Source: a phage
Direction: 5' to 3' (one strand)
Sequence record: PX418922.1
Length of the DNA stretch: 64,000 nt
Shown here one piece after another: positions 1 through 64,000 of this stretch (positions are counted from its first letter, which is position 1; each line of letters opens with the position of its first letter). The translations under genes were made by a program, and so were the position numbers. The notes under the pieces were generated by a model. It was not told where the DNA came from, ran no database searches, and saw only the letters and a list, made by a program, of their open reading frames with translations.

Positions 1-285
1 ATGTATTATTCACAAAATGAAGCAGCAAACATTAAACTGGCAGTTGGCGATCTTATTGTGTCACCTAACTACCATTGGGATAACACAGATTTGGTTGAAG
101 TAGTAACTCATGTTGGGTTTGAGGGTGTTGTGCTCTACACATTAGGTGGAGGTGTTGTTGGGGAAATGGAACGTTATACAACAACGAAGAAACTGGTAAG
201 CTCTTATCGCATGTTTTTACACCAAGGTTCGGAAGAGTATACAGCTTTCTTGTTGAAATTAGATGCAGATCGGGAGAAGGCATGA
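1..285 (+). CDS. hypothetical protein (94 aa)
   Basis: ATG at window position 1, 94-aa ORF; next gene overlaps by ATGA; upstream context not visible. Confidence 0.45.
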   Translation: MYYSQNEAANIKLAVGDLIVSPNYHWDNTDLVEVVTHVGFEGVVLYTLGGGVVGEMERYTTTKKLVSSYRMFLHQGSEEYTAFLLKLDADREKA

Positions 286-641
286 TGAAAATTGTACACG
301 ATGAAATTCAAATAGAAGAAAGTGACCTGATGGATTTGGATGCAGCTTTGGGGAAGGTAATCTATGCAGGAATTAAAGCCTTCCGTGAGAAGGCAAACAA
401 TAGCACGTTTGTCATGATCCCCACTAAACTGATGCGTGTTTTGTATCCAAATAGAAGTGCGCCGTATACAGATGAAGAAGAGGAGACAGGTAGAAGAGAG
501 TGGTTAAATATTTTAGAAAAGATGGAGAATGCTTTTATTGATAGTGGTAATCCAGAAATCGTGTATGCTGAAGATCAAAGGAAGGCACGGTTAGAGGGCC
601 GTCTTTTATTCGCTAGTTATTTTGATAATCTTTGGAGCTAA
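282..641 (+). CDS. hypothetical protein (119 aa)
   Basis: RBS GGGAGAAGG upstream; ATGA overlap with previous ORF. Confidence 0.55.
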   Translation: MMKIVHDEIQIEESDLMDLDAALGKVIYAGIKAFREKANNSTFVMIPTKLMRVLYPNRSAPYTDEEEETGRREWLNILEKMENAFIDSGNPEIVYAEDQRKARLEGRLLFASYFDNLWS

Positions 642-643
642 AT

Positions 644-820
644 ATGTCTGAATTCTTCACAATGGCTTTCTTAGGGATCTATCTGATTATTAGTGCTGTT
701 GGCTTAATCATGTCTCTAATAGAGGAAATGGGAATTAAGTGGAATTGTGCATTCGGTATAGCTCTTATGCTCACTCCGGTTTGGATCTACATCTGCAAAG
801 CAGTTGAACTAATTGGTTAA
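644..820 (+). CDS. small membrane protein (58 aa)
   Basis: RBS GGAG before ATG 644; hydrophobic segments FLGIYLIISAVGLI / FGIALMLTPVWIYI. Confidence 0.5.
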   Translation: MSEFFTMAFLGIYLIISAVGLIMSLIEEMGIKWNCAFGIALMLTPVWIYICKAVELIG

Positions 821-831
821 TAGGGGGTAAT

Positions 832-1083
832 ATGATTCAGTTTCAAAAAGGTCAAAAGATGACGGTATACGACGCAAAAGATATGGAATTTGCACTTGAA
901 CTTCTCGAAGATGCAGGTTTTGTGTGGATCAACGGCGGAGAGAAGCCTACGGCTTGGCTTCCACATGAAAAAGTAGTCAACCACACCTTTCCTGACAGTA
1001 TCAACTGGCATTCTGATGGTAAGATTTGCCGTGGAAGTTACCCAACAGGTGTCGAGTGGACCATTAAATTAGGAGGGCTTTAA
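832..1083 (+). CDS. hypothetical protein (83 aa)
   Basis: RBS AGGGGG 6 nt before ATG. Confidence 0.55.
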   Translation: MIQFQKGQKMTVYDAKDMEFALELLEDAGFVWINGGEKPTAWLPHEKVVNHTFPDSINWHSDGKICRGSYPTGVEWTIKLGGL

Positions 1084-1084
1084 T

Positions 1085-1423
1085 ATGTTTAGTAAAGAGA
1101 TGAGAGACGTAATTGCCACTCTGGTAGTTGATCATGGTGTTGAAGTTGAGCGTCACGTTTGGAAAGATGAGCCTCCTTTCTTTGATTTGGCATCACGGGC
1201 TAAAAGTCACATGTATCTCCTTGAAGATGATAAGGATTTTATTCTGCGTATGCGTTATGATCGAGAGTTTAGAATTCCTCTTGACACAGATCCTGATGAT
1301 GTAGTATTGTGGTTGGCAGAGCATTTCGCATTTAACGCTCTACATGGAAGAAGTTTTGGTAATGAACGTTGGGATACCATTTGTCGTAAACATAATATTG
1401 AACCAGAATACGGGAGTATGTAA
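1085..1423 (+). CDS. hypothetical protein (112 aa)
   Basis: RBS GGAGGG before ATG; tight spacing with neighbours. Confidence 0.55.
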   Translation: MFSKEMRDVIATLVVDHGVEVERHVWKDEPPFFDLASRAKSHMYLLEDDKDFILRMRYDREFRIPLDTDPDDVVLWLAEHFAFNALHGRSFGNERWDTICRKHNIEPEYGSM

Positions 1424-1674
1424 TGTTAAGCATCAAACCTAAAATGATTACTGAAGATCAAAAAGATTACATTTATAAATGTGGTCGGGTGTGGAAAGAA
1501 TACACTAAAGGTAATGAAGTTATTGTAGTTACGGAACATGCTATTTCTTTATCAGATCTTTTTGGTGATTATTTGCAAGTCATTAAAATTGGTATTGACA
1601 GAGGTTTGGTGCAGGTGTTAACATTATCCCAAGTTGAAGCAGAACACTTAGACAAAATCATTGTCGAGTTCTAA
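1423..1674 (+). CDS. hypothetical protein (83 aa)
   Basis: ATG overlaps upstream stop (ATGTAATG); RBS GGGAG. Confidence 0.5.
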   Translation: MLSIKPKMITEDQKDYIYKCGRVWKEYTKGNEVIVVTEHAISLSDLFGDYLQVIKIGIDRGLVQVLTLSQVEAEHLDKIIVEF

Positions 1675-1686
1675 GAGGAGAAAGAA

Positions 1687-1852
1687 TATGATCTCTTTAG
1701 AATCAATAGCTTTTAAGAAAGGGTATACCGCAGGGTTCAAGTTTGGTATGTTTAATAAAGTAAATCCATACTGTCCAATGACACACAAAAAGGAATTTGA
1801 AGAATGGGAAGATGGATTTTCTAAAGGCTACCAGGCAAAGGGTTGGTTGTAA
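1687..1852 (+). CDS. hypothetical protein (54 aa)
   Basis: RBS GAGGAG before ATG 1687; preferred over the overlapping start at 1661. Confidence 0.5.
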
Positions 1853-1861
1853 GGAGAGAAT

Positions 1862-2026
1862 ATGATTTTAAACTTCATCATCAACTTGTGTTTGACATTG
1901 GGACTACTCTGTGCAATAGTATCCCCTCTGATTGGTGAATATTTTTCTGAACTGGCGATGTTTATAGTTCTTGGTGCGGCTGTTGCTAACATGTTTGTCG
2001 CTGCGATTTGTATGTTGTGGGAATAG
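1862..2026 (+). CDS. small hydrophobic protein (54 aa)
   Basis: RBS AAGGAGAG before ATG 1862; predicted TM-rich; below ORF-track length cutoff. Confidence 0.4.
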   Translation: MILNFIINLCLTLGLLCAIVSPLIGEYFSELAMFIVLGAAVANMFVAAICMLWE

Positions 2027-2037
2027 GAGGGAAGTTT

Positions 2038-2394
2038 ATGAAAAAATTAATCTTAGCCACATTGCTGGCTACCGTAAGCTTCACCACTTACGCTCAAAAA
2101 TTTGTAGCAGTTAAAACAGATATTGGTAAAGATGTTGTGATCACAGGCAACAAGTTTTACTATACACCTGGAAATGGTGTTCTAGAAGAGTGTAAAGATG
2201 TTGAGGCATATACAGGAAAAGAAGATAACACGGAACGTCCTTTTTATTCGATTATAGCCACTTGCAAAAATGAAATAGTAGCTATTAAACAATATAAAGA
2301 TGCCCCTGGAGGAGAATACTTATTAGTCAAGAATATTAAGAGTGAAAAAACTGCAAAGTTTACAGTAATTATTTTAAAAGGAGAAACGTTCTAA
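2038..2394 (+). CDS. secreted or lipoprotein-like protein (118 aa)
   Basis: RBS GGAGGG; N-terminal signal peptide MKKLILATLLATVSFTTYA. Confidence 0.55.
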   Translation: MKKLILATLLATVSFTTYAQKFVAVKTDIGKDVVITGNKFYYTPGNGVLEECKDVEAYTGKEDNTERPFYSIIATCKNEIVAIKQYKDAPGGEYLLVKNIKSEKTAKFTVIILKGETF

Positions 2395-3533
2395 TGAAAT
2401 ACACTATTTTTGGAGATGTGGCTGTTGTAAATAAGGAATATGGTGTTGAAGCTAATAAACTTCCTGCTGGAGTTTGGGTTGTCAACTGCGATCCGCACGG
2501 TAACTACTCTTTAGTGCGTGGCGAAAGTTTCTCTCTTCCGAACACTCTTTATGGGGAAACTAAAGACCGCGCCGCACATGTTATTAAAACATTTGCTCGT
2601 CGTAGTAAAGAAGGTAAAAATACTGGGGTGTTACTGACAGGCACAAAAGGCAGTGGTAAGACGATGTTAGCTAAACTAATTAGCATGTCCCTAATGTCCA
2701 CAGAAGGTTTAGGTATTCCAACCATTTTGGTTACACAGCCTTACACAGATGCTGGCTTCTTAGAATTTATGAGTAAAATTACAGATCGTGCTGTTGTTTT
2801 ATTTGACGAATTTGATAAAGTGTACGCTAAGAAAGAAGATCAGGAAGCACTGTTGACCTTGTTGGATGGAACAGGAAGTGGGAATAAACTTTACATCCTA
2901 ACTAAAAATAGTGGTTATATCTCGGAATATTTTGTAAACCGTCCTAGTCGTATCTATTACAGTTTCAATTACGATAAACTGTCTAGTGAAACTATGTTAG
3001 ATTACTTGGATAAGAACTTGGTAAATAAAAAACACGTAGATAACTTCCAACGTTTATGGGATGTTAGCACAGAGTTGTCTTTCGATGTTATTCAAGGTAT
3101 TGTAGAAGAATTGAATTTCTATCCAAAAATGACTTTTAAAGAATGTCTTGAAATGATGGGTATTTCTTTAGGCAACGATGCTAAATGGAATGTGGCTTCT
3201 ATCGTAGCTAATGGCAAAACTCTGAAGGTGAATTGGATCAATAACTGGCACGACTTCACCCCTACTAAGTTTTTGTCGGGTGCTTGTTCCCTGAACATCT
3301 ATCTGCAAAGCTTGAAAGATGATGAAGTGGAAGCAATGGAAACCAACAGTTATGTTATCCTGGATGAAGATGGTGATCCACATATTGATCTATGTGCAAC
3401 TGCTGATGGTCTAACTTGTGATCTGATTGAAGGTGGTAAGATCCTGGTGATGAGCACTACACCAGGAAACACTCTGCGAGTGGTGCTGGAGCCTGTAACA
3501 CAACGTTCCACCACATTAGGTAGCGTGTTCTAA
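2394..3533 (+). CDS. P-loop NTPase (AAA-like ATPase)
   Basis: Walker A GTKGSGKT and Walker B VVLFDEFD motifs; RBS AAGGAG; 379 aa. Confidence 0.6.
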   Translation: MKYTIFGDVAVVNKEYGVEANKLPAGVWVVNCDPHGNYSLVRGESFSLPNTLYGETKDRAAHVIKTFARRSKEGKNTGVLLTGTKGSGKTMLAKLISMSLMSTEGLGIPTILVTQPYTDAGFLEFMSKITDRAVVLFDEFDKVYAKKEDQEALLTLLDGTGSGNKLYILTKNSGYISEYFVNRPSRIYYSFNYDKLSSETMLDYLDKNLVNKKHVDNFQRLWDVSTELSFDVIQGIVEELNFYPKMTFKECLEMMGISLGNDAKWNVASIVANGKTLKVNWINNWHDFTPTKFLSGACSLNIYLQSLKDDEVEAMETNSYVILDEDGDPHIDLCATADGLTCDLIEGGKILVMSTTPGNTLRVVLEPVTQRSTTLGSVF

Positions 3534-3549
3534 TAAGTTGAGATTTATT

Positions 3550-3573
3550 AAACCCGCTTCGGCGGGTTTTCTC
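3550..3573 (+). terminator. rho-independent terminator (CUUCGG tetraloop hairpin)
   Basis: AAACCCGC-TTCG-GCGGGTTT stem-loop followed by T-rich run. Confidence 0.6.
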
Positions 3574-3608
3574 TTGTATGGATATCAGATTAATAAGAGG
3601 AGCAACAG

Positions 3609-4595
3609 ATGGCAGCACCAAAATCATGGGAACAATATAAAGAAGAGTGTCAACCAATAGCAGAGAGTAAGCAAATCCAAATCTTAGGATGGACGGGAGA
3701 ATGGAAAGGGGTTAATACAAAACTTGATTTGTTGTGTCATTGTGGTTATAAATGGGATACTACAAGTATTAACAATTTTAAACGTGGTAGTGGTTGTCCT
3801 TTATGTGGATATGAGAATACAAGGAAGGCACAAACAATATCCGACGATCAACATATTGCAGATTTCTTTTCTACAGGGAAGTTTAAGGAAGGCACTATTT
3901 TCACCAATACGGGGGAACGTAAAGGGTGTGATCCAGTATGGATGATTCAGTGTCCTGTTTGTTCTCATGATGAATATGTTAAAGCTGGACTATGTGATGG
4001 TAAGTTTTATATGACGCGTGGCAATCTTAAATATGGATACTTACCCTGCCGTTGCTCTGCATCTTATAGGTATACAGCGGAACAGATTACGTATAAAGTA
4101 AGAAAGAAAATAGAAAAGAAAGGGTATGTTTGGATAGGATGGATTACCAAACCATCTTCTATAGGTAAGTTTAAATATATATGTAAGAGTCATGGGGAAC
4201 AAAAAGGAACTGCAAACAACCTTTTAAACATAGGACAAGGTTGTCCGCAGTGTGCTAACAAAAATCAACAACAAGCCTACATTAATTATATTTACGATGA
4301 GCAAGATATTATCTGTGCACTGAAGTTTGGTATTGCTAATAATAGTAATCGCCGTATGAAAGAACAAAATAGTCATAATGTGTTCACTATGAAACAACAC
4401 CAAGTGTGGCACTTCCCTACTGTTAAGCAATGCCAAAACGCAGAGAAATATTGCAAGAAGGTGTTAAACACGGAAGCAGTGAGCAAATATTCTATGCAAG
4501 ATGGCTACACAGAAACAGTGGAGCTATCTTGCATGGCATCCGTACAGAATATTTATAAACTTTATGGTGGAACATTACAGGAGGAAACATGTTAG
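3609..4595 (+). CDS. Cys-rich protein, paralogue of 20297-21277
   Basis: RBS GAGGAG; shares ILGWTGEWKG, QQAYIN..ALKFGIA and DGYTET blocks with 20297-21277; several CxxC pairs. Confidence 0.55.
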   Translation: MAAPKSWEQYKEECQPIAESKQIQILGWTGEWKGVNTKLDLLCHCGYKWDTTSINNFKRGSGCPLCGYENTRKAQTISDDQHIADFFSTGKFKEGTIFTNTGERKGCDPVWMIQCPVCSHDEYVKAGLCDGKFYMTRGNLKYGYLPCRCSASYRYTAEQITYKVRKKIEKKGYVWIGWITKPSSIGKFKYICKSHGEQKGTANNLLNIGQGCPQCANKNQQQAYINYIYDEQDIICALKFGIANNSNRRMKEQNSHNVFTMKQHQVWHFPTVKQCQNAEKYCKKVLNTEAVSKYSMQDGYTETVELSCMASVQNIYKLYGGTLQEETC

Positions 4596-4954
4596 TTGAC
4601 GTTCAAATTATGCGCAACGAAAGAATGGACTTCTTTGAAGCAGTAGAGAAACATCTGATCAGATGGGACTATGAATTTGTTCCTGCTGGATGTGGACCAG
4701 TAGAGCATTTAGCGGAAGACGACGATGTATACATGATCATTCGTCAAGTGTACCAGACAGACCAGTGTGAAGAAACGCCCGAACTGATTTTGTTTGAGTG
4801 TAAAGATCTTGCAAAATATTTTGACTATGGCGGAAAAGAGGGTCATAATCTCTCCAGATACAATAAACGTCTACTTATCTTAGACTACATGCGGAACAAC
4901 AAACACAAACTCATCGACGCAGACGCAGTTTATGGCTACTGGTGGATGGATTAA
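4589..4954 (+). CDS. hypothetical protein (121 aa)
   Basis: RBS AGGAGG before ATG. Confidence 0.5.
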   Translation: MLVDVQIMRNERMDFFEAVEKHLIRWDYEFVPAGCGPVEHLAEDDDVYMIIRQVYQTDQCEETPELILFECKDLAKYFDYGGKEGHNLSRYNKRLLILDYMRNNKHKLIDADAVYGYWWMD

Positions 4955-4967
4955 CAAAGGAGAAACT

Positions 4968-5156
4968 ATGGCACGTTTAGCAGATAACCCTGTATTCTAC
5001 CCCGTTCTTGATCTTTATGATGAATTGACATATGTTGTGGAGCGGTATAATTACAATGAAGACCTCTTGGAGACAAACCTTAAAGTAGTTCTGATGAAAG
5101 CCTATCAGCAAGGGCAACGTGAAATTTTGGAGAGTATGAAAAATGCGAATAACTGA
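4968..5156 (+). CDS. hypothetical protein (62 aa)
   Basis: RBS AAGGAG before ATG 4968. Confidence 0.45.
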   Translation: MARLADNPVFYPVLDLYDELTYVVERYNYNEDLLETNLKVVLMKAYQQGQREILESMKNANN

Positions 5157-5685
5157 TGATTATGTATTCTTCTTTTCACATAAAGATGTTTTTAGTAATT
5201 GGTATATTGCACCCTTTACAGAAACCGAACCAGGTTACAATCAGACATTTAATTGTGTCGAACAATACATGATGTGGCGTAAAGCTTTGCTTTTTAATGA
5301 CCACAACACTGCACAGGCTATTCTGACTCATAGTTTGATACGGAAAGATGAGAAGATCCAAGCTTATTACAAACGTATGGGTAAGGCAGTGTCGGATTTT
5401 GATAACAACGTATGGGAAGAGAACCGTGAGCGTATTGTTATGCGAGGTTTATGCTTGAAATATGTACAGAATCCAGATTTGTATGCAGACTTACACCTTT
5501 ACCAATACAAAACGTTTGTTGAAGCAAGCCCCTACGATAAGGTTTACGGAATTGGAATGGGGATGTATGAACCAGGGGTGCTAAACCCTGCCACCTGGAA
5601 AGGGCAGAATCTTTTAGGTAAATATCATAATAAACTGATCGAAATACTTTTCCCAGACAAAATACCGCAAAGACGATATTTGTGA
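5143..5685 (+). CDS. NADAR (YbiA-like) domain protein
   Basis: Motifs FFFS..FSNW, E.YMMWRKALLF, EASPYDKVYGIGMG..GQNLLGK resemble the YbiA/DUF1768 N-glycosidase family. Confidence 0.5.
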   Translation: MRITDDYVFFFSHKDVFSNWYIAPFTETEPGYNQTFNCVEQYMMWRKALLFNDHNTAQAILTHSLIRKDEKIQAYYKRMGKAVSDFDNNVWEENRERIVMRGLCLKYVQNPDLYADLHLYQYKTFVEASPYDKVYGIGMGMYEPGVLNPATWKGQNLLGKYHNKLIEILFPDKIPQRRYL

Positions 5686-5911
5686 TATTTTAACTTTTTT
5701 CATTTTTAGAACAAAGGTGTCACTTTGTAGCACAGAAATAAGGCTCCTACAGCACCGTAGAGAGCCTGTTATTTTGTCCTATACAAACCCTTGTCTTTTT
5801 CAGTTTGCATCACTAGGATTCGATCTAAGTAGGTTCCTGAAGGTCTACCAATAAGATTAAAGGTTATCTCAAATTACCACTACCTGTTATCTCAAAAATT
5901 CCTCAAATTAT

Positions 5912-6112
5912 TTAAACTTTTTAAGAATTTACAAAAGTGAAAGTTGAAAACCAAAATTTAAAGTTTAGGAAAATTATCTTAAAATGTCAGATACAAAACA
6001 AAACTCAAAAGTCAAGGAAAATTTTAAAAATTTTGCGCGCCCACAGTATTTAAAGTTTTTTTGCTTTTACAAAAATGAAAGTACAAAAGCAAAATTTAAA
6101 GTTTACAAAAAT
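5912..6112. repeat. tandem imperfect direct repeats (~46-bp core, ~136-bp period) in AT-rich non-coding tract
   Basis: TACAAAAGTGAAAGTTGAAAACCAAAATTTAAAGTTTAGGAAAATT (5930-5975) vs TACAAAAATGAAAGTACAAAAGCAAAATTTAAAGTTTACAAAAATT (6066-6111); TTTAAAGTTT recurs. Confidence 0.6.
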
Positions 6113-6119
6113 TTATGCA

Positions 6120-6240
6120 GATGGGAATGAGAAGAGTTCTCATGTGGAAATGCAAATGATAATGATTCGCATTTAGGTTTATAAATGAGATTGATTCTTA
6201 TTTAATAAAGTAAATGATAATCATTCTCATTTAGAGAATG
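6120..6240. promoter_or_regulatory. cluster of palindromic operator-like sites (half-site TTCTCAT/ATGAGAA), Fur-box-like
   Basis: ATGAGAAGAGTTCTCAT (6127-6143); AATGATAATGATTCGCAT (6155-6172); TAAATGATAATCATTCTCAT (6211-6230) followed by GAGAATG. Confidence 0.45.
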
Positions 6241-6459
6241 ACGCGCAGGGGCGGTGTTTGTCTCGCGCTCCCGTGTCCCCTCGCCATGTACTAAGAATAA
6301 CAGATCCAGCCAGGAAAGCAAGCGATTATTTTATCTTTACATTTCTTTACAAATATATAGCGCCCAGCCTACCGGCGATCAACCTTCCAACCAGTGCCCC
6401 TGGTATGTTAGCCCCGCCTTTACGCCGTGGGGTGGCGCTTCCTCTTCTGTATGTAAAAC

Positions 6460-6488
6460 AGTATAAGCCCTATCCCTGGGCTTGTCAA
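6460..6488 (-). promoter_or_regulatory. sigma70-like promoter on minus strand (TTGACA-N17-TATACT)
   Basis: On minus strand TTGACA (plus 6483-6488), 17-nt spacer, TATACT (plus 6460-6465); drives GC-rich transcript toward ~6250. Confidence 0.35.
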
Positions 6489-6490
6489 GA

Positions 6491-6757
6491 TTATTTTTTG
6501 TTTTCTTGCCAGGTCAGGACACCTAGCCAAAAATGAATATCACCTTTTCCCCAATGTGGTATATTGCTTTCTTTCCCACCTTCACGCGCCCAGGTAAAAC
6601 CGCCCGTGTAACTTTGTAATTGATAACTATCCTCGACCTTATAATCTGATAGGTTGAGAACGGTTTCAACCTTTAAGCCCGTTGCGCTTGCTACCTGGTG
6701 CACCGTGCCGCCTTGCCAGCCCAATGAGTGCATAAGATGTAATGTAGTATTTGTCAT
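6491..6757 (-). CDS. hypothetical protein (88 aa)
   Basis: Minus-strand ORF in the GC-rich block; RBS AAGGG and GC hairpin upstream; divergent from the plus-strand array. Confidence 0.4.
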   Translation of the reverse strand: MTNTTLHLMHSLGWQGGTVHQVASATGLKVETVLNLSDYKVEDSYQLQSYTGGFTWAREGGKESNIPHWGKGDIHFWLGVLTWQENKK

Positions 6758-6866
6758 GGTGTCGCCCTTTCTTTGTTGTGCGCCCTGGTTGGCGCGGTAG
6801 AAAGATGATAGCCCTTTCCTTTATATATAGCAAGCAAAAAGAAAATAAAAAAGATTGAAAAAGTGG

Positions 6867-6923
6867 TTGACGTTCGCCAGGTGGCGGCATAATATTTACC
6901 ACGTAGCGCGGCAATGGTGCCGC
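6867..6923 (+). promoter_or_regulatory. early promoter unit 1 with 5' hairpin
   Basis: TTGACG-N17-TAATAT; TTACCACGTAG start region; hairpin GCGGCA-ATGG-TGCCGC 6908-6923. Confidence 0.6.
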
Positions 6924-6944
6924 TCACTATTTGGAGTTAAGATC

Positions 6945-7142
6945 ATGGCAACATTGCACATTGTGGCGAAAGCTGGACAAATCAACGTAATAGTAAACGG
7001 TTTTACTGAGTTCAGTCATCCCCAGGATGATCATGAAACGGTTTTATCTTTCATTGATTCCCTGTTAGAAATGGGAGTCATTACAGAAGACCAGCACGCT
7101 ACAAAATGCAAGCGCGTTAATCAAATTGCAGGGATAGAATAA
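6945..7142 (+). CDS. hypothetical early protein (65 aa)
   Basis: ATG 6945 after RBS GGAG downstream of unit 1. Confidence 0.5.
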   Translation: MATLHIVAKAGQINVIVNGFTEFSHPQDDHETVLSFIDSLLEMGVITEDQHATKCKRVNQIAGIE

Positions 7143-7148
7143 AAAGTA

Positions 7149-7203
7149 TTGACAACAAACAACAACCTGATAAGATGTATCACATAGGGGCGACAAGCGC
7201 CCC
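7149..7203 (+). promoter_or_regulatory. early promoter unit 2 with 5' hairpin
   Basis: TTGACA-N16-TAAGAT; GTATCACATAGGG; hairpin GGGGCG-ACAAG-CGCCCC 7187-7203. Confidence 0.6.
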
Positions 7204-7227
7204 GCCTAACAGAAGAGAGAAATCATC

Positions 7228-7500
7228 ATGGCATCATATAGCGCAACAATGATCGTAACTGGCACCACTGGTAAACCTATGAGCGGTGGCGGATCTTTCG
7301 CTAATATTAATATTGACGGGCGCTTATCCCTGGACGCAGCGATCACCGTGGCGCGGGAAACATTTAAGAAAGAATGTAAATTCAATAAACAAGATTATCT
7401 CGGTTTCGCTATTGAAAAAACCGCGCGCTTTGTTGATTATAAAAGCCCGAAAATGGTTGATACTACACTGAAAGCGCAAGATGTAGCCTTTTTGCTTTAA
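7228..7500 (+). CDS. hypothetical early protein (90 aa)
   Basis: RBS AGAGAGAAATCATC-ATG; follows unit 2. Confidence 0.55.
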   Translation: MASYSATMIVTGTTGKPMSGGGSFANINIDGRLSLDAAITVARETFKKECKFNKQDYLGFAIEKTARFVDYKSPKMVDTTLKAQDVAFLL

Positions 7501-7503
7501 GGC

Positions 7504-7559
7504 TTGACATTAACGAATAATTTGTTAATATGTTACATAAAGCGGGAATAGTTCCCGCT
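7504..7559 (+). promoter_or_regulatory. early promoter unit 3 with 5' hairpin
   Basis: TTGACA-N16-TAATAT; hairpin AGCGGGAA-TAG-TTCCCGCT 7541-7559. Confidence 0.55.
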
Positions 7560-7576
7560 ATTTGTAAGGTGGTAGA

Positions 7577-7834
7577 ATGTTTTACATCAAATTAAAAGGT
7601 CACGTGATCGCGTTCAAAGATAACGCTTTTTACAGATTAGCAAAATATGCGTTAATACATCCCCACTATGTTTATATAAGGGGGCGTGATGAAATAAATA
7701 TTTTTGATCAAACAACATGCGAAAACATCGAGATCCGCAAGGTTGGCGTACGTGATTATCGTACATCTTTCTACCCTTGCAAGGATTCAGCAAGTCTTTT
7801 TAAAGTATGCCAATTGTTGAAAAAAGGTGGTTAA
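7577..7834 (+). CDS. hypothetical early protein (85 aa)
   Basis: RBS AAGGTGG before ATG. Confidence 0.55.
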   Translation: MFYIKLKGHVIAFKDNAFYRLAKYALIHPHYVYIRGRDEINIFDQTTCENIEIRKVGVRDYRTSFYPCKDSASLFKVCQLLKKGG

Positions 7835-7835
7835 T

Positions 7836-8393
7836 ATGGGCCGCGAATATGTGATCCAGTCTTGGGTAAAACATGAAGCAGATGATCCGCGCATCATTCC
7901 CGATCATCTTATCGATGAATCCACGGGATATAGCGGTGAGCAAATAGGTAACAGATTAGCACGTAGTAACGGCAACGTAAAAGCGCGTTATGTGCGCCCT
8001 GGCTGGCTGGCAAATGGTAACGCTGATTTATCCAGTGCGGAAGATGCGAGCGACGGCGCGAAAGATAATCCTTTGTACAAAATTGATCCGGCTTTTCGTG
8101 TCCTGGATGAATACCCCAGCAAGATAGCGGCGCTCGATCAGGCCCTGGAAAGTAAGCGCATCACCTGGACCGCTTACAACATGGCAAAAAACGTACTTGA
8201 TGGTAAATTGATTCAAGCTGAAAGAAAATTAGCCAAAATTGCAGCCATAACCCAGGAGGAAGACGAGGAGACAACGGAAGAGGAAGAGTACGAAGAGATC
8301 CCGCCGTTGTTGTGTGTTGATGCTTTCCCTGATTATCAGCCGACAGAGGAAGAAAAAAGGATCGCACTAGAAAACTTTGAAAATAGTCTTTGA
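7836..8393 (+). CDS. hypothetical protein with acidic C-terminal region (185 aa)
   Basis: RBS AAAGGTGG before ATG 7836; acidic tract EEDEETTEEEEYEE. Confidence 0.55.
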   Translation: MGREYVIQSWVKHEADDPRIIPDHLIDESTGYSGEQIGNRLARSNGNVKARYVRPGWLANGNADLSSAEDASDGAKDNPLYKIDPAFRVLDEYPSKIAALDQALESKRITWTAYNMAKNVLDGKLIQAERKLAKIAAITQEEDEETTEEEEYEEIPPLLCVDAFPDYQPTEEEKRIALENFENSL

Positions 8394-8446
8394 CATATCG
8401 CCGCCACTGGCATAATATTTACCACGTAGGGCGGCAATGGTGCCGC
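8390..8446 (+). promoter_or_regulatory. early promoter unit 4 with 5' hairpin
   Basis: TTGACA-N17-TAATAT; TTACCACGTAGGG; hairpin GCGGCA-ATGG-TGCCGC 8431-8446. Confidence 0.6.
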
Positions 8447-8475
8447 TCATAGTGAAATTATGCAAGAGGTTTGCA

Positions 8476-8571
8476 ATGATTAATAAAGAAAATAGCTTGA
8501 CGGTTGGAACGATTAACGCTATCATTCTTGCCGTTCCATTTTGGATTGTATTAGCGGCTATTATTTTCTAA
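8476..8571 (+). CDS. small membrane peptide (31 aa)
   Basis: RBS AAGAGG; hydrophobic INAIILAVPFWIVLAAIIF; sits between unit 4 and unit 5. Confidence 0.4.
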   Translation: MINKENSLTVGTINAIILAVPFWIVLAAIIF

Positions 8572-8580
8572 AAAATATTC

Positions 8581-8641
8581 TTGACAACGTTTTTTAATCT
8601 GATAAGATGTATCACATAGGGCGGCGGAATACTTCCCCGCC
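8581..8641 (+). promoter_or_regulatory. early promoter unit 5 with 5' hairpin
   Basis: TTGACA-N16-TAAGAT; GTATCACATAGGG; hairpin GGCGGCGGAA-TACT-TCCCCGCC 8619-8641. Confidence 0.6.
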
Positions 8642-8662
8642 AAAACAAAAAAGGGTAACACA

Positions 8663-9025
8663 ATGAGCAAGCAAATCAATACTATCATGTTTAATCTGGT
8701 ATCTTTCCGCGATGATATGAAAAATTTACCACGTGAAACGGTTGATATTCATGTTTCAGCTTATCGCGCCCTTATTGATATGTTACCGCTAAAACGTGAT
8801 CAACATGCCGCTAATATGATGCTTAATGCTATGCTTAAAAAGATGATTCAAACGGATCTCACCCTGGCGTATGAGTATCAAGGGCGCTTATATGCAACTT
8901 ACAACAAGGCGGTACCTGGTCTGGGAAGTACCGAAGAGTTGCACGGCTTAAACCTGGATCAAAACACTTGGGATAGTATGCGCCGCGTTATGGTATGGGC
9001 CGAAAGCGGTAAAATTTACGAATAA
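8663..9025 (+). CDS. hypothetical early protein (120 aa)
   Basis: RBS AAAAGGG before ATG. Confidence 0.55.
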   Translation: MSKQINTIMFNLVSFRDDMKNLPRETVDIHVSAYRALIDMLPLKRDQHAANMMLNAMLKKMIQTDLTLAYEYQGRLYATYNKAVPGLGSTEELHGLNLDQNTWDSMRRVMVWAESGKIYE

Positions 9026-9031
9026 AAACGG

Positions 9032-9091
9032 TTGACATTGTTTAAAATTCTAGTATAGTTTACCACATAGGGCGGGAAGTGGTTTCCCGCC
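9032..9091 (+). promoter_or_regulatory. early promoter unit 6 with 5' hairpin
   Basis: TTGACA-N16-TATAGT; TTACCACATAGGG; hairpin GGCGGGAA-GTGGT-TTCCCGCC 9071-9091. Confidence 0.6.
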
Positions 9092-9113
9092 AACAATGAA
9101 AAAGGTTATCATC

Positions 9114-9479
9114 ATGGCTATTAATATTAATGTTTCCGCTTATGCTACCCTGGCTAACACGGCTAAAATTGAATTATCCAGCATTGAGGCGGTGCATATT
9201 AGCGCCCGTCGCTGGTTTCAACGGTCCTACGGTAACACATATTTTTCTTTAATGGTTGACGTTGAGATCGGCGGTAAACTGATCGAGGTGGTTAACGTTC
9301 CGTTTCAATATGGCTATGGTGATCATTTTGATACCGTCGCCCTAGAAGAGTTTAGCAAGGTTATCAACCTGGAAGGTAAAGAGTTTTCAAATTATGCCTA
9401 CCTTTCCCGTTTTTGCCGTGACAATGGGATCACTGTATACAGTCATGCGAGCGATGTAAAACGTAAAAAAGATTTATAA
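9114..9479 (+). CDS. hypothetical early protein (121 aa)
   Basis: ATG 9114 preceded by conserved AAAAAGGT..ATC context; alternative in-frame ATG at 9096. Confidence 0.5.
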   Translation: MAININVSAYATLANTAKIELSSIEAVHISARRWFQRSYGNTYFSLMVDVEIGGKLIEVVNVPFQYGYGDHFDTVALEEFSKVINLEGKEFSNYAYLSRFCRDNGITVYSHASDVKRKKDL

Positions 9480-9485
9480 AAAGCA

Positions 9486-9545
9486 TTGACAGCACGAATA
9501 AAAAGAGTAAACTGTATTACATAGAGAGCGGGAACACTTCCCGCC
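9486..9545 (+). promoter_or_regulatory. early promoter unit 7 with 5' hairpin
   Basis: TTGACA-N16-TAAACT; GTATTACATAGAG; hairpin GCGGGAA-CAC-TTCCCGC 9528-9544. Confidence 0.6.
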
Positions 9546-9568
9546 TCACTGAAAAAGAGAGAAAAATC

Positions 9569-9808
9569 ATGGCTAAATCTAAAATGTACAACGGTCACAA
9601 AAACAAAACTCATTGGAATGTAAGCCTTTGGATTAATAACGATGAATCGTTATACCGGTTGGCCCAAGATTTTATTAACGCTAATGCTAATCGTAATGAT
9701 GCGGCGCGGGATATGATGCTTTTTCTGGAACAAACTGGACAAGATAAAACGCCAGACGGTTTCAAATATAGCACTACTGCGATCCGTGCCGCGATGGTTG
9801 GAATGTAA
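9569..9808 (+). CDS. hypothetical early protein (79 aa)
   Basis: RBS AAGAGAGAAAAATC-ATG. Confidence 0.55.
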   Translation: MAKSKMYNGHKNKTHWNVSLWINNDESLYRLAQDFINANANRNDAARDMMLFLEQTGQDKTPDGFKYSTTAIRAAMVGM

Positions 9809-9817
9809 TAAAAACAG

Positions 9818-9877
9818 TTGACAACGTTTAAAATTAGTGTAAGATGTATCACATAGGGCGGGAAGTGGTTTCCCGCC
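9818..9877 (+). promoter_or_regulatory. early promoter unit 8 with 5' hairpin
   Basis: TTGACA-N16-TAAGAT; GTATCACATAGGG; hairpin GGCGGGAA-GTGGT-TTCCCGCC 9857-9877 (identical to unit 6). Confidence 0.6.
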
Positions 9878-9898
9878 AAAACAAAGAGATTAAAGATT

Positions 9899-10126
9899 AT
9901 GGCTATCAATATTGTTCGCGTATCCGGCACCGTTGGCACTTCCCAGGTTATTGCAGTTGTAACAAACAAAAAGATTAATGATGTATGTGAGATCTTGAAT
10001 AAGTGGGCTATTGCTAATTTTGGGGAATATGCAAGCGTCGAGTACATCGAATCCTACCAGGTGCCAACCATCAGCCTAACCGATCTCAACGTTGATCGCC
10101 TGTTATGCCTGGATGAATTGATCTGA
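9899..10126 (+). CDS. hypothetical early protein (75 aa)
   Basis: RBS AAAGAGA..ATT-ATG after unit 8. Confidence 0.55.
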   Translation: MAINIVRVSGTVGTSQVIAVVTNKKINDVCEILNKWAIANFGEYASVEYIESYQVPTISLTDLNVDRLLCLDELI

Positions 10127-10135
10127 AAAAGATTG

Positions 10136-10191
10136 TTGACACCGGAAAGAAAAAGAGTAAACTGTATTACGTAGGGCGGCAATGGTGCCGC
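10136..10191 (+). promoter_or_regulatory. early promoter unit 9 with 5' hairpin
   Basis: TTGACA-N16-TAAACT; GTATTACGTAGGG; hairpin GCGGCA-ATGG-TGCCGC 10176-10191. Confidence 0.6.
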
Positions 10192-10216
10192 TCACAACAA
10201 AAGAGAGATTATTACG

Positions 10217-10429
10217 ATGGCTAATATCCGCACACTGTTAAAAAATGCAAGTCAAGTTTTATTTTCAGATGACGAGTATTTCAATAAAGACATTACAGGC
10301 GTGAAGAATATCAAAGATGTAAAAAGTGTTATGGGTATATATTGCAATGTTAAACGTGTTGGAACGTTCGGTGATAAAGTATTGTACCAATCAGGTGATT
10401 ACAATTTTACTTTGACGATTATTTCATAA
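10217..10429 (+). CDS. hypothetical early protein (70 aa)
   Basis: RBS AAGAGAGA before ATG. Confidence 0.55.
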   Translation: MANIRTLLKNASQVLFSDDEYFNKDITGVKNIKDVKSVMGIYCNVKRVGTFGDKVLYQSGDYNFTLTIIS

Positions 10430-10434
10430 AACGC

Positions 10435-10496
10435 TTGCAATACTGCAAAAATAAAGTAAACTGTATTACATCAAGGCGGCGGAATGGTCCACCGCC
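10435..10496 (+). promoter_or_regulatory. early promoter unit 10 with 5' hairpin
   Basis: TTGCAA-N16-TAAACT; GTATTACATCAAGG; hairpin GGCGGCGGA-ATGG-TCCACCGCC 10475-10496. Confidence 0.55.
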
Positions 10497-10520
10497 TAAC
10501 AAAGAGAAGAGGAAAATATC

Positions 10521-10688
10521 ATGATCACTTTCGCTACCCGTGAAGCCGCTCGCAACGTTGCACGTAAAGTTAACGCCGCCAACCTGGGCGCTACTTTTAA
10601 AGCGCCTGTAAAAGATGAATCAGGAAAATGGATCTTCCCTGGTCTGCGTCACGCTGATAAGCTAGGCACTTTAAGCCTTAAAAAATAA
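10521..10688 (+). CDS. small basic protein (55 aa)
   Basis: RBS AGAGGAAAATATC-ATG; first 16 nt of coding sequence identical to the next ORF (ATGATCACTTTCGCTA). Confidence 0.45.
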   Translation: MITFATREAARNVARKVNAANLGATFKAPVKDESGKWIFPGLRHADKLGTLSLKK

Positions 10689-10691
10689 TCG

Positions 10692-10729
10692 TTGACTTTT
10701 CGTTATAGCGCCCATTATAAGGCGCTATA
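10692..10729 (+). promoter_or_regulatory. early promoter unit 11 (variant hairpin)
   Basis: TTGACT-N17-TTATAA; 9-bp inverted repeat TATAGCGCC..GGCGCTATA 10705-10729 overlaps the -10 region. Confidence 0.45.
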
Positions 10730-10762
10730 GAGAAGAGAAACCACTACTAACAAGGAAACATC

Positions 10763-10984
10763 ATGATCACTTTCGCTATTGTCGCCGTTGTCGCTGGTCA
10801 GGTTTACGTAAACGATACATTCACCACAGAAGACAAGGCCGCAGGAGACATAACCGCCGTTTACAATGAGTGCAAGGCAGTAGAAAGGATGTTAGCGCCT
10901 TGTATGTTAATGAGTGAACGCCAGGACGGGATAACAGTGTTTACTAACATTGAAACAGGGTACCAAATGGTAGTAACAAAATAA
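10763..10984 (+). CDS. hypothetical early protein (73 aa)
   Basis: RBS-like AAGGAAA; N-terminus MITFA shared with previous small ORF. Confidence 0.5.
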   Translation: MITFAIVAVVAGQVYVNDTFTTEDKAAGDITAVYNECKAVERMLAPCMLMSERQDGITVFTNIETGYQMVVTK

Positions 10985-10987
10985 AGC

Positions 10988-11044
10988 TTGACACGGATTT
11001 AATTTTCAGTAAACTGTTACACGTAGGGCGGGAATAGTTCCCGC
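10988..11044 (+). promoter_or_regulatory. early promoter unit 12 with 5' hairpin
   Basis: TTGACA-N16-TAAACT; GTTACACGTAGGG; hairpin GGCGGGAA-TAG-TTCCCGC 11027-11044. Confidence 0.6.
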
Positions 11045-11062
11045 TAAAAAGAGAGAAAGACC

Positions 11063-11416
11063 ATGAAAGCACAAAATGCAATTAAAGAGTACATCCTTGC
11101 CGCTATCGATTTTAATGATTACGGTATTACAACCGAAAAAGAGAAGATCGCGGAATTGATGCGCCGTTTTAATTCCGAGTACTGGTACCCTGATAATCAA
11201 TCACGTTTTAATTATAGTATTGTTAAAGCACTTGCATCATGGTTACAAGGCTTGCCATCAGATATTAATATAGCTTTCGAATATTGGGAAATTGATCGTT
11301 TGTTAACATCCTGGGGATACATTAAAGAGAATAGCAGCGATGATAAAATCCAACGAGAAAGGGAAAATTATTGGCTTTATATTGCAGGCGTGATCCTTGC
11401 TTGCTCTTATGAATGA
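11063..11416 (+). CDS. hypothetical early protein (117 aa)
   Basis: RBS AAGAGAGAAAGACC-ATG. Confidence 0.55.
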   Translation: MKAQNAIKEYILAAIDFNDYGITTEKEKIAELMRRFNSEYWYPDNQSRFNYSIVKALASWLQGLPSDINIAFEYWEIDRLLTSWGYIKENSSDDKIQRERENYWLYIAGVILACSYE

Positions 11417-11422
11417 TAAACC

Positions 11423-11476
11423 TTGACAATTTTACAAAACAGTTTAAATTAATAATATAGCGGCAATGGTGCCGCT
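11423..11476 (+). promoter_or_regulatory. early promoter unit 13 with 5' hairpin (spacing atypical)
   Basis: TTGACA then TAAATT or TAATAT; hairpin GCGGCA-ATGG-TGCCGC 11460-11475 lies closer to -10 than in other units. Confidence 0.4.
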
Positions 11477-11495
11477 CATATAAAGAGGAAACAAA

Positions 11496-11642
11496 ATGAA
11501 TACATCTAATCGCGCAGAAAAAATTCAATCTTCCAAGATCCGCAAGGCCTGGAATGAGGAAGTGATCCGCAAAGGCGACAAGCGCAATAAAACAAAGCGC
11601 GGGAAGAGTGACAAATATAATTGGATGGATTTAGAGGATTAA
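11496..11642 (+). CDS. small basic protein (48 aa)
   Basis: RBS AAGAGGAAACAAA-ATG; Lys/Arg-rich; followed by terminator. Confidence 0.45.
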   Translation: MNTSNRAEKIQSSKIRKAWNEEVIRKGDKRNKTKRGKSDKYNWMDLED

Positions 11643-11650
11643 CATAACAA

Positions 11651-11676
11651 GGGCGCACCAAGCGCCCTTTCTTTTT
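11651..11676 (+). terminator. rho-independent terminator
   Basis: GGGCGCACCAAGCGCCC hairpin followed by TTTCTTTTT. Confidence 0.65.
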
Positions 11677-11697
11677 ACATGTAGAGGATAAACAAAA

Positions 11698-11883
11698 ATG
11701 ACTTTAAACGAGCTTAAAACAGCCTATAACGCAACATTAAAAATAGCCGTGCGTTACCGTGACGAATACGGTTTTATTGCGCAGGGCGTGATCCTGGGCT
11801 TTTCTGACGATGGTTTGATCTATGTTGATGCACATCACAACAAGGTTAAACCGGAAAACGTTATCAGTATAAAATATCTTTAA
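11698..11883 (+). CDS. hypothetical protein (61 aa)
   Basis: RBS GAGGATAAACAAAA-ATG. Confidence 0.5.
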   Translation: MTLNELKTAYNATLKIAVRYRDEYGFIAQGVILGFSDDGLIYVDAHHNKVKPENVISIKYL

Positions 11884-11889
11884 AAGTGG

Positions 11890-11946
11890 TTGACACCATA
11901 ACCGGACCTGTTAAACTGTATTACATCAGGCGGGGAATAGTTCCCC
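11890..11946 (+). promoter_or_regulatory. early promoter unit 14 with 5' hairpin
   Basis: TTGACA-N16-TAAACT; GTATTACATCAGG; hairpin GGGGAA-TAG-TTCCCC 11929-11946. Confidence 0.55.
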
Positions 11947-11969
11947 AACCATACAAAAAGGTAAATATT

Positions 11970-12176
11970 ATGATCACCGCAAAACAAGAAAAAATCATTA
12001 TCGACGTTGCAGCCGTTGCCGCTATTGCTATTATTGGATCTTATTATGATACCCGTTTCCCGTCGGCTATGCATGAGATCGCCGCCGTTGCATCAGTTGG
12101 CGTGCTGTTTTACGTTGGTAAACGCTATTTATCACCAATGATTAACAAGCTGACACCGTGGAAAAATAAAGGTTGA
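11970..12176 (+). CDS. small membrane protein (68 aa)
   Basis: ATG 11970 preceded by AAAAAGGTAAATATT; hydrophobic IIIDVAAVAAIAIIGSYY. Confidence 0.5.
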   Translation: MITAKQEKIIIDVAAVAAIAIIGSYYDTRFPSAMHEIAAVASVGVLFYVGKRYLSPMINKLTPWKNKG

Positions 12177-12230
12177 TCCTGTTTTATATTGTGTTATAGT
12201 TATCGTGTAGGGCGGCAATGGTGCCGCGCC
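12173..12230 (+). promoter_or_regulatory. early promoter unit 15 with 5' hairpin
   Basis: TTGATC-N16-TATAGT; TATCGTGTAGGG; hairpin GCGGCA-ATGG-TGCCGC 12212-12227. Confidence 0.5.
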
Positions 12231-12247
12231 CCTTTGAGGATGCAATC

Positions 12248-12532
12248 ATGAGTAAAGCTAACACCGTGCTAATGTTTTCCCTGATTAATGATCCCGCTTA
12301 CTTGTCCAACATGACGCAGGAGGGTAACACATTAACGGCAACATTCACCAATAAGCTTGACCGAGTGATCATCATCTCACTGAAAACAGTTAGTAAAGGC
12401 TTTTACTCGTTAGCTTATCATTGGATCACTGATACCGATGAGACAAGCCAGGACTATAGCGCCCCTTTCCCTGAATCAATGGCACGGGAGATCATCGCCG
12501 CCGTTGTAAATGATGGTTTGTTTACTGCATAA
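12248..12532 (+). CDS. hypothetical early protein (94 aa)
   Basis: RBS GAGGATGCAATC-ATG. Confidence 0.5.
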   Translation: MSKANTVLMFSLINDPAYLSNMTQEGNTLTATFTNKLDRVIIISLKTVSKGFYSLAYHWITDTDETSQDYSAPFPESMAREIIAAVVNDGLFTA

Positions 12533-12549
12533 ATAATTTAGAAAAAGGC

Positions 12550-12606
12550 TTGCAATCATTTTGAGATAGTGTATATTTAATTCATAGGGCGGCGGGAATA
12601 GTTCCC
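12550..12606 (+). promoter_or_regulatory. early promoter unit 16 with 5' hairpin
   Basis: TTGCAA-N16-TATATT; TTCATAGGG; hairpin GGGAA-TAG-TTCCC 12587-12606. Confidence 0.5.
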
Positions 12607-12629
12607 AAAGCAAACGAGAGGATTACACG

Positions 12630-12749
12630 ATGAGCAAGTACACAGTAGAATACACGGTAGAGAATCCGGCAGTATCCGAAGGTAAAAAGATGACATTTGC
12701 CATCAGTATAATCGCTTTCGTTGTCACTATCTTATCAATCATCTTATAA
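12630..12749 (+). CDS. small membrane peptide (39 aa)
   Basis: RBS GAGAGGATTACACG-ATG; hydrophobic C-terminus AISIIAFVVTILSIIL. Confidence 0.4.
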   Translation: MSKYTVEYTVENPAVSEGKKMTFAISIIAFVVTILSIIL

Positions 12750-12759
12750 GGTACACACC

Positions 12760-12921
12760 ATGAAAATAACAGACATTATCAAAGAGATCGCCCTTGCCGC
12801 TGGCGTTGAAGTCGAGGAAGTGATCGCGCTCAATCTTACAGAAAACGATCTGCGCAACTATGAAGCGGAAAGCGTGAAAGCAAGCGGCGCGGTCCTGGTA
12901 TATGATCCGGCTAACAAGTAA
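12760..12921 (+). CDS. hypothetical small protein (53 aa)
   Basis: ATG 12760 with weak AAGG RBS. Confidence 0.4.
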   Translation: MKITDIIKEIALAAGVEVEEVIALNLTENDLRNYEAESVKASGAVLVYDPANK

Positions 12922-12930
12922 GGGGGTAAC

Positions 12931-13041
12931 ATGAATCCGAAAGATATGCAAGCATGGAAAGGGTACGACGATCTAAGCGCCTTGCGCAATAAGTCAAGCC
13001 GTAACTTTAGACGGTTGGAAGCAAAGAAAAAGAAAAAATAG
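12931..13041 (+). CDS. small basic peptide (36 aa)
   Basis: RBS AAGGGGG before ATG 12931; Lys-rich C-terminus. Confidence 0.35.
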   Translation: MNPKDMQAWKGYDDLSALRNKSSRNFRRLEAKKKKK

Positions 13042-13042
13042 T

Positions 13043-13098
13043 TTGACAAGTCCGCCTAGTCTGATAATATGTATCTTGTAGGGCGGCAATGGTGCCGC
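13043..13098 (+). promoter_or_regulatory. early promoter unit 17 with 5' hairpin
   Basis: TTGACA-N16-TAATAT; GTATCTTGTAGGG; hairpin GCGGCA-ATGG-TGCCGC 13083-13098. Confidence 0.6.
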
Positions 13099-13119
13099 TC
13101 ACAAGAAGAGAGAAAAATC

Positions 13120-13404
13120 ATGAAAATTACAAAAAGCCTAACTAATTATGCAGCACGTCGCGGATTATGTTTAACCGTTGAAAACTTAGGGAAAGAAGAC
13201 TTTTTGTGTTTTTGGGAGCTTGAGAATGATTGCGAGTGGATGTTTTCTTATTCTATCTGCGAAGATCAAAACGGTTGTTTGTTAACCTGGCGCGGTAATA
13301 TCTATTTACCGGAAGAAATTAAAGAAGAGTTACCAGGTACGATCATGACAGAGAGACAGCTTAAGGAAGTGATCAATTTTGTAGGGCAAAACATTAAAAA
13401 ATAA
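13120..13404 (+). CDS. hypothetical early protein (94 aa)
   Basis: RBS AGAAGAGAGAAAAATC-ATG. Confidence 0.55.
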   Translation: MKITKSLTNYAARRGLCLTVENLGKEDFLCFWELENDCEWMFSYSICEDQNGCLLTWRGNIYLPEEIKEELPGTIMTERQLKEVINFVGQNIKK

Positions 13405-13405
13405 T

Positions 13406-13466
13406 TTGACAGCAGGCAAACAACGTAGTAAAGTTTACCACATAGGGCGGCGGAATGGTCCACCGC
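13406..13466 (+). promoter_or_regulatory. early promoter unit 18 with 5' hairpin
   Basis: TTGACA-N17-TAAAGT; TTACCACATAGGG; hairpin GGCGGCGGA-ATGG-TCCACCGC 13446-13466. Confidence 0.55.
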
Positions 13467-13489
13467 TCACAACAGAAGAGAAACAAATC

Positions 13490-13660
13490 ATGATCCCGAC
13501 TATGTTTTATGTATCGCGCAAAGGTCACAATATTTTTTGGTCTGAAGATTTAAATGAAGCTATGACGTTTGCCCGTGATCGTGTTGCTATCGGTGGCGTT
13601 AACATCACCGTAACCGATGAAAATGGCATTGAATACTATAACGGCGACGATGAAGAATAA
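13490..13660 (+). CDS. hypothetical early protein (56 aa)
   Basis: RBS AGAAGAGAAACAAATC-ATG. Confidence 0.5.
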   Translation: MIPTMFYVSRKGHNIFWSEDLNEAMTFARDRVAIGGVNITVTDENGIEYYNGDDEE

Positions 13661-13667
13661 TTAATGA

Positions 13668-13688
13668 GGCGGGGGAGTATTCCCCGCC
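13668..13688 (+). promoter_or_regulatory. 5' UTR hairpin without a clear -35/-10
   Basis: GGCGGGGGA-GTAT-TCCCCGCC stem-loop 20 nt before RBS of 13708 gene; promoter hexamers not convincing. Confidence 0.35.
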
Positions 13689-13707
13689 GTCAATAAAGAG
13701 GTAAATC

Positions 13708-13977
13708 ATGAAAATATCATTAGACGTTGCAATCAAGGCCATCGAATCCGGTTACACCCTGGTAAAAGATGATAAGGCTAAAACCGTGCACCACGTTAAC
13801 AAAGAAACAGGCGAAAGCATGATCACATATAAAGCCGCCTACTTTCTCCAATCAGTAGCAGATCCGCGCGTACAACGCCAGGTTACAGCGGCTATTGCTA
13901 AAAAATTATGTGCTTTACAGGGCACAAGTTTTAACGAGATCGCCCCGTGTTTTGACTGGTCGAGCTTGAAAAAATAG
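13708..13977 (+). CDS. hypothetical early protein (89 aa)
   Basis: RBS AAAGAGGTAAATC-ATG. Confidence 0.55.
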   Translation: MKISLDVAIKAIESGYTLVKDDKAKTVHHVNKETGESMITYKAAYFLQSVADPRVQRQVTAAIAKKLCALQGTSFNEIAPCFDWSSLKK

Positions 13978-13978
13978 T

Positions 13979-14040
13979 TTGACAACAATTATAAATCGGG
14001 TAGAATGTATTTCGTAGGGCGGGGCAATGGTGCAACGCCT
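13979..14040 (+). promoter_or_regulatory. early promoter unit 20 (degenerate hairpin)
   Basis: TTGACA-N16-TAGAAT; GTATTTCGTAGGG; weaker stem GGCG...CGCC 14018-14040. Confidence 0.5.
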
Positions 14041-14058
14041 ACTAATGAGGGTAAAATC

Positions 14059-14163
14059 ATGTTAGAGAAAATTTTCACGGTTGTAGTAGTGGGCCTGGTG
14101 TTATCGGTTGGAGTGGTTGCAACTATGGCTAACATGATCCTATCTTCCCACGGTATTGGATAA
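14059..14163 (+). CDS. small membrane peptide (34 aa)
   Basis: RBS GAGGGTAAAATC-ATG; hydrophobic FTVVVVGLVLSVGVVATMANMIL. Confidence 0.4.
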   Translation: MLEKIFTVVVVGLVLSVGVVATMANMILSSHGIG

Positions 14164-14173
14164 GGTGAATCAA

Positions 14174-14389
14174 ATGATCACGAATAAGACAGGTAAAACA
14201 GAATTTTTACGCGCCTTGCAGATCGGCAAGCCTGAGATCTGGCATTGCACTAAATCCGCGCATAATGAAATGAAAGATTTTACCGCTACTTTACAACGTG
14301 TTAAAATATCTATCACACAGAAAAAAGCCTTGTTAGTAGTAGAAAACGAGATCCCGCAAACTATTATTATTGTCGAGCGTACAGCATGA
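14174..14389 (+). CDS. hypothetical protein (71 aa)
   Basis: RBS AAGGTG before ATG 14174; alternative TTG start at 14156. Confidence 0.5.
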   Translation: MITNKTGKTEFLRALQIGKPEIWHCTKSAHNEMKDFTATLQRVKISITQKKALLVVENEIPQTIIIVERTA

Positions 14390-14772
14390 AAACAGAAATC
14401 ATTATTGAAATCATCAACGGTTATAAAGAAGCCTTTATTTTTGCTGAATCAGCAAGGGATCATGAAGGTAATTTTATTGATAACTTAGACGATTATGATT
14501 TTTCTCCTAGCGTGGATCAACGGATCGCCCAGGATGTAACAGCCTTTATTAATGCTAATCTTGCCGCTATCTCTGAGGCAATGAGCGACGGCGCAACAGC
14601 CAACCAGATCGGGAATGATTTACATTTTACCCGTAACGGTCACGGCGTAGGCTTTTGGGATCGCCCTGAAATATACACCACTAACACGGCGAACCGCCTA
14701 ACCAATGCAGCTAAGTTTATGCCGAACGTGTCGGCTTACATTGGTGAAGATAATTTGATTTATATTGAATAA
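14386..14772 (+). CDS. hypothetical protein (128 aa)
   Basis: ATGA overlap with upstream ORF. Confidence 0.55.
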   Translation: MKTEIIIEIINGYKEAFIFAESARDHEGNFIDNLDDYDFSPSVDQRIAQDVTAFINANLAAISEAMSDGATANQIGNDLHFTRNGHGVGFWDRPEIYTTNTANRLTNAAKFMPNVSAYIGEDNLIYIE

Positions 14773-14778
14773 AAAGTA

Positions 14779-14837
14779 TTGACACCGATCCCCAATATGG
14801 TACTATTTACCACGTAGGCGGGAAATGGTTTCCCGCC
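14779..14837 (+). promoter_or_regulatory. early promoter unit 21 with 5' hairpin
   Basis: TTGACA-N16-TACTAT; TTACCACGTAGG; hairpin GGCGGGAAA-TGG-TTTCCCGCC 14817-14837. Confidence 0.6.
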
Positions 14838-14860
14838 AGGTAATCAAAAAGGTAAATACT

Positions 14861-15250
14861 ATGCGCAACCTGGTTTCTGTTTCTAACGTTGAAAAATTTC
14901 AATCTTTACAGGGTATCGTTAACAACGTAGCGCCTTTTTTAGTCAACGGCTTGATTGCAAAGATGAAAAATAAACATCATGCGGCATGGTCTGCTTACTG
15001 CTTTGATAATGATGAAAAAGCGGCTGAAATGATGTTAAATATGCTGTTAGACAGTGTAGAATCATCTTTACCGGAAAACATCGCAGAAGAGATCACCTAT
15101 CGTTATAATATGGCGATCACTTACCAGGAGGTTGCGCAATTTAATATGATGGACGATGACGAACAACAGGATCAGGAAATGTTTTGGGAGTATGCTGATC
15201 GTCAATCGGCTTTTGATGAAAAATTAGCGATGTATTATAACGAATATTAA
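14861..15250 (+). CDS. hypothetical early protein (129 aa)
   Basis: ATG 14861 preceded by AAAAAGGTAAATACT. Confidence 0.55.
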   Translation: MRNLVSVSNVEKFQSLQGIVNNVAPFLVNGLIAKMKNKHHAAWSAYCFDNDEKAAEMMLNMLLDSVESSLPENIAEEITYRYNMAITYQEVAQFNMMDDDEQQDQEMFWEYADRQSAFDEKLAMYYNEY

Positions 15251-15266
15251 TACACGGTAAAAGAAA

Positions 15267-15290
15267 GGGGCGCACTAAGCGCCCTTTTTT
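15267..15290 (+). terminator. rho-independent terminator
   Basis: GGGGCGCACTAAGCGCCC hairpin followed by TTTTTT. Confidence 0.7.
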
Positions 15291-15635
15291 GTATTCTTTT
15301 TTCACGATGGAAACAACACGTAAAGAATAGGCGTAAAGGTGGCGTAAAACCATCTAAAACCGACTGTAACCGCTTAAACAAGGTAGGAATGATTAATCAC
15401 CTTGCCAGGATGAAAAAGCCGTTATAAAGCTATCTAGAGCGTTTAAAGCACATAGGAAATAATTTGCTTTTTATCTTGCCTTTTACCCTGCTTTTGATTA
15501 TTATTATGGAACGGGCGGCACCTGGAGACAGGGGAAGATAATCACCGGAAGATCCCGCTATATATTGATAGCTAATACCTATTAAACAACAAAACATCAA
15601 AGGAATAAACTATCAAATCTTTACAATTCTACCTA

Positions 15636-15670
15636 TTGACACCGGATCGCCCTTATACTAAGATGTATCA
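15636..15670 (+). promoter_or_regulatory. early promoter unit 22 (no GC hairpin)
   Basis: TTGACA-N17-TAAGAT; GTATCACGTAGGG conserved start region but downstream hairpin absent. Confidence 0.5.
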
Positions 15671-15710
15671 CGTAGGGCAAATGATTTTAAACGGTAAACG
15701 AGGAATCACC

Positions 15711-16094
15711 ATGAGCAATATCATCAACCTGGCAGCGACTGTAAACGGTAAAGACTTTAACGGCGCTGTAGACCGTGATCCTATGTGGTACTTGTCAGTG
15801 TTTAAAGGCGATCTGGTTGAAGTTAGAACAACCGAAGGGTATAGCGATGATTATAAATGCGAGATTCATTTACATAATTGGTACACGGGTAAAACTTATG
15901 CGCTGAATCACGCGTTTATCGGAAAAATCGAATATCGTGAGATGATCGACGAAGAAACGGGGCAAGATTTTAGCGAAAACGTTTATATTCGTTCCGAGAC
16001 ATTAGCCGAACGTTTGATCGAGAAAATGAAAGCAAAAAATAAAATTAATTTATCTCATTGGATTGATATAACAAACGATCCAGCTTATCAGTAA
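15711..16094 (+). CDS. hypothetical early protein (127 aa)
   Basis: RBS CGAGGAATCACC-ATG. Confidence 0.55.
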   Translation: MSNIINLAATVNGKDFNGAVDRDPMWYLSVFKGDLVEVRTTEGYSDDYKCEIHLHNWYTGKTYALNHAFIGKIEYREMIDEETGQDFSENVYIRSETLAERLIEKMKAKNKINLSHWIDITNDPAYQ

Positions 16095-16110
16095 ATAACA
16101 TTTCATACCA

Positions 16111-16136
16111 GGGCGCACAAAGCGCCCTTTCTTTTT
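16111..16136 (+). terminator. rho-independent terminator
   Basis: GGGCGCACAAAGCGCCC hairpin followed by TTTCTTTTT. Confidence 0.7.
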
Positions 16137-16139
16137 GCC

Positions 16140-17150
16140 CGAACAATGTTGATAGATTCCGCCTATGGAAAACCGACACAGAACAAAACTGAATAAATAG
16201 CGGTATCAAGCTAATCAACCATTAAATGAATAACCATACCTCCCAGGGTAACAGGCTGTTAGAGAGCCATTTAAAGCGGTTAAAATCGATCAACAACCAA
16301 CAACAAACCATCAAAAACACCCTTTTACCTCCTTTCTAGTGCAATGATAACCATTATCATCTATCCATGTTTATCTATACAATATAAGTGCATAATTATA
16401 ATGTTGATAATAGTTCGCAACAACTAACCAACAAACAACATAAAACAATAAGCAAACTAATCATAATCAAAGGAATAATAGCAAGATGATTGATAACAAC
16501 AAACAATCAAACCATGATGAATACTAAGCAAGATAACGATAACACGACAAAACAACCAACTAACGAACAATAACAAACGAAACCATTAAAATAATAACTA
16601 TTGCCATAATAGTGACTAAATGAAATCATTACAAAACGAATCATTCACAGAGTCATCATTAGCACGCTATGCCGGACACATAGCGAGCTAATAATAAGCC
16701 AACTACACCCCAACAATCATAACCATCGGTGATGGTTATTTCTTGTTACTGCGTAGCTTGCAATAATTGCAAGCGTAATGACGCTTACACTTATTGCGCT
16801 GGCTTATTATTAGCATTATATGTAATTACCAAGATCATAACATTAGCGCAATAACAATAATCATTGTGGTAATTACGTAAGGAAACAATTAGCATGGCAA
16901 TAATTATGGGGCAATGGGAGGATGATTATCATCATTCCGATACATTGCACACTATGCACATAATAGAATAAAAAGCAATAATTTTGGGGGCGAAATGTTA
17001 CCGCCACAGGCGGGAATGTTGAGCACTAAGAAAAGAGATAAACCTTAATCATGGGGGCGTAAATATCCGCAGGATTGCCAACGGCGATCCGGTAGGATGT
17101 TGAGCATCTTCTCTTAAACGTAAATAAAATCAGAAAATTCTTGATTTATT
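16140..17150. other. A+C-rich, G-poor non-coding tract with palindromes (candidate origin, regulatory region or ncRNA)
   Basis: About 1 kb without credible ORF; runs of CAACAA/AACAAA; palindromes CTTGCAATAATTGCAAG (~16757), GATGATTATCATC (~16920), AGCGT-AATG-ACGCT (~16774). Confidence 0.45.
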
Positions 17151-17174
17151 TTAGTTTTTATGTTAATAAACGTT

Positions 17175-17379
17175 TAAATAATAATCATTCTCATATAAAT
17201 AATAGTCTGCTTGTCATGAGCGGGATTAGTTGACAATGTTCCGTCATATGATGAAGTTGCCAACCTATTGATAAATAAGTGTTTGTGTGATTTATAATCA
17301 AGTGGCCCACCTTGTCGCTACGTTGGCATAAGCCTTGCATAAGTCATTGAATACGAATGATAATTATTCTCATTCGCAT
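17175..17379. promoter_or_regulatory. second cluster of Fur-box-like / TTCTCAT palindromic sites
   Basis: TAAATAATAATCATTCTCAT (17175-17194) is 19/20 identical to 6211-6230; AATGATAATTATTCTCATTCGCAT (17356-17379) matches 6155-6172. Confidence 0.45.
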
Positions 17380-17493
17380 GATATTTGGGAATTGTCGCTG
17401 CGTGGACCTGACGGCCCGAAAATTCGCGTTAAGCACTTCTTACGTATGCGCCATGATTTTTGCCATATGATATTGATTCTATTAGATATTCTT

Positions 17494-17678
17494 GCCATGA
17501 TTGCCATGAAACAGGGTGTCCCGAAATAATCTTTCCCCGTAGATATTTTGGGTTACTTTTTATACAAGAGTGGGGTGTCAAAAATAATCGGTATATATGG
17601 GATAATTGATAGGAATCCCCTATGATAATTCGATTGTAATTCCCTGAGATTGATCGTATGATGTTGGTGATTGATGAT
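17494..17678. repeat. direct repeats ATGATTGCCATGAAA (two copies ~170 bp apart) and GGTGTC..AAATAATC
   Basis: Copies at ~17494-17508 and ~17664-17678; GGTGTCCCGAAATAATC (~17515) vs GGTGTCAAAAATAATC (~17573). Confidence 0.35.
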
Positions 17679-17715
17679 TGCCATGAAAGATGGCTAACGA
17701 TGAGAGGAGATTATC

Positions 17716-18090
17716 ATGCAAGAGAGTAAAAATATTCCGTTGAGCAGTGCAGCATTGCTTCGCTTCTATAAAGCATGGATTGCCAACTATCCTGCAATGA
17801 ATCGCACAACGAGTGGCTTATGTGGTTGTCTGGTGGATTATGTAGATGATTTTGTTGGTGAGACAACTAGAGAAGAAGATAGAAGATGGCGGGATAGTTT
17901 GTTGGACCGTTTGAAATATGAAATGAGGAGACAATTTACATGTGCAGGGCTGGACTATAATCTTCCGTTCAATGCAGATTGCATGGATTACCTTTCAGAG
18001 TGTATAAACTTGGCGTGTCATACCAACACGTTACGTCTTCAGTGGGTGAAAGACAGAATTGAAGATGCAAATAATGTTTGCATTGAATAA
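17716..18090 (+). CDS. GLCxCL-family small protein (124 aa), paralogue set member 1
   Basis: RBS GAGGAG; motifs FYKAW..YP, GLCGCL, C-terminal LRLQWVKDR shared with 22323, 28117, 29422 ORFs. Confidence 0.6.
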   Translation: MQESKNIPLSSAALLRFYKAWIANYPAMNRTTSGLCGCLVDYVDDFVGETTREEDRRWRDSLLDRLKYEMRRQFTCAGLDYNLPFNADCMDYLSECINLACHTNTLRLQWVKDRIEDANNVCIE

Positions 18091-18149
18091 AAATGTCTGT
18101 ATAGTGGTTTGCATACCGCGCATAACAGATAGCCAATGAGGAGATTGAA

Positions 18150-18359
18150 ATGTCAAATATGAAAACTGTATCCTTGTATTTAGCTAACACTGATCGTGTG
18201 CACACCCTTGCTAACGCAAGTCGTGTACTCGTGCAGTTCCGAAACTTTAAGCCGTCCGTTGTGACAGGCAGTGAAACGTGTGTTATCGATTTCATTAACG
18301 AATACTTCCGAGGGAATCCGGTTGGTCGTTACTTTATTAAGGGTTTGAAGGATGCATAG
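18150..18359 (+). CDS. hypothetical protein (69 aa)
   Basis: RBS GAGGAG before ATG. Confidence 0.55.
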   Translation: MSNMKTVSLYLANTDRVHTLANASRVLVQFRNFKPSVVTGSETCVIDFINEYFRGNPVGRYFIKGLKDA

Positions 18360-18360
18360 T

Positions 18361-18582
18361 ATGAAACGCATGAAAATTCGTATTGAGAATGATGGTGGTT
18401 ATAAAGGATTGGCACATGCAAAATTTCCACTTGTGTTGGAAGCTACGGTGGAATACAGTGGGCTTGCTCATGTGCGATTCTCGAAGATGATGGAAGTGCA
18501 GGAATGGTTTTGGGACGAGATAGATGCACGAGAAGGAGAAGATTATGTTTTCTTTCCTCACGAATATAACATTGTTTATTAA
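18361..18582 (+). CDS. hypothetical protein (73 aa), paralogue of 23033-23254
   Basis: Shared block EWFWDE..EGEDYVFF with 23033 ORF; alternative ATG at 18352. Confidence 0.5.
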   Translation: MKRMKIRIENDGGYKGLAHAKFPLVLEATVEYSGLAHVRFSKMMEVQEWFWDEIDAREGEDYVFFPHEYNIVY

Positions 18583-18594
18583 AGGTTGTGTGCA

Positions 18595-18834
18595 ATGATC
18601 ACACCACAACAGAATGAAGCAGCAATGGATCTTCTTGATAGTTTGTATTTCGATAATTGGTACTCTGAATGTGAATGGATGAATATGCAAACTCTGAAAG
18701 AGAAGACAAAAGCGTTGATTACAGTAGATCAATTTCTTGCAGAGACGGAAAGAATGAATTATGATATGGCATCTCGCGCACGACGCGTTTCCATTTTCAA
18801 TAAAATGTTAGCATTATGGGGAGGTAGAAAATGA
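18595..18834 (+). CDS. hypothetical protein (79 aa)
   Basis: ATG 18595 after AAAGG; in-frame GTG at 18586 possible. Confidence 0.5.
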   Translation: MITPQQNEAAMDLLDSLYFDNWYSECEWMNMQTLKEKTKALITVDQFLAETERMNYDMASRARRVSIFNKMLALWGGRK

Positions 18835-19292
18835 GACAACCATCTATACTGGAAGCGCATGTGCAATGTGTTGTAGATTATGTCAAAGAACACTCAAGTT
18901 TGTTGAATGTAACCTGTGCAGTGCAAAATGATGTAGGTATTGTCTGTGTGCAACATATCTTATCTGAAACTCGTTATGAAGTATTTCGTGCCACGTTGTT
19001 TGGATGTGATCGAGTGCATGTAAACTTCCTGGACTCCAATTATCGTTATGCTTTAGAAAATATTGATGATTATCTTCCTTGCTCTCCGACAGGATATGTA
19101 ATGGTAACAGCAAACGAAGTAACACCGAGCAACAGTGAACAGGAAGCTTTGTTACGGAAGAAAATACGCCAACTGCAAGTGTTGAATGAACTGAAAGAAG
19201 AGATTGAAAAAGAACTGAAAGAAGATTTTGGTATGCTTCCAAAAGACGCTTTGAAATGGTATGATGAGTTAGGAGGAGAGAACAATGTTTAA
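18831..19292 (+). CDS. hypothetical protein (153 aa)
   Basis: RBS GGAGG; ATGA overlap with upstream ORF. Confidence 0.55.
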   Translation: MRQPSILEAHVQCVVDYVKEHSSLLNVTCAVQNDVGIVCVQHILSETRYEVFRATLFGCDRVHVNFLDSNYRYALENIDDYLPCSPTGYVMVTANEVTPSNSEQEALLRKKIRQLQVLNELKEEIEKELKEDFGMLPKDALKWYDELGGENNV

Positions 19293-19743
19293 AGAAGGTC
19301 ATGTCTACCGTTTCCAGGATGAGGATTATATGCGATTATATTCTACCTTTGATAACAGTATTGCTGCTATCATTGGAGAGAATTTTTTCGAGGTGTTGAG
19401 CACTGATGCAAATGGTAATATCTTGTCAATGGTTGTAATAGGTATGAGAGACGGTATTATCACTGCTGGTGATGGGGATCGTTACATAATCAATTCTGCT
19501 CATATAGATTATTTTGTTGACGGTGGTGTTCGTGGTGGTCGTGGAAAACCCCAAGAAGAACCTGTTGATACAACAAAAGAAGAGTGGTATGTTGTAATGA
19601 CTGATGACACCTGTATTTCTGGATTTGAAAGTTATGAAGAAGCTTTGAAAGAAGCAGCAGAGCATAAAATGGCTAATCCTACAGAAGAGGTTGAAGTTTA
19701 TAAACGTTTGGTTGTTGCTACCATCGGCGTATCTTTTGTTTAA
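19285..19743 (+). CDS. hypothetical protein (152 aa)
   Basis: RBS AGGAGGAG; overlaps upstream stop. Confidence 0.55.
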   Translation: MFKEGHVYRFQDEDYMRLYSTFDNSIAAIIGENFFEVLSTDANGNILSMVVIGMRDGIITAGDGDRYIINSAHIDYFVDGGVRGGRGKPQEEPVDTTKEEWYVVMTDDTCISGFESYEEALKEAAEHKMANPTEEVEVYKRLVVATIGVSFV

Positions 19744-19755
19744 AAGGGGAATGTT

Positions 19756-20193
19756 ATGTTTAAAGTTAATGCTGTTTACTGTTTCAAAAGTAAAGCTGCC
19801 TGTGAAGCTTTCTCTATGATCTCTGATGAAAATTTCAAAATGGCAGCTTTGATTGAAGGGTCTTGTTTCCGCGTCGAGGATGTTAGTGAATCAGGGTCTG
19901 TTTGCTCATTGACTTTATTGGACAGCGGGGATATTATTGAAGCTGGACAGTATCCGTTCAGGAGTTGGGAGATATTGTTAGCTCGCGGAGAGCGTAACTT
20001 TTTTATGTGCGTGTCTGCGGGGGAAGTTGTGAAAGAAACTAAGGATGTTTCTGTTTACAATTCTGAATTTATAAGTTATAGTGAGTATCAACATCTGGAA
20101 GGCATTGTTGGTCACTTGTTATCTCTGATTGACATTGAATGTGACCTGCCTGAATCATTGAAAGAAGAGTTGAAAGCATTAGATCTGCTGTAA
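19756..20193 (+). CDS. hypothetical protein (145 aa)
   Basis: RBS AAAGGGG before ATG. Confidence 0.55.
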   Translation: MFKVNAVYCFKSKAACEAFSMISDENFKMAALIEGSCFRVEDVSESGSVCSLTLLDSGDIIEAGQYPFRSWEILLARGERNFFMCVSAGEVVKETKDVSVYNSEFISYSEYQHLEGIVGHLLSLIDIECDLPESLKEELKALDLL

Positions 20194-20296
20194 TGTTTCG
20201 CACAACGGAGACTAAGCATGTCGATTGTTTACCTGGCTGTTTGGTTCCGCTGTGATTTGTTTGTCCTGTCGGGGCATTTTTAGGAGTCTGGAAGTA

Positions 20297-21277
20297 ATGG
20301 CTAAAACTAAAAGTTGGGAAGAACATTTAAAAGATTGTTTAGAGGTTGTAAAACCAGGTGTTAAGATACTAGGATGGTCAGGAGAATGGAAAGGAGCACA
20401 TACCCGTTTGCGGTGCGTGTGTTCTGTTCACGGGGAATGGACTTCCACCACAATACATAAGTTTAAAATGGGGAGAAGTTGTCCAGGTTGTAGGACAGAT
20501 GCTTCAGCCCATGCTAGACACAACGGAGATAAGTTTTGGTTGGATTTGTTGTATAATTTTTGTCAAGAACGAGATTTCTTTTTTGAAGTGCCTCAACCTC
20601 CTATCTACGGTAGGTCTGAAATCAAGATCTGCTGCCCGAAACACGGTACATTTAGAAGTACACTAAGTAATATACAAAAACAAAGATCATGTCCCATGTG
20701 TAAAGTAGATGCAGCCAGAGAGAATAATCTTTTACCTGACCAATATCACGTGGAGAAGTACATGGCGACAGGTTCTTTTCCACAGGGCAGTTTATTTCGT
20801 AGAATAGGTAAAACAAGAAGTTCGAAAGGTTCAGCACAAACATGGGAGTGCTACTGTCCCACATGCAATGAAACACATCTTGCACGTGATAGCAATCTGG
20901 CTCAAGGTAAGCGACCATGTTCTTGTTCAGGGAATAATCAGAAGCAAGCGTACATTAATGTGGTATTTGACAACAACACTCCTATAGCTTTAAAGTTTGG
21001 AATAGCAAGAAACAGTGCACAAAGATTAGCCGCACAAAATAAAAAGAATTTTTTGAAGATGGATTGCTTGGCGGTATATTCTTTCAGAACAGTCAGAGAA
21101 TGTAAAGCTGCGGAACGCGCTTGTAAGAGGATGCTGGTCTGTAGTACAGTAGGTAAGAAAGAAATGGTTGACGGGTATACTGAAACAACATATATTTCTA
21201 ATTACGATACAATTGTGGATATCTATAAGAAGTTTGGAGGTGTGAAGTTGCAAATGATAAAGAAGAGTACCGAGTGA
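20297..21277 (+). CDS. Cys-rich protein, paralogue of 3609-4595
   Basis: RBS AGGAG before ATG 20297; N-terminus MAKTKSWEEHLKDC parallels MAAPKSWEQYKEEC; shared ILGWSGEWKG, KQAYIN..ALKFGIA, DGYTET. Confidence 0.55.
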   Translation: MAKTKSWEEHLKDCLEVVKPGVKILGWSGEWKGAHTRLRCVCSVHGEWTSTTIHKFKMGRSCPGCRTDASAHARHNGDKFWLDLLYNFCQERDFFFEVPQPPIYGRSEIKICCPKHGTFRSTLSNIQKQRSCPMCKVDAARENNLLPDQYHVEKYMATGSFPQGSLFRRIGKTRSSKGSAQTWECYCPTCNETHLARDSNLAQGKRPCSCSGNNQKQAYINVVFDNNTPIALKFGIARNSAQRLAAQNKKNFLKMDCLAVYSFRTVRECKAAERACKRMLVCSTVGKKEMVDGYTETTYISNYDTIVDIYKKFGGVKLQMIKKSTE

Positions 21278-21374
21278 GGCGTACACATATCTATTAAATT
21301 TGGATTGTTTATAAAGAAATGGATCTAAACGGAGCATATGAGTGGATCACTATTGATTGGTCGGAGGTGAAATA

Positions 21375-21584
21375 ATGGTTACTATCACGTTGACAGTTAC
21401 ACAAGAGCAAGCAGAAGAATTACGTGATGCACTGGCATATATGGGACGCGCTTATTATATGCCTCACAAATCTCAAGATGTTTTTGCTACAGCCGTTGAG
21501 AAAGCTTTAAACAAATACCGAGAAACTCATGCCGTTCCTAAAGTATCAGCAGAAGAGTTTGGCACTTGGCACGAAGTTCACTGA
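21375..21584 (+). CDS. hypothetical protein (69 aa)
   Basis: RBS GGAGGTG before ATG 21375. Confidence 0.5.
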   Translation: MVTITLTVTQEQAEELRDALAYMGRAYYMPHKSQDVFATAVEKALNKYRETHAVPKVSAEEFGTWHEVH

Positions 21585-21595
21585 GGAGGTTTCGA

Positions 21596-21849
21596 TGAAA
21601 GGTAACAAGATGAAAGTTAATCAAGTGCCGAGCGCATACACTTTGTGGCTTGCGCGAGCGTTACACCAGACGATCAAAGACCCTAAGAAGCCAATGAAGA
21701 GTGGGAAGAAGTTTATGTCTAAGGGCAAAACAACCTTTGGCTTCACTCGTATGTCTGTTAAGATGAAAAGGCTGGGGGGTACAAGCCAAACTACGCTCGT
21801 TACCCTTCTGAATACAACTGGTTTGATTAAAGAGGAGAACAAAACATGA
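21596..21849 (+). CDS. small basic protein (84 aa)
   Basis: RBS GAGGAGG before ATG 21596; Lys-rich, possible nucleic-acid binding. Confidence 0.5.
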
Positions 21850-22130
21850 AAACATCTATTCGCGTAAAACATGATCCAAACAGCAGTTACCCATATGTGT
21901 ATGTTGAACGTCATGAAGGGGACTATTACACCATAAAACGTAAAGTCCCAACTGATACAGGGTTTAACTTTGATGTTATTGCACTGGATGATCAAGGTGT
22001 TGATAATCTGGTAAATGCATTACTCGCATTGAAGGAAGTACGACATGAAAATCAGACTAAAGGTAAAGTGGCTTTCGATTCTTGTGATCGTTTAGCCGAA
22101 GAGATTGCCGAATGGCGTGATACTCACTAA
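21846..22130 (+). CDS. hypothetical protein (94 aa)
   Basis: RBS AGAGGAG; ATGA overlap. Confidence 0.55.
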   Translation: MKTSIRVKHDPNSSYPYVYVERHEGDYYTIKRKVPTDTGFNFDVIALDDQGVDNLVNALLALKEVRHENQTKGKVAFDSCDRLAEEIAEWRDTH

Positions 22131-22145
22131 AACAGGAGAAAGATT

Positions 22146-22322
22146 ATGGCTACTTTTCAACAACTGAAAGATGTTTCACGTTTAGTAAGAAAAATCCGAG
22201 AAGCAGACGCTGCTGTGCGGAATGCATTAACGCCAGCAGAGCGTGAAGATCTTGAAGAGGAGGTGAAAACAGCCGAGAATGCTTTTGCTGCGTATCTTTC
22301 AACACTGTATACAGGAGGTTAA
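22146..22322 (+). CDS. hypothetical small protein (58 aa)
   Basis: RBS ACAGGAG before ATG 22146; fills gap between neighbours. Confidence 0.45.
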   Translation: MATFQQLKDVSRLVRKIREADAAVRNALTPAEREDLEEEVKTAENAFAAYLSTLYTGG

Positions 22323-22637
22323 ATGTCAGAAGAACTTAAAGAATTTTATCAAGCATATCATAACTGGCTGTTAGCTGGTGCTCCAGATAATAATCCTTTC
22401 TGGCATGATAAAGGATTATGTAGTTGCCTCTACCTTTGGACTGGAGGTTATGATGATCTAAATTATGAAATGCAAATGCAATTCCGTGAGGCAGGATTGT
22501 CTGAAGAATACCCGTTTGATGACGGAGACTGGTTTAAATATGATTTTGCACAAAGAAACGGGCTATTGCATTTGAATGCTGCCCGTATAAAATGGGTAAA
22601 AGACCATGCTACACAGGAGGATGTGCAATGCCAATAG
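22323..22637 (+). CDS. GLCxCL-family small protein (104 aa), member 2
   Basis: RBS AGGAGG; FYQAYHNWLLAGAP, GLCSCL, ARIKWVKDH motifs. Confidence 0.6.
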   Translation: MSEELKEFYQAYHNWLLAGAPDNNPFWHDKGLCSCLYLWTGGYDDLNYEMQMQFREAGLSEEYPFDDGDWFKYDFAQRNGLLHLNAARIKWVKDHATQEDVQCQ

Positions 22638-22828
22638 TGTTTAGTTTCTTAGTAATTGTTATGGTTGTTCTTTTCGCGGCATGGCTTTGGGATTTTGACC
22701 CAGGAGCAGCGCAGCAAAGAGCTACAGACTGGAAAGAACAATGTATTGTGCTCAAACATGAACGAAATGCGGAGAAATTTCTTGACCTAGAGTGTGATCG
22801 CCTTGTAAGATACAAGCAAGATAAATAA
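22628..22828 (+). CDS. small membrane protein (66 aa)
   Basis: RBS GGAGG before ATG 22628; hydrophobic PIVFSFLVIVMVVLFAAWLW. Confidence 0.45.
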   Translation: MPIVFSFLVIVMVVLFAAWLWDFDPGAAQQRATDWKEQCIVLKHERNAEKFLDLECDRLVRYKQDK

Positions 22829-22842
22829 CCTTGAGGTGCAAA

Positions 22843-23031
22843 ATGGTAATTGAGATTAAACTTGAATATGCTGGGGCTGTTGCTCTGATCGCACAAATGC
22901 TTGGAGCAAAGATTGAAGAAGTGTATATCAATGCCTGGAGCGTAGAGATTGATGTTCCTATGGACAACATTGCTAATCGCTTGCTGGTGGCAGAGTGTGA
23001 ACGCACCAACATAATCTACAAAGGAGCATAA
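22843..23031 (+). CDS. hypothetical protein (62 aa)
   Basis: RBS GAGGTG before ATG 22843. Confidence 0.5.
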   Translation: MVIEIKLEYAGAVALIAQMLGAKIEEVYINAWSVEIDVPMDNIANRLLVAECERTNIIYKGA

Positions 23032-23032
23032 T

Positions 23033-23254
23033 ATGAAAATTAGAGTTTGTGATGTATTGGGTTATGTTGGTTTTGAGAATGTTCAGATTCCTTTTGTTGT
23101 TGAAGCACATCTTGTTAGCGACGATATGACAACATTCTTTGTTACGATAGAAGAAATGTCCAAAGTTGAGGGATGGGAGTGGTTTGAAGAAGATGTTTGG
23201 GAAGGTTGTGATTACGTATTTTTCTCTGACGAAGTGAATGTTCTTGCGGAGTAG
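23033..23254 (+). CDS. hypothetical protein (73 aa), paralogue of 18361-18582
   Basis: RBS AAGGAG; shared WEWFEED.WEGCDYVFF block. Confidence 0.5.
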   Translation: MKIRVCDVLGYVGFENVQIPFVVEAHLVSDDMTTFFVTIEEMSKVEGWEWFEEDVWEGCDYVFFSDEVNVLAE

Positions 23255-23256
23255 GT

Positions 23257-23463
23257 ATGTCTTGTTTTACAAAAGCAGTGTCCATATGTAAGAAACAGTA
23301 TGAAAGTGATTACGGAATATTTAATATTCCAGCAGATCATACAAAGTATTGTTCATGTGGTGGCAGAATGAAGAAAACAGTGATTTATGCGGATAGTGGA
23401 GACGAACTTGTTCCGGTTATGGTTTGCAAAGCTTGTCATTCTGTTAAAACATTAAAAGCGTAA
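23257..23463 (+). CDS. Cys-containing small protein (68 aa)
   Basis: RBS GGAG; Cys pairs CSCGG and CKACH suggest a zinc-binding fold. Confidence 0.5.
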   Translation: MSCFTKAVSICKKQYESDYGIFNIPADHTKYCSCGGRMKKTVIYADSGDELVPVMVCKACHSVKTLKA

Positions 23464-23558
23464 GGAGTCGGGACACCCGACGATTGGAGCTAAAAATTTT
23501 GCGTACAACCCTTTCCGCCCAACAGGGGCGCGTCGGGTAAATAAAGAGGAGAGTTTAT

Positions 23559-23957
23559 ATGAAAAAGATCATCGTAGGTTTATTGTTACTCATTGCATCA
23601 CTCGGAACAGCAAATGCGTCTCAAGTTTATGAGTGTGTGTCAGATGTGGTTGTTAAAAATCTGAAAGGTGAAGTGATTTCTGGTCCTAAGAAAATGGCTT
23701 CTGTTGTCATTAATAAAGATAACTCCTTTATCCTTAAAAATTCAGGTGGTGCTTTGATGAGTGGCATTCTGCAATACACAGGAGAAAAAAGTAAAGATGG
23801 TAGTGCTATGTATGGTTCACAACAGTTTATTGGCACTACTGAAGTTGTGATGATGCGCACAGAGTATCGAGACACTTTAGCTTGGTTTGCATTTCTAAAA
23901 AATGATAAAACAATAACAAATGTTCTTACTCTAGAAGCCGATTGTACGCAACGATAA
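23559..23957 (+). CDS. secreted protein (132 aa)
   Basis: RBS GAGGAG; signal peptide MKKIIVGLLLLIASLGTANA. Confidence 0.55.
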   Translation: MKKIIVGLLLLIASLGTANASQVYECVSDVVVKNLKGEVISGPKKMASVVINKDNSFILKNSGGALMSGILQYTGEKSKDGSAMYGSQQFIGTTEVVMMRTEYRDTLAWFAFLKNDKTITNVLTLEADCTQR

Positions 23958-23967
23958 GGGGGTATTT

Positions 23968-24423
23968 ATGACTAAAGTGCGACATTACGCTGTAAACTGC
24001 AACGATGCTTGGCGTTTGTGTCCTGATGATCCGACAGAAGGCACATTTGTAAGATATGAGGATTATAAAGAATTATCGGATGCTGTAATCGCATTGTTAA
24101 CTGATATCCGTTCACGTTATCCAGGACAAGATTTCACTTGCCCTCACATCAAACTTCTTGCTTGCCTGGTAGAAGGTGAGAAAGAAGTGGAAGATGGCTT
24201 CAAGCGTGTAGAGTATCAAGGTGAAACTTTAGATGTTCCTGAATTTGTTAATTATATTGCAACAGATTCGAGTGGCGAGCGTTATGGTTACACTCATAAA
24301 CCGGAGATTCCAGATTTCGCTTATGCGTGGCGTATTCCTTATGAAGTTTTTAATGTTGCAGATTGCTGGTATTTAGGAGAAGGAAACAACCTTAATTGGC
24401 GTGATTCCTTGGTTCAGGTTTAA
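23968..24423 (+). CDS. hypothetical protein (151 aa)
   Basis: RBS AAGGGGG before ATG. Confidence 0.55.
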   Translation: MTKVRHYAVNCNDAWRLCPDDPTEGTFVRYEDYKELSDAVIALLTDIRSRYPGQDFTCPHIKLLACLVEGEKEVEDGFKRVEYQGETLDVPEFVNYIATDSSGERYGYTHKPEIPDFAYAWRIPYEVFNVADCWYLGEGNNLNWRDSLVQV

Positions 24424-24427
24424 CAAT

Positions 24428-24691
24428 ATGAAAGAGACATTGCCAGCAGCATACCGTTTGAATGATGAACGTATTTGGGAGTGGACCGACGTTTCTTGTT
24501 TTTACCCTGAAATAGTTCAATATTGGCGAGCAAAAGGGTGTGTTGTAGTTATCAACCCATGTGGACCAGTGGATGAAGATTGCTTGTATCTCGATGGAAA
24601 GTGGCACAGTTATTGTCGCTGGCCTTTTGAGTGGATGTGTAAAGAAGATCTCCCAGAGGGTTGGGAGTATCCAAAAGCAAATAGGAGATAA
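24428..24691 (+). CDS. hypothetical Cys/Trp-rich protein (87 aa)
   Basis: ATG 24428 just after upstream stop; alternative GTG at 24401. Confidence 0.45.
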   Translation: MKETLPAAYRLNDERIWEWTDVSCFYPEIVQYWRAKGCVVVINPCGPVDEDCLYLDGKWHSYCRWPFEWMCKEDLPEGWEYPKANRR

Positions 24692-24692
24692 T

Positions 24693-25055
24693 ATGTCTAA
24701 AGATTTTGTTGAAATGTTTGTCAAAGATGAAGAAACTGGTTTAGGCACAGGTTTCATTTGTGAAGAAACCTTTAAACGTGAACAAGAAAAAGCTATTCTT
24801 ATGCGAAACTATGATCACGCATTAGAACAATGGAAAAATGCAGAACAAAAATGCAAAAACCTTTATGCAGAAAATAGAAAACTACAAGATCAAATGGAGT
24901 TGTTAGCTATCAGTTTACGATCTCTCATTTTGGCTGTAGAAGATGGTTTTAAAAATCCAGATGGTTTTCCTGTGAGCGATATTGAACATGATTTGTATCT
25001 TGCTCGTGGTGCTTACTTCTATGTTAAACAGAAGTCTGTAGAAGGAGAGAAGTGA
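24693..25055 (+). CDS. hypothetical protein (120 aa)
   Basis: RBS AGGAG before ATG 24693. Confidence 0.5.
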   Translation: MSKDFVEMFVKDEETGLGTGFICEETFKREQEKAILMRNYDHALEQWKNAEQKCKNLYAENRKLQDQMELLAISLRSLILAVEDGFKNPDGFPVSDIEHDLYLARGAYFYVKQKSVEGEK

Positions 25056-25252
25056 TGGAAGAAAAACTGGAACGTATTATCGAGTTAGCCATGTCTATTG
25101 GCTACGACGATTGTTTTCTCCAAACTATTGGAGAAATAGAGAACGATTACGACTCTTGGGTGAAAGAGTTGGAAGAACTTAAAACTTCCTTGATTGCTGA
25201 CTTTGCTGAAGCAGAGGATAAAGCAGATCGTTACAACTATCTGTGTCGATAA
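25052..25252 (+). CDS. hypothetical protein (66 aa)
   Basis: RBS AAGGAGAG; ATGA overlap. Confidence 0.5.
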   Translation: MMEEKLERIIELAMSIGYDDCFLQTIGEIENDYDSWVKELEELKTSLIADFAEAEDKADRYNYLCR

Positions 25253-25255
25253 AGC

Positions 25256-25283
25256 TTGACACACGCTTCCTGTATGGTATGCT
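25256..25283 (+). promoter_or_regulatory. sigma70-like promoter
   Basis: TTGACA 25256-25261, 16-nt spacer, TATGCT; TTACCACATCAAG start region resembles array units but no GC hairpin. Confidence 0.45.
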
Positions 25284-25312
25284 TACCACATCAAGACAAT
25301 AAGGAGAGAAAA

Positions 25313-25657
25313 ATGACTAAACTTTTGTGCGTATCATCTTCCGTTCCATATTTCACTGTTGGTAAGCAATACCCTGTGACAAATACGGACGAGGATGTAG
25401 ATTACTACTGGATCAATAGTGATGACGGAACAGATTGTGTTATTGAGTTGAGAATGCGCTGCGCCACTTTTGAGGTGGTAACTGAAAACGTGATGCGTCT
25501 TTTCGAGATCCGATATACAAAAGATAACGGCAGTATTAAAACTTATCAGATCCCAGCCCTTTCTATCTACGACGCATGTGTACGTTTGGGTCAGATTTAC
25601 GGGGACGATAAATACTACCGTGACGATGTGTCCATTCATGTGGTAGAGGTGGTGTAA
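25313..25657 (+). CDS. hypothetical protein (114 aa)
   Basis: RBS AAGGAGAG before ATG 25313. Confidence 0.55.
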   Translation: MTKLLCVSSSVPYFTVGKQYPVTNTDEDVDYYWINSDDGTDCVIELRMRCATFEVVTENVMRLFEIRYTKDNGSIKTYQIPALSIYDACVRLGQIYGDDKYYRDDVSIHVVEVV

Positions 25658-25658
25658 T

Positions 25659-25931
25659 ATGAATAAAGATCGGTTTCTTTCTTTAGTCGCGGAAGCTCCT
25701 TTTGATGTTCTTGGGGTGAGATTATGGAAAGACAGAAACTATGGGTTAGATGTTCAAACATACTCTCTTTGGTTGGTTGGGGAGCACAGCTTAGATGAAA
25801 GCTTGTGCATGGGTAGGGATTCTCGTTCCCTCTGTTTAAAGTTCAGAAGCTTAGAACGCGCAAACAAAGAGCAAGAAAAACTAACGAGGTGGCTAAATGA
25901 AAACAAGCGCAAGGTTGATGGAGTTTTATAA
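25659..25931 (+). CDS. hypothetical protein (90 aa)
   Basis: RBS GAGGTGG before ATG. Confidence 0.55.
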   Translation: MNKDRFLSLVAEAPFDVLGVRLWKDRNYGLDVQTYSLWLVGEHSLDESLCMGRDSRSLCLKFRSLERANKEQEKLTRWLNENKRKVDGVL

Positions 25932-26101
25932 AATTTATCTAGCATGGATTGATGTTGGTGCTCCTGATGGTAAACCTTTTCGGCGGGATTGACTTTGGGT
26001 CATTGTTTGGCAAACATTGAAGATGTTGTGATCCAAAGGGTTGTTTTAGAGAAAGAGGCTATTTGAGAGAAGACGGCACAATACTTAAATATAAAGATTA
26101 A
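25918..26101 (+). pseudogene. decayed GLCxCL-family gene remnant
   Basis: MEFYKIYLAWIDVGAPDGKPFRRD* matches family N-terminus; downstream frame-shifted ILKYKD* matches C-terminal (I/L)KWVKD; ~184 nt vs ~320-375 nt for intact members. Confidence 0.45.
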
Positions 26102-26118
26102 CCACAAAGGAGATAGAT

Positions 26119-26418
26119 ATGCAAGTTGAAGACCTGATTAAAATTTTGAATGAAGCTAAAGAGAAAGGTGCTATCAAGGACTGGAAACGTGAAACAAGTG
26201 AAGACCTATCTCATTGTTGCCGAGAGTTTTACATCGAAGGTATTGCTGACGATCATTATACTATCGAATGGTATATCAACTTAATGACCCTTAAGCACGG
26301 TTCATTTGAGATTTGGTTTGATGACATTGATGTAAATGGTTTTCATCCTGGCTATAAAATCGCTATGCAGTTATCTTATCGTAGAGAAGTTGTAGCACAT
26401 TTGGGTTTACATAACTAA
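26119..26418 (+). CDS. hypothetical protein (99 aa)
   Basis: RBS AAGGAG before ATG. Confidence 0.55.
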   Translation: MQVEDLIKILNEAKEKGAIKDWKRETSEDLSHCCREFYIEGIADDHYTIEWYINLMTLKHGSFEIWFDDIDVNGFHPGYKIAMQLSYRREVVAHLGLHN

Positions 26419-26428
26419 GGAGAAAAGA

Positions 26429-26752
26429 ATGCAAGCAGTTGTTAACGAAGCTATTATGAACTTATCCTTCTTGTTAGCTGGTTTAGGAGGTGTTCTCATA
26501 GGTTTGGCTCTTATCTGGTGTATTCGTCGATTAATCGGGTACCGACAAAAAGGTGTTTCATGTTTTGTATCTTACAATTTTACAACTGCTTACAGCAATG
26601 AAGTTGGATCTGGTAATGCTCAAGCATTTTTACCAACATATCCTCCTACGGTGGAAGATATTCGAAACTTGGAAGTACAACTTATGGGACTAGGTGATAA
26701 CTATACATCTCTAGTTATTCAAAATATTTTTCGACTAAAACAGGGGGCGTGA
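26429..26752 (+). CDS. membrane protein (107 aa)
   Basis: RBS AAGGAG; N-terminal TM segment LSFLLAGLGGVLIGLALIWCI. Confidence 0.55.
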   Translation: MQAVVNEAIMNLSFLLAGLGGVLIGLALIWCIRRLIGYRQKGVSCFVSYNFTTAYSNEVGSGNAQAFLPTYPPTVEDIRNLEVQLMGLGDNYTSLVIQNIFRLKQGA

Positions 26753-26965
26753 ATGAAGGTACATTACCCTCATCCATTTGATCCTAAAAACAAAGCCGTA
26801 ATTCTTCGTCAGTGGCAACGGGTTTGTCGTACTAAATGTCCAATCAATAGCCCACACAATGTAGACAAGGACTATCTTGGGACATTTGTTGAATACACTT
26901 ACATAGACAAAAACAAGCGTAAACAGCATGTCGAGGAATACTGCTTAAGAGTAGAATGGCTGTAA
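26753..26965 (+). CDS. hypothetical protein (70 aa)
   Basis: RBS GGGGG; ATG overlaps upstream stop. Confidence 0.5.
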   Translation: MKVHYPHPFDPKNKAVILRQWQRVCRTKCPINSPHNVDKDYLGTFVEYTYIDKNKRKQHVEEYCLRVEWL

Positions 26966-26977
26966 ATAATAAATACC

Positions 26978-27006
26978 TTGACAAGTGTTTATTCGTTTTG
27001 TAAAGT
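26978..27006 (+). promoter_or_regulatory. sigma70-like promoter for recombinase gene
   Basis: TTGACA 26978-26983, 17-nt spacer, TAAAGT 27001-27006. Confidence 0.5.
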
Positions 27007-27035
27007 GAGAATACAGCAATGGTTTAGGAGTGGTT

Positions 27036-27707
27036 ATGAAAAAGTTTGTTGTTTACAGTCGTCTTTCTAAACAGAAAAAAGGTGAGGCACAATATGGTAT
27101 GGAGAGCCAAGAGAATGATATCCGTTACTTCTTAGACTCTGTGCCTGATGCGGAAGTTATTGGTCAATTTTCTGAATACTATTCGGGTAAGGGCGATTGG
27201 AAGCAACGTAAGGAACTGGTTAAAGCGGTTGAAATGTGTAAAGCTACCGGAGCAACTTTATTGGTAGCTAAAGTTGACCGCTTGGGTCGTAACAACGCCT
27301 CCGTAGCAACTCTTCTAGAAATGATCGATGTTAAGATAGCCATTATGCCAGACGCAGATAAAATGGTTATACAGCTTCTGTCTGTTCTGGCTGAACAAGA
27401 AGTTAGAGGTATTGCTGATCGTATTAAAAAGGGTCTTGCTGTAGCAAAAAGCAAAGGTGTTTTATTAGGCAGTGCTAATCCTAAAACTGCCGCTGCACGT
27501 AGAAAAGGAAAAATGGAATACAACTCTGTTAAAGCAGACGCTTTTGCAGAGACATTCCGTGAACGCTTGGAGATCCTTAGAGATTTAAATACACCTTACA
27601 AAACTATTGCTGAAAAATTCAATAGTAAGAAAATAGCAACAGCACGTGGTGGTAAATGGGATGCTAAAACTGTTTCTCGTTTGTGTGCCAGACTGAACAT
27701 TAAATAG
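27036..27707 (+). CDS. serine recombinase (resolvase/invertase family)
   Basis: N-terminal VYSRLSKQ (catalytic Ser context), LLVAKVDRLGRN motif, C-terminal basic HTH-like region; RBS AGGAG. Confidence 0.65.
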   Translation: MKKFVVYSRLSKQKKGEAQYGMESQENDIRYFLDSVPDAEVIGQFSEYYSGKGDWKQRKELVKAVEMCKATGATLLVAKVDRLGRNNASVATLLEMIDVKIAIMPDADKMVIQLLSVLAEQEVRGIADRIKKGLAVAKSKGVLLGSANPKTAAARRKGKMEYNSVKADAFAETFRERLEILRDLNTPYKTIAEKFNSKKIATARGGKWDAKTVSRLCARLNIK

Positions 27708-27715
27708 GAGAGGAT

Positions 27716-28138
27716 ATGAAACAAGAAAATGAATCTGTAGATCACTTAATCATGCTGTCAGCCCTTTTTGCCGGATGGGACGTATTTTTTGAAAATTTGT
27801 TCAATTCTGCTACAGATGGTTCCGATTTTATGCGCCAGTTTAAACGACGAACTGTTGAGGACTATGCTTTCTATTCAGGTCGGATTGAAAAAGGTTACGA
27901 AGATACAAATACAACACTCACCATTAAAGTTTTAGATGTGATGTTTAGTGTTATAGATGCTATCGACGAAAGTCTTCCGATCCTAGACAATTGTAATACG
28001 AAAGCCTATGTTTACAAAATAGCTCGTGCTTATGTGTCTGCAAACAGTTGTCTTCTTTCCACCCAGATTGCCGTGAACAATCTTGCCAACTTGTTTGATG
28101 AAGGAGAAACTTTTTATGACAATCGATTTGAAGTGTAA
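27716..28138 (+). CDS. hypothetical protein (140 aa)
   Basis: RBS AGGAGAGG before ATG. Confidence 0.55.
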   Translation: MKQENESVDHLIMLSALFAGWDVFFENLFNSATDGSDFMRQFKRRTVEDYAFYSGRIEKGYEDTNTTLTIKVLDVMFSVIDAIDESLPILDNCNTKAYVYKIARAYVSANSCLLSTQIAVNNLANLFDEGETFYDNRFEV

Positions 28139-28481
28139 GAGGATTCTTTTAGATTTCTATAATAATTGGTTAGAACACCTCCGGCTCTTTCCAAGAGAAA
28201 GTGGTTACGCTGATGTTGGCTTATGCCGAGGTCTACGTATGTATATAAGTGGTGAATTTCGGGCCGAGCATTCTTTAGCATATTCTGTTTATGGTATGCA
28301 ATTAGCCAGTTTTGAAAACGCTGGCTTAGATACAACTTTCCCATTTAACACAGCAAAATCTTTTGAGCAAGAGTGTAAGGAAAAACGTTGCATGTTTAAT
28401 GAAAAACGTGTACAGTGGGTTAAGGATCGAGTTAAACAACTGGAACAAGAGTTGGATTTCTTCTATGATGAGGCAGAATAA
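28117..28481 (+). CDS. GLCxCL-family small protein (121 aa), member 3
   Basis: RBS GGAGAAA; FYNNWLEHL, GLCRGL, KRVQWVKDR motifs. Confidence 0.55.
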
Positions 28482-28753
28482 TGGATAGACAAACCTTAAA
28501 AACAATGGCAGATGCCACTAATTCCCCGTACTTTGAAAAAGTAAGTAAATTGGTAGCTAAAGCCGCAGAGGAAGGATATTATAACATAAACATCCATAAC
28601 CCAAGTCTTATACTAGAAATGCCAAGTGATAAGAAGATACAAGAGAGTATCTGTGAAGGTATTGTTAGTTACTGGCGCGAGCGTGGGTGTGGTGCAAACA
28701 TGGCTTTAGACAGTGCAAACATTGTAAGATATATAAATATTTCTTGGGGGTGA
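28481..28753 (+). CDS. hypothetical protein (90 aa)
   Basis: Start overlaps upstream stop (TAATG). Confidence 0.5.
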   Translation: MDRQTLKTMADATNSPYFEKVSKLVAKAAEEGYYNINIHNPSLILEMPSDKKIQESICEGIVSYWRERGCGANMALDSANIVRYINISWG

Positions 28754-28794
28754 TTTTATGATTCAATGCACTCATATCCAAATTACTTGGAGAG

Positions 28795-29370
28795 ATGAAC
28801 TTTACCATTTTGGGACAATTTACTGTAGGGGAAACATACCCTGTCATTAAACATAATCCTAACATCGCAAACTTTGATAGGATGGTTCTTGTTGAGGACG
28901 ATCTGGGTCAAACTTATTCTTTAGATCTAAAATATCCGTTTTCTTACGGCTACGATTGGATCGTTACTTTTGAAGACGTGGAGGAAAATAAAACAATGAA
29001 CGAAAAAAATTCTTGGTATTATCGTTGTGAACTGCCGCCAGTAGGTGAAAAGGTTATCTTTGTTCCTGATTTGGAAAGATATTCTTGGGACAGTTCTTAT
29101 TCTATTCCTAAAGAAGGCACCGAAGTTGAAGTTATTGCACATCGCACAACTTCGCATGGTAACGATGTAGCAGTTGTTTTCTGGGATGATGAAGGTGCTG
29201 CTTGTGCAGGTGGCTTTGTTGCAGGTAATTTTGAACCCCTGCCAGATCCTTTGAAGGAGGCAATTTTAGGCGTAGCTTCTTTTGGACTCTCTTACACATC
29301 TGCACAAGAGATCGTAGAAGGTATTTTAAACGGTACCGTTCCAAACGAAATTTTTAAACAGATTAAATAA
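28795..29370 (+). CDS. hypothetical protein (191 aa)
   Basis: RBS GGAGAG before ATG. Confidence 0.55.
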   Translation: MNFTILGQFTVGETYPVIKHNPNIANFDRMVLVEDDLGQTYSLDLKYPFSYGYDWIVTFEDVEENKTMNEKNSWYYRCELPPVGEKVIFVPDLERYSWDSSYSIPKEGTEVEVIAHRTTSHGNDVAVVFWDDEGAACAGGFVAGNFEPLPDPLKEAILGVASFGLSYTSAQEIVEGILNGTVPNEIFKQIK

Positions 29371-29375
29371 TAGTT

Positions 29376-29400
29376 GCACCCCGTTCTGCGGGGTGTTATT
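29376..29400 (+). terminator. rho-independent terminator
   Basis: GCACCCCG-TTCT-GCGGGGTG hairpin then TTATT. Confidence 0.6.
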
Positions 29401-29421
29401 GTATATGTAAAGGAGGCGCTA

Positions 29422-29760
29422 ATGTATTACACTGAAGACTACATATTGTATAACTTTTTTAAAGGTTGGTTGAAATGGGCGGAACAAGCTCCTGTCGGAG
29501 ATTGTGTTTTTCCTTGGGATTCTCGTCAAGGCTTGTGTCGTTGTTTGGAAGATTGGCTTATAACCACAAACTACAATTCAGAAACTAAGAAATCTACATC
29601 AAACAGATTAAAAATGTTGTTTGAAGAAGATGGTTTAGATCCAATTTATCCTTTCGGTGAGGAAAGTTTCCACAATGGTCTTTTCCTTGGCACTCAACAT
29701 TATGATAAAGATCGTGTAGATTGGGTAAAAGAAAAGGTAGCACAGTATGAATGGGGTTAA
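29422..29760 (+). CDS. GLCxCL-family small protein (112 aa), member 4
   Basis: RBS AAGGAGG before ATG 29422; FFKGWLKWAEQAP, GLCRCL, DRVDWVKEK motifs. Confidence 0.6.
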   Translation: MYYTEDYILYNFFKGWLKWAEQAPVGDCVFPWDSRQGLCRCLEDWLITTNYNSETKKSTSNRLKMLFEEDGLDPIYPFGEESFHNGLFLGTQHYDKDRVDWVKEKVAQYEWG

Positions 29761-29950
29761 GAATTATCACCGCTGGTTAGAAAGCTATCTTAAGAAATGT
29801 GAACTTGGTGTTCCAGGTTATACTTACGACACGGACGAGATCCTTGATGAAATGGAAGTTTGGTTTAAAGAGCCTCGTGAACTATTGGAAAACATTCTAA
29901 TGGCTTGGGATGGTACGGCACAAAGCATTGAAGGAGGTAGAAATGAGTAA
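29747..29950 (+). CDS. hypothetical protein (67 aa)
   Basis: Overlaps upstream gene end; weak RBS. Confidence 0.45.
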   Translation: MNGVKNYHRWLESYLKKCELGVPGYTYDTDEILDEMEVWFKEPRELLENILMAWDGTAQSIEGGRNE

Positions 29951-30077
29951 GAAATTGTTTAATATTCGTGAGAATCGTGATGGATCGTTCTCTGTAGTCA
30001 ATGAGTTTAATGTTTCGGTTGGGACTTTTATTACTAAACGTCAAGCAGAACAAGTAAGAGATACTTTAAACAAGTAA
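29943..30077 (+). CDS. hypothetical small protein (44 aa)
   Basis: RBS AAGGAGG before ATG 29943; below ORF-track cutoff. Confidence 0.4.
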   Translation: MSKKLFNIRENRDGSFSVVNEFNVSVGTFITKRQAEQVRDTLNK

Positions 30078-30094
30078 ATTTTTAAGGGGGACTT

Positions 30095-30514
30095 ATGTTA
30101 GGTAAGATCAAAGCTTTTTTCAAACGTATTGTTGAAGGAAGTCCAACAGAAGGTGCATTAGGAAGATCTCTAACAGGAGAACCGCTTGCCATAATTTCTA
30201 TCAGTCGGTATGGTGGATATTCAATTAAACAAACACCTTTAGGTATAGAAGGTAGTATGCTTTCTTGGACAATATCTCAAGTTGGTGATAACAGGCTTGC
30301 AGCTATAGCATTGCTTCGTGGGGAGTATGACTATTGTTTATCAGCGCCTTGTAAAAAGCATCTCATAGAGCACATTAGAGATAGAGTAGAAAGAGAAGGC
30401 GGATACTTCTTCGAAACTAAGAGAAACGAACAAGGAACTCTTGACTTCACTAAGGTTTACTGGGACAATCATACTCGTCAAACTGTTGAACAACTTCTGG
30501 AGGAAAGATGTTAA
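30095..30514 (+). CDS. hypothetical protein (139 aa)
   Basis: RBS AAGGGGG before ATG. Confidence 0.55.
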   Translation: MLGKIKAFFKRIVEGSPTEGALGRSLTGEPLAIISISRYGGYSIKQTPLGIEGSMLSWTISQVGDNRLAAIALLRGEYDYCLSAPCKKHLIEHIRDRVEREGGYFFETKRNEQGTLDFTKVYWDNHTRQTVEQLLEERC

Positions 30515-30717
30515 AAGCTTTTGCTGTATACTCTACTGTAGGATTCTTTTATTGGATTATAGTTGTTGTTGGATGTTGGTTGGGTTCTTCTGTTGTGATG
30601 GGAGAATGGTTAACATACAATGTATTTGAATGGAATGTAGTTTGTAGATCATTACTTGTTATATGGACTGCTATTGTTTGTTGGATAACTGTTAGTCTAA
30701 CATTAGATCTATATTGA
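30508..30717 (+). CDS. membrane protein (69 aa)
   Basis: RBS GGAGG; two hydrophobic segments. Confidence 0.5.
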   Translation: MLKAFAVYSTVGFFYWIIVVVGCWLGSSVVMGEWLTYNVFEWNVVCRSLLVIWTAIVCWITVSLTLDLY

Positions 30718-31010
30718 TTAATAGATGGTAGATAGATGATCATAGTTTATCTACCTTCACTTACGTTTCATACCTCACTATCGTGAGTAACATGAAACAT
30801 TATTATATAGAAATCTACTACTCGCTATCGCTCGTAAACATATGTTTAGGGTACCATATTTTTTTGAAAAAGTCAATGCTGATTCACCTATCAATTATCT
30901 GTTTAAGATAAATCTTACCTATCAATCTAACTCTTAACTAGTATTGCACCTATAGTAAGACTATTCCTATAGTTATTAACCCTCTTCTTCTGTAGAATGT
31001 AATTAGATCC

Positions 31011-31040
31011 TTGACAAACTCACAAAGCTTGTGTTACATT
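31011..31040 (+). promoter_or_regulatory. sigma70-like promoter
   Basis: TTGACA 31011-31016, 17-nt spacer, TTACAT/TACATT; follows 300-bp non-coding gap. Confidence 0.4.
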
Positions 31041-31077
31041 GTGTCTCACAAGTGAATAATACCGAACAGGAGGAAGA

Positions 31078-31293
31078 ATGAGTTCCAATTTTCTATACAA
31101 AGCAAAAGATTCACGAGATGGAGAGAACCATTGGTGGTTGATCACAGAAGATGGTGTTATCATCCTACCGTGGGACGGAGAGACGAAAGTTCAAATACTA
31201 GAGAAAGTAAAAGGTGTTAGTTTTAATGTTAATCATGATATAACAACTTTCAAAGCTTTTGCTATGAATCCTAGTCTTGTTGCTGAATGGTAA
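31078..31293 (+). CDS. hypothetical protein (71 aa)
   Basis: RBS AGGAGG before ATG; C-terminus ..LVAEW. Confidence 0.55.
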   Translation: MSSNFLYKAKDSRDGENHWWLITEDGVIILPWDGETKVQILEKVKGVSFNVNHDITTFKAFAMNPSLVAEW

Positions 31294-31305
31294 TCCAGGA
31301 GAAGA

Positions 31306-31525
31306 TATGACTAAAATGTATGCAGCCGTTGATAAGCTGGATGGGTCTGATTCTGTTTTTATTTTGAATAAAATGGGTGTCTTAGTTTATGCCCGAACTT
31401 CTCAAAACATAGAGCACCAAGTGGAAGCAGCACAAATTTTAGAGCAAATAACCCCTCCATACCTATACTCAAATGTTGAGCGTTTTAACGATGCACTTGG
31501 TTTGACGTTAATAGCGGAATGGTAA
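31306..31525 (+). CDS. hypothetical protein (72 aa)
   Basis: RBS AGGAGAAG before ATG 31306; C-terminus ..LIAEW similar to previous ORF. Confidence 0.5.
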
Positions 31526-31725
31526 TAATGGCGAAAATGTTGAAAATTGATAATGTCGTAACAATCACTACGTCCATACCTTGTCCTCCTATGCCTTGCC
31601 CCTATTGTGGTGGTGCAGGATATGTTATGGCGGATGTAGGTCAAATTTACGAGTGTAACCCGTGCAAAACCACAGGTTATATCCAAATAGAATCAGAGGA
31701 GAAACACTATGAGCCAAAACGCTAA
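31519..31725 (+). CDS. zinc-ribbon small protein (68 aa)
   Basis: CPYCGG..CNPCK Cys pairs; start ATG 31519 or 31528. Confidence 0.5.
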   Translation: MVIMAKMLKIDNVVTITTSIPCPPMPCPYCGGAGYVMADVGQIYECNPCKTTGYIQIESEEKHYEPKR

Positions 31726-32158
31726 AGAAAAAGAAGTAATCACGGTAATCCGTCAGATGGAAGGTGCCGAAAACAATGCTTTTGTTACTAAGATTCTTCT
31801 TAATATCTTTGAAGATGTTATTTTAAACAATCCTGGTCATAAAGATTATCAGTATGATGTTATGATGGGTGCTTTGCTTGAGATTAACAAAAACACTTTT
31901 GCTGAATATGAGCAACACATGCTTTTACCAGAGGAAGATCAGGATTATTTGTTATCTGGTGCTTTAAGTGCACAAGAAAATTTCTACCACGTTCTTAATA
32001 TGGCTTATGCAGATGAACTTGCTGTCTCCCTTGAAGAGCGGATTCAAATGGTTCGTGACGTAATGAATGAACAAATCCAAGAAGTTGAGGATCTGGTGGC
32101 AGAGCCTTTAGCAGAAATTCGTGCAGCTATTGAAAAACAAAAAGGAACTCAATCATGA
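31709..32158 (+). CDS. hypothetical protein (149 aa)
   Basis: RBS GAGGAG before ATG. Confidence 0.55.
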   Translation: MSQNAKEKEVITVIRQMEGAENNAFVTKILLNIFEDVILNNPGHKDYQYDVMMGALLEINKNTFAEYEQHMLLPEEDQDYLLSGALSAQENFYHVLNMAYADELAVSLEERIQMVRDVMNEQIQEVEDLVAEPLAEIRAAIEKQKGTQS

Positions 32159-32322
32159 TGCAAGTAGGTGATGTGGTTTGCCTTAAAGGTGCAAACAAAC
32201 AAATGACAGTAATAGAAAGTTATGGTGAATCTTGTAAAGTAACTTGGTTCGATGAAAACGGGGAATTGCAACACGCCATATTCGATCAAAAAGCTTTGAG
32301 GAAGGTTGAAGAAAAAGAATGA
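32155..32322 (+). CDS. hypothetical small protein (55 aa)
   Basis: RBS AAAGGA; ATGA overlap with upstream gene; below ORF-track cutoff. Confidence 0.4.
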   Translation: MMQVGDVVCLKGANKQMTVIESYGESCKVTWFDENGELQHAIFDQKALRKVEEKE

Positions 32323-32582
32323 GCCATCCGTCAATATTTTTCTGTTTTGTAGATCTTGAAAACGAGTCTTTAATCGTTGATAGTGAGGGTTACTTCACTT
32401 ATTGGGAATCCGAGCACGAAACTATAAGTGTAGTGAAAGAAATTATGCAAACCAATCCAAACCTACCAGCACATAAGTACGGTATTGCAAAAGTGTTTGT
32501 TACTAAAACAGAGTACACAAAAGAGCGAAGCACTTTGTACCATAATATTGAAGTGATTCACTATTTCAAAGATGTTATTTAG
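32319..32582 (+). CDS. hypothetical protein (87 aa)
   Basis: ATGA overlap with upstream ORF. Confidence 0.5.
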   Translation: MSHPSIFFCFVDLENESLIVDSEGYFTYWESEHETISVVKEIMQTNPNLPAHKYGIAKVFVTKTEYTKERSTLYHNIEVIHYFKDVI

Positions 32583-32590
32583 GAGGTTAT

Positions 32591-33199
32591 ATGGAAGAGA
32601 AGATTTGGGATGGTAAAGATCCTTTAGAAGTTGGACACGTAGCACGTGTCAAAAAATCTACTACAGGTCCTGGTTTTTCTGGTTTGTATCATATACCAGA
32701 AGAAGGTCAGCACGTTACAATTTTGGCTCGTGACAAACAAAACGGAGCAACGCCTGTGTGGATTGTTCGCTGGTATGACAAAGATCTTAACATTTGCTTG
32801 TCACCTATTATGGCTCATTTGCTGGAAGCCCCTTGCTCTGAAGAAGCTCTAATTTTTGTTTCGGCTTTTCAGAAAGCCACAGGTTTAACATTAGATGCAA
32901 AAGATGTGCAAAAAGCATTTGACATTATTCAGGAAGACAACGATACTACATCTAACGACGAACTGGTTGAAGTTACAATCTTATCTTCAGCAGATATCCG
33001 AGAGATTGATAATTGTGATTTTCCAATCACATTTAAAATGTCGCAGAAAGACATGCAGTCATCTGGAAGTTGTTTTGGTATACCTCGTTGGTTTTTTGAT
33101 TCTATCAAAAATTCTACTACAGAGGGATCAGACTATGATCAAGATGACATGCTTTGGTTCTTAAAAAACCGAGAGATTGTTCTCTCACCACTTAAATAA
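32591..33199 (+). CDS. hypothetical protein (202 aa)
   Basis: RBS AGGAGG before ATG. Confidence 0.55.
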   Translation: MEEKIWDGKDPLEVGHVARVKKSTTGPGFSGLYHIPEEGQHVTILARDKQNGATPVWIVRWYDKDLNICLSPIMAHLLEAPCSEEALIFVSAFQKATGLTLDAKDVQKAFDIIQEDNDTTSNDELVEVTILSSADIREIDNCDFPITFKMSQKDMQSSGSCFGIPRWFFDSIKNSTTEGSDYDQDDMLWFLKNREIVLSPLK

Positions 33200-33362
33200 G
33201 GAGAAATAATGGTTTCATTTATCGTAGGTGTAGTTGTAGGCTATCTGATTAACAAATATCAAGACGTTATCACGGCAAAAGTAAAAGACATTTTAGACTC
33301 ATCTAAATAATCTATCAAAGCTGCATCTTCAATAGGTGCAGCCTTTTAAAAGGAGATATGGC

Positions 33363-33536
33363 ATGACTAAACGCACTGATTTTAAATGTATGCATTGTGG
33401 GAAATCTTTTGGGGATCATCAAGCTCGCACATTCAACTGTCCACGTAAAGGTCGCGGAAATTTTAAAGGTTTTAATCCCGCACATGTTTATTCTCCAGAT
33501 TACGATAAGCCAGAAGAAGAAAAATTTGTTATTTAA
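33363..33536 (+). CDS. zinc-finger small protein (57 aa)
   Basis: RBS AAGGAG before ATG 33363; CMHCG..CPRKG Cys pairs. Confidence 0.5.
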   Translation: MTKRTDFKCMHCGKSFGDHQARTFNCPRKGRGNFKGFNPAHVYSPDYDKPEEEKFVI

Positions 33537-33548
33537 TAAGGAGGTCAT

Positions 33549-33830
33549 ATGGAACTCGTTCAAGAATTGTATAATGCTTTAGGAGCAAAAGGAAAAGATT
33601 GGCCCGAACATGCGCTTATTGCTATAAGAGACTCCGATGGTGAGATTAAGTTTTCAAGCGTAAGTAAAGAGCACATCGTAGAAACAAAACTGGGTATTTA
33701 CATGCGTGGAACTTATTGCTTATTCAACACCAGAATGGTAGAAGCTCCTGTTATTGAAAATGGGACAAAAGATTGCCCCACAATCGTAACAAAAGCTGAA
33801 TATGAGAAGTTTTTCTACGCTAAGGCTTGA
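33549..33830 (+). CDS. hypothetical protein (93 aa)
   Basis: RBS AAGGAGG before ATG. Confidence 0.55.
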   Translation: MELVQELYNALGAKGKDWPEHALIAIRDSDGEIKFSSVSKEHIVETKLGIYMRGTYCLFNTRMVEAPVIENGTKDCPTIVTKAEYEKFFYAKA

Positions 33831-33874
33831 CACAGGAACAATACTATAGGATAGTAATCCTATCGTAGCAATAG

Positions 33875-33897
33875 AACCCGCTTCGGCGGGTTTTTTC
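33875..33897 (+). terminator. rho-independent terminator (CUUCGG hairpin)
   Basis: AACCCGC-TTCG-GCGGGTT followed by TTTTTT. Confidence 0.7.
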
Positions 33898-33921
33898 ATA
33901 TCTGTAGCAATAGGAGGTCGT

Positions 33922-34152
33922 GTGTTAAATAAAATCGAAGAAGGTTGTATGGCATTTTTGGTAGATAACCCGTTTCCCTTTATGGTTAAGGTCCATGTAG
34001 GAGAGTATTTAGGTTATGACGAATGGGATTGTATTATCAATAGTGAAATGCACCACTACCAACCAACAATACTTAAGACGGATCAAATGGCGCGTATTAC
34101 AGTAGAGGATGAATTGATCATTGAGTTATACGAGAGAGCACTACACAAGTAA
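33922..34152 (+). CDS. hypothetical protein (76 aa)
   Basis: GTG start 33922 with RBS AGGAGG 5 nt upstream. Confidence 0.45.
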   Translation: MLNKIEEGCMAFLVDNPFPFMVKVHVGEYLGYDEWDCIINSEMHHYQPTILKTDQMARITVEDELIIELYERALHK

Positions 34153-34193
34153 GCTAGAACCCACCTAAATCGAACAGAGACGCTCTAAAATAG

Positions 34194-34224
34194 AAAAGGC
34201 ACCCACTTGGGTGCCTTTGTTTTA
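34194..34224. terminator. bidirectional terminator at convergence of plus and minus gene blocks
   Basis: AAAAGGCACCC-ACTT-GGGTGCCTTT with A-run upstream and T-run downstream. Confidence 0.65.
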
Positions 34225-34494
34225 TTCTTCGTTAGATTGCGTTTCAGACGCGTTAAATTCGGTTTCAGTACAACTTGCTAGGTAACTTATATTTTGCATC
34301 ACTACAACTACAGGTGTTTGAAGTTTATCTTCTAGCCCAGCAGCCACTTGAGCCAAAGCATTATCAATATTCGATTTCCTAACACCTGTTCCATGTCCTG
34401 TTGCCAAGTAAAGATTACCTTCCCCTTTTTGTGTAGCATTGGCAAAGTAGTAAACGTAATGTGCAAGGTAGTAATCACGGATTTCTTCAGTCAT
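34222..34494 (-). CDS. hypothetical protein (90 aa)
   Basis: Minus-strand ORF; RBS AGGAG upstream. Confidence 0.5.
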   Translation of the reverse strand: MTEEIRDYYLAHYVYYFANATQKGEGNLYLATGHGTGVRKSNIDNALAQVAAGLEDKLQTPVVVVMQNISYLASCTETEFNASETQSNEE

Positions 34495-34514
34495 TTTATT
34501 CTCCTAATAAGAAA

Positions 34515-34528
34515 GGGGCCGAAGCCCC
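34515..34528 (-). terminator. GGGGCUUCGGCCCC tetraloop hairpin (terminator/attenuator)
   Basis: Minus-strand GGGGC-TTCG-GCCCC followed by TTTCTT, between Sir2 gene and next RBS. Confidence 0.5.
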
Positions 34529-34537
34529 TTGAGTGGT

Positions 34538-35338
34538 TTATTTGTTTAAGTGGTCTTCGACCATTTTAATAAAACCTTCATTGCTGAAGGCTGTTGCAGC
34601 TTTTTCTCGGTAAACAAAAACTCCACGATCTTCATAGAGAAGTGTTTCTTCGTAATTAACTTCAGGGTTAACTACAACCATTTTTGTCCCGATGTTAAGA
34701 GCAGGAAAAAGCTCCCAGTTAAAATTGATAACTTGATTAGAGCAACCCACTACAATCACCATATCTTGAGCCGTCAAGCCGTCTAAGATGTGGTACATAT
34801 CGTTATACAATGGGGCAGTCTCCCCAAAGAACACTACATTAGGCTTCACATACTTGTAATCATCTACATCGATAGCAGCATAGCCAACATCTTTGATGAT
34901 TCTATTGTCTACGATCACTTCAGGCAGGAAGCCGTGAACATGTAGAACATCTTCATGAACAACACCCGCTTGTTCCAGAAGATCATCTACGTTTGTCGTG
35001 ATGTTGATAACACGATCACAGCCGTACTCTTGAAACCATTCCGCGATCTGGTAATGCGCAGCGTTAGGAGTTACACTATCCATCTCTACGCGACGTTTAT
35101 TGTAGAAGTCATGAGTTTTACGGTAGAGGTTGTATCCCTCTGCATCTAATCCGCCAACAGCCCCAGGAACACACTGTTCTTGTTGGTATCCAGCACGGAA
35201 GTTGAAAATGTCACACACTTCAGAAAGGTCGTATTCATCCCACAAAGCTTTCCCACTATCTGTATCAGTGCGGAAAGTACGTACACCGCTATCGGCGCTT
35301 AAGCCAGCGCCGCTGATCACTATTAATCGTCTTGGCAT
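34538..35338 (-). CDS. Sir2-family NAD-dependent protein (sirtuin-like)
   Basis: GAGLSADSGVRTFR NAD-binding motif, TTNVDDL, catalytic-type HVHG, VVFFGE; no CxxC zinc ribbon seen. Confidence 0.6.
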   Translation of the reverse strand: MPRRLIVISGAGLSADSGVRTFRTDTDSGKALWDEYDLSEVCDIFNFRAGYQQEQCVPGAVGGLDAEGYNLYRKTHDFYNKRRVEMDSVTPNAAHYQIAEWFQEYGCDRVINITTNVDDLLEQAGVVHEDVLHVHGFLPEVIVDNRIIKDVGYAAIDVDDYKYVKPNVVFFGETAPLYNDMYHILDGLTAQDMVIVVGCSNQVINFNWELFPALNIGTKMVVVNPEVNYEETLLYEDRGVFVYREKAATAFSNEGFIKMVEDHLNK

Positions 35339-35835
35339 TCTTCCTCCTCATAATCATCATAATCTTCATCATCCAAATCGTACACTTCGTCTTGAGAATA
35401 ACTCACTTCAAAGTAAATATCAAACTCTGCAAACAAACGTAGAATGTTGGACATGCTGTAATAGTTATCATAAGCTTCCTCTGCTTCATAGTAGAGGCGT
35501 AGCAAACGTTCAGCTTCTTCGTCTTCTACCCATTTATGATCAACATAAACAGAAGCGGCATAAATATTGTAGGCTTGTTCTCGACTATCAGCAAGATTTC
35601 GGCTTAACAGTTCAGGGAAGTCTTTACCATTTACATTTAGTCTTCCGCATAACCACAAAGCAATATCATGCCAATCTGCATCCTCTCCGCTGAAGCAGCT
35701 TGCGACTTCGCCAAACTTGGCATCCCCTAAGTCTCCGCTAATAGTGATCATGGTTGAACTATTGTAACCACAAGTTTCGCAATTTGAACAACTGTTGTGC
35801 ACATGAATTTCTACTTGAAACATATTTCCTCCCAT
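35323..35835 (-). CDS. hypothetical protein with acidic C-terminus (170 aa)
   Basis: Minus-strand ORF overlapping Sir2 start; C-terminal DLDDEDYDDYEEEE. Confidence 0.5.
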   Translation of the reverse strand: MGGNMFQVEIHVHNSCSNCETCGYNSSTMITISGDLGDAKFGEVASCFSGEDADWHDIALWLCGRLNVNGKDFPELLSRNLADSREQAYNIYAASVYVDHKWVEDEEAERLLRLYYEAEEAYDNYYSMSNILRLFAEFDIYFEVSYSQDEVYDLDDEDYDDYEEEECQDD

Positions 35836-35881
35836 AAAAGAAAAGCCCCCTGAAACAGGAGGCTTTGTTCAGATTCTGACA

Positions 35882-36532
35882 CTATACCAGACTTTGTAGG
35901 TATTTGTCAAGGGCTTCTTGATCACCTTGACAAACATAGCAACGGAAGTCTTGAGCCGAAGGTTGTTTATTCTCATCCCAGTCCCACATTATATTACCTT
36001 TGTAACGTGAACCAGGGAAGTCGAAAAATGCTGTATGGGTGATGTGGTGTGGACCGCCCCAAACCTCTGTAAAGGTGAACTGCGGATACGCTACCTTCAC
36101 CGCCTCCATAAACCAAGCTTTACGAATCAAAGCATTGTTGATAAAATGCGCGTGACGTTCCATTTCTTCCCAGTTCTTCCACACGCTTTTCTCGTCAAGG
36201 GAAAATACAAGATCCTCTTCAATATACAAGCCATCTTCGCATTCGTCAAAATCTGCCTCAAGACCTCCTACAGGTTCGTCGAGTCTAACACCATCAAAAG
36301 CAGAATATACCCACCAACCATCTTCCAGTAAGGCTTTGATAGGGACGAAGCCTTTATCAGCATATTGATCGAATTGTTTCACACGGTGGCTTGTGCAGTC
36401 TTCAAACTCACATTCTAAACGATATGCACCTTTTCGACGAGCCTCAAGACCGTGTGTACTGAAAATAACAACACTTCCTTCACCATCATTACGATCTACT
36501 TGATAAGCAACTACTGGTTTTGAATTTGACAT
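35882..36532 (-). CDS. hypothetical protein (216 aa)
   Basis: Minus-strand ORF. Confidence 0.5.
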   Translation of the reverse strand: MSNSKPVVAYQVDRNDGEGSVVIFSTHGLEARRKGAYRLECEFEDCTSHRVKQFDQYADKGFVPIKALLEDGWWVYSAFDGVRLDEPVGGLEADFDECEDGLYIEEDLVFSLDEKSVWKNWEEMERHAHFINNALIRKAWFMEAVKVAYPQFTFTEVWGGPHHITHTAFFDFPGSRYKGNIMWDWDENKQPSAQDFRCYVCQGDQEALDKYLQSLV

Positions 36533-37215
36533 TATTTCTCCTTATCTAGAAGATTGTTAGACAAAAACACGGCACGAGCAAAACCACGTGCGGTTAGGGA
36601 TCTAAGTTGTTTTGTTTTTGCACTAGCTCCACCTAAGCTTTTCCAACCCCAGAAGCAGCCTATATGATCTACTGGTTTCTTCACTGGTTGAACAAAACCA
36701 TTGCCGTGCCAAATACAAGTTTTCTTTGTATACCCATCACGGGTAGGCATTTTAGGATGAAAGCTTCCTTCCTCTTCAAACAAATACCCACCATATTCAT
36801 AAGGATTAAAGTAAAAATCGGGTTTACGCCATAAGGTTGAAAGTTTACCTACTGGGTTCTCAATCATCCAAGGAACATTATATTTGTTACCCAAAGCTTC
36901 CACTACACGAATATTAGCTAAAGCTTCATCTAATTCCTCTGTGCTACGTTCGTGTTTGCTACCACTACCTGCTAACATAGTACAAGGTGGAAATCCAAAA
37001 ATAATATCGGGTTTAGGTATCCCATGATCTTCAGGGTTGAATGTAGAATCTATCCAGGCATTCACATAGGTTATGTTTGGGTGCTCCATCCTAACCTCGT
37101 ATTTACCGTGATCCCCTTCATCAGCGTTTACACAAAAACACTTGTGACCTGCTTCGGCATAACGTAACACCATGATCCCAGATCCGTCAAACATAGACAA
37201 AACTGTTTTACTCAT
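36532..37215 (-). CDS. DNA (cytosine-5)-methyltransferase-like protein
   Basis: Motif I LSMFDGSG, motif IV FGFPPC, motif VI-like ENPVG; start ATG 37215 with RBS GGAGGGG; short for the family (227 aa). Confidence 0.5.
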   Translation of the reverse strand: MSKTVLSMFDGSGIMVLRYAEAGHKCFCVNADEGDHGKYEVRMEHPNITYVNAWIDSTFNPEDHGIPKPDIIFGFPPCTMLAGSGSKHERSTEELDEALANIRVVEALGNKYNVPWMIENPVGKLSTLWRKPDFYFNPYEYGGYLFEEEGSFHPKMPTRDGYTKKTCIWHGNGFVQPVKKPVDHIGCFWGWKSLGGASAKTKQLRSLTARGFARAVFLSNNLLDKEK

Positions 37216-37621
37216 TACCCCTCCATTCAAGACAAGCCATAACTTTACGCCAATCACTTTCTGTAAGAAAAATCTCGTTTGCTTTCTTCCACAAATCTAA
37301 ATCGTGAAGGGTTGGAATACGATATGTTAGTTCACAGAATCTATGCTCTTCTTCTGTAATATAACCAAAATGCAGAGCCACATCGTGAAACCAACACCAA
37401 CCATGCATCTCTCGAACAACATGGTCATGCTGAGACATTGTTTTATGCCGTAAACCTAACCAACAAGGAACAGATACTTTAGTAGTCTTTAATCTGTGAT
37501 CAACAGTATTAGAGTATTCAATAATAGCTGTCAGTTTCAATCGTGCTTTTTCTAAATCCTCATGGGTCACTTTGAAATAACTTTCTGAAAGATATCCACA
37601 CATATTAATAACCTCCTTCAA
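37208..37621 (-). CDS. hypothetical protein (137 aa)
   Basis: Minus-strand ORF with several His/Cys/Trp. Confidence 0.5.
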   Translation of the reverse strand: MKEVINMCGYLSESYFKVTHEDLEKARLKLTAIIEYSNTVDHRLKTTKVSVPCWLGLRHKTMSQHDHVVREMHGWCWFHDVALHFGYITEEEHRFCELTYRIPTLHDLDLWKKANEIFLTESDWRKVMACLEWRGNE

Positions 37622-38546
37622 AAGGCTTTACTACATGTTGATTAGCTTTAAAACGTTCAACATAGTCGTTTTCACCCATGTTTTCATATAGTTTAGTAAC
37701 AACATAAAAGTTTTCCCAAGCATATTCCCTAAACCAACCACTAGTGATGGAGGTGCAGACTTTTGATAAAGCCATTATAAAACTTTGCTTAGGGGTTGGA
37801 CCTCCGATCTCTTCACCGAAAGGAATTTGTGAACGTTCCAAAGCCAAAACACACGCTTCTTCATAAACACCTAACAGGCGCACATGTTTTGGTTGAGCAA
37901 AAAACTTTTCTTTGCTGGTCATAACTTCACTTCCATCTTTCATATAAGATTTATATGCTGGAGCATCCATTAACGCGATTGCTTCATGGATAGAATCATG
38001 ATCATAAACATACGGAACCTCGTCACCTTTAAAGAACTCTTTACTTTTTACGTTTAAGTTCGGATGAGAGTAAGTGTATGTTTCTTTCTCACGCAACTCA
38101 TAAATACTCTTAAGATTTTCTGGGATCTTTGCGCCCAGTGACCGCATGAAATGAATATCTTTCATAGTTTTAAAGAAGTGAGGACTATCCTTTTTAAAAC
38201 GATGACTCATTTTAAGAAGGTAGAGCACATCTAAAGGAGCAACAACATGTCCAGCGTAAGTTCGACGAACATCATCAGAATCTTCACAATAACTAATCAA
38301 AGCTTCTGTGCTATCTCCTTGAGAAGCAATATCGTATTCCAAATGTGCACCAGCTATCATTTTGACATGGCCTTTGTTCCCTTTACGTTCTACAAGTTCA
38401 ACAAACTCGTCTTGAGAGAACATTTTTGATAATTCTTCCCACTCTTGTTCTGTACACAGGTAATCTAAATCTACACAAGGGCGATACAAGTCTTTTCCCA
38501 TGTCCATAGCATGAATTTGTAATGCACGGCTACCAATTAACACCAT
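37605..38546 (-). CDS. hypothetical protein, possible nucleotidyltransferase-fold (313 aa)
   Basis: N-terminal IGSRAL...VDLDYL resembles GS..DxD NTase signature with longer spacing; RBS GAGGAG. Confidence 0.4.
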   Translation of the reverse strand: MVLIGSRALQIHAMDMGKDLYRPCVDLDYLCTEQEWEELSKMFSQDEFVELVERKGNKGHVKMIAGAHLEYDIASQGDSTEALISYCEDSDDVRRTYAGHVVAPLDVLYLLKMSHRFKKDSPHFFKTMKDIHFMRSLGAKIPENLKSIYELREKETYTYSHPNLNVKSKEFFKGDEVPYVYDHDSIHEAIALMDAPAYKSYMKDGSEVMTSKEKFFAQPKHVRLLGVYEEACVLALERSQIPFGEEIGGPTPKQSFIMALSKVCTSITSGWFREYAWENFYVVTKLYENMGENDYVERFKANQHVVKPFEGGY

Positions 38547-38576
38547 AATATTTCTCCTCTATTGGTTGATAGGTTA

Positions 38577-38605
38577 AGTTTATCAAGCTTCCAGATTCCT
38601 GTCAA
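38577..38605 (-). promoter_or_regulatory. sigma70-like promoter on minus strand
   Basis: Minus-strand TTGACA-N17-TAAACT immediately after terminator hairpin. Confidence 0.5.
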
Positions 38606-38627
38606 TAAAAAACCCGCCGAAGCGGGT
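38606..38627 (-). terminator. rho-independent terminator (CUUCGG hairpin), minus strand
   Basis: Minus-strand AACCCGC-TTCG-GCGGGTT followed by TTTTTT. Confidence 0.65.
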
Positions 38628-38636
38628 TATTATTTA

Positions 38637-38909
38637 CTAACACATTGAGGAAGAAGAGATCCAAACACCTCTTGTGGTTAAACCATTTTCATCCAACTCT
38701 ACACCATAATCTTCACAAATGAAATCAATATAGTGATCTGCGGCTGGCGTTCCTGTAGGGTAATAAGTTTCTCCGTTACCGTAGTCACCTATCCAAGCTT
38801 GTTCCTGAAACTGTTCACAAAGTTCTTCAATTTCCTTACGAAACTTTCCTTGTGCTTGTTCCATCTCTTTAACTTTCTTTTTTATCAGCAGTTCGCCTTC
38901 AGACTCCAC
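38637..38909 (-). CDS. small acidic protein with C-terminal W-x-SSS-x-C motif (paralogue 1)
   Basis: GTG start with RBS AAGGAGAG; C-terminus GVWISSSSMC. Confidence 0.5.
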   Translation of the reverse strand: MESEGELLIKKKVKEMEQAQGKFRKEIEELCEQFQEQAWIGDYGNGETYYPTGTPAADHYIDFICEDYGVELDENGLTTRGVWISSSSMC

Positions 38910-38918
38910 AATCTCTCC

Positions 38919-39137
38919 TTAACAGCTACTACTGTGCCAAACGCCTTGAGAATTAACAACGAAACCATCATCACCTTCACCATAACAAGAAGAGGATTGC
39001 CAATCTTCAAAACAGATTGCGTCATCTTCTAAACTAAGACCAAAACCAGCATCTTCAGCTTCTTTTGTAAGTTCGTCCACCAAAGCCATAATAGCTTGGG
39101 CTTTTTCAGTTAATTCTTCAACATTACGATAACTCAT
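38919..39137 (-). CDS. small acidic protein with C-terminal W-x-SSS-C motif (paralogue 2)
   Basis: ATG 39137 with RBS GAGGAG; shared VEEL..A..L..E block; C-terminus GVWHSSSC. Confidence 0.5.
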   Translation of the reverse strand: MSYRNVEELTEKAQAIMALVDELTKEAEDAGFGLSLEDDAICFEDWQSSSCYGEGDDGFVVNSQGVWHSSSC

Positions 39138-39451
39138 TAGTATTTCTCCTCTGGTTGGAAAACGGAACGACAAGCCCACATACTAGCTTCTTTTAAATGT
39201 TTAATAGCACAACGGATTTGATCAATACGTTCGTATGCAAGATCTAATTCTTTTTCTGTGCCGTCAAAAGACCCATGATATGCTTCACAATACTCTTCCT
39301 CTAAAGCTTTGAAGATTAAACCTAAACGCTCTTCTGCATCTTTAATAGCGTTAACCTTGCCAATCTTATCGTCAGTATGCGCCTTATAACCTTTGATATC
39401 TTCGATTCCCACTTTACCTCCTATTAACAACTTAAAGAAGATGGATGCCAA
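39137..39451 (-). CDS. hypothetical protein (104 aa)
   Basis: Minus-strand ORF overlapping neighbours by 1 nt. Confidence 0.5.
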   Translation of the reverse strand: MASIFFKLLIGGKVGIEDIKGYKAHTDDKIGKVNAIKDAEERLGLIFKALEEEYCEAYHGSFDGTEKELDLAYERIDQIRCAIKHLKEASMWACRSVFQPEEKY

Positions 39452-39621
39452 TTTGTTCCAGTATTCTCATTTTCATCTTCTGGATCATAATAGCCACCCA
39501 TCCCATATTCAGGGGAGAAACGGAAACCTTTACCAGTCTCATCTGCTAACTGCTCTGCTTCCGCTAAAGCCTCATAAGCTGCTTTTACGGCTTCTTCTAC
39601 TGTTTTAAACTTGGTCGTCAT
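39424..39621 (-). CDS. small acidic protein with C-terminal W-x-SS-x-SC motif (paralogue 3)
   Basis: RBS AGGAGAGGAG; VEEAVKAAYEALAEAE block; C-terminus NWHPSSLSC. Confidence 0.5.
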   Translation of the reverse strand: MTTKFKTVEEAVKAAYEALAEAEQLADETGKGFRFSPEYGMGGYYDPEDENENTGTNWHPSSLSC

Positions 39622-39895
39622 AAAATTTCTCCTCTCCTAAAGACATGTTGACATGAAATGCACGATATGTAAATTCGTTGTCCGTTGTGTTTGAATAAAA
39701 CTCAAATTGAACAACACCGTCTTGAGAAGACAGATACATGCCAATTTGAACTGTTCCTTCTGGTACCAGGTAAGCATACTCTGGACGTAGTGTTACATTG
39801 TAAAAATAAAGTTCCCCAACACCCATTTCATCCCAAGCTTCCCAAGCGGTAACGAAGTTACTTTCAAAACTTGTTACTGATCTGAACTCTGCCAT
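39605..39895 (-). CDS. hypothetical protein (96 aa)
   Basis: Minus-strand ORF. Confidence 0.5.
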   Translation of the reverse strand: MAEFRSVTSFESNFVTAWEAWDEMGVGELYFYNVTLRPEYAYLVPEGTVQIGMYLSSQDGVVQFEFYSNTTDNEFTYRAFHVNMSLGEEKFYDDQV

Positions 39896-40386
39896 AAAAC
39901 CTCCTCAATCTTGTAGTTTGACTCCATCTCCAATACATTTCCACGAACGTCTCTCCGAAGAAAGGCATAAGCTTTATTAGGTATTGTAGACTCATATTTA
40001 ACCATATCTGGCACAGCAAAAGATACTACTACTCCTGCTGGGCTTCTGTCAAGAGCCTTATTAATATTTCTAAGGATATCGTTAGCCAAGATTTCTGCCA
40101 ATTCTCCAAGAACGGTTTCGGTTATATCTTTATATCCCATTAAGTATTTGTTGATATCTTTCATCTCTGTATTGTTCAGAGTATAATCCAAAGGATAGAA
40201 ATTCAAAGCGGAGTCACTTTTATGTGTCCACATGAAATGCACCCGATCCGAGCAGAATCGTAACCCTCTTTGAAGAATATCTTCTACAACAGGCAGAATT
40301 TCTTTTGTCACATCATTAACCATGTTGTAATCTAAGATTTCTGCCAAGTTTGTTCTTTGTTCACCACGTTTACGTTTAGGAATCAC
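39874..40386 (-). CDS. hypothetical protein (170 aa)
   Basis: Minus-strand ORF. Confidence 0.5.
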   Translation of the reverse strand: MIPKRKRGEQRTNLAEILDYNMVNDVTKEILPVVEDILQRGLRFCSDRVHFMWTHKSDSALNFYPLDYTLNNTEMKDINKYLMGYKDITETVLGELAEILANDILRNINKALDRSPAGVVVSFAVPDMVKYESTIPNKAYAFLRRDVRGNVLEMESNYKIEEVLWQSSDQ

Positions 40387-40957
40387 TTGTTATTGCCCTC
40401 ATTACCAAAGGTCGTAGAAAATCGTAAATCTCTTGTTTTGTTTTCCCACGAATGTTTAAACAAGGAACATTATTGGCTTTAGCTATCTTCCAAGCCGTAG
40501 CTGTTCCACCTTTTGCATCTCCATGTTTATCAGTATTAGCACAAGCCAACAAGAAACATGATGGAGCAGGATTCTCCAAATCTCTACCTAACACTTGATG
40601 CACATTACGTTGGTGCAATTTTCTAGCACCCTGCTTAAGCTTTTCATAGGCTGGGTGAACATCTTTGATCCATTGCACAGAGATAGCATAGTTCATTGTA
40701 TCTGGTTTTGCAAGAACAATAACATCCCCTGGAATCTGATTACCTTTGAAATTTTCCCAAGGAACATAAATCTCCTTGTTAGTAGGATTTTCAGACTCTT
40801 GGACACCTGTTTCAAAAGCAGAATCACTACCCTCTGCCTTCCCAGACCTTAATTTAAACCCAAGGTTTGAAAGCCATTTCCCTATGCCTACCATCAAAGC
40901 CCACTCTTCTTCGGATATGTCTCTACTTCCAACTCCCGTATAGAACAGTTCTGCCAT
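40376..40957 (-). CDS. DprA/Smf-like (SLOG-type Rossmann) protein
   Basis: TGVGSR...SGKAEGSDSAFETGV and ..RNVHQVLG.. resemble the DprA Rossmann core; ATG 40957 with RBS GAGGTGA. Confidence 0.4.
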   Translation of the reverse strand: MAELFYTGVGSRDISEEEWALMVGIGKWLSNLGFKLRSGKAEGSDSAFETGVQESENPTNKEIYVPWENFKGNQIPGDVIVLAKPDTMNYAISVQWIKDVHPAYEKLKQGARKLHQRNVHQVLGRDLENPAPSCFLLACANTDKHGDAKGGTATAWKIAKANNVPCLNIRGKTKQEIYDFLRPLVMRAITSDS

Positions 40958-40964
40958 AATCACC

Positions 40965-41273
40965 TCAACAAGTAATTTCAAAAGGTGTATACGGTTCCGT
41001 ATTTCTCATGATCCAAGGACTGCTAGGATTGCTCGGATCATAAGGACCAAAAGGTTTTATGGTCGGTTGTGTTTCTTTCTTCTGAATCTCTTCAAAAATA
41101 CGACGAAGTTCAGAATATTCTTGATCCACCATAAGATTCGGTGCATCTGATTCTACAGCTTGCAGGTTATCTTCCTTAAGAACAATCTCACGAACAAGAT
41201 TAACATCTTCTGTTTCTAAGATAACTTCTTTACGGATATTACCTACACTTTGAATAATTGTAATCTTATACAT
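40965..41273 (-). CDS. hypothetical protein (102 aa)
   Basis: Minus-strand ORF. Confidence 0.5.
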   Translation of the reverse strand: MYKITIIQSVGNIRKEVILETEDVNLVREIVLKEDNLQAVESDAPNLMVDQEYSELRRIFEEIQKKETQPTIKPFGPYDPSNPSSPWIMRNTEPYTPFEITC

Positions 41274-42016
41274 TAATCCTCCTCAAGAGTTGAATAAAAT
41301 TGAAGACCACCGTCCATATCGAAATAAGCAAATGTTAAGTTATTATTGAACACAGATCCAGTATCCATATAAACACGATTCGCATTGATAATAGGTGTTT
41401 TTACATAAGAGTGTCCATGAAACACATAATCCACACCCATCACAACAGGAAGTTTCATTCCCTCTTTAGCACAGTCTACCATATCTCTGTCCCACATAAG
41501 TGCTTCAGCAAAACGGTTTTCCTGTGTTTTTGTCATCTTCGAAATGTATTCTGGAATATCTGTTACAGGGAGATATTCCAAAGAAGATGGATACCCACCA
41601 TGAATAAACGCAAGTTTCATGCCTCTGTAGTTAACAATGAGAACAACAGGTAAATCTTCTGTCATCATTGTTAAGGCTGTAGCTCCTTCTTCACCACATT
41701 CTTCAAAGACCGTATATCCTCCATTTTGATACCAACACTCGTAGTAGCTACGATCTCCTTCCAGCATACCTTTAATCATCATGTCTTCATGATTGCCACG
41801 AATAGCGTAGCGATTGTGTTTACGAGTAAATTCTAAAACACAACGAAAGTTTTGCTTTCCACGGTCAGTAAGATCTCCTAGAGATACAACCACATCTGTA
41901 TCTCGGATACCTAACTTTGCCTTTCCTTTTTCATACAAATTATAACAACCGTGTAGATCTCCAATTATAAAAAGATCTTGATCGCTTTTAACAGTAATTT
42001 CTCTGTGTATGATCAC
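41273..42016 (-). CDS. Ser/Thr protein phosphatase (calcineurin-like metallophosphatase)
   Basis: GDLHG, GDLTDRG, GNHE metallophosphatase motifs. Confidence 0.8.
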   Translation of the reverse strand: MIIHREITVKSDQDLFIIGDLHGCYNLYEKGKAKLGIRDTDVVVSLGDLTDRGKQNFRCVLEFTRKHNRYAIRGNHEDMMIKGMLEGDRSYYECWYQNGGYTVFEECGEEGATALTMMTEDLPVVLIVNYRGMKLAFIHGGYPSSLEYLPVTDIPEYISKMTKTQENRFAEALMWDRDMVDCAKEGMKLPVVMGVDYVFHGHSYVKTPIINANRVYMDTGSVFNNNLTFAYFDMDGGLQFYSTLEED

Positions 42017-42342
42017 TTATCCTCCTCAAAATCTAAGAAAATAAAAATATTCACCTTTCCTTCAATCTCTTGTTCTAAAACAAGATCGGCAAATTCTGCA
42101 TAAGCTTTCTCTTCAACTTTTTCAATATGTTCTGCGGCATCTTTAAAAGGCGTATCCCCATCCACCTTTACTAATAAGAAAAGAGATCGCATTTCGACGT
42201 TTTTACTGTTACGAGGAAGGAAATCTACAGCTTCAACAATTCTCCAACCCAAATAGCCAGGGGTTTTATGAATCTCCCCTAAATACTTTTCTAAGATTTT
42301 ACGACCCTCGTCGATAAGGGCTTGTTCTGTAGTAATTTCCAT
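42013..42342 (-). CDS. hypothetical protein (109 aa)
   Basis: ATGA overlap with downstream phosphatase gene. Confidence 0.5.
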   Translation of the reverse strand: MEITTEQALIDEGRKILEKYLGEIHKTPGYLGWRIVEAVDFLPRNSKNVEMRSLFLLVKVDGDTPFKDAAEHIEKVEEKAYAEFADLVLEQEIEGKVNIFIFLDFEEDK

Positions 42343-42352
42343 TCCTTCCTCC

Positions 42353-42925
42353 TCAAATTATTAACGAAACCGCATGACTAAATCTTGGTTCAGATATAAC
42401 CTCTGCTACAGTCACATATGTATCGTGCAGCCAAAAAGATTCTACTCTACAAACACAAATACCGTTGATAATGAAATCTACACAGGCTTTATTATTTTCG
42501 CACACTTGTTGACTATAAACAACCCCTAAAGAGTCATAAAGTGATCTCACTGTTGCTACCATTTCATCTGTTTCGTCTTCCTGTGAAACAAAGAAAACGA
42601 ATACAGACAAGTTATTAGCGAAAGTATTGCTATTCTCTACTTCAACCGACTTACAAGGTAAAAAGGAGTAATATTTACCGTTAGGTATCAATTTCGCCTC
42701 AACCTGGTTAAGTATGCTTTGAGATGGTTTTGTTACATAAAAAAGATTTTCTGTTGGGTTTTCAACATTGCTCCTTACTATGCAACGAGTGGGGTTCGAA
42801 GGATCAAAAACATGATCGAAATCGACACACACAGGTAAGTTAACAACTTTAAACTTTTTGCTAAGAATGCTTACTGCTGTAAAAATCAAACCAGCATTTA
42901 TTTTGCCAGTGAAAGTTGAACGCAT
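42353..42925 (-). CDS. hypothetical protein (190 aa)
   Basis: ATG 42925 with RBS GAGGAG; in-frame upstream ATG at 42943 also possible. Confidence 0.5.
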   Translation of the reverse strand: MRSTFTGKINAGLIFTAVSILSKKFKVVNLPVCVDFDHVFDPSNPTRCIVRSNVENPTENLFYVTKPSQSILNQVEAKLIPNGKYYSFLPCKSVEVENSNTFANNLSVFVFFVSQEDETDEMVATVRSLYDSLGVVYSQQVCENNKACVDFIINGICVCRVESFWLHDTYVTVAEVISEPRFSHAVSLII

Positions 42926-42939
42926 AACTACTCCTCGGA

Positions 42940-43134
42940 TCATTCTACCAAAGAGAATTCCGCCTCTTCCAGGTAGATTACAGACCTTGTTGCATGATAT
43001 TTAACGCTCCAGAAATTACCTTCGCGCCGTAAAAGTATCTCATTCACATCAAGATTGCTTAGAAAAACCATATAACTTAAAGCTTGTTGACGCGTTGAGA
43101 ATTGTTTCTCTAAAAGTTCTTCTCCGCTCTGCAT
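42940..43134 (-). CDS. hypothetical protein (64 aa)
   Basis: Minus-strand ORF. Confidence 0.45.
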   Translation of the reverse strand: MQSGEELLEKQFSTRQQALSYMVFLSNLDVNEILLRREGNFWSVKYHATRSVIYLEEAEFSLVE

Positions 43135-43180
43135 AATCCCTCCTTAAAGATACTCCCTCCGAAAAGGGAGTATAAGTATA

Positions 43181-43384
43181 TCACGTAGTTGTTATGTTGT
43201 CTTCTTGGATACTAGAATCCACTTCTGCAAACATATCTTCTGCACTGTAATTATTTCCAGTCCAGCGTGATAAAAGGATAGCACCAATCTCTTTTGCATG
43301 AGATTCGGACTCCGCATAAACGTTAGTCCCAGTGTCACCTTTTTTCTTTTCATGTGCATAAATGCAGTAATAATTGTAAGCCAT
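43181..43384 (-). CDS. hypothetical protein (67 aa)
   Basis: Minus-strand ORF. Confidence 0.45.
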   Translation of the reverse strand: MAYNYYCIYAHEKKKGDTGTNVYAESESHAKEIGAILLSRWTGNNYSAEDMFAEVDSSIQEDNITTT

Positions 43385-43620
43385 TAATCTTCCCAGTCAT
43401 TGCCCTCGGTAGAGTGAACTAAAGCTCGCACGATACCACCGTAATCTACTGCCTGATTTGCAGCATGTTCGGCATAAACTTCAATGGCTTTTTTGAAGAA
43501 AAGAGCAGTAGCTGCTTCAATATTATCCATTTCGCCATCTACGTCAGTAGAAAGTGAAAGGTTGAGGCTTTCATCTACTTCATCAAAATCAATAGCCACT
43601 GTCATAATTAGTTTACCCAT
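43384..43620 (-). CDS. hypothetical acidic protein (78 aa)
   Basis: Minus-strand ORF; overlaps downstream start by 1 nt. Confidence 0.5.
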   Translation of the reverse strand: MGKLIMTVAIDFDEVDESLNLSLSTDVDGEMDNIEAATALFFKKAIEVYAEHAANQAVDYGGIVRALVHSTEGNDWED

Positions 43621-43632
43621 AGTTCACACTCC

Positions 43633-44142
43633 TTAAACAAAATAAAATGGTTGAGAGAGGCCCAAACGATTCTTTGGGTCGTATACATACCAAGCGTATG
43701 CTGTCTTATCTGTTCCACCTGCAACAAACGAAGGCCGTTCTGAAAGGACTATAAGGTTTGTTGGTGGATTCTTTTGATGGAACTCTCGTCGTTTCTTTGA
43801 CTCCAAGAAGCCCAACCGAAGAAGATAAATACAAACATCCGCCTCTTTTAAGCTCTTTTCCAAGAACTCCATTGCCAACTTAAATGGAGGATTTGTGATT
43901 ATAATGTCGGGACGATTTTCCCATTCATGACTAAAATAATCTTTACCTTCTTCAAGTTCGCAATATTCTGAACCTTCAGGAAAATGGCGATAAATCGCTT
44001 CAGCTTCACCTCTGCAAGGTTCTGCAAAAACCCAACCTTCTTCCTTTAGATTTTTGAAATCTATAACACTAAACAAACTATTGATTGCTTTTTGCGGTGT
44101 CGGATAATAATCGCTCGTTGGGCGATCATAATCTAATGCCAT
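43633..44142 (-). CDS. DNA N6-adenine methyltransferase (small phage Dam-like)
   Basis: Catalytic DIIITNPPF (NPPF) motif and N-terminal YYPTPQKAINSL. Confidence 0.7.
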   Translation of the reverse strand: MALDYDRPTSDYYPTPQKAINSLFSVIDFKNLKEEGWVFAEPCRGEAEAIYRHFPEGSEYCELEEGKDYFSHEWENRPDIIITNPPFKLAMEFLEKSLKEADVCIYLLRLGFLESKKRREFHQKNPPTNLIVLSERPSFVAGGTDKTAYAWYVYDPKNRLGLSQPFYFV

Positions 44143-44560
44143 CTAAAATCTCCTCTTTTGTAATATTATCCAACTCTTTAAAGGATGAAATCTCGTTTAA
44201 TAATCCTATTTGATCAGCCTCTAGAGGATAAGTGTTTTTATCTGTTTTTCTAGACAGAATATCTTCAACAAACTTATCAATAGCCAAAGAAGAATCATAA
44301 AATTTTAAAAGTTGGTAATCCATAGGAGATATTTTGTCATCTCTTAGAAATATTTCTAACATGTTTTCAGGAGTATCGTGGTTTAGTTTATGTTCACCAA
44401 AAATATTAACTTCGTAAACATCTTTGCCAAACCAACGTTTTTTCTTTTCAACAGTATAGGTTTTTGCCACCAGACCATCTAAACAGTTTCTTGCCCTCTT
44501 ACATGTTTGACGGTAAGAGTGGATAGCGCCTTCAACAAACTTAGCAGGAACTTGTAACAT
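44126..44560 (-). CDS. hypothetical protein (144 aa)
   Basis: RBS AGGAG before ATG 44560. Confidence 0.5.
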   Translation of the reverse strand: MLQVPAKFVEGAIHSYRQTCKRARNCLDGLVAKTYTVEKKKRWFGKDVYEVNIFGEHKLNHDTPENMLEIFLRDDKISPMDYQLLKFYDSSLAIDKFVEDILSRKTDKNTYPLEADQIGLLNEISSFKELDNITKEEILDGIRL

Positions 44561-44584
44561 TATTAATCTCCTATGTTTAAGAAA

Positions 44585-44600
44585 TGCCCCCGAAGGGGCA
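44585..44600 (-). terminator. CUUCGG-type hairpin terminator, minus strand
   Basis: Minus-strand TGCCCC-TTCG-GGGGCA followed by TTTCTT. Confidence 0.55.
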
Positions 44601-44605
44601 GTTTG

Positions 44606-45298
44606 TTAAATAGCGGTTCCTTCGAAATCCGCCACATTTACGAGATTAATATTTTCAGATTTAGAAGTCAAGTTGTTTTCTGCAACAGATTTTTCTTCAG
44701 TATCCGCCTCGTTACCTGCCACGTTACGAGGTTCTTCTTCACCGTAGGGATTACCGAATTTCAAAAGATTGATCAATTCTTCTTTGGAGAAGTTTTCTAA
44801 ATCATCGTCTGTTAATTCAATAATCTCGTCTTGTTCTTCAATAAATGTTTCACCACCAGAAAAAGCATCTCGCTTTTTAGCTACTTCCATAGCCTGTTCT
44901 GGTGTTGCCCCTGCATCAAGAGCAGCTAAAGCAAAGTCTGACCCACTTCCTACCGCATAATATTCTTCATCAATCGGATATGCACGTGTTGGGTTGTTAC
45001 CTTCGTGCAGGAAAATACGTCCGTCTGGATGAACAACAAGTGCAATAAACTCTTCATCTTCTTTATCTGGATCAGAGTGAATCATCAAACCAGGGACAGC
45101 ATCACGTGCTGCTTCGCACTGTAGATTTTGTTCAAACCATTGAAAGAAAGAAAGCACGGAGGTCAGACGACCAGCACCACCTACAAGGTAATCTCCAATT
45201 TTTCGGACCTTTTTGAAATTAATAGAATCTACACGTCCACCAAAAGTTACCTTACCATCACTCAAAATCTTATTTTTGGTTGCAATAATTGTCGTCAC
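44606..45298 (-). CDS. HslV-like Ntn-hydrolase peptidase with acidic C-terminal extension
   Basis: N-terminal MTTIIATKN (Thr nucleophile after Met), GG..D motif, YAVGSGSDFALAALDAG resemble HslV/ClpQ; ~50-aa acidic tail. Confidence 0.7.
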   Translation of the reverse strand: MTTIIATKNKILSDGKVTFGGRVDSINFKKVRKIGDYLVGGAGRLTSVLSFFQWFEQNLQCEAARDAVPGLMIHSDPDKEDEEFIALVVHPDGRIFLHEGNNPTRAYPIDEEYYAVGSGSDFALAALDAGATPEQAMEVAKKRDAFSGGETFIEEQDEIIELTDDDLENFSKEELINLLKFGNPYGEEEPRNVAGNEADTEEKSVAENNLTSKSENINLVNVADFEGTAI

Positions 45299-45801
45299 TA
45301 TTCTTCCTCCTCTGTTAATGTTTTAAGAACCGCTTTCCCACCATTCACATATTTGCAGATGTATTCTATCGCACGTAGTGTCTCTTTGTCAACAAAAATT
45401 TGATCAGACGTTGCGAGCGGGTTATTAAGAAGATCACTGCAATCACGAACAAGCAGTGCTTTCTTATTAAACAAATTACTTAAGAACAGTAACTTCGCCT
45501 CTTCTTCTGTTATGTGCAGAAGGCTAGGATCGGAGCCAGCTATTCCTATTATACAATCAAACAAGCTTTCTTTACTATCAGAAAGTTCTTGAAAATGGTT
45601 TAAAAGCCAATCTTCTCCTAGACACCAACATTTAAACATTTCCAGTTTATCTCGGAGGGTCATATTCTCTAAAGTAAGAGCAATCTCTTTTTCAATATGG
45701 TTTACACAAATTTGACGAAATTCGTTAGGTTTTACGAGTCCCGTTTGATAGCACTCATCTATACCGCTTCTTCCGATAGCTATTGTTGCTACACCCATCA
45801 A
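45298..45801 (-). CDS. hypothetical protein (167 aa)
   Basis: Minus-strand ORF immediately upstream of HslV-like gene. Confidence 0.5.
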   Translation of the reverse strand: MMGVATIAIGRSGIDECYQTGLVKPNEFRQICVNHIEKEIALTLENMTLRDKLEMFKCWCLGEDWLLNHFQELSDSKESLFDCIIGIAGSDPSLLHITEEEAKLLFLSNLFNKKALLVRDCSDLLNNPLATSDQIFVDKETLRAIEYICKYVNGGKAVLKTLTEEEE

Positions 45802-45833
45802 TCCTCCTTATAAATGGCTTCCCTGCCATGTTA

Positions 45834-46592
45834 TTAAATAAACACTTCAGTAATCAGTTTAGACAAACGTCCACGTTTATTATCGTCCGTTGTCAGTTCA
45901 ACGTATCCAATAAAATCTACAATTGGCTCACGAACACCTTCTTCATTTTCTGGATATAAAAGTTCCAAAATTTGATGCAGACCATTGCTACGTTTTTTAA
46001 TTGCATATGTCTGGCGAACATCGCCTAATACAATAACATGCGTATTAATACCTGCACGTTCAATAAGAAGTTTAAGTGTTTCTGTTGACATAAGTTGTGC
46101 TTCGTCAATAATGACGATTGTATTATCCAGGGTGGCCCCCAACAAATAGTTAGGAATATTCAATTCGATCTTACCTGATCCAATATCGTTTTCCAATTTG
46201 TTGGCTGTCATGAATTGCTGGAAAATACGTTTTGTAGATTCATAGTGTGCTGCTAGTTTATCTGTTTTATCCCCAGACAAGAAACCAATCTGGTCATCTC
46301 CGACTTCAGTAGGGTTCTTGATAAAAAGTAGTTTACGGAAGTCTCCTGAACGAAGCATCTGCAAAGCTTTCCATAAAGCAACAGAGGTTTTACCAGTCCC
46401 TGCCGGAGCATTTACAACAGTCAGATCATTCCAGATCATGCTTTGAACAATCTTATTTTGGTCCCCTTCAGGCATAAATTCATCTAAACGGTAATCGTCA
46501 TTACCTACCGCTTTTGCTGCATAACGGCTTTCAATCTTTGCTGAATTAGCCAATTTCTGCCGTTGTGTTTTAGCTGCGGTTTTATTTCCCAT
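45834..46592 (-). CDS. phoH: PhoH-like ATPase
   Basis: Walker A GTGKTSVA, Walker B IVIIDEAQ; start ATG 46592 with RBS AAGGAG (ORF-track start 46643 lies in terminator). Confidence 0.8.
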   Translation of the reverse strand: MGNKTAAKTQRQKLANSAKIESRYAAKAVGNDDYRLDEFMPEGDQNKIVQSMIWNDLTVVNAPAGTGKTSVALWKALQMLRSGDFRKLLFIKNPTEVGDDQIGFLSGDKTDKLAAHYESTKRIFQQFMTANKLENDIGSGKIELNIPNYLLGATLDNTIVIIDEAQLMSTETLKLLIERAGINTHVIVLGDVRQTYAIKKRSNGLHQILELLYPENEEGVREPIVDFIGYVELTTDDNKRGRLSKLITEVFI

Positions 46593-46609
46593 AGTAGCAC
46601 TCCTTTTAG

Positions 46610-46627
46610 AAGGGGCCGAAGCCCCTT
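46610..46627 (-). terminator. GGGGCUUCGGCCCC hairpin terminator, minus strand
   Basis: Minus-strand AAGGGGC-TTCG-GCCCCTT right after lysozyme stop. Confidence 0.55.
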
Positions 46628-46629
46628 TA

Positions 46630-47130
46630 TTAGTTGTAAGCATCTAAAGTTCCAGAAGTCAGAACTTTAATTACTCGTTCAGCACGGTTTGGCGTCTGGC
46701 TATACCATCGGCTTTTACGCATGTTTTTACCTGCTTGAGTATAATATGCATTGCTGATTAAAGTCAAGCTATTTTGAAACCCTTCAGCACCTTTTAACCC
46801 CAACTGGAAAACCATGTTGATTATTCCCAATTTACGAGTATCACTAACCTTATCATAGATTGGTGATAAGATAGCACTGTTTTTTATGTCTCTCTTCACT
46901 TTTGCAACATCGTCAGCAAAGATTTGACGGGCTTCTTTTTCTGTGATAACTCCATTAGTCTTACGACCAAGAAGATTATCTAAGATTTGAATAGCCTTTG
47001 CTTTATCTTTTATTTTAGTCAGAAGGTGTCCTATGCCGACTGTCCAATAACCAAGATGGTCTTGATAAACAGTAAGCTTCAGTCCTTCATCGACTCGTAG
47101 CATATCAAACTCATCTACTACTTTAGCCAT
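46630..47130 (-). CDS. e: T4-type lysozyme (endolysin, muramidase)
   Basis: Strong similarity to T4 lysozyme: MLRVDEGLKL..Y.D..GYWTVGIGHLLTK, catalytic Glu/Asp context, INMVFQLG, KSRWYSQTPNRAERVI. Confidence 0.85.
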   Translation of the reverse strand: MAKVVDEFDMLRVDEGLKLTVYQDHLGYWTVGIGHLLTKIKDKAKAIQILDNLLGRKTNGVITEKEARQIFADDVAKVKRDIKNSAILSPIYDKVSDTRKLGIINMVFQLGLKGAEGFQNSLTLISNAYYTQAGKNMRKSRWYSQTPNRAERVIKVLTSGTLDAYN

Positions 47131-47137
47131 TTACTTC

Positions 47138-47287
47138 CTATTCGTCGTCTCCTACTCCGTGATCCAACTCGTTAAACAACAGATGTTCTGGAGAAGTTTC
47201 ACGTTTTGGTTTCGTTTTCTTTATGTTGGACTTCAGCTCATTTGCCAAAGCACGAGAAAAGATCTTACGTTTCTGTTTACTTTTCAT
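47138..47287 (-). CDS. small basic protein (49 aa)
   Basis: ATG 47287 with RBS GGAG; Lys/Arg-rich; below ORF-track cutoff. Confidence 0.4.
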   Translation of the reverse strand: MKSKQKRKIFSRALANELKSNIKKTKPKRETSPEHLLFNELDHGVGDDE

Positions 47288-47292
47288 AATTG

Positions 47293-47553
47293 TTACTCCG
47301 CAATTTGAGCCATGAGATCACGCAGTTCGGTAAAACCGCCTACGTATGTTACCTCCCCGTTCACTTCAGACAGAATTTGTGGAAATGTGCGTGGAGGAAC
47401 TCCGGTAAGATCAACAACTGTTTTAGTCATTGATTCTAAATCATAGTCTTGATCAAGACTTAAATATTCAAACTGTTTATTGCGCATGGTTAATAGTTGT
47501 TTTGACATTTCACAAAATTGACAGTTAGGTTTACCAAAAATTACAAATTCCAT
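47293..47553 (-). CDS. glutaredoxin/NrdH-like redoxin
   Basis: CQFC active-site motif in GKPNCQFCE context, thioredoxin-fold size (86 aa); RBS AAGGAG. Confidence 0.75.
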   Translation of the reverse strand: MEFVIFGKPNCQFCEMSKQLLTMRNKQFEYLSLDQDYDLESMTKTVVDLTGVPPRTFPQILSEVNGEVTYVGGFTELRDLMAQIAE

Positions 47554-48395
47554 TACCTCTCCTTATTAAGTAATACTGCTAAAGACTGTTCAATACCTTT
47601 ATTTAAATCTGATTTTGTAAGATAGTGACTGGTTACTAGTTGTGACTTCACCGGACGTGCTGCTGGAGCATTATAGGTTGAAGCTGATACCGCCGATATC
47701 TTAACAGGTTCTGGCATCTGTGTCAAGATCTTTTCCGCAAACTCCGCCCAAGAAATAAGATGGCTTCCTGCAAAATGGTAAGTCTTAACAGACCTTGACC
47801 AACCTGTTTTTAATACTTCAAAAATAGCTTCTGCTAAATCTGGAGCATATGTTGGACAAGAGAACTGATCAGCAACAATAATAAAATCACGTTGTCCATC
47901 ATTATAGCGAGACAACATGGTTTTTAGAAAGTTATTTCCAAATTCGCTATATACCGAGGCTGTTCGAATAATATATGCATTTGGGTTAACTCCTCGCACC
48001 ATTTTTTCACCAAGTTCTTTCGTATACCCATAATTGTTTATTGGGTTAGGTGTAGTATCTTCAAAAATAGGATGAGAATAATTAAAAATATAGTCTGTAG
48101 AAATATGCACAAAATCAATTTTAAGTTTGCTGCACACTGCCGCAATATTTGCAGGTCCATACGCATTAACAGCCAAAGCAGTAGCAAAATCATGTTCTGC
48201 TTTATCTACAGCCGTATAAGCGGCGCAATTAATAACACCATCTACATAATCTTCAATAATAGCGTTTCGCACAGCTTCAAAATTTGTAATATCTACACGT
48301 TCTTTAGGATAAATTAAAGATACATTTGAAGGAGCCACTTTACGTAAAGCTTGTCCCAGTTGTCCATTACCGCCCAATACCAGATATGTTAGCAT
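47553..48395 (-). CDS. rmlD: dTDP-4-dehydrorhamnose reductase
   Basis: N-terminal LVLGGNGQLGQAL Rossmann motif and overall RmlD-like sequence; last gene of rmlBACD block. Confidence 0.8.
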   Translation of the reverse strand: MLTYLVLGGNGQLGQALRKVAPSNVSLIYPKERVDITNFEAVRNAIIEDYVDGVINCAAYTAVDKAEHDFATALAVNAYGPANIAAVCSKLKIDFVHISTDYIFNYSHPIFEDTTPNPINNYGYTKELGEKMVRGVNPNAYIIRTASVYSEFGNNFLKTMLSRYNDGQRDFIIVADQFSCPTYAPDLAEAIFEVLKTGWSRSVKTYHFAGSHLISWAEFAEKILTQMPEPVKISAVSASTYNAPAARPVKSQLVTSHYLTKSDLNKGIEQSLAVLLNKER

Positions 48396-48955
48396 ACACC
48401 CTCGCTACGTAACTGTTGAAAAGATTTAGCCATTGCATCTTTTGTTGATAGGATAGGTTTAAAACCTTCGTCAAAAATCATATCGAAGCCCCAATCGATC
48501 CCTATATCAGGATCATCCCAACGTAAACTTTGTTCACTAGAAGGGTCGTATGGAGTTGTGCATTTGTATTCAAAGATAGCATCCATACTCAAAACTATAA
48601 AACCATGAGCCAAACCAGGCGGAAGCCAAAACTGCGTATGGTGTCGTGCACGAAGAACAACACCGTCCCAAGCACCGTAAGTTGGACTATCTTTACGTAA
48701 ATCTACAGCGAAATCCAATACTTCCCCACTTACACAACGAACTAGCTTACCTTGCGGGTTATTTGTTTGAAAGTGCATTCCTCGCAAAACACCGAAGTTT
48801 GATTTAGACATGTTATCTTGAACGAAAGTTTGTCTACCAATAATATCTTCGTATTTTTGTTCATTATATGTTTCTAGAAAGAAACCACGATCATCTTTAT
48901 AAACGTCTGGTTTGATAATTACCGCACCTTCAATTTTTGTTTTTTCTACTTTCAT
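48389..48955 (-). CDS. rmlC: dTDP-4-dehydrorhamnose 3,5-epimerase
   Basis: RmlC-like DDRGFF..E and RGMHFQ motifs; ATG 48955 with RBS GGAGAG overlapping rmlA stop (ATGA). Confidence 0.8.
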
Positions 48956-49830
48956 TTTCTCTCCGCTAATTTGAGTAGGTATTGCCCGTACTCTGTTTTC
49001 TTCAGTGAGTTTCCATGATACACCAAAGTCTCTAAAGAAATCCACCCTTTTTTGAAAGCAATTTCTTCCAGGCACGCAATCTTCAATCCTTGACGGTTCT
49101 CAATAGTCTGCACGAATTGACCAGCTTCCATCAGACTGGCGTGTGTTCCTGTGTCAAGCCAAGTAAATCCTCGTCCGAGAACTTCCACTTGTAACTTCCT
49201 GTCTTCTAGGTAGCTGCGATTGATATCAGTGATCTCCAGTTCTCCACGCGCGGAAGGGGTTACTTCTAATGCACGTTGAATAACAGAGTTATCATAGAAA
49301 TACAAACCTGTGACAGCATAATCTGATTTAGGATTTTCAGGTTTCTCTTCAATAGAAATAGCTTGACGATTACTCCCAAATTCAACCACACCGAATCGTT
49401 CAGGATCTTTCACCAAATACCCGAAGATACAAGCTCCACCCCAAACATCTACCATCTCACTAGCGTTAATCAGTAGTTTACCAAAGCTTTGTCCGAAGAA
49501 TAGGTTGTCACCTAAAATAAGAGCAACAGAGTCTTCTCCGATAAAATCTTTACCGATGATGAAAGCGTCAGCAAGACCTCGTGGCTCGGATTGGATTGCG
49601 TAAGTGAGTTTTATCCCAAACATAGATCCATCTCCGAGAAGATACTCAAAGTCTTCCTGATCGCCTGGTGTGGTGATGATTAAGATATCCTTAATATCAG
49701 CCAACATCAATACCGATAAAGGGTAGTAGATCATGGGTTTGTCATACACAGGGAGCAATTGCTTGCTCACACTGCGTGTTACCGGATGAAGGCGGGTTCC
49801 ACTTCCTCCCGCCAAAATAATACCTTTCAT
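48952..49830 (-). CDS. rmlA: glucose-1-phosphate thymidylyltransferase
   Basis: N-terminal [18 protein letters not shown] nucleotidyltransferase motif; RmlA-like throughout. Confidence 0.85.
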
Positions 49831-49838
49831 AACCCTCC

Positions 49839-50831
49839 TTAAATCTTCTCACTCCACCATTGAGGGTTGTTTAAGTACCATTCAATCGTTGAGTAGAGAT
49901 CTTGTTCAAATGTAGAGTTTGCACTCCAACCCAGTTCAGACTCTATTTTAGAAGGATTGATTTCATAACGCAAGTCATGTCCTTTACGATCTTCAACAAA
50001 AGTTATCAAGTTGGAAGAAGGGTAGGTTCCTGCTTCTGGATGTACAGCATCCATGTAGTCACAAACCATATAGATGATCTCCATATTGGTTTTGGGATTA
50101 CGTGTTCCAACATTATACGTTTGACCTGGTTCTCCACCTGTTGCCACTTGAAGAATAGCTCGCGCATGATCCTCAACAAAAAGCCAGTCTCGCACCTGAT
50201 CGCCTTTACCATACACCGGAATCTCTTTATTCGTCAAGATATTTGTGATGATTTTTGGGATCAGCTTTTCTGGATGTTGATAAGGTCCAAAGTTATTGGA
50301 GCAGTTGGTTATCACAACAGGTAAATCGTAGGTACGGTACCAAGCTTTCACAAGATGGTCAGATGCCGCCTTAGACGCACTGTATGGGCTTGAAGGGGCA
50401 TAAGCTGTCTCTTCGGTAAAAGGAACGCCAGAGTCTGCCATATCGCCGTACACTTCGTCTGTGGAGACGTGTACGAACATCTTCAGTTTATTTTTTGGGA
50501 GGAGCCTTGCAGCTTCCAATAAATTGTATGTACCAATAATATTGGAGTCAATGAAAACTCGTGGATTCTTGATAGAATTATCCACATGACTCTCTGCCGC
50601 TAAGTGAATGATGAAATCGGGATTGCACTCTACTACTAAACTTTTGACCTGGGTTTCGTTTGCCAAATCTGTTATGCTTAGTTTAACGTGAGTGATATCG
50701 CCTACATTCTCAATATCTGCTGCATAGCCCATCTTATCAACGACAAAAACTTCGTTATTAGGATCTTGACAAAGAGAGCGCACCACGGCACTCCCAATAA
50801 AACCAAGACCACCTGTTACCAGATAGCGCAT
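49839..50831 (-). CDS. rmlB: dTDP-glucose 4,6-dehydratase
   Basis: N-terminal [16 protein letters not shown]-binding motif; SDR catalytic YSASK. Confidence 0.85.
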
Positions 50832-50840
50832 CAGTTCTCC

Positions 50841-51167
50841 TTACCAGACATGTTGAGAAATAATAGTTTCCGTTTTAATGTTATATTTTTCAAGTAGCTT
50901 TGCATAGGCTTCTTTTGCATTCTCATTCAATTGCTCAAGATCTACAGCTATGCTTCCCTCTCCGCCTTCTAAATCAAGGCCATATATGCAATAAGACTCA
51001 TCCGCATCGTAGAAAGGAGAGATGCGGCTTAAGTCCAGACCTTCTTGTAAGAACCAGTTAAAATCTCCATCAAATTCTTCTTCAATTCTAGGATCTTCTC
51101 CTACAGCCTCTTCCCATTTATTAAAAGGTGCACCCTGTAACATACGCCATGCAATATCAACTCCCAC
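50841..51167 (-). CDS. hypothetical acidic protein (108 aa)
   Basis: GTG start; minus-strand ORF. Confidence 0.45.
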   Translation of the reverse strand: MGVDIAWRMLQGAPFNKWEEAVGEDPRIEEEFDGDFNWFLQEGLDLSRISPFYDADESYCIYGLDLEGGEGSIAVDLEQLNENAKEAYAKLLEKYNIKTETIISQHVW

Positions 51168-51303
51168 TATCTTCCTCCTCTTCTTTTTCTTCTGTATGAA
51201 CGAAACCTAAGCCGTTACAATTCCAACAAGGAATAAATTGTTCCATACTAACAATAAAATTCCCAGTGCCGCCGCAGATAGGACAAATACTTACATCATC
51301 CAT
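51166..51303 (-). CDS. zinc-ribbon small protein (45 aa)
   Basis: ATG 51303 with RBS GGAG; CPICGGTG..CWNCNG; acidic tail; below ORF-track cutoff. Confidence 0.4.
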
Positions 51304-51305
51304 TA

Positions 51306-51512
51306 TTAAAGCTCCTTAATCTTTTCTAACATCTGTTCTAACTCATTCTCTGTTAACAGAATTTCTGTGATACCATCATAAGTTTCTACCATCAGAGTAA
51401 AACATTTTTCCCCATCTGAACACACAAAAGCGCCACCTTCATCTTCTGTTAAGTCAGAATTAATATCTACATCACCAAAATCAATCATCTTTTTCTCCTT
51501 TGATAATTTCAA
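51306..51512 (-). CDS. hypothetical acidic protein (68 aa)
   Basis: Minus-strand ORF. Confidence 0.45.
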   Translation of the reverse strand: MKLSKEKKMIDFGDVDINSDLTEDEGGAFVCSDGEKCFTLMVETYDGITEILLTENELEQMLEKIKEL

Positions 51513-51699
51513 ACTTGGCTACACCATTAACTATAATGTGACCACAAGACATAACTCCTAGCCAAGGATCGCCGTTTTTCTTCAGGCGTTTACCGAATAC
51601 ATCACAAAAACCATTCTTCATTTCGGAGGCTTCATAAGAAGCCCCTTTATCAAAAACGTCTTTGAATGTGTCGATTATACCAACACATCTCAAAATCAT
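51481..51699 (-). CDS. hypothetical protein (72 aa)
   Basis: Minus-strand ORF abutting nrdB stop. Confidence 0.45.
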   Translation of the reverse strand: MILRCVGIIDTFKDVFDKGASYEASEMKNGFCDVFGKRLKKNGDPWLGVMSCGHIIVNGVAKFEIIKGEKDD

Positions 51700-52784
51700 T
51701 AGAAGTCAAGCTCCTCATCATCAGAGAGATCTTTGTTAGCTGAATTCAATTTGTAATTAGTTAACTGAATCTCTTGGGCTGCTGACTGAATCAAATCAGG
51801 ATTCAACCATTTTTCCATCCAAGCTAAAGGACTATGTTTAGGTGCTTTAAACTTGGCTTTCATTTTCAATCGACGATAAATAGGAGCAGCATTGAAATAA
51901 ACCCACTGTTTAGACAATTCGGCGTTAAGACCTACAATAAAACGACCTTCACTAAACAGGTAGTCACACCACTGTTCCTCTTGTTCAACAACAGTGTCGA
52001 GGATCAAAGTCAACTCTTCAATATTATCTTCGTAAATTTTACGCCAAATTGGGTCATGCATCAATGCATCAATTACAGCATAATCCATCTTAACATGCAA
52101 GATTTCATCTAGCATAATTTTCTGGATCAGTTTACAAGCCCCAACAAACAGTTGTTGTTCTGCCATAGCAAAAGTAGCAGAGAAGGAAGATATAAACTGA
52201 ATACCTTCTAATCCAATCAGGGCTACCATCCCTTTAAGAATCAGCAATCGAAGTTCATCGTTAGCTTCAATCAATCCTAGAGCATACTTATGACCAGCTT
52301 CTTCCAACTGACCCATGATATCAGCAATGATACCCATACGATTGAAAATTTTATCATTAATCATAATCTGATTGATGACTTCAATTGGATCTGGAGTACA
52401 TTGACGGATTATTTCAGAATACGTTAACGCATGGAGAACTTCCATTTCACTCTGCTTCATCATCATAGCACAGGCTTCATTGTTACTCAAGAATGGAGAG
52501 AACAAAGTGATGATTGATTTTGCAAGAGAATCATTTTCCCATTGGAACGATAAGTTTTTAATCATAACATCATAGTTGTTTTTAGAACAAGCTACGAAAT
52601 CTTTACGTGTCTGATCCAGATTAACTTCGTTTTCATCCCAATCTTGTGCTTTTTGAAGTTTGTAGAGTTTGTGCATTTCTGGATAAGTTACGTTAACAGA
52701 ATCAAAGATCCCTAATTGCTCCCCCAAAAATACTGGATATTTTCCTGTTTTGTAAACTTCATTGTGTAAATTAATTGCTGCCAT
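51699..52784 (-). CDS. nrdB: ribonucleotide reductase class Ia small subunit
   Basis: Ferritin-like di-iron R2 fold; size and position next to nrdA. Confidence 0.8.
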   Translation of the reverse strand: MAAINLHNEVYKTGKYPVFLGEQLGIFDSVNVTYPEMHKLYKLQKAQDWDENEVNLDQTRKDFVACSKNNYDVMIKNLSFQWENDSLAKSIITLFSPFLSNNEACAMMMKQSEMEVLHALTYSEIIRQCTPDPIEVINQIMINDKIFNRMGIIADIMGQLEEAGHKYALGLIEANDELRLLILKGMVALIGLEGIQFISSFSATFAMAEQQLFVGACKLIQKIMLDEILHVKMDYAVIDALMHDPIWRKIYEDNIEELTLILDTVVEQEEQWCDYLFSEGRFIVGLNAELSKQWVYFNAAPIYRRLKMKAKFKAPKHSPLAWMEKWLNPDLIQSAAQEIQLTNYKLNSANKDLSDDEELDF

Positions 52785-52805
52785 TTAAAATTCTCCTCAA
52801 TAAAA

Positions 52806-52821
52806 GGGGGCCGAAGCCCCT
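52806..52821 (-). terminator. GGGGCUUCGGCCCC hairpin between HEG and nrdB
   Basis: Minus-strand GGGGC-TTCG-GCCCCC followed by TTTTATT, then RBS of nrdB. Confidence 0.5.
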
Positions 52822-52827
52822 TTATAT

Positions 52828-53484
52828 TTAGCCTCGAAATACTGTTTTTGTTTCCGCCAGGTGCCAATAGAAATCAGCTTTGTTTACAAGAGTGTTGTAC
52901 ACCTCTGGATAAAAATGTTCTTCCTCTTTGTAACGATCTGCTGTTTCCCTGATTGACTTAGCTTTATCCTTTAGCCAATCGAAGTGTGCCTCTTCCTCTG
53001 TAGAGAAGTAGCCTAAATGCTTTCCTTTACTCCCAGAAGCTTTGGCATAAATCTTACCATCTTTCCTAACATGTGCTCCTAGTAAGTATTTTCTTTCATA
53101 CCTCTTAGCATAACTTAAGAGTGTATTTATATAAGGAGGAACAAACCTACAATATTCAGGACAATAAACAGTATTTCCTTCAAGAACAAGATCTTTATCT
53201 AAAACAAAGCCTTCCACATTGTGTTCTTGATACCAGTTATCAAAGTTTGAAAAGGTGAACCAAGCATCACACACAGTAACATCTTTATAACCTGGTCTAA
53301 TGTTTTCCATACGATATGCACGATTAAACATGCCTTTCCAAGCTGCATAGGAAGGGTCTATGAATGTATTAACCCTTTTCCCATTGATAACACCACCTTC
53401 CCACAATCTACGTTCAACATCCACAATCAAGGGGATTTCTCCCCTCTCTGTGAGAACGGTAACTTTACGTTTACCCTTCTTCAT
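52828..53484 (-). mobile_element. HNH homing endonuclease with AP2-like DNA-binding domain, inserted between nrdA and nrdB
   Basis: N-terminal phage HNH-type block (YAAWKGMFNRAY..VTVCDAWF.FSNF) and C-terminal KHLGYFSTEEEAHFDWL AP2-like motif; location mirrors T4 mobE. Confidence 0.6.
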
Positions 53485-53495
53485 CTGTTCTCCTA

Positions 53496-55739
53496 CTACA
53501 TTTTACAGGCACTACACCCTTCGTCTTCAGAATCTTCTTGTGCTAAAGAATCTGCTGATTTTGTTCTACTGTTAAGGTAATACAATGACTTACCACCCAG
53601 TCTAGCAAAATTCAGAATAAACTGCATCTCAGCTTTCACTGATAAACGTCCACCTACCAATTTAGAATAATCTAGCCAAGAATCACAAGAAATTCCTTGG
53701 TCCGTAAACTTGGTAAAGATACCATACATTTCTGCAAGGTCTTTAGCCGGAGTATCCCAGGCGGATTGGTAGAACATTTTCAGTTTTTCGTAGTCTGGAA
53801 CAATAAATAATACGCTACCTTTCTGACTTTGTTTATACATAATGGTATCACGAACAGGGTACAGAGAGTTAGTAGTATTGCTTACCAAACTGCTGGACTC
53901 ATTAGGTGCAATAGCAGCCAAGACACTGTTACGGATACCACCTTGTTCAATGATTTCAGCACGTAAGCCTTCCCAGTCCATTTTAAGATCAAAATTACCG
54001 ATACTATCTACTGTTTTAGCATAAGTGTCAATTGGTAGCCAACCTTGAGGCCATTTGGTCTTATCGATCCATTCTGCATTACCTTTTTCCTTAGCCAGAC
54101 GCAGAGAGGCTTTTGCCAACCAAAAGTAATGACGTTCTGCAAGTTCATGCATTAATTTTTTAGCATAAGCATCTGAATAATTTACAAAATTACTTGCCAA
54201 ATAATGCGCTAAGTTTGTAATACCTACACCAATAGATCTACGTGCTTTAGCAGTTATTTCGTTATGTTTAAATGGATAATCCATTGTTTCAATAACGTTG
54301 TCAATTGTCAATACAGTGTAGTATGCAACATCCTCATATTCTTCAGGTAAGACACGACCAGCGACAATAGAAGATAAGAAGCATAAAGCCAATTCTTGAT
54401 CTTCTGTATTCTCACCAGTAAAGAGATCCGGCATACTGTGGAAAGCTTTAGTTGGTAAGAAGATCTCTTGACACAGGTTTGATTGATACACCGTATCCAG
54501 GAAAGGTGTATGGTTGTTAACGTTGTCAGCAAAGAACATGTAAATACGTCCTGTTTCTGCACGTTGAACAATAATCTCTGTCAGAAGATCACGAGCCTTA
54601 ACAAATTTTTTCTTAATGCGACGACGGCTTACTTTGTCATAAACTGCATCAAACTCTTCTTCACTTTTATACAAGGCTTCATAAAGTTCAGGAGCATCAT
54701 CACAACTAACTAACATCCAGTCTTCGTTTTTTGCTGCTCGACGCAAGAACGAACGGTTAACAACAATAGAATAATCTAGTTTGTCTACTCGTTTATCTAT
54801 AGGTGTTGTTGGATTCTTCAGTCGAATCAGATCGTCGAAGTCTGGTTCAAGTATGGTAAAGGTAACTGTAGCACTACCTCCACGGCTTGCTTGCTTCGAA
54901 GCTCCAACACTATCTTCCATCCATTTCAGATACGGAAGAAGACCACCATGAATAATACGATTATTCTTAACACCTTGACCTGTGGCACGAGTTTGAAGAT
55001 TAACACCAATACCTGCGTTATTCAACGTATACTCATGAGCTAAGTAATTAGCAATGGCTAAAGATTCTGCCGTATCGTCTGCACGGAATAAACAACAAGA
55101 CGCACTTCCTTTGATTGGAGTTCGTAGAGTTGTCAGATACGGCGATGGCAGATTAATCTTAAGATCGCTAACATAAGTATAAAGTTTTTTAATATCTTCT
55201 ATACGGCGTTCTTTTGGTTGGATCTCCATAACCTTCATTGCGATACCAATGAAAAGAAACTGTGGAGACTCATGCACCACATCGTTTACTGCATCTCGAA
55301 TAAGATATTTATCTACCATCTGACGTAAAACAGAATAACCATAAGTTAGATTTTTATTATGCTTTACAATCTTACCTATTTCTTTGATCTCTTCATCAGT
55401 ATAATCCATTTTAGCCCAATGTCCACGTTCTACCATATCATGATAAAAGGTATTCAGTGAAGGGATGCTGTGGTATCCCCCATGAGCCTGTTTGTAAATC
55501 ATACCCAGAAGAAGTCTTCCTGCCATATCACTGTAAGCTTGTGTTTTCTTGTCAATACACGCTGCAATCATTGCTTTATGCAGATCACGCGTAGACACAC
55601 CGTCATAACACCGCTTCACAGCTTCTAATTCAATTTCAGACCAGTTTAGTTTACCTGCTGCAAATTCAGACCACTTGCGAAGTTTTTCTGGATTAAACTC
55701 CTCTGTCTTACCGTTAGATTTAGTTACAAAACGAATCAA
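53496..55739 (-). CDS. nrdA: ribonucleotide reductase class Ia large subunit
   Basis: N-terminal ATP-cone; active-site NLCQEI and ESSS motifs; C-terminal CSACKM redox cysteines; 747 aa. Confidence 0.9.
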   Translation of the reverse strand: MIRFVTKSNGKTEEFNPEKLRKWSEFAAGKLNWSEIELEAVKRCYDGVSTRDLHKAMIAACIDKKTQAYSDMAGRLLLGMIYKQAHGGYHSIPSLNTFYHDMVERGHWAKMDYTDEEIKEIGKIVKHNKNLTYGYSVLRQMVDKYLIRDAVNDVVHESPQFLFIGIAMKVMEIQPKERRIEDIKKLYTYVSDLKINLPSPYLTTLRTPIKGSASCCLFRADDTAESLAIANYLAHEYTLNNAGIGVNLQTRATGQGVKNNRIIHGGLLPYLKWMEDSVGASKQASRGGSATVTFTILEPDFDDLIRLKNPTTPIDKRVDKLDYSIVVNRSFLRRAAKNEDWMLVSCDDAPELYEALYKSEEEFDAVYDKVSRRRIKKKFVKARDLLTEIIVQRAETGRIYMFFADNVNNHTPFLDTVYQSNLCQEIFLPTKAFHSMPDLFTGENTEDQELALCFLSSIVAGRVLPEEYEDVAYYTVLTIDNVIETMDYPFKHNEITAKARRSIGVGITNLAHYLASNFVNYSDAYAKKLMHELAERHYFWLAKASLRLAKEKGNAEWIDKTKWPQGWLPIDTYAKTVDSIGNFDLKMDWEGLRAEIIEQGGIRNSVLAAIAPNESSSLVSNTTNSLYPVRDTIMYKQSQKGSVLFIVPDYEKLKMFYQSAWDTPAKDLAEMYGIFTKFTDQGISCDSWLDYSKLVGGRLSVKAEMQFILNFARLGGKSLYYLNSRTKSADSLAQEDSEDEGCSACKM

Positions 55740-55755
55740 CTTCTCCTCCCTATTA

Positions 55756-55998
55756 TTAATGCATATTCAAAACATCTACATCATAACCGAACTTCATTTC
55801 ATTAAAAAGTCCATTAGCATATAGAAAACCTTCAAAATGAGTTATGTCATCAAACCCTTTTGCTTTTGCTCGACGGTCTGCTTCTTGTCTTTTAGGAGAT
55901 AAACGTTTTGAAGTGTCTAGAATTACAGTTACATTACAACCAACAGTTTCATCAAAATAGACTTCGATTTCACAGCCTTCATATTTATTATCAGTCAT
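55756..55998 (-). CDS. hypothetical protein (80 aa)
   Basis: ATG 55998 with RBS GAGAGGGA. Confidence 0.45.
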   Translation of the reverse strand: MTDNKYEGCEIEVYFDETVGCNVTVILDTSKRLSPKRQEADRRAKAKGFDDITHFEGFLYANGLFNEMKFGYDVDVLNMH

Positions 55999-56006
55999 TG
56001 TCCCTC

Positions 56007-56417
56007 TCATTGATTAGTATCATCTGCTTTCGCAGGATCATAAGAGTTACCGAAATCATCCATCTTAATATGTGACGCACCCCAACCTGTAAATTCTTCA
56101 TCACCAAAATGAAAAATATCATTTTCTTGATAGATTCGTTTAAAACCACAATTAGGTGAAACAGGGAAAGTGAAAAGCGTTGTATTTGCAAACACTACTC
56201 GCTTATCGTTATTGCTTCGGATATTCACATTACGCTCAACAGAATAGTGTGAATCTTCAGCCATACCCAGCATTACAAGCGACGCTCTAATAACAGCATT
56301 TTGTTTCTCGTGTGGGATATTGCCATTGTGTTTATTTGATTCTAGTTTCCAGATAGGGGTAGACATTACAGTAGACATGCTTACGGTAGCCCAAGTTGTA
56401 GTATTTACTAATGACAT
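56007..56417 (-). CDS. hypothetical protein (136 aa)
   Basis: ATG 56417 with RBS AAGGAG; preceded by promoter plus 5' hairpin. Confidence 0.5.
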   Translation of the reverse strand: MSLVNTTTWATVSMSTVMSTPIWKLESNKHNGNIPHEKQNAVIRASLVMLGMAEDSHYSVERNVNIRSNNDKRVVFANTTLFTFPVSPNCGFKRIYQENDIFHFGDEEFTGWGASHIKMDDFGNSYDPAKADDTNQ

Positions 56418-56438
56418 ATTTTCTCCTTCATTTTGAAT

Positions 56439-56499
56439 GGGAGGACTCACCTCCTCCCAGTATTGTGCTATATTATACTAAAACTAATACTAAAGTCAA
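56439..56499 (-). promoter_or_regulatory. sigma70 promoter with 5' GC hairpin, minus strand
   Basis: Minus-strand TTGACT-N16/17-TATAAT followed by hairpin GGGAGGA-GGTGA-GTCCTCCC and RBS AAGGAG. Confidence 0.55.
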
Positions 56500-56515
56500 T
56501 AACTATTTAAACAGA

Positions 56516-57514
56516 TCACCATTTAGTATGATTTGTTAAAAGTTGACGATGTTGAATCCAGCCTTTGAAATTGCCAGACCAAAACTTACCATTACGATCT
56601 ACATGGGTAATACCTGGTTCCCAAGAGTTAAAATCCCAAGGAGCATTGATAAACAAATCTTCAAAACAGTTCTCTCCATATTGTTCGCATGTTTCTTGAA
56701 TTGGAGTGGCTTGATGTTCAAACGGAGAAGCATGAACCTTGCGCCCAGTCAGCAAGCGACCATAGATATCTAAAGCTTTATCTTTAGTTGCATTTAAACG
56801 ACGATAGCTAACCTGTGCACAACATGAAGCTGAAATAGCTTTGGCTTCTTCCAAAGTAAGCACAACAACTTCTCCAGATTCATCTTGAACGTAGTATCCA
56901 CCAAAAACAAAATGATCGTCACCTTCTGTGCCAATATTATCGTAGAAATGGTCTACATAAGGTGTGTGCCATTGCCCTGGTTTCAGCACTTCTGGTGTAG
57001 ATCCTTCATACTCTTTGTGCATCTCTTTAGCCAAAGCTTCGATAGTAGGATCGGCTTCTTTGTCATCACGTAGCCACCAGAAATTTTCATATTCTGTTGC
57101 TGTCAGAACTGTTTTAATTCGTTGGAAAGGTTCCAGAAGACGGTTTGCAACTTGTTTGTGGTACCCTGCCAAAGAGAATTCTTCTGCAAAACGTGCTGCA
57201 CTAAGCGCGGCAAGATCCCACCACTCTTGAGCAGTATAACCTGCATCAATAAGAGCGTCATGATCAACACCTTTATCCTGCATACCAGGTTGGTTAGCCC
57301 CAAAACGATAAGGACGAGCAGGTTGATTTCGCACCATTTCAATCAGTGTTTTAACAGGTATAGCACGGCTAGAAGCAGCATTACGACTGAACAGGCGGTG
57401 AGTCATCAATTCTGAATGAATAATACGTGGATATTCTAGTTCAAAAGTTACAATCTCTTTTCCGTCTTCAGTGATGGAATGCGCAATAATACTAGCCGAA
57501 ATCTGTTTTGTCAT
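56516..57514 (-). CDS. thyX: ThyX-like protein with variant signature motif (putative flavin-dependent thymidylate synthase)
   Basis: ELMTHRLFSRNAASSRA aligns to ThyX signature LIRHRHFSYSQLSQRY with R to T and Y to A changes; 332 aa, longer than typical ThyX. Confidence 0.5.
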   Translation of the reverse strand: MTKQISASIIAHSITEDGKEIVTFELEYPRIIHSELMTHRLFSRNAASSRAIPVKTLIEMVRNQPARPYRFGANQPGMQDKGVDHDALIDAGYTAQEWWDLAALSAARFAEEFSLAGYHKQVANRLLEPFQRIKTVLTATEYENFWWLRDDKEADPTIEALAKEMHKEYEGSTPEVLKPGQWHTPYVDHFYDNIGTEGDDHFVFGGYYVQDESGEVVVLTLEEAKAISASCCAQVSYRRLNATKDKALDIYGRLLTGRKVHASPFEHQATPIQETCEQYGENCFEDLFINAPWDFNSWEPGITHVDRNGKFWSGNFKGWIQHRQLLTNHTKW

Positions 57515-57523
57515 TTTTTCTCC

Positions 57524-58132
57524 TTAGTTTTTAAAATTGTTCAAAGTGTTAAAAACATCCAAACATGTTAGCCACTGATCTTCTAAACCTGTGATCACAA
57601 CATTTGGTTTTTTCTTTAGTTCTTCTAGATGGTTATCTTTATAAGGCGTATTAAAATATATTTTAACCACTTCATCTGGAAAATATAGTAGGTTATCAGC
57701 CCTGTCATCTATTGCTATATCACAAGGCAATAAGTATTTTTCTTTCGTAGCAAAAAAGCCGTTACCAGATCCTTTGCTAAAATCAATCGTATCTAATGTT
57801 CTTAAAACATGCTTATGTTTAGAACTTAAGTGACCACCTTTTGTCACACTTGCGATCAAAAGATCGCTACCTTTCCTTGAAACATACTTTAAGAAATCTG
57901 GCATACCTGGAACAAAACCCATTGTATCATAGAGATGAGGATTATCCAGAAATCCGTAAGGATCTATATTGAACTCCTCCCTGAAACCAGGAAAGTAGTT
58001 GGTAAGATCATAGTCTGCATTTTTTGTGAATGTGTCTATCTTAACACCAAGTCCACTAATCTTATTCAACCATTCTAACCAAGCAACATCTAATGGAGCC
58101 ACAACTAAATCCCAATCACATACTATCTGCAT
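57524..58132 (-). CDS. HAD-family 5'(3')-deoxyribonucleotidase-like protein
   Basis: N-terminal IVCDWDLV DxD motif typical of 5'-nucleotidases; nucleotide-metabolism neighbourhood. Confidence 0.45.
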   Translation of the reverse strand: MQIVCDWDLVVAPLDVAWLEWLNKISGLGVKIDTFTKNADYDLTNYFPGFREEFNIDPYGFLDNPHLYDTMGFVPGMPDFLKYVSRKGSDLLIASVTKGGHLSSKHKHVLRTLDTIDFSKGSGNGFFATKEKYLLPCDIAIDDRADNLLYFPDEVVKIYFNTPYKDNHLEELKKKPNVVITGLEDQWLTCLDVFNTLNNFKN

Positions 58133-58168
58133 AAAACCTCCTCTCTCTTTTAGTATAGTTATCTTATA

Positions 58169-58744
58169 CTAACTTTCAATTTCCTGCAATAGGATTTTGA
58201 CTATTTGTTTACGGCGTTTTGCTACTGTGCTTTCAGGTTCTATTTTACGCTTCTTCAACCAAGCTTTATCTTTCTTAGCTCTACACAAAGCTATTGCTTC
58301 TTTTTCAGCTTTCGCTTCTTCAAAAGATATACCTTGTTTATCTGCATAAGCAAGAATAGAGTTGCACAATTTACAAACCATGCGCAAATCTTCTTCTTTC
58401 ACATAGATTAAACGGAAAACAAAAAGGGGAATATCCTCAAAACATTGAAGTTGTTTTGCTGCGTGAATATGATCCACTTGGAAGTCTTTCATTCCTCCTC
58501 TGTGTCCACATATTTCGCACTCACAATTCCAAACTTGTTTTGGTTTTCCAGTTTTCTTATCTATCATTACATTGCCGTCTTTATCTACACGATCAACTTT
58601 AAAACGCCTTGCATTGATAACCTTAATTTTATTAGGGTGTCTCATCCATGCTTTTCTAAAGCATCCCCTAAGATAAGTATAAAATTCAGCTTGTGTTTTC
58701 CAGGGTGTTCCTTCACCCCACATTATTTTTGGTTCACCTGCCAA
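58169..58744 (-). mobile_element. HNH endonuclease (probable homing endonuclease)
   Basis: CECEICGH...FQVDHIH...CKLCN HNH zinc-finger nuclease motif; basic C-terminus. Confidence 0.6.
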
Positions 58745-58802
58745 TATTGCTCACCTTTTTAGCTGTATATTCCCCTGGTGGGATATTATGTTTAAAAAAC
58801 AA

Positions 58803-58822
58803 AAGGCGGTCTAACCCCGCCT
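58803..58822 (-). terminator. hairpin terminator, minus strand
   Basis: Minus-strand GGCGG-GGTTAGA-CCGCC followed by TTTTGTTTTTT. Confidence 0.5.
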
Positions 58823-58911
58823 TGCACATTGTTTCTGGAATAGTCAAAGTTAGTAAAAGTTTATCACCTTTTCGGTTGAATATTTTATAAACTTCTCCTG
58901 CTCCATATTGT

Positions 58912-59313
58912 TTAGTATTGCTCGCCACTAATACGTTCCTTAAGTTGTTTAATAGCTTCGATTGCATCTACATAAGAAGAGTTATACATGTGTTTCAGTG
59001 CTACTCGTATTAAAGGATCTTTTGTGAAGAAATCAATAAGAAGCATAGCTTGATCATGTTTAGCTGCATTTGTCATAGATGGATAATTTTCACGAACCAT
59101 ATACGTGTTATTTTGCATAAGGGTTCTTTCTAGTTCAATACAATGAATAGCTTTATCTAGGTTAATCTGACGTTCACCTTTAATACGTGTTGCGTATTTT
59201 GCCAATTTGCAAAAACAAGGTGTGCCACCAACCAAATAAGCTAGTTCAATAGGTTGCATTGTCATTTTTGTGTAGTGATCACCGTCAACCTGATTATCAA
59301 AAGCATTAGACAT
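58912..59313 (-). CDS. hypothetical protein, possible DUF3310-like (133 aa)
   Basis: GDHYTK..QPIE..GG..C..A.KY..R block loosely resembles phage DUF3310; unverified. Confidence 0.4.
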   Translation of the reverse strand: MSNAFDNQVDGDHYTKMTMQPIELAYLVGGTPCFCKLAKYATRIKGERQINLDKAIHCIELERTLMQNNTYMVRENYPSMTNAAKHDQAMLLIDFFTKDPLIRVALKHMYNSSYVDAIEAIKQLKERISGEQY

Positions 59314-59533
59314 AATTTTCCTCCTGAATTCCTACTGCACCTTCTTCTGGGTAGTCTGCATAATAAGCTACCCTACCTTGATAGATAATATCACCATCGT
59401 CATTATAAATTGCTGTATCTTCTTGGATTGTTATTTCAACGTCAAGTAAATCTGGGTCTTTCTCGATGGTATAGTTCAAACCTAACATTTCAAACAGTTC
59501 GAAAATTTCGTTACCTGTTAATGTAATGCTCAT
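59306..59533 (-). CDS. hypothetical protein (75 aa)
   Basis: ATG 59533 with RBS AAGGAGG downstream of promoter. Confidence 0.5.
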   Translation of the reverse strand: MSITLTGNEIFELFEMLGLNYTIEKDPDLLDVEITIQEDTAIYNDDGDIIYQGRVAYYADYPEEGAVGIQEENYV

Positions 59534-59560
59534 ATTTCCTCCTTTTATTGTGGTTAGCAG

Positions 59561-59589
59561 AGTATACACTAATATCAAATTTTTGTCAA
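59561..59589 (-). promoter_or_regulatory. sigma70-like promoter on minus strand
   Basis: Minus-strand TTGACA-N17-TATACT just after terminator hairpin. Confidence 0.55.
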
Positions 59590-59595
59590 TAAAAA

Positions 59596-59612
59596 AGGGA
59601 GCAATAAGCTCC
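59596..59612 (-). terminator. rho-independent terminator, minus strand
   Basis: Minus-strand GGGAGC-TTATT-GCTCCC followed by TTTTTT. Confidence 0.6.
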
Positions 59613-59619
59613 CTGATTA

Positions 59620-60579
59620 TTAGATTCCAATGATAGTTGCTGCTCGTTTATCCTTGGATCTGGTGTTTGCTCTACTACGTGACAAACCTCCACAAGATTC
59701 ACAACGAATGATATCGAAAGAACTTACCGCAGTGTGGTATTGTTTACCAGTAACAACGTGAACGTGATCACTGCCACAACGAGAACAACGGACCTTCTCA
59801 TCTGGGTAATAAGCGGATAAGTTAGGATGCTGTGGAATCCACGGAAGGATTTTCATATACAAATCACGGAGTGAAACAACATCACCATCATTGTAAATCT
59901 GCATACGTTCAAAAGCATCACGATCACCTTCACAACATGCTTTCCATAAAGGGAACCCCTCGTTATCCAGTTTTTCACTTTCTGTTTCGAAATATGCTCC
60001 CATTTCTTTAAGGGAGTTGGAAGGAAGTGCAAATTGTTTCTTAGCTGCCTTCAATGTATCAACAACTACATAATTAGAAGGAGGAGCCATATCGTGATAT
60101 GCAAATCGTTGGTTAATGTATGCACGGTCAAACTTATACCCGTTGTGTGCCACAACTACATCTGCCTCATTCAGAAGGTTCCAAAGATCTTGGCAAAGCT
60201 CCCAATCATCTGTATAATCAATATCAAAAAGAGGATAAGAAGACAAGTTCTTACCTTCCACTTCACCAGTATACAGGTCAGCAGAAGAGTAAGATAACAA
60301 ATAACCCCTACGAATTACTTGATCTGGAGAAATGAAGGCTTTGAATCGACGGAAAGTATATGCAATCTCTGGTGCAGTTTCAACATCAATAATTTTAATA
60401 ACGGGTTGTTTCTTTTTAACTGGCTCTTGTTTACTTGCTCCAAATCGTGCAAGGAAATCGTTCACTGTGCTTTTTCTTGTTGGACTACCTAAAACAATTG
60501 CTGCAATATTACGAGAAGACATACCCTCTGCACTCATACTAAGGATATCTGCTTTCTGCTCTTCTGTTAATCTGCTCAC
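59620..60579 (-). CDS. DEDD-family 3'-5' exonuclease with N-terminal HTH and C-terminal zinc ribbon
   Basis: Exo I IDVETAP, Exo II VAHNGYKFD, Exo III YNDGDVVSLRDLY; N-terminal sigma-region-4-like HTH; C-terminal CSRCG..CESCG. Confidence 0.6.
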   Translation of the reverse strand: MSRLTEEQKADILSMSAEGMSSRNIAAIVLGSPTRKSTVNDFLARFGASKQEPVKKKQPVIKIIDVETAPEIAYTFRRFKAFISPDQVIRRGYLLSYSSADLYTGEVEGKNLSSYPLFDIDYTDDWELCQDLWNLLNEADVVVAHNGYKFDRAYINQRFAYHDMAPPSNYVVVDTLKAAKKQFALPSNSLKEMGAYFETESEKLDNEGFPLWKACCEGDRDAFERMQIYNDGDVVSLRDLYMKILPWIPQHPNLSAYYPDEKVRCSRCGSDHVHVVTGKQYHTAVSSFDIIRCESCGGLSRSRANTRSKDKRAATIIGI

Positions 60580-61682
60580 TCTGCCTCCTGTTGTGAGATG
60601 TATGACTGAAGCATACTCTCAAATGTTGTATCGTCATTATCCCAGCGTTTCATGTATACCAACTGGAAAATTGTTTCTATCCATTCATCTGTTGTCATAT
60701 GGACTTCTTCTCCATCCCAAGAAGTAAAATTAACACCATCTGGGAACCATGAGTAGTAAGTATCTTTAACTGTTTGGAAAAGTTCTGCTTGAGTTTTACA
60801 AGCTGAAAGAAGATTAAAACAAGTAATATCTCCGAACTTAATATCAAAATCTTGATAAGGTCGAATACTATCTGTTTTATCTCCCATTAGCATCTGATAT
60901 GCTAACCAGTAACTGCCCCAACCTTTAACTTCTTTCTTTTTACCTTTATCTACGATCCATATATCGCCAATAGACTCGTCAATAAGAATTATATCTGGAT
61001 TTTTAAATACTCCATCCTCTTTGTAGAAATTAAAAAGGATACTAGGAGTATGTAAACTATCTTTATCTATAGATACTACGATATAAGAAAATTTACCCGT
61101 CCTTTTATAATCTTTATAACCTTGGAAACCATACTTCTCTAACTCATCATCAGCTTCTATTACAGTAACAACATCACCATTGTGGAACTCCACAAGATAA
61201 TCTTTGGTTTCTGAAAGCTGAAGTGGTTTGATATCTAATCGTTCAGATTTATATTCTACAGGCATTTTGAAGGCGTGTCTGAAAGTTTTTCCTACGCCAA
61301 TAACTCCGCAATATTTTTCTAAACGTAGATGTTTTAGAATACCTAAGACTTTTGTTTTAGCTGCTTGGAAGGTGTGTCCGATATCTTCTGGCGGGTATTG
61401 CTTATCAATGATTTCGAACTCTTCCTTTGTGAAGGGACGTTTGTTTTTGGAGGCTCTTTCTGCATTTGTATCTCCTAGCCAACCTCCAATTTTAGTCTTG
61501 CTTTTACCCCAAAACTCTGTCTTATTTTTAAATTCCTTTTGAGCACCTGAAGGGATGTGCTTCGCAATGATTGTTCTTTTCTCTAATGCAGATGCTGCTT
61601 GGAAAGCGATCTGATCATAATCAATTGCAGCTATTGTTTCTTCGTTGACATATAAATGAAGATCTTCAGGTTTAATTAAAAT
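60576..61682 (-). CDS. rnh: T4 RNase H-like 5'-3' exonuclease / flap endonuclease; 5' end uncertain
   Basis: ETIAAIDYDQIAFQAAS, VIEADDEL and MLMGDKTDSIRP match T4 rnh/FEN motifs; only ATG is internal (61265) but frame stays open to 61706 with no ATG/GTG/TTG. Confidence 0.5.
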   Translation of the reverse strand: MLIKPEDLHLYVNEETIAAIDYDQIAFQAASALEKRTIIAKHIPSGAQKEFKNKTEFWGKSKTKIGGWLGDTNAERASKNKRPFTKEEFEIIDKQYPPEDIGHTFQAAKTKVLGILKHLRLEKYCGVIGVGKTFRHAFKMPVEYKSERLDIKPLQLSETKDYLVEFHNGDVVTVIEADDELEKYGFQGYKDYKRTGKFSYIVVSIDKDSLHTPSILFNFYKEDGVFKNPDIILIDESIGDIWIVDKGKKKEVKGWGSYWLAYQMLMGDKTDSIRPYQDFDIKFGDITCFNLLSACKTQAELFQTVKDTYYSWFPDGVNFTSWDGEEVHMTTDEWIETIFQLVYMKRWDNDDTTFESMLQSYISQQEAE

Positions 61683-61706
61683 ATAACCGCTAATATTTCC
61701 CCCTAA

Positions 61707-61916
61707 TTATTCATCGTCATCCTCTGTTGAGAATGTTTTAGTATACGGACATTGACGACTTTTCGGGATTGCTATAACTTCATCTTGGTTAGCGTTAGAA
61801 TAGTAGCAATATTTTGTATTGCCATTAACTTCAGAATCAGACAAGATTAAAGTAATTTGACCTGCTGCTACTGTGAAACTAAAAGCTAAAAGAACGACTG
61901 TCAGAATCTTTTTCAT
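61707..61916 (-). CDS. secreted small protein (69 aa)
   Basis: Signal peptide MKKILTVVLLAFSFTVAAG; acidic C-terminus. Confidence 0.5.
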   Translation of the reverse strand: MKKILTVVLLAFSFTVAAGQITLILSDSEVNGNTKYCYYSNANQDEVIAIPKSRQCPYTKTFSTEDDDE

Positions 61917-61988
61917 AACGCCTCCTAAAAAGCCTACCTCATTAAGTAGGTAGGCATAATATCATAACTAATCCCGCAAGTCAAGAAC

Positions 61989-62867
61989 TTATTTAAGGAT
62001 TGTTGCTTTGGTTAAATCTTCCATCAGACCTCGAATCTCATTGAAGCACAGAAGGACCGAAGCTTCAATACTACCTTCTTCGTCTGCAAAATATTTCGGA
62101 AAACGTAGTTTAGAAAGTTTAAACTCTTTATCCACTACAAAATCTACAACACCGTCATATTCAAGACCGATTGCAACAACATCTTTACCATCTTCTTTTA
62201 GTTCGACAGCTTTAGACTCGTATAGGGATTCTTTACTCCAAACAACAACGCCCTCGCTATCCTCCATTTTGATATAATTTCCGAGAGTAATACGATCTGC
62301 TTCGTGATTCTCCAGCAATTCACCAAAACCTTTTACAATAGCTTCTTCGTGCACACTAAAACCTACCGAAGGGAAAGTCCCAAGAACGGAACGGAGGAAA
62401 GAAGTAATCTCTTCTGCAACCTTTTTACTTCCATTAAGAACATAAAGAAGATTCGTAGTTTTATCCAAGACAATATAGTTAAAGAAATCTTCAGGTTCTG
62501 TTTCAGGCAATAGTGCAAATTCAATATCTTCCTTCATTGCTTTGACTACTTCTTTATCGACATAAAACTCTTTACCTTCGCTCTCCATGTCCTGACGCAT
62601 TTCTTCTAGACGTTCATTCAGAATACGTTTAACTTTCTTTTTATCTACCTTCTTCACAGATTGACCTACATTAAGTAGTTCAAGATCTGAAAACTCTTTT
62701 ACAAATTTAGAGTCATCTTCGAAACGAACAAGACCGATAGTGTGTGACTGGGAGCCTTCTGCTGTTACAAATTCCAGAGGAATATCTGTAATGCTGTTAA
62801 GGGATGCTACAGAAGCATTGTCACCAACAACCATAGGCAGAGCAGATTTAAAAGATTTTACAAACAT
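61989..62867 (-). CDS. hypothetical protein (292 aa)
   Basis: Minus-strand ORF, acidic. Confidence 0.5.
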   Translation of the reverse strand: MFVKSFKSALPMVVGDNASVASLNSITDIPLEFVTAEGSQSHTIGLVRFEDDSKFVKEFSDLELLNVGQSVKKVDKKKVKRILNERLEEMRQDMESEGKEFYVDKEVVKAMKEDIEFALLPETEPEDFFNYIVLDKTTNLLYVLNGSKKVAEEITSFLRSVLGTFPSVGFSVHEEAIVKGFGELLENHEADRITLGNYIKMEDSEGVVVWSKESLYESKAVELKEDGKDVVAIGLEYDGVVDFVVDKEFKLSKLRFPKYFADEEGSIEASVLLCFNEIRGLMEDLTKATILK

Positions 62868-62922
62868 GTTTCCTCCTATTTAATACATCTCACATTACCG
62901 CCCGTAAAGGCGGCTTACAACA

Positions 62923-63648
62923 TTACTTGTTAATAATACCTGCAATATTAGGTTTAATGAAACCTGACCACTTCATGATCTTACCTTTATCATCAAAGAA
63001 CACATACACTTTCTGTTTTTCATTATAAACAGCATGAACACCAGTGTATGCCCCTTCTGGACGATTGGCATTTCGTTCTTCAATTGCAGCGCATTCTTGT
63101 GCAATGGCTGAATCGATATCCGAAGTTTTCCAAGTTTTCAGCAACTGTTGTTTAGTTGGATACTTGGAATCATTACTTTTCAATACCTCTTTAATAACTT
63201 TCTTTTCTGGATATTTTGAACGGATTAGAGTGTCACGAGACATACGCATAATACCAGCAGCCATTAGTGCCATTTGAACTGGCTCTGTAAATGTTTGTTC
63301 CAAAGCATCGAAATCGGTATACACAGTTGGAGTAAAAACATCGCCTACAGCATAGTCCAAGAAATTCATCGTATGTTCTTCACCAAAGAACATGTAAGTC
63401 AGATAACTGGATACTACAAAAATATCCGCTGCTGCATCCAAGAGTTCTACATGATCGTTTACTTTCGCGGCTGTTTCATACTCTTTAAGCTCTTCACGAA
63501 CGAACCCGATTTGGGACATAAATAACTCTTGAGTGAATTCAGGTTGTTCACCACCTCGTGCTTTGGCATTCCAATCAATTACGTGCTTTGCTGCATTTTT
63601 GAAAAATTCAGTATCGAATTTAATATCTTTAAAAAAATTCTCGATCAT
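62923..63648 (-). CDS. hypothetical protein, possible MazG-like NTP pyrophosphohydrolase
   Basis: EELKEYETAAK..D.VELLDAAADIFVVSSYL resembles all-alpha MazG-type motif; unverified. Confidence 0.35.
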   Translation of the reverse strand: MIENFFKDIKFDTEFFKNAAKHVIDWNAKARGGEQPEFTQELFMSQIGFVREELKEYETAAKVNDHVELLDAAADIFVVSSYLTYMFFGEEHTMNFLDYAVGDVFTPTVYTDFDALEQTFTEPVQMALMAAGIMRMSRDTLIRSKYPEKKVIKEVLKSNDSKYPTKQQLLKTWKTSDIDSAIAQECAAIEERNANRPEGAYTGVHAVYNEKQKVYVFFDDKGKIMKWSGFIKPNIAGIINK

Positions 63649-63657
63649 TATAACTCC

Positions 63658-63840
63658 TTATTTAAAATAGCTTTCTAGAAAGTTGCTAATATTTACTACA
63701 GACTCACCCATGTAAATCCCTGCGAAACCGAAAACAAGCATACGTGGAATATTGAAATACCATTTATCTGCCGGAAAAGATGCCAGGATTACAATAGCAA
63801 TTGCTATCAACATCATAAGAATTGTTGCTAAAATTATCAT
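63658..63840 (-). CDS. small membrane protein (60 aa)
   Basis: RBS GGAGG; hydrophobic MIILATILMMLIAIAIVILA. Confidence 0.5.
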   Translation of the reverse strand: MIILATILMMLIAIAIVILASFPADKWYFNIPRMLVFGFAGIYMGESVVNISNFLESYFK

Positions 63841-63893
63841 AAAAATGCCTCCAGGTATTTTTCACAATGATAAGCTAAGAACATTTTTCCTCC

Positions 63894-64000
63894 TTATTCT
63901 GCTGGTTCCCAAGTGCCTGGGATCATTTCTCGAATACGAACACCAACAGGTTTTGTTGGAATACCTTCATCTGAAAATTCTTCATACTCTATTTCAACGA
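63894..64000 (-). CDS. hypothetical protein, 3' end only (N-terminus beyond window)
   Basis: Minus-strand frame open from window edge to TAA at 63894-63896. Confidence 0.4.
   Translation of the reverse strand, partial: VEIEYEEFSDEGIPTKPVGVRIREMIPGTWEPAE

What the first reader, a model, noticed from the sequence alone, without database searches (positions are those of the whole stretch)
3609..21277. Two ~327-aa Cys-rich paralogues 17 kb apart
3609-4595 and 20297-21277 share N-terminal (K/T)KSWE..(K/L)..C, ILGW(T/S)GEWKG, multiple CxxC pairs, and a C-terminal KQ(Q)AYIN..(I/P)(C/I)ALKFGIA(N/R)NS..R...QN ... DGYTET block. The C-terminal block loosely resembles the T5orf172/GIY-YIG-like nuclease fold, so these may be a duplicated mobile or nucleic-acid-acting gene, but I cannot assign the family with confidence.
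Basis: partly seen in the sequence, partly recalled or inferred. Interest (0 to 1): 0.5.

Follow-up and report, generated by a model that had tools for sequence, protein, structure and literature searches.

The report
Two zinc-finger GIY-YIG homing endonuclease genes
The two cysteine-rich genes are diverged members of a known family of selfish phage nuclease genes (CapR zinc-finger DNA-binding modules joined to a T5orf172/GIY-YIG nuclease); one sits at a site always occupied in related coliphages and the other is a rare recent insertion, so the finding is real but ordinary.

Summary
ORFs 3609-4595 (328 aa, HEG1) and 20297-21277 (326 aa, HEG2) align end to end (31% identity, E 3e-43).

- **Host genome.** The window is a phAPEC8-like coliphage (Phapecoctavirus).
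- **Catalytic positions.** The residues I read as the GIY-YIG core Tyr, Lys-x-Gly, Arg and Glu are (near-)invariant in 100 homologues and present in both proteins.
- **Known family.** These are the CapR-T5orf172 homing endonuclease genes described for Vibrio phage ICP1 and other phages (PMC8096241, PMC10448857).
- **Not a duplication.** There is no meaningful DNA similarity, and the module order differs (A-B-A' versus A-A''-B).
- **HEG1.** Its site, after an AAA ATPase gene, held an endonuclease gene in every well-assembled relative inspected, in two genera, with mosaic alleles of 328-486 aa. The window allele lacks one 66-aa module found in its nearest relatives.
- **HEG2.** It is absent from all 68 GenBank relatives. 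Its 1096-bp cassette replaces 241 bp, including most of a conserved 99-aa gene.

Nuclease activity and homing are inferred, not shown. Verdict: new member of a known kind, low interest.

The parts
3550..3569 (+). Terminator-like hairpin (AAACCCGC-TTCG-GCGGGTTT followed by a T-rich tail) between the ATPase stop codon and the HEG1 ribosome-binding site. It marks the left edge of the HEG1 cassette.
   Evidence: Scan result (8 pairs, 5 G-C) and the sequence. Similarity to HEG-allele-different relatives ends at 3536. Nucleotide similarity to Justusliebigvirus starts at 3550.
3609..4595 (+). HEG1: a 328-aa CapR zinc-finger / T5orf172 (GIY-YIG superfamily) endonuclease gene.
   Evidence: (PHROG 681 'endonuclease', E 4e-70). 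Relatives annotate the syntenic gene as 'endonuclease' or 'putative homing endonuclease'.
3609..3818 (+). HEG1 module A (aa 1-70). CapR-type zinc finger with candidate ligands C43, C45, C63, C66.
   Evidence: PF21817 E 6.5e-13; Cys positions.
3775..3800 (+). Approximate crossover point of the in-frame 198-bp (66-aa) module deletion relative to nepoznato gp115. It lies in the conserved 'SFK(R/H)GSGC' coding stretch shared by two adjacent modules.
   Evidence: Overlapping BLAST segments and the three-way alignment.
3819..4064 (+). HEG1 module B (aa 71-152). CapR-type zinc finger, C115-x2-C118 ... C147-x-C149.
   Evidence: PF21817 E 4.9e-13. It is homologous to the third module of HEG2, E 2e-11.
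4065..4262 (+). HEG1 module A' (aa 153-218). CapR/DUF723-type zinc finger, C192-x2-H195 ... C212-x2-C215.
   Evidence: PF21817 E 1.9e-6 and DUF723 E 0.007. It resembles A-type modules.
4263..4595 (+). HEG1 nuclease domain (aa 219-328). Family-conserved residues: Y224, K239, G241, R249, E279, E302.
20208..21303 (+). HEG2 cassette: 1096 bp present here and in two Logan contigs. It replaces 241 bp of the relatives inspected in detail.
   Evidence: Breakpoints. No DNA match in 50,697 phage records. Same junctions in L004 and L005.
20297..21277 (+). HEG2: a 326-aa CapR zinc-finger / T5orf172-like (GIY-YIG fold) endonuclease gene.
20297..20506 (+). HEG2 module A (aa 1-70). C40/C42/H45 ... C62-x2-C65.
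   Evidence: PF21817 E 3e-10. 42% identical to HEG1 module A.
20507..20710 (+). HEG2 module A'' (aa 71-138). A degenerate A-type zinc finger, C113-x2-H116 ... C132-x2-C135.
   Evidence: No Pfam hit. Similar to HEG2 module A, E 3e-5. Lower pLDDT, 66-87.
20711..20935 (+). HEG2 module B (aa 139-213). C187-x2-C190 ... C208-x-C210.
   Evidence: PF21817 E 1.3e-4, 22.5 bits, just under the cut-off. Homologous to HEG1 module B, E 2e-11.
20936..21277 (+). HEG2 nuclease domain (aa 214-326). Family-conserved residues: Y219, K233, G235, R243, E273, E296.
21304..21375 (+). Remnant of the displaced gene: the last 23 codons and stop of a 99-aa gene (PHROG 15686) that is intact in the relatives inspected.
   Evidence: tblastn residues 77-99, 100% identity; PHROG hit.

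Best explanation
Both genes are free-standing homing endonuclease genes of the CapR-T5orf172 family. Each protein carries three independently folded Cys/His zinc-finger modules that read a long DNA site. These modules position a C-terminal GIY-YIG-superfamily nuclease domain. That domain would cut genomes of co-infecting related phages that lack the gene or carry a different allele. Recombinational repair from the HEG-bearing genome then copies the gene and flanking markers into the cut genome.

HEG2 is a recent arrival. Its cassette replaced the 5' three-quarters of a small conserved gene, which probably removed its own target and made the carrier immune.

HEG1 sits at a long-occupied hotspot just after an AAA ATPase gene. 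Alleles there replace each other and exchange or lose DNA-binding modules.

Shown here: homology, domain composition, fold, conservation of the candidate catalytic residues, insertion polymorphism and allele mosaicism. Inferred: zinc binding, DNA cleavage, target location and active homing.
For: **Family and fold**
- CapR domain hits: E 8e-29 and 1e-12. PHROG 681 'endonuclease': E 4e-70 and 1e-44.
- tblastn links to ICP1 'putative homing endonuclease' genes: 33% identity, E 1e-31, 3-5 copies per ICP1 genome.
- The family is large: 3402 50%-identity cluster representatives at E <= 1e-3.
- Tyr, Lys-x-Gly, Arg and Glu are invariant or at least 90% conserved in 100 homologues and present in both proteins. 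Reading these as the GIY-YIG catalytic positions rests on my own knowledge of the motif order.
- The literature reports that CapR's four Cys are needed for DNA binding (PMC8096241). It also reports T5orf172 nuclease activity dependent on a Glu inferred to be catalytic by alignment with GIY-YIG enzymes (PMC10448857).

**Mobility**
- HEG2 is absent from all 68 relatives whose flanks match at 90-99%.
- The breakpoints are sharp, at 20207/20208 and 21303/21304.
- The same cassette occurs at the same site in a related but non-identical phage from two Logan runs.
- At locus 1, homology to relatives carrying other alleles breaks at 3536 and resumes at 4044 or 4579.
- Locus 1 alleles of 328, 329, 394, 402 and 486 aa carry 1 to 3 A-type repeats.

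**Function retained**
- The ORFs are intact. HEG1 omega is about 0.2-0.6, against 0 for the flanking genes.
Against: - No experiment supports cleavage or homing for these two proteins, and no target site has been identified.
- The sequence match to Pfam T5orf172 is marginal. HEG2 is below the cut-off, and only 1 and 5 of 100 family members reach E <= 1e-3 for T5orf172 and MUG113 respectively.
- HEG1 was present in every well-assembled relative inspected, across two genera. A purely selfish element with no empty sites left should decay, so a host-beneficial role is possible.
- HEG2 replaced part of a gene rather than inserting cleanly. That points to illegitimate recombination at its origin.
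- The elevated identity around HEG2 in the Logan contigs is not specific, because HEG-less relatives are just as similar in those flanks.
Confidence: 0.8

Rival explanations
1. HEG1 is a domesticated derivative that serves the phage rather than acting as a selfish element. It could be a nuclease aimed at satellites or competing phages, as ICP1 Odn is. It could also be a site-specific DNA-binding regulator, as PLE CapR is and as I-TevI is in autorepression (the I-TevI case cited from PMC10448857).
For: - An endonuclease gene is syntenic after the AAA ATPase gene in the Phapecoctavirus and Justusliebigvirus relatives inspected.
- The ORFs are intact and the nuclease domain has omega of about 0.23.
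- The literature describes co-option of T5orf172 genes, including RepA_N-T5orf172 genes in the related phages Muut and Mt1B1_P17 (PMC10448857).
- A terminator-like hairpin lies directly upstream, which could limit expression.
Against: - The locus shows allele replacement with sharp boundaries and module shuffling, as expected for competing selfish alleles.
- Non-synonymous change is much higher than in the flanking genes.
- No satellite-derived DNA-binding domain such as RepA_N is present; only CapR modules were found.
Confidence: 0.12
2. The two genes arose by duplication within this genome and then diverged. This is a literal reading of 'paralogues 17 kb apart'.
For: They share the same overall length and family, with full-length alignment at E 3e-43.
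Against: - Identity is only 31% at protein level, with no meaningful DNA similarity.
- The module order differs: A-B-A' against A-A''-B.
- HEG2 is absent from all 68 close relatives, whereas the locus-1 gene is present in the relatives inspected.
- Other family members are closer to HEG2 (44-48% identity) than HEG1 is.
Confidence: 0.03
3. One or both genes are inactive, decaying remnants of homing endonuclease genes with no current activity.
For: - HEG2's middle module no longer matches any Pfam model and has the lowest model confidence.
- HEG1 has lost one module relative to its nearest relatives.
- omega is raised relative to the neighbouring genes.
Against: - Both genes are full-length open reading frames with ribosome-binding sites.
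- All family-invariant nuclease residues and four candidate zinc ligands per module are retained.
- The models are confident.
- One-module alleles of HEG1 are common and intact in other phages.
Confidence: 0.05

Closest known systems
CapR-domain T5orf172 homing endonuclease genes of Vibrio phage ICP1 (Gp174, Gp165, Gp121, Gp53, Gp130) and other phages (Netter et al. 2021, PMC8096241; Barth, Dunham & Seed 2023, PMC10448857)
   Same: - Same architecture: repeated CapR-type zinc-finger modules at the N-terminus and a T5orf172 domain at the C-terminus.
- tblastn 33% identity, E 1e-31, to ICP1 'putative homing endonuclease'.
- Free-standing genes, several per genome.
- Repeat-number variation and an in-frame deletion between repeats, as described for ICP1 gp174*.
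- Position at boundaries of sequence exchange.
   Different: - The host phage lineage differs: Stephanstirmvirinae coliphages.
- HEG2 is at most 48% identical to any other cluster representative and absent from GenBank phages.
- The nuclease domain of this subfamily is so diverged that Pfam T5orf172 barely detects it.
- The two copies here have permuted module order.
Syntenic 'endonuclease' genes of Phapecoctavirus and Justusliebigvirus (for example nepoznato gp115 YP_009986016.1, anhysbys gp075, VEcB gp136)
   Same: - Same locus after the AAA ATPase gene.
- The HEG1-containing query (window 3000-5200) is 96.8% DNA-identical to nepoznato over matched parts, and HEG1 is 67% protein-identical to VEcB gp136.
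- Already annotated as an endonuclease or putative homing endonuclease.
   Different: - The window allele lacks one 66-aa module present in nepoznato, phAPEC8 and ECML-183-2.
- Other relatives carry partly or wholly different alleles.
PLE CapR (capsid operon repressor of the Vibrio cholerae satellite PLE)
   Same: It shares the zinc-finger DNA-binding module (Pfam PF21817). CapR's Cys pairs are experimentally required for DNA binding (PMC8096241).
   Different: As described in the papers, CapR acts as a transcriptional repressor derived from the HEGs' DNA-binding domain and is not reported as a nuclease. The window proteins keep a complete nuclease domain with conserved candidate catalytic residues.
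Classical GIY-YIG homing endonucleases of T4 (I-TevI, SegA-G) and SLX1-type GIY-YIG nucleases
   Same: - Same two-part logic of nuclease plus separate DNA-binding domain.
- Free-standing genes between phage genes, causing marker exclusion and co-conversion (my own knowledge of the T4 systems).
   Different: - The domain order is reversed: the nuclease is C-terminal here and N-terminal in I-TevI and the Seg proteins.
- The second core motif reads K-F-G instead of Y-I-G.
- DNA binding uses tandem zinc-finger modules rather than NUMOD or helix-turn-helix modules.

Membership tests
CapR homology domain proteins (Pfam PF21817) | Significant match to the curated profile above its gathering score | tested here: met
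   Whole proteins score 100.1 and 48.2 bits against a cut-off of 24.2. Isolated modules: HEG1 A 49.1, B 49.5, A' 28.4; HEG2 A 40.6, B 22.5 (just below the cut-off), A'' no hit. All 100 aligned homologues match.
CapR homology domain proteins (Pfam PF21817) | Two pairs of Cys (or Cys/His) zinc ligands per module (CxxC ... CxC as in CapR) | tested here: met
   Each of the six modules has four candidate ligands. B modules have CxxC...CxC, as CapR does. A-type modules have CxC or CxxH ... CxxC. Metal binding itself was not tested.
T5orf172 domain (Pfam PF10544; GIY-YIG clan) | Match to the curated profile above its gathering score (20 bits) | tested here: inconclusive
   Isolated C-terminal domain: HEG1 21.6 bits (passes), HEG2 16.8 bits (fails). 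Whole proteins score 18.7 and 14.7 bits. Only 1 of 100 homologues reaches E <= 1e-3.
GIY-YIG nuclease superfamily | Characteristic alpha/beta catalytic fold | tested here: met
   [not shown]
GIY-YIG nuclease superfamily | Conserved catalytic residues: Tyr of motif 1, Gly of motif 2, Arg, Glu | tested here: met
   Y219/Y224 (at least 90% conserved), K233-x-G235 / K239-x-G241, R243/R249 and E296/E302 (invariant) in 100 homologues. The residue-by-residue correspondence to I-TevI was inferred from motif order, not from a printed structural alignment.
Homing endonuclease genes (functional class) | Presence/absence polymorphism at a homologous site in related genomes | tested here: met
   HEG2 is absent from 68 of 68 GenBank relatives with matching flanks, and present at the same site in two Logan contigs. 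HEG1 shows allele replacement rather than an empty site.
Homing endonuclease genes (functional class) | Site-specific cleavage of the HEG-less allele and super-Mendelian inheritance | not testable with these tools
   This needs biochemistry and mixed-infection crosses.

The most novel reading that the evidence does not exclude
The CapR modules may behave as independently swappable recognition units. Differences in module number (1 to 3 A repeats among alleles at locus 1) and order (A-B-A' against A-A''-B) would then directly re-program the cleavage site. That would make this family a natural modular zinc-finger nuclease system. On this reading, the always-occupied locus-1 gene would be kept because it acts as an inter-phage exclusion weapon, not merely as a parasite.
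Probability: 0.2. Interest if true: 0.5.

Novelty: new member of a known kind. Interest (0 to 1): 0.2.

Why it matters
It mostly tidies annotation. Two Cys-rich proteins of unclear function become CapR-T5orf172 homing endonuclease genes, a family already described in ICP1 and other phages.

The useful specifics are:
- A previously undeposited family member (HEG2) with a precisely mapped insertion that destroyed a conserved 99-aa gene.
- A clean natural example of module loss by recombination between adjacent zinc-finger repeats.
- Permuted module order in two copies within one genome.
- A locus after the AAA ATPase gene that has held such a gene across two genera.

Together these give a convenient coliphage system for testing homing and target re-programming in this under-characterised nuclease family.

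Tried and rejected
- **Sequence search of the PDB.** Neither HEG1 alone nor the 100-sequence profile gave a meaningful hit.
- **NCBIfam.** No relevant model.
- **DNA search for the HEG2 cassette in 50,697 phage records.** No match, so the donor is unknown.
- **Context of the closest different homologue, P0011.** It sits on a 2-kb contig and was uninformative.
- **Co-conversion tract around HEG2.** Identity to the Logan contig is 99-100% from 19600 to 21800 and lower beyond. HEG-less relatives are about as similar in the same flanks, so I do not count this as evidence of homing.
- **The apparently HEG-less relative at locus 1 (vB_EcoM_EP57).** That record is 130 kb, has many tiny ORFs and carries a fused 1506-bp ORF at the site. 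I treated it as a deletion or assembly problem rather than an empty site.
- **Intragenomic duplication.** Rejected.
- **Base composition.** It gives no sign of foreign origin: GC 0.37 and 0.40 against 0.387 for the window.


Full report
**1. Observation**

Both ORFs are real and lie on the + strand: 3609..4595 (328 aa, here HEG1) and 20297..21277 (326 aa, here HEG2). The mechanical ORF for HEG2 begins at TTG 20225. ATG 20297 is the better start for three reasons: an AGGAG lies 10 nt upstream, it aligns with the HEG1 start (MAAPKSWE / MAKTKSWE), and it is the start called for a 99%-identical database protein.

The two proteins align over their full length with 31% identity, E 3e-43. Taken piece by piece, the N-terminal module gives E 1e-21, one internal module E 2e-11, and the C-terminal 110 residues are 47% identical at E 2e-29. 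The resemblance is therefore homology, not shared Cys spacing. All quoted motifs are present.

At DNA level there is no meaningful similarity; the best match is 25 nt.

**2. Where the window comes from**

Megablast places the window in the phAPEC8-like coliphages (Stephanstirmvirinae, genus Phapecoctavirus). The best matches at locus 1 are 97.5% (ECML-183-2) and 96.8% (nepoznato). No record is identical.

**3. What the proteins are**

- **Pfam and PHROGs.** Pfam finds the CapR homology domain (PF21817) in both proteins: E 8e-29 with three stretches, and E 1e-12 with two. PHROG 681 'endonuclease' matches at E 4e-70 and 1e-44.
- **HEG1 modules.** Scanning the pieces separately and comparing them with each other gives A (aa 1-70), B (71-152), A' (153-218) and then the C-terminal domain (219-328).
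- **HEG2 modules.** A (1-70), A'' (71-138; degenerate, no Pfam hit but similar to its own module A at E 3e-5), B (139-213) and then the C-terminal domain (214-326).
- **Permuted order.** The B module sits second in HEG1 and third in HEG2, so the order of DNA-binding modules is permuted.
- **Zinc ligands.** Every module keeps four candidate ligands. B modules have CxxC...CxC, as in CapR. A-type modules have CxC or CxxH followed by CxxC.

**4. The C-terminal domain**

By sequence it is only a marginal T5orf172/MUG113 match. Isolated, HEG1 scores 21.6 bits against a cut-off of 20, and HEG2 scores 16.8 bits. Among 100 homologues, only 1 and 5 reach E <= 1e-3 for T5orf172 and MUG113.

In the family alignment the invariant or near-invariant nuclease-domain residues are Y219, K233, G235, R243, E273 and E296 in HEG2. 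In HEG1 they are Y224, K239, G241, R249, E279 and E302. By motif order these correspond to the GIY Tyr, the YIG Gly (here K-F-G), and the catalytic Arg and Glu. That mapping is my inference, not a printed structural alignment.

**5. Relation to what is known**

This architecture is the CapR-T5orf172 homing endonuclease family.
- Netter et al. 2021 (PMC8096241) showed that the PLE satellite repressor CapR is related to the N-terminal domains of ICP1 proteins carrying C-terminal T5orf172 domains. They also showed that CapR's four conserved Cys are required for DNA binding.
- Barth, Dunham and Seed 2023 (PMC10448857) surveyed 229 T5orf172 HEGs and found repeated CapR, DUF723 or DUF4397 zinc-finger domains in 87% of them.
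- The same paper documents domain shuffling and an in-frame deletion between repeats (gp174*). It argues that such nuclease genes sit at boundaries of genetic exchange, and notes that T5orf172 activity depends on a Glu inferred to be catalytic.
- Its dataset includes Stephanstirmvirinae phages (Muut, Mt1B1_P17).

Here, tblastn links HEG1 to ICP1 'putative homing endonuclease' genes (33% identity, E 1e-31, 3-5 places per genome) and to 397 phage records in all. An exhaustive phmmer search gives 3402 cluster representatives at E <= 1e-3.

**6. Locus 1 (HEG1)**

An endonuclease gene follows the AAA ATPase gene (2394..3533; Pfam AAA, PHROG 2376) in every well-assembled relative inspected, in both Phapecoctavirus and Justusliebigvirus. 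The alleles differ in the following ways.
- **Sizes.** 328 aa (window), 329 (VEcB), 394 (nepoznato), 402 (anhysbys) and 486 (3A1), with one, one, two, two and three A-type repeats.
- **Boundaries.** Homology to relatives with other alleles stops at 3536, three bases after the ATPase stop. It resumes at 4044 in anhysbys, so only module A' plus the nuclease is shared, or at 4579 in 3A1, where the whole gene differs.
- **Module deletion.** Against nepoznato, the window allele lacks exactly 198 bp, which is 66 aa or one module. The crossover falls in the roughly 28-bp stretch encoding SFK(R/H)GSGC that ends two adjacent modules. This mirrors ICP1 gp174*.
- **Recombination joint inside the gene.** dS against nepoznato is 0.03 in the DNA-binding part and 0.28 in the nuclease part.
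- **Selection.** omega is 0.2-0.6, against 0 in both flanking genes (counts are small).
- **Left edge.** A terminator-like hairpin at 3550-3569 precedes the ribosome-binding site. It is exactly where nucleotide similarity to the other genus begins.

**7. Locus 2 (HEG2)**

- **Absent from relatives.** All 68 relatives that match the flanks at 90-99% lack the gene; coverage is 47-50%.
- **Breakpoints.** Window 20208-21303 (1096 bp) replaces 241 bp of relatives such as vB_EcoM_3A1_SA_NWU. The replaced segment holds the ribosome-binding site and the first 76 codons of a conserved 99-aa gene (PHROG 15686). Its last 23 codons survive at 21304-21375.
- **No known donor.** The cassette has no DNA match in 50,697 phage records. 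The best protein identity there is 34%, and the best in the 1.84-billion-representative library other than itself is 44-48%.
- **Seen elsewhere.** A 99%-identical protein occurs at the same site, with the same junctions, in two Logan assemblies (ERR3178453, ERR3178548). Their flanks are 92-99% identical to the window, so they come from a related but different phage.

**8. Mechanism**

The best-supported reading is that both are free-standing homing endonuclease genes. Tandem zinc-finger modules would recognise a long site. The GIY-YIG-type domain would cut genomes lacking the gene or carrying another allele. Repair would then copy the gene and nearby markers. HEG2's cassette removed 241 bp of the recipient locus, which plausibly included its own target.

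Cleavage, target sites, zinc binding and actual homing are inferences.

The main rival applies to HEG1. Because it is present in every relative inspected, across two genera, it may be retained for a phage-beneficial role such as exclusion of competitors or satellites, or regulation. There are precedents in this family: Odn and CapR. Decay and intragenomic duplication are poorly supported.

**9. Verdict**

The family is already described, and HEG1's homologues are already annotated as endonucleases.

HEG2 is a new sequence-level member at a newly mapped insertion site. The module deletion and the module permutation are tidy illustrations of known behaviour. Novelty: new member of a known kind. 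Interest: low.

Noticed in passing
window 27030-27707 (+): A 225-aa ORF matches PHROG 125 'DNA invertase' (E 1e-32) and PHROG 95 'integrase'. This is a serine-recombinase-like gene in a Phapecoctavirus, a group I understand to be lytic. It might control an invertible segment.
   Followed up: no
window 5143-5685 (+): A 180-aa protein with a strong NADAR domain match (PF08719, E 2e-35). Several relatives annotate a gene under the match as 'GTP cyclohydrolase II'. From my own knowledge, NADAR domains reverse ADP-ribosylation, so this may be a counter-defence gene.
   Followed up: no
window 18831-20193 (+); L002 1557-2342: Three tandem 145-153-aa genes lie just upstream of HEG2. The second and third both start with MFK and share PHROG 3710; the first matches PHROG 14944. 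The relative vB_Ec-G1 carries an extra 261-aa gene annotated 'goF mRNA metabolism modulator' between the second and third. The region is variable independently of the HEG.
   Followed up: partly
window 20297-20940 (HEG2 residues 18-214): The DNA-binding part of HEG2 also matches PHROG 559 'HNH endonuclease' (E 1.5e-11). CapR-type modules therefore appear to be shared between GIY-YIG-type and HNH-type phage nucleases.
   Followed up: no
L006 (OR544956.1, vB_EcoM_EP57) 1395-2900: In this 130-kb relative the ATPase gene and the HEG region are replaced by a single fused 1506-bp ORF, and the neighbourhood is full of very short ORFs. This looks like a deletion or a low-quality assembly rather than a true HEG-free site.
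   Followed up: partly
window 20262-20286 (+): A weak terminator-like hairpin followed by TTTTT lies immediately upstream of the HEG2 ribosome-binding site, inside the inserted cassette. It parallels the stronger hairpin upstream of HEG1 at 3550-3569. Both cassettes may carry their own expression-limiting element.
   Followed up: partly

What the first reader, a model, noticed from the sequence alone, without database searches (positions are those of the whole stretch)
5912..6112. Tandem ~46-bp direct repeats in an AT-rich non-coding tract (iteron-like)
Two near-identical ~46-bp units (5930-5975 and 6066-6111, about 38/46 identical) are each preceded by a TTTAAA(G/C)TTTTT motif, giving a ~136-bp periodicity in a 550-bp gene-free region just upstream of the palindromic cluster. 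The architecture fits an origin of replication, a packaging site or a multimeric protein-binding array.
Basis: seen in the sequence. Interest (0 to 1): 0.5.

Follow-up and report, generated by a model that had tools for sequence, protein, structure and literature searches.

The report
Conserved three-unit repeat array, phage non-coding module
The two AT-rich repeats are real and are the outer units of an ancient three-unit DNA array inside a single-copy, motif-packed non-coding region shared by more than 200 phAPEC8-, phi92- and rV5-like phages; it most likely acts as a protein-binding control site, perhaps the still-unmapped replication origin, but no function has been shown.

Summary
The window is a Phapecoctavirus (phAPEC8-like) genome. 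The repeat is real: 72 nt at 5904-5975 and 6042-6113, 59/72 identical, against 37.4 +/- 1.8 in shuffles. The register is 138 bp, not 136. The 66 nt between the copies are a decayed middle unit. phi92-like phages, Citrobacter phage Tr1 and rV5-, CR8-, KpS8- and PVP-SE1-like phages all carry exactly three units at the same place, with unit 1 to unit 3 always 138-143 bp apart. The unit sequence differs completely between the two subfamilies.

The array lies in an 805-bp gene-free module. In order this holds GATATTT repeats, a terminator, TTATCTCAAA boxes, the array, four Fur-box-like palindromes 29 bp apart, a very conserved GC-rich element, and a conserved leftward sigma-70-type promoter.

The array is not coding, not structured RNA and not a general promoter motif. 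It is not the genome end either: the 329-bp terminal repeat maps 11 kb away.

Best reading: a cis-acting protein-binding and easily melted array, most likely part of a replication origin (about 0.35). Rivals are a regulatory or insulator nucleoprotein site, a T5-type injection-stop region (only the palindromes are shared), and a centromere-like site. Function is inferred throughout. Interest is moderate.

The parts
5675..5690 (.). Two GATATTT direct repeats (5675-5681, 5684-5690) overlapping the stop codon of the NADAR-domain gene. They mark the left edge of the module. rV5-, CR8-, KpS8- and PVP-SE1-like phages have 3-5 copies at the same place.
   Evidence: Read from the sequence. Same motif in L013, L014, L015, L017, L018, L021 and L023-L025.
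5741..5776 (+). Intrinsic-terminator hairpin (AGGCTCCTAC...GTAGAGAGCCT) followed by a T-run. It ends the rightward gene cluster. The complementary strand is also followed by T-rich sequence.
   Evidence: Sequence. Annotated as a terminator in phAPEC8 and ASO2A at the homologous position.
5864..5896 (+). Two TTATCTCAAA boxes (5864-5873, 5887-5896). A third, degenerate copy, TTATCTTAAA, lies at 5974-5983 in place of the middle box A. The motif recurs in the same position in both subfamilies.
5904..5975 (+). Array unit 1. It holds box A (TTATTTAAACTTTTT, 5908-5922) and box B (AAAACCAAAATTTAAAGTTT).
   Evidence: the repeat finder D3. Shuffle test. Orthologous unit in relatives. Identity to phi92 is 0.71, against 0.55 for the neighbouring spacer.
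5976..6041 (+). Array unit 2. It is degenerate in Phapecoctavirus: box A is replaced by ATTATCTTAAAAT and box B is weak (AAAACAAAACTCAAAAGTCAAGG, 79% to box B1). It ends in the conserved AAAATTTTAAAAATTTT + GC-rich tail.
   Evidence: the repeat finder D4. Alignment with the three-unit genomes phi92, KKE7M and Tr1.
6042..6125 (+). Array unit 3. It holds box A (GTATTTAAAGTTTTT, 6046-6060), the invariant TTTTTTTGCyTTT and box B (AAAAGCAAAATTTAAAGTTT).
6126..6231 (.). Four palindromes of the type AATGAGAATnATTCTCATT, starting at 6126, 6155, 6184 and 6213 (exact 29-bp period). They resemble the Fur 7-1-7 box and are the same motif as T5 direct repeat C / palindromes E, G and I.
   Evidence: T5 annotation and sequence.
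6236..6455 (.). Very conserved GC-rich non-coding element. It includes TCTTTACATTTCTTTACA, CTACCGGCGATCAACCTTCC, a hairpin ACCAG...CTGGT and GTTAGCCCCGCCTTTACGCCGTGGGGTGGCG. It is single copy in 232 phage records.
   Evidence: No Rfam match. No excess folding energy. No convincing covariation.
6460..6488 (-). Sigma-70-type promoter TTGACA-17-TATACT reading leftward toward the GC element, the palindromes and the array. Its spacer holds the hairpin 6465-6483, which also looks like the terminator of the 88-aa ORF.
   Evidence: 11/12 match. The equivalent hexamers are conserved in CR8, KpS8 and SalP219, read.
6491..6757 (-). 88-aa ORF of unknown function (phrog_19316) bordering the module. It is deleted, together with the promoter and the right part of the GC element, in phage ETEC-TG.

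Best explanation
The two repeats are units 1 and 3 of a three-unit array of 68-76-bp units. The array is a cis-acting, double-stranded-DNA protein-binding element. It sits in a single-copy, transcriptionally insulated non-coding module that phAPEC8-, phi92- and rV5-like phages have kept since before the two subfamilies split.

Proposed mechanism (inferred, not shown). Each unit offers two short recognition boxes, A and B, held at fixed distances, so that several copies of a DNA-binding protein assemble over about 210 bp. Box A is invariant within Stephanstirmvirinae. Box B tends to be alike within a genome and different between genomes. The very low duplex stability of the array lets the complex open the helix. 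I therefore read the module as the phage's replication origin region, or one of its origins. On this reading the array is the initiator-binding and unwinding part. The adjacent Fur-box-like palindromes, the GC-rich element and its leftward promoter would be accessory parts (host-factor binding, transcriptional activation).

Shown: the repeats, their conservation, their geometry, and the absence of coding, RNA-structure, promoter-motif and terminus properties. Inferred: protein binding, unwinding and replication initiation.
For: - The repeat is real and non-random.
- Exactly three units occur at the homologous place in phi92, Tr1, KpS8, CR8 and Av-05. Unit 1 to unit 3 is 138-143 bp apart everywhere, although the unit sequence differs completely between subfamilies.
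- The span from box A1 to the palindromes is 217-224 bp in five lineages.
- Conservation is concentrated in short boxes with variable spacers.
- Units 1 and 3 are at least as conserved as the flanking NADAR gene and more than the adjacent spacer.
- Box B is more alike within a genome (0.82) than between genomes (0.72), as iterons are. The effect is modest and n is small.
- Box A with at most 1 mismatch occurs nowhere else in the 64 kb. The array has no other copy in the window.
- The array lies in the lowest-GC, second least stable 300 bp of the window.
- The module is packed with at least five different repeated motifs between a terminator and a conserved promoter that points at the array.
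- The module is single copy per genome.
- The origin of rV5-like phages is unmapped. The rV5 paper shows an ORF-free 'non-coding' box and reports that skew analysis failed (PMC3606486).
Against: - No DnaA box occurs anywhere in the module.
- No recognisable initiator, helicase-loader or Rep gene is adjacent. The neighbours are a NADAR protein, an unknown 88-aa ORF, an endonuclease, and an AAA ATPase with only weak DnaC/clamp-loader similarity.
- Units of about 70 bp are much longer than classical 17-22-bp iterons.
- Cumulative GC skew has no extremum at 6 kb. The only switch, at about 34 kb, follows gene orientation.
- The region is not uniquely unstable: other stretches of the window are as easily melted.
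- Phage ETEC-TG lacks the promoter and the right part of the GC element (window 6405-6779) and was still isolated as a phage. A transcription-primed mechanism from that promoter therefore cannot be essential.
- No experimental data on replication, transcription or protein binding for this region were found.
Confidence: 0.35

Rival explanations
1. Regulatory or insulator nucleoprotein site at the boundary between the rightward gene cluster and the early region. Host nucleoid or regulatory proteins (Fur on the palindromes; H-NS, Fis or IHF-type proteins on the AT-rich array) would assemble there. They would block read-through from both sides, or tie early transcription to host physiology such as iron status, with no role in replication.
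For: - The array lies between a terminator (5741-5776) and a leftward promoter, that is, between convergent transcription units.
- Two of the four neighbouring palindromes match the Fur 7-1-7 consensus (from my own knowledge of Fur-box work) with 1 or 2 mismatches. The window holds 7 such sites against 0.79 expected, 5 of them in two non-coding regions.
- The array is extremely AT-rich.
- Box A is invariant across the genera compared, which fits a conserved, possibly host, factor.
Against: - A simple insulator does not need three units held at a fixed 138-143 bp over such evolutionary distance, nor a complete change of unit sequence with retained geometry.
- No conserved promoter hexamers occur within the units in relatives.
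- No Fur, IHF or H-NS binding has been shown.
Confidence: 0.25
2. A counterpart of the T5 injection-stop region: a site where entering DNA pauses or is anchored, so that a terminal segment of about 11 kb is handled separately from the rest.
For: - The palindromes next to the array are the same motif as T5 direct repeat C and palindromes E, G and I. These lie in T5 Repeat Region 3, the candidate iss, just left of the 7.9% nick (Davison, bioRxiv 10.1101/866236).
- The module lies 11.2-11.4 kb from the inferred right genome end. That is roughly 7.5% if the genome is about 150 kb, as its close relatives are.
- Both regions are repeat- and palindrome-dense non-coding tracts that follow a terminator.
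Against: - Only the palindromes are shared. T5 has no equivalent of the AT-rich units; its repeat units each contain a palindrome.
- The T5 hallmark DnaA-box pairs are absent.
- The module is not inside a long terminal repeat; the terminal repeat here is 329 bp.
- The genes between the module and the right end read outward, the opposite of T5, where the genes before the iss read inward from the entering end.
- Two further palindromes lie inside the short terminal repeat, so the motif is not specific to this site.
- Two-step injection has never been reported for these phages, and the T5 iss itself is not mapped to a motif.
Confidence: 0.08
3. A centromere-like or segregation site that supports persistence of the phage genome in dividing cells (carrier state). 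It would be analogous to plasmid centromeres made of tandem repeats, such as F sopC.
For: - The array consists of tandem units tens of bp long, in single copy.
- Vequintavirinae are the commonest 'persistent virulent phages' found in E. coli isolate assemblies (bioRxiv 10.1101/2024.12.31.630880).
- A 137.5-kb E. coli 'plasmid' record carries part of the module.
Against: - No ParA/ParB-type genes lie next to the module.
- The cited study found no complete partition systems in such phages.
- Only three units are present.
Confidence: 0.07
4. An array of promoters or small-RNA genes, one per unit.
For: The consensus scan finds TTTACA-18-CAAAAT in units 1 and 3, and TTGTAA-16-AATAAT on the other strand at 5934-5907.
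Against: - All are weak 9/12 matches in 23% GC DNA.
- The -35-like hexamers are not conserved in Tr1 or phi92.
- Box A is not used anywhere else in the 64 kb.
- Either strand folds worse than its shuffles (z +0.98 and +1.15).
- There is no Rfam match.
Confidence: 0.07
5. A packaging (pac) or terminus-related site.
For: Repeat arrays near genome ends are common in phages with terminal repeats. The palindrome motif also occurs within the terminal repeat.
Against: - The terminal repeat of the close relative Schickermooser maps to window 17103-17431, 11 kb away.
- The one record that starts inside the array (ETEC-TG) is a circularised assembly with about 110 nt duplicated across the junction, not a terminus.
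Confidence: 0.03

Closest known systems
Iteron-type replication origins (lambda ori, P1 oriR, pSC101/R6K-type oriV)
   Same: Several direct repeats carry short conserved recognition boxes in a non-coding, AT-rich, easily melted tract. The locus is single copy. Box B tends to be alike within a genome and different between genomes. Other protein-binding motifs lie close by.
   Different: Units are 68-76 bp rather than 17-22 bp, and there are only three. There are no DnaA boxes and no initiator gene containing or flanking the repeats. No replication data exist.
Transcription-activated phage and plasmid origins (T4 oriF/oriG, T7 primary origin, ColE1), from my own knowledge
   Same: A strong host-type promoter points into a G-rich-transcript region that is followed by an AT-rich, low-stability tract.
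   Different: The AT-rich tract starts about 330 nt downstream of the promoter. The promoter and half of the transcribed element are deleted in a phage that was still isolated (ETEC-TG). No R-loop or primer evidence exists.
Phage T5 Repeat Region 3 (candidate injection stop signal)
   Same: It is a dense mix of direct repeats and palindromes in a non-coding tract after a terminator. The palindrome motif AATGAGAATnATTCTCATT is shared. The position is roughly 7.5-8% from one genome end.
   Different: The AT-rich three-unit array has no T5 counterpart. There are no DnaA-box inverted repeats, no DRD repeats and no long terminal repeat. The orientation of the neighbouring genes is opposite.
Plasmid centromeres built of tandem repeats (F sopC, 43-bp units)
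   Same: Tandem units of tens of bp form a cis-acting protein-binding array.
   Different: There are three units rather than about twelve, no internal inverted repeat within the units, and no adjacent partition genes.

Membership tests
Iteron-type replication origin | Three or more direct repeats that serve as initiator-binding sites | tested here: inconclusive
   Three units with conserved boxes A and B are present. The units are 68-76 bp and no binding has been shown.
Iteron-type replication origin | Adjacent AT-rich DNA-unwinding region | tested here: met
   5907-6206 is 24% GC and is the second least stable 300-bp stretch of the 64 kb. It is not uniquely unstable.
Iteron-type replication origin | Initiator (Rep/O-type) gene containing or next to the repeats | tested here: not met
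   The neighbours are a NADAR protein, an unknown 88-aa ORF, a CapR/T5orf172 endonuclease, and an AAA ATPase with only weak DnaC/clamp-loader hits.
Iteron-type replication origin | Host DnaA boxes (common, not universal) | tested here: not met
   TTWTNCACA has no match between 15 and 20775 on either strand.
Iteron-type replication origin | Replication initiates here | not testable with these tools
   This needs marker-frequency sequencing, 2D gels or an ori-plasmid amplification assay. GC skew is uninformative because it follows gene orientation (PMC3606486).
T5 injection-stop-signal region (Repeat Region 3) | DRC-type palindromes AATGAGAATnATTCTCATT | tested here: met
   There are four copies at 6126-6231 and four in T5 9473-9630, against 0.17 and 0.01 expected. 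They lie next to the finding, not inside it.
T5 injection-stop-signal region (Repeat Region 3) | Paired DnaA boxes within inverted repeats IRD'/IRC' | tested here: not met
   No DnaA box occurs in the module.
T5 injection-stop-signal region (Repeat Region 3) | Location at the inner edge of a long (~10 kb) terminal repeat | tested here: not met
   The terminal repeat is 329 bp and lies 11 kb away.
T5 injection-stop-signal region (Repeat Region 3) | Two-step DNA transfer that stops at this site | not testable with these tools
   No injection data were found for these phages.
Packaging site / genome terminus | Virion DNA ends or the terminal repeat map to the site | tested here: not met
   The ends of the Schickermooser record map to window 17103-17431.
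Promoter or small-RNA gene array | Conserved -35/-10 hexamers or a conserved, stable RNA fold | tested here: not met
   Only 9/12 consensus matches, which are not conserved in Tr1 or phi92. Folding z-scores are +0.98 and +1.15. No Rfam hit.
Protein-coding sequence (48-aa ORF 5984-6130) | Open frame kept in relatives | tested here: not met
   In ECO340P2 the frame stops after 14 codons (read). The region has indels that are not multiples of three.
Fur-regulated operator (adjacent palindromes) | Match to the Fur 7-1-7 box TGATAATnATTATCA | tested here: met
   6215-6229 has 1 mismatch and 6157-6171 has 2 mismatches. The window has 7 sites against 0.79 expected. The consensus comes from my own knowledge; Fur binding has not been tested.

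The most novel reading that the evidence does not exclude
The array and the neighbouring palindromes together form a control module for phage DNA replication or DNA entry that depends on a host factor, possibly Fur and hence iron status. Its palindrome component is shared by three otherwise unrelated groups of virulent enterobacterial phages: T5-like, rV5-like and phi92/phAPEC8-like. In T5 that component lies exactly in the long-sought injection-stop region. If so, the same host protein would act on the T5 iss and on this module. The three-unit array would then be the lineage-specific part that recruits a phage protein.
Probability: 0.12. Interest if true: 0.8.

Novelty: new variant of a known kind. 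Interest (0 to 1): 0.45.

Why it matters
phAPEC8-, phi92- and rV5-like phages are among the most frequently isolated therapeutic and biocontrol coliphages. Their replication origin and their early control regions are unmapped; the rV5 genome paper tried and failed to find the origin by skew. This work defines a single-copy, about 800-bp non-coding module with a fixed three-unit geometry, conserved in more than 200 genomes. That gives a concrete target for origin mapping, for engineering (safe insertion sites, replication-defective mutants) and for protein-DNA studies. The shared palindrome links this module to the T5 injection-stop region and offers a testable candidate protein, Fur, for a 40-year-old open question in T5 biology. 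The repeats themselves may still turn out to be an ordinary origin or regulatory array.

Tried and rejected
**Readings of the array that were tested and rejected**
- Coding: the 48-aa ORF 5984-6130 is broken in ECO340P2.
- Known RNA family: Rfam, at E-values up to 10, gave only noise.
- Structured RNA or single-stranded DNA: both strands of the array fold worse than shuffles.
- General promoter motif: box A occurs only here. The weak sigma-70-like matches are not conserved.
- Genome terminus or pac site: the ends map 11 kb away. The ETEC-TG record that starts in unit 1 is a circularisation artefact with about 110 nt duplicated across the junction.
- DnaA-dependent origin: no DnaA boxes.
- GC skew as an origin indicator: uninformative.

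**Checks on neighbouring or related elements**
- GC-rich element as a structured RNA: RNAalifold energies are similar on both strands, there is no clear covariation, and the single-sequence z-score is 0.26. This is unresolved rather than rejected.
- Homology of the array to the T5 repeats: T5 units are different.
- Module in plasmids or E. coli chromosomes: the only hit is one 137.5-kb 'plasmid', which matches just 90 nt of the GC-rich element and may be an rV5-like phage (not checked). There were no chromosomal hits.
- Wider search for paired box A in IMG/VR: it returned phi92-like contigs plus one unrelated AT-rich coding repeat.

**Literature**
- Searches for a described origin, a transcriptome or Fur boxes in these phages found nothing relevant.
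- One search failed on a term shorter than three characters.

Full report
**Identity of the window.** Region 5600-6500 is 98-99% identical to many Phapecoctavirus (phAPEC8-like, Stephanstirmvirinae) genomes of about 148-152 kb. The finding lies in an 805-bp gap without credible genes (5686-6490). On the left is a rightward NADAR-domain gene (5143-5685). On the right is a leftward 88-aa ORF of unknown function (6491-6757). Beyond that begins a run of small rightward ORFs; in the relatives phAPEC8 and ASO2A many of them carry their own annotated promoter or terminator.

**The observation.** The repeat finder reports 72-nt copies at 5904-5975 and 6042-6113, 82% identical and 138 bp apart.
The second unit is therefore 6068-6113, not 6066-6111.
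- TTTAAA(C/G)TTT precedes each core (5911, 6049) and recurs inside each (5957, 6095).
- In 1000 dinucleotide-preserving shuffles of the AT-rich core alone, the best 72-nt direct repeat has 37.4 +/- 1.8 matches (maximum 44), against 59 observed.

The repeat is real. It is not strictly tandem, because 66 nt separate the copies.

**What the 66 nt are.** The homologous gap was read in several relatives: ECO340P2 and phiWec181 (divergent Phapecoctavirus), Citrobacter phage Tr1, and phi92, alia and KKE7M (Justusliebigvirus).
- phi92-like phages and Tr1 have three intact units, each starting (A/T)TTATTTAAAGTTTTT, with start-to-start spacings of 67 and 75-76 bp.
- In the Phapecoctavirus genomes read here (the window, ECO340P2, phiWec181) the middle box A has decayed to ATTATCTTAAAAT or TATCTCAAA. 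The tail of the unit (AAAATTTT...GC-rich) is kept.
- The span from box A1 to the first palindrome is 217-224 bp in all five lineages.

The array is therefore an old three-unit structure, not a recent duplication. Orthologous units keep unit-specific features, for example TTTTTTTGCyTTT in unit 3.

**The same architecture with a different sequence.** The GC-rich element to the right of the array is single copy in 232 phage records, including Vequintavirinae (rV5-like Av-05, CR8, KpS8, Mydo, PVP-SE1). A pattern scan of IMG/VR added 15 more loci. In all of the complete, distinct Vequintavirinae loci read, the same position holds exactly three direct repeats. Their sequence is different (GGTTCTCGATCG ... 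ATCGTATT ... AAAAAATTTTT). Spacings measured in three of them are 74-78 and 63-67 bp. Unit 1 to unit 3 is 138-143 bp in every lineage measured. Geometry retained while sequence is replaced argues for a structural, protein-binding role on duplex DNA.

**Anatomy of the module (window coordinates).**
- GATATTT x2 at the stop codon of the NADAR gene (5675-5690; 3-5 copies in Vequintavirinae).
- A terminator hairpin at 5741-5776.
- TTATCTCAAA boxes at 5864 and 5887, with a degenerate third copy at 5974.
- The three-unit array, 5904-6125.
- Four palindromes of the type AATGAGAATnATTCTCATT, exactly 29 bp apart (6126-6231).
- A 220-bp GC-rich element (6236-6455).
- A leftward TTGACA-17-TATACT promoter (6488-6460), whose hexamers are also present in CR8, KpS8 and SalP219.

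**Degree of conservation.** Against phi92, per-segment identity is 0.71, 0.51 and 0.64 for units 1, 2 and 3. It is 0.55 for the spacer, 0.61 for the NADAR gene and 0.88 for the GC element. Within the array, conservation is concentrated in box A, which is invariant across the genera compared, and in box B. Box B is more alike within a genome (0.82) than between genomes (0.72). This is a modest, small-sample hint of concerted evolution or co-evolution with a binding protein.

**What the array is not.**
- Not coding: the 48-aa ORF 5984-6130 stops after 14 codons in ECO340P2, and the indels are not in threes.
- Not a known or stable RNA: Rfam gives only noise, and both strands fold worse than shuffles (z +0.98 and +1.15).
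- Not a general promoter motif: box A with at most 1 mismatch occurs only at 5908 and 6046 in the 64 kb. The 9/12 sigma-70-like matches are not conserved in Tr1 or phi92.
- Not repeated elsewhere in the window.
- Not the genome end. Korf et al. report a 328-bp terminal repeat for the close relative Schickermooser (PMC6563267). Its record has 329 identical nt at both ends, and these map to window 17103-17431, 11.2-11.4 kb to the right.
- The ETEC-TG record that starts inside unit 1 is a circularised assembly with about 110 nt duplicated across the junction.

**Link to T5.** The palindromes, but not the array, match T5-like phages near 9.5-10 kb, that is, at the inner edge of the left terminal repeat.
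- In T5 they are annotated as direct repeat C and palindromes E, G and I (9468-9637). They lie just left of the 7.9% nick, inside Repeat Region 3, which Davison proposes as the injection stop signal.
- The motif is close to the Fur 7-1-7 box TGATAATnATTATCA (consensus from my own knowledge). The window holds 7 sites with at most 2 mismatches, against 0.79 expected. Two lie in the module and three in the terminal non-coding region.
- I found no paper that notes this.
- T5's own repeat units each contain a palindrome and do not resemble the AT-rich units. T5's DnaA-box pairs are absent here. The terminal repeat here is short, and the neighbouring genes have the opposite orientation.

The T5 analogy is therefore limited to the palindromes.

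**Mechanism.** The best-supported general statement is that the array is a cis-acting protein-binding element on duplex DNA, under selection for box sequence and spacing. I hold this with about 0.8 confidence.

For a specific role I favour a replication origin, or one of several origins, at about 0.35.
- For: the module is single copy, insulated between a terminator and a promoter, and crowded with five kinds of repeated motif. It contains the lowest-GC 300 bp listed in the window. It also has an iteron-like array, in phages whose origin is unknown (PMC3606486).
- Against: there are no DnaA boxes, no neighbouring initiator gene, unusually long units, and no GC-skew signal.
- Against a mechanism primed from the leftward promoter: phage ETEC-TG has a natural 375-bp deletion (window 6405-6779, between 10-bp microhomologies). 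It removes that promoter, the right part of the GC element and the 88-aa ORF, and keeps the array and the palindromes. Transcription from that promoter therefore cannot be essential.

The rivals, with my estimates, are:
- a regulatory or insulator nucleoprotein site, 0.25;
- a T5-iss-like entry site, 0.08;
- a centromere-like site for carrier-state persistence, 0.07 (Vequintavirinae are the commonest 'persistent virulent phages');
- a promoter or small-RNA array, 0.07;
- a packaging site, 0.03.

**The GC-rich element.** It is more conserved than any neighbouring gene (0.88-0.97 within Stephanstirmvirinae apart from Tr1, where it is 0.63; about 75% to Vequintavirinae).
- RNAalifold gives similar energies on both strands and no convincing compensatory changes. 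The single-sequence fold is no better than shuffles. One hairpin (ACCAG...CTGGT) is kept with variable loop and stem sequence.
- In one IMG/VR genome (L028) a leftward ORF that looks like a homing endonuclease (judged by eye from its translation; no family search was run) sits inside the element, next to a divergent duplicate of its right half with its own promoter.

Whether the element acts as DNA or as RNA is open.

**Novelty and verdict.**
- The array and its module are not described in the papers I could search. The only traces are automated 'repeat_region' features in a few records and a 'non-coding' box in the rV5 map.
- I rate it a new variant of a known kind (a repeat-built cis-acting control or origin region), of moderate interest.
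- The more surprising lead is the Fur-box-like palindrome shared with the T5 injection-stop region. It lies next to the finding, not within it.

Noticed in passing
window 6126-6231; also 17177-17195, 17356-17374 and 16345-16359: The palindromes AATGAGAATnATTCTCATT sit exactly 29 bp apart. They resemble the Fur 7-1-7 box and are the same motif as T5 direct repeat C / palindromes E, G and I in the candidate injection-stop region. They also occur in rV5-, CR8-, KpS8- and PVP-SE1-like phages. In this window they occur only in the module and in the terminal non-coding region. No paper noting a Fur-box likeness was found.
   Followed up: partly
window 6236-6455: This GC-rich non-coding element is more conserved than the neighbouring genes (88-97% within Stephanstirmvirinae apart from Tr1, about 75% to Vequintavirinae). 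It is single copy in 232 phage records and has no Rfam match, no excess folding energy and no clear covariation. It contains TCTTTACA twice, 10 bp apart, and a hairpin with a variable loop. Whether it acts as DNA or RNA is unresolved.
   Followed up: partly
L032/L033 (Escherichia phage ETEC-TG, OR786310.1), equivalent to window 6405-6779: A natural 375-bp deletion between 10-bp microhomologies (GCGCCCTGGT) removes the right part of the GC element, the leftward promoter and the whole 88-aa ORF. The array and the palindromes remain. These deleted parts are therefore dispensable for isolating the phage, provided the assembly is correct.
   Followed up: partly
L028 6280-7100 (IMGVR_UViG_2974574029_000001): A leftward ORF of about 200 aa sits inside the GC-rich element. 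From its translation it looks like a homing endonuclease, but no family search was run. Next to it is a divergent duplicate of the element's right half with its own promoter. The arrangement looks like a homing event with co-conversion from a Tr1-like donor.
   Followed up: partly
window 16111-17748: A gene-poor tract of about 1.6 kb holds the inferred 329-bp direct terminal repeat (17103-17431, by homology to the Schickermooser record ends). It also holds the least stable 100 bp of the window (17106-17205, 17% GC), three Fur-box-like sites, and a duplicated GTTGAGCA motif just left of the repeat.
   Followed up: partly
window 6855 to about 16100: This is a run of small rightward ORFs. In the relatives phAPEC8 and ASO2A many of them have their own annotated sigma-70-type promoter or terminator. 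The run is an early-gene region that ends at the right genome terminus. Its GC skew (0.03-0.09) is lower than that of the flanking regions (0.19-0.25).
   Followed up: no
window about 34000: The sign of the GC skew switches from positive to negative, giving the only cumulative-skew extremum in the window. It probably marks a change in gene orientation.
   Followed up: no
CP057073.1 (PLSDB 'plasmid', 137,565 bp, E. coli from cattle faeces), 17365-17455: This record, filed as a non-mobilisable plasmid, matches 90 nt of the GC-rich element. Its size is that of an rV5-like phage genome. It may be a persistent virulent phage assembled as a plasmid.
   Followed up: no
window 5675-5690 and the left edge of the module in L013-L025: GATATTT(G/T) short direct repeats occur 2-5 times, spaced 9-21 bp apart, at the left boundary of the module in both subfamilies. 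They overlap the end of the upstream gene. They are another candidate protein-binding array.
   Followed up: partly
window 3609-4595: This ORF combines CapR and T5orf172 domains (PHROG 'endonuclease') and its length varies among relatives. It lies two genes upstream of the NADAR gene and next to an AAA ATPase (2394-3533) that has weak DnaC/clamp-loader similarity.
   Followed up: no
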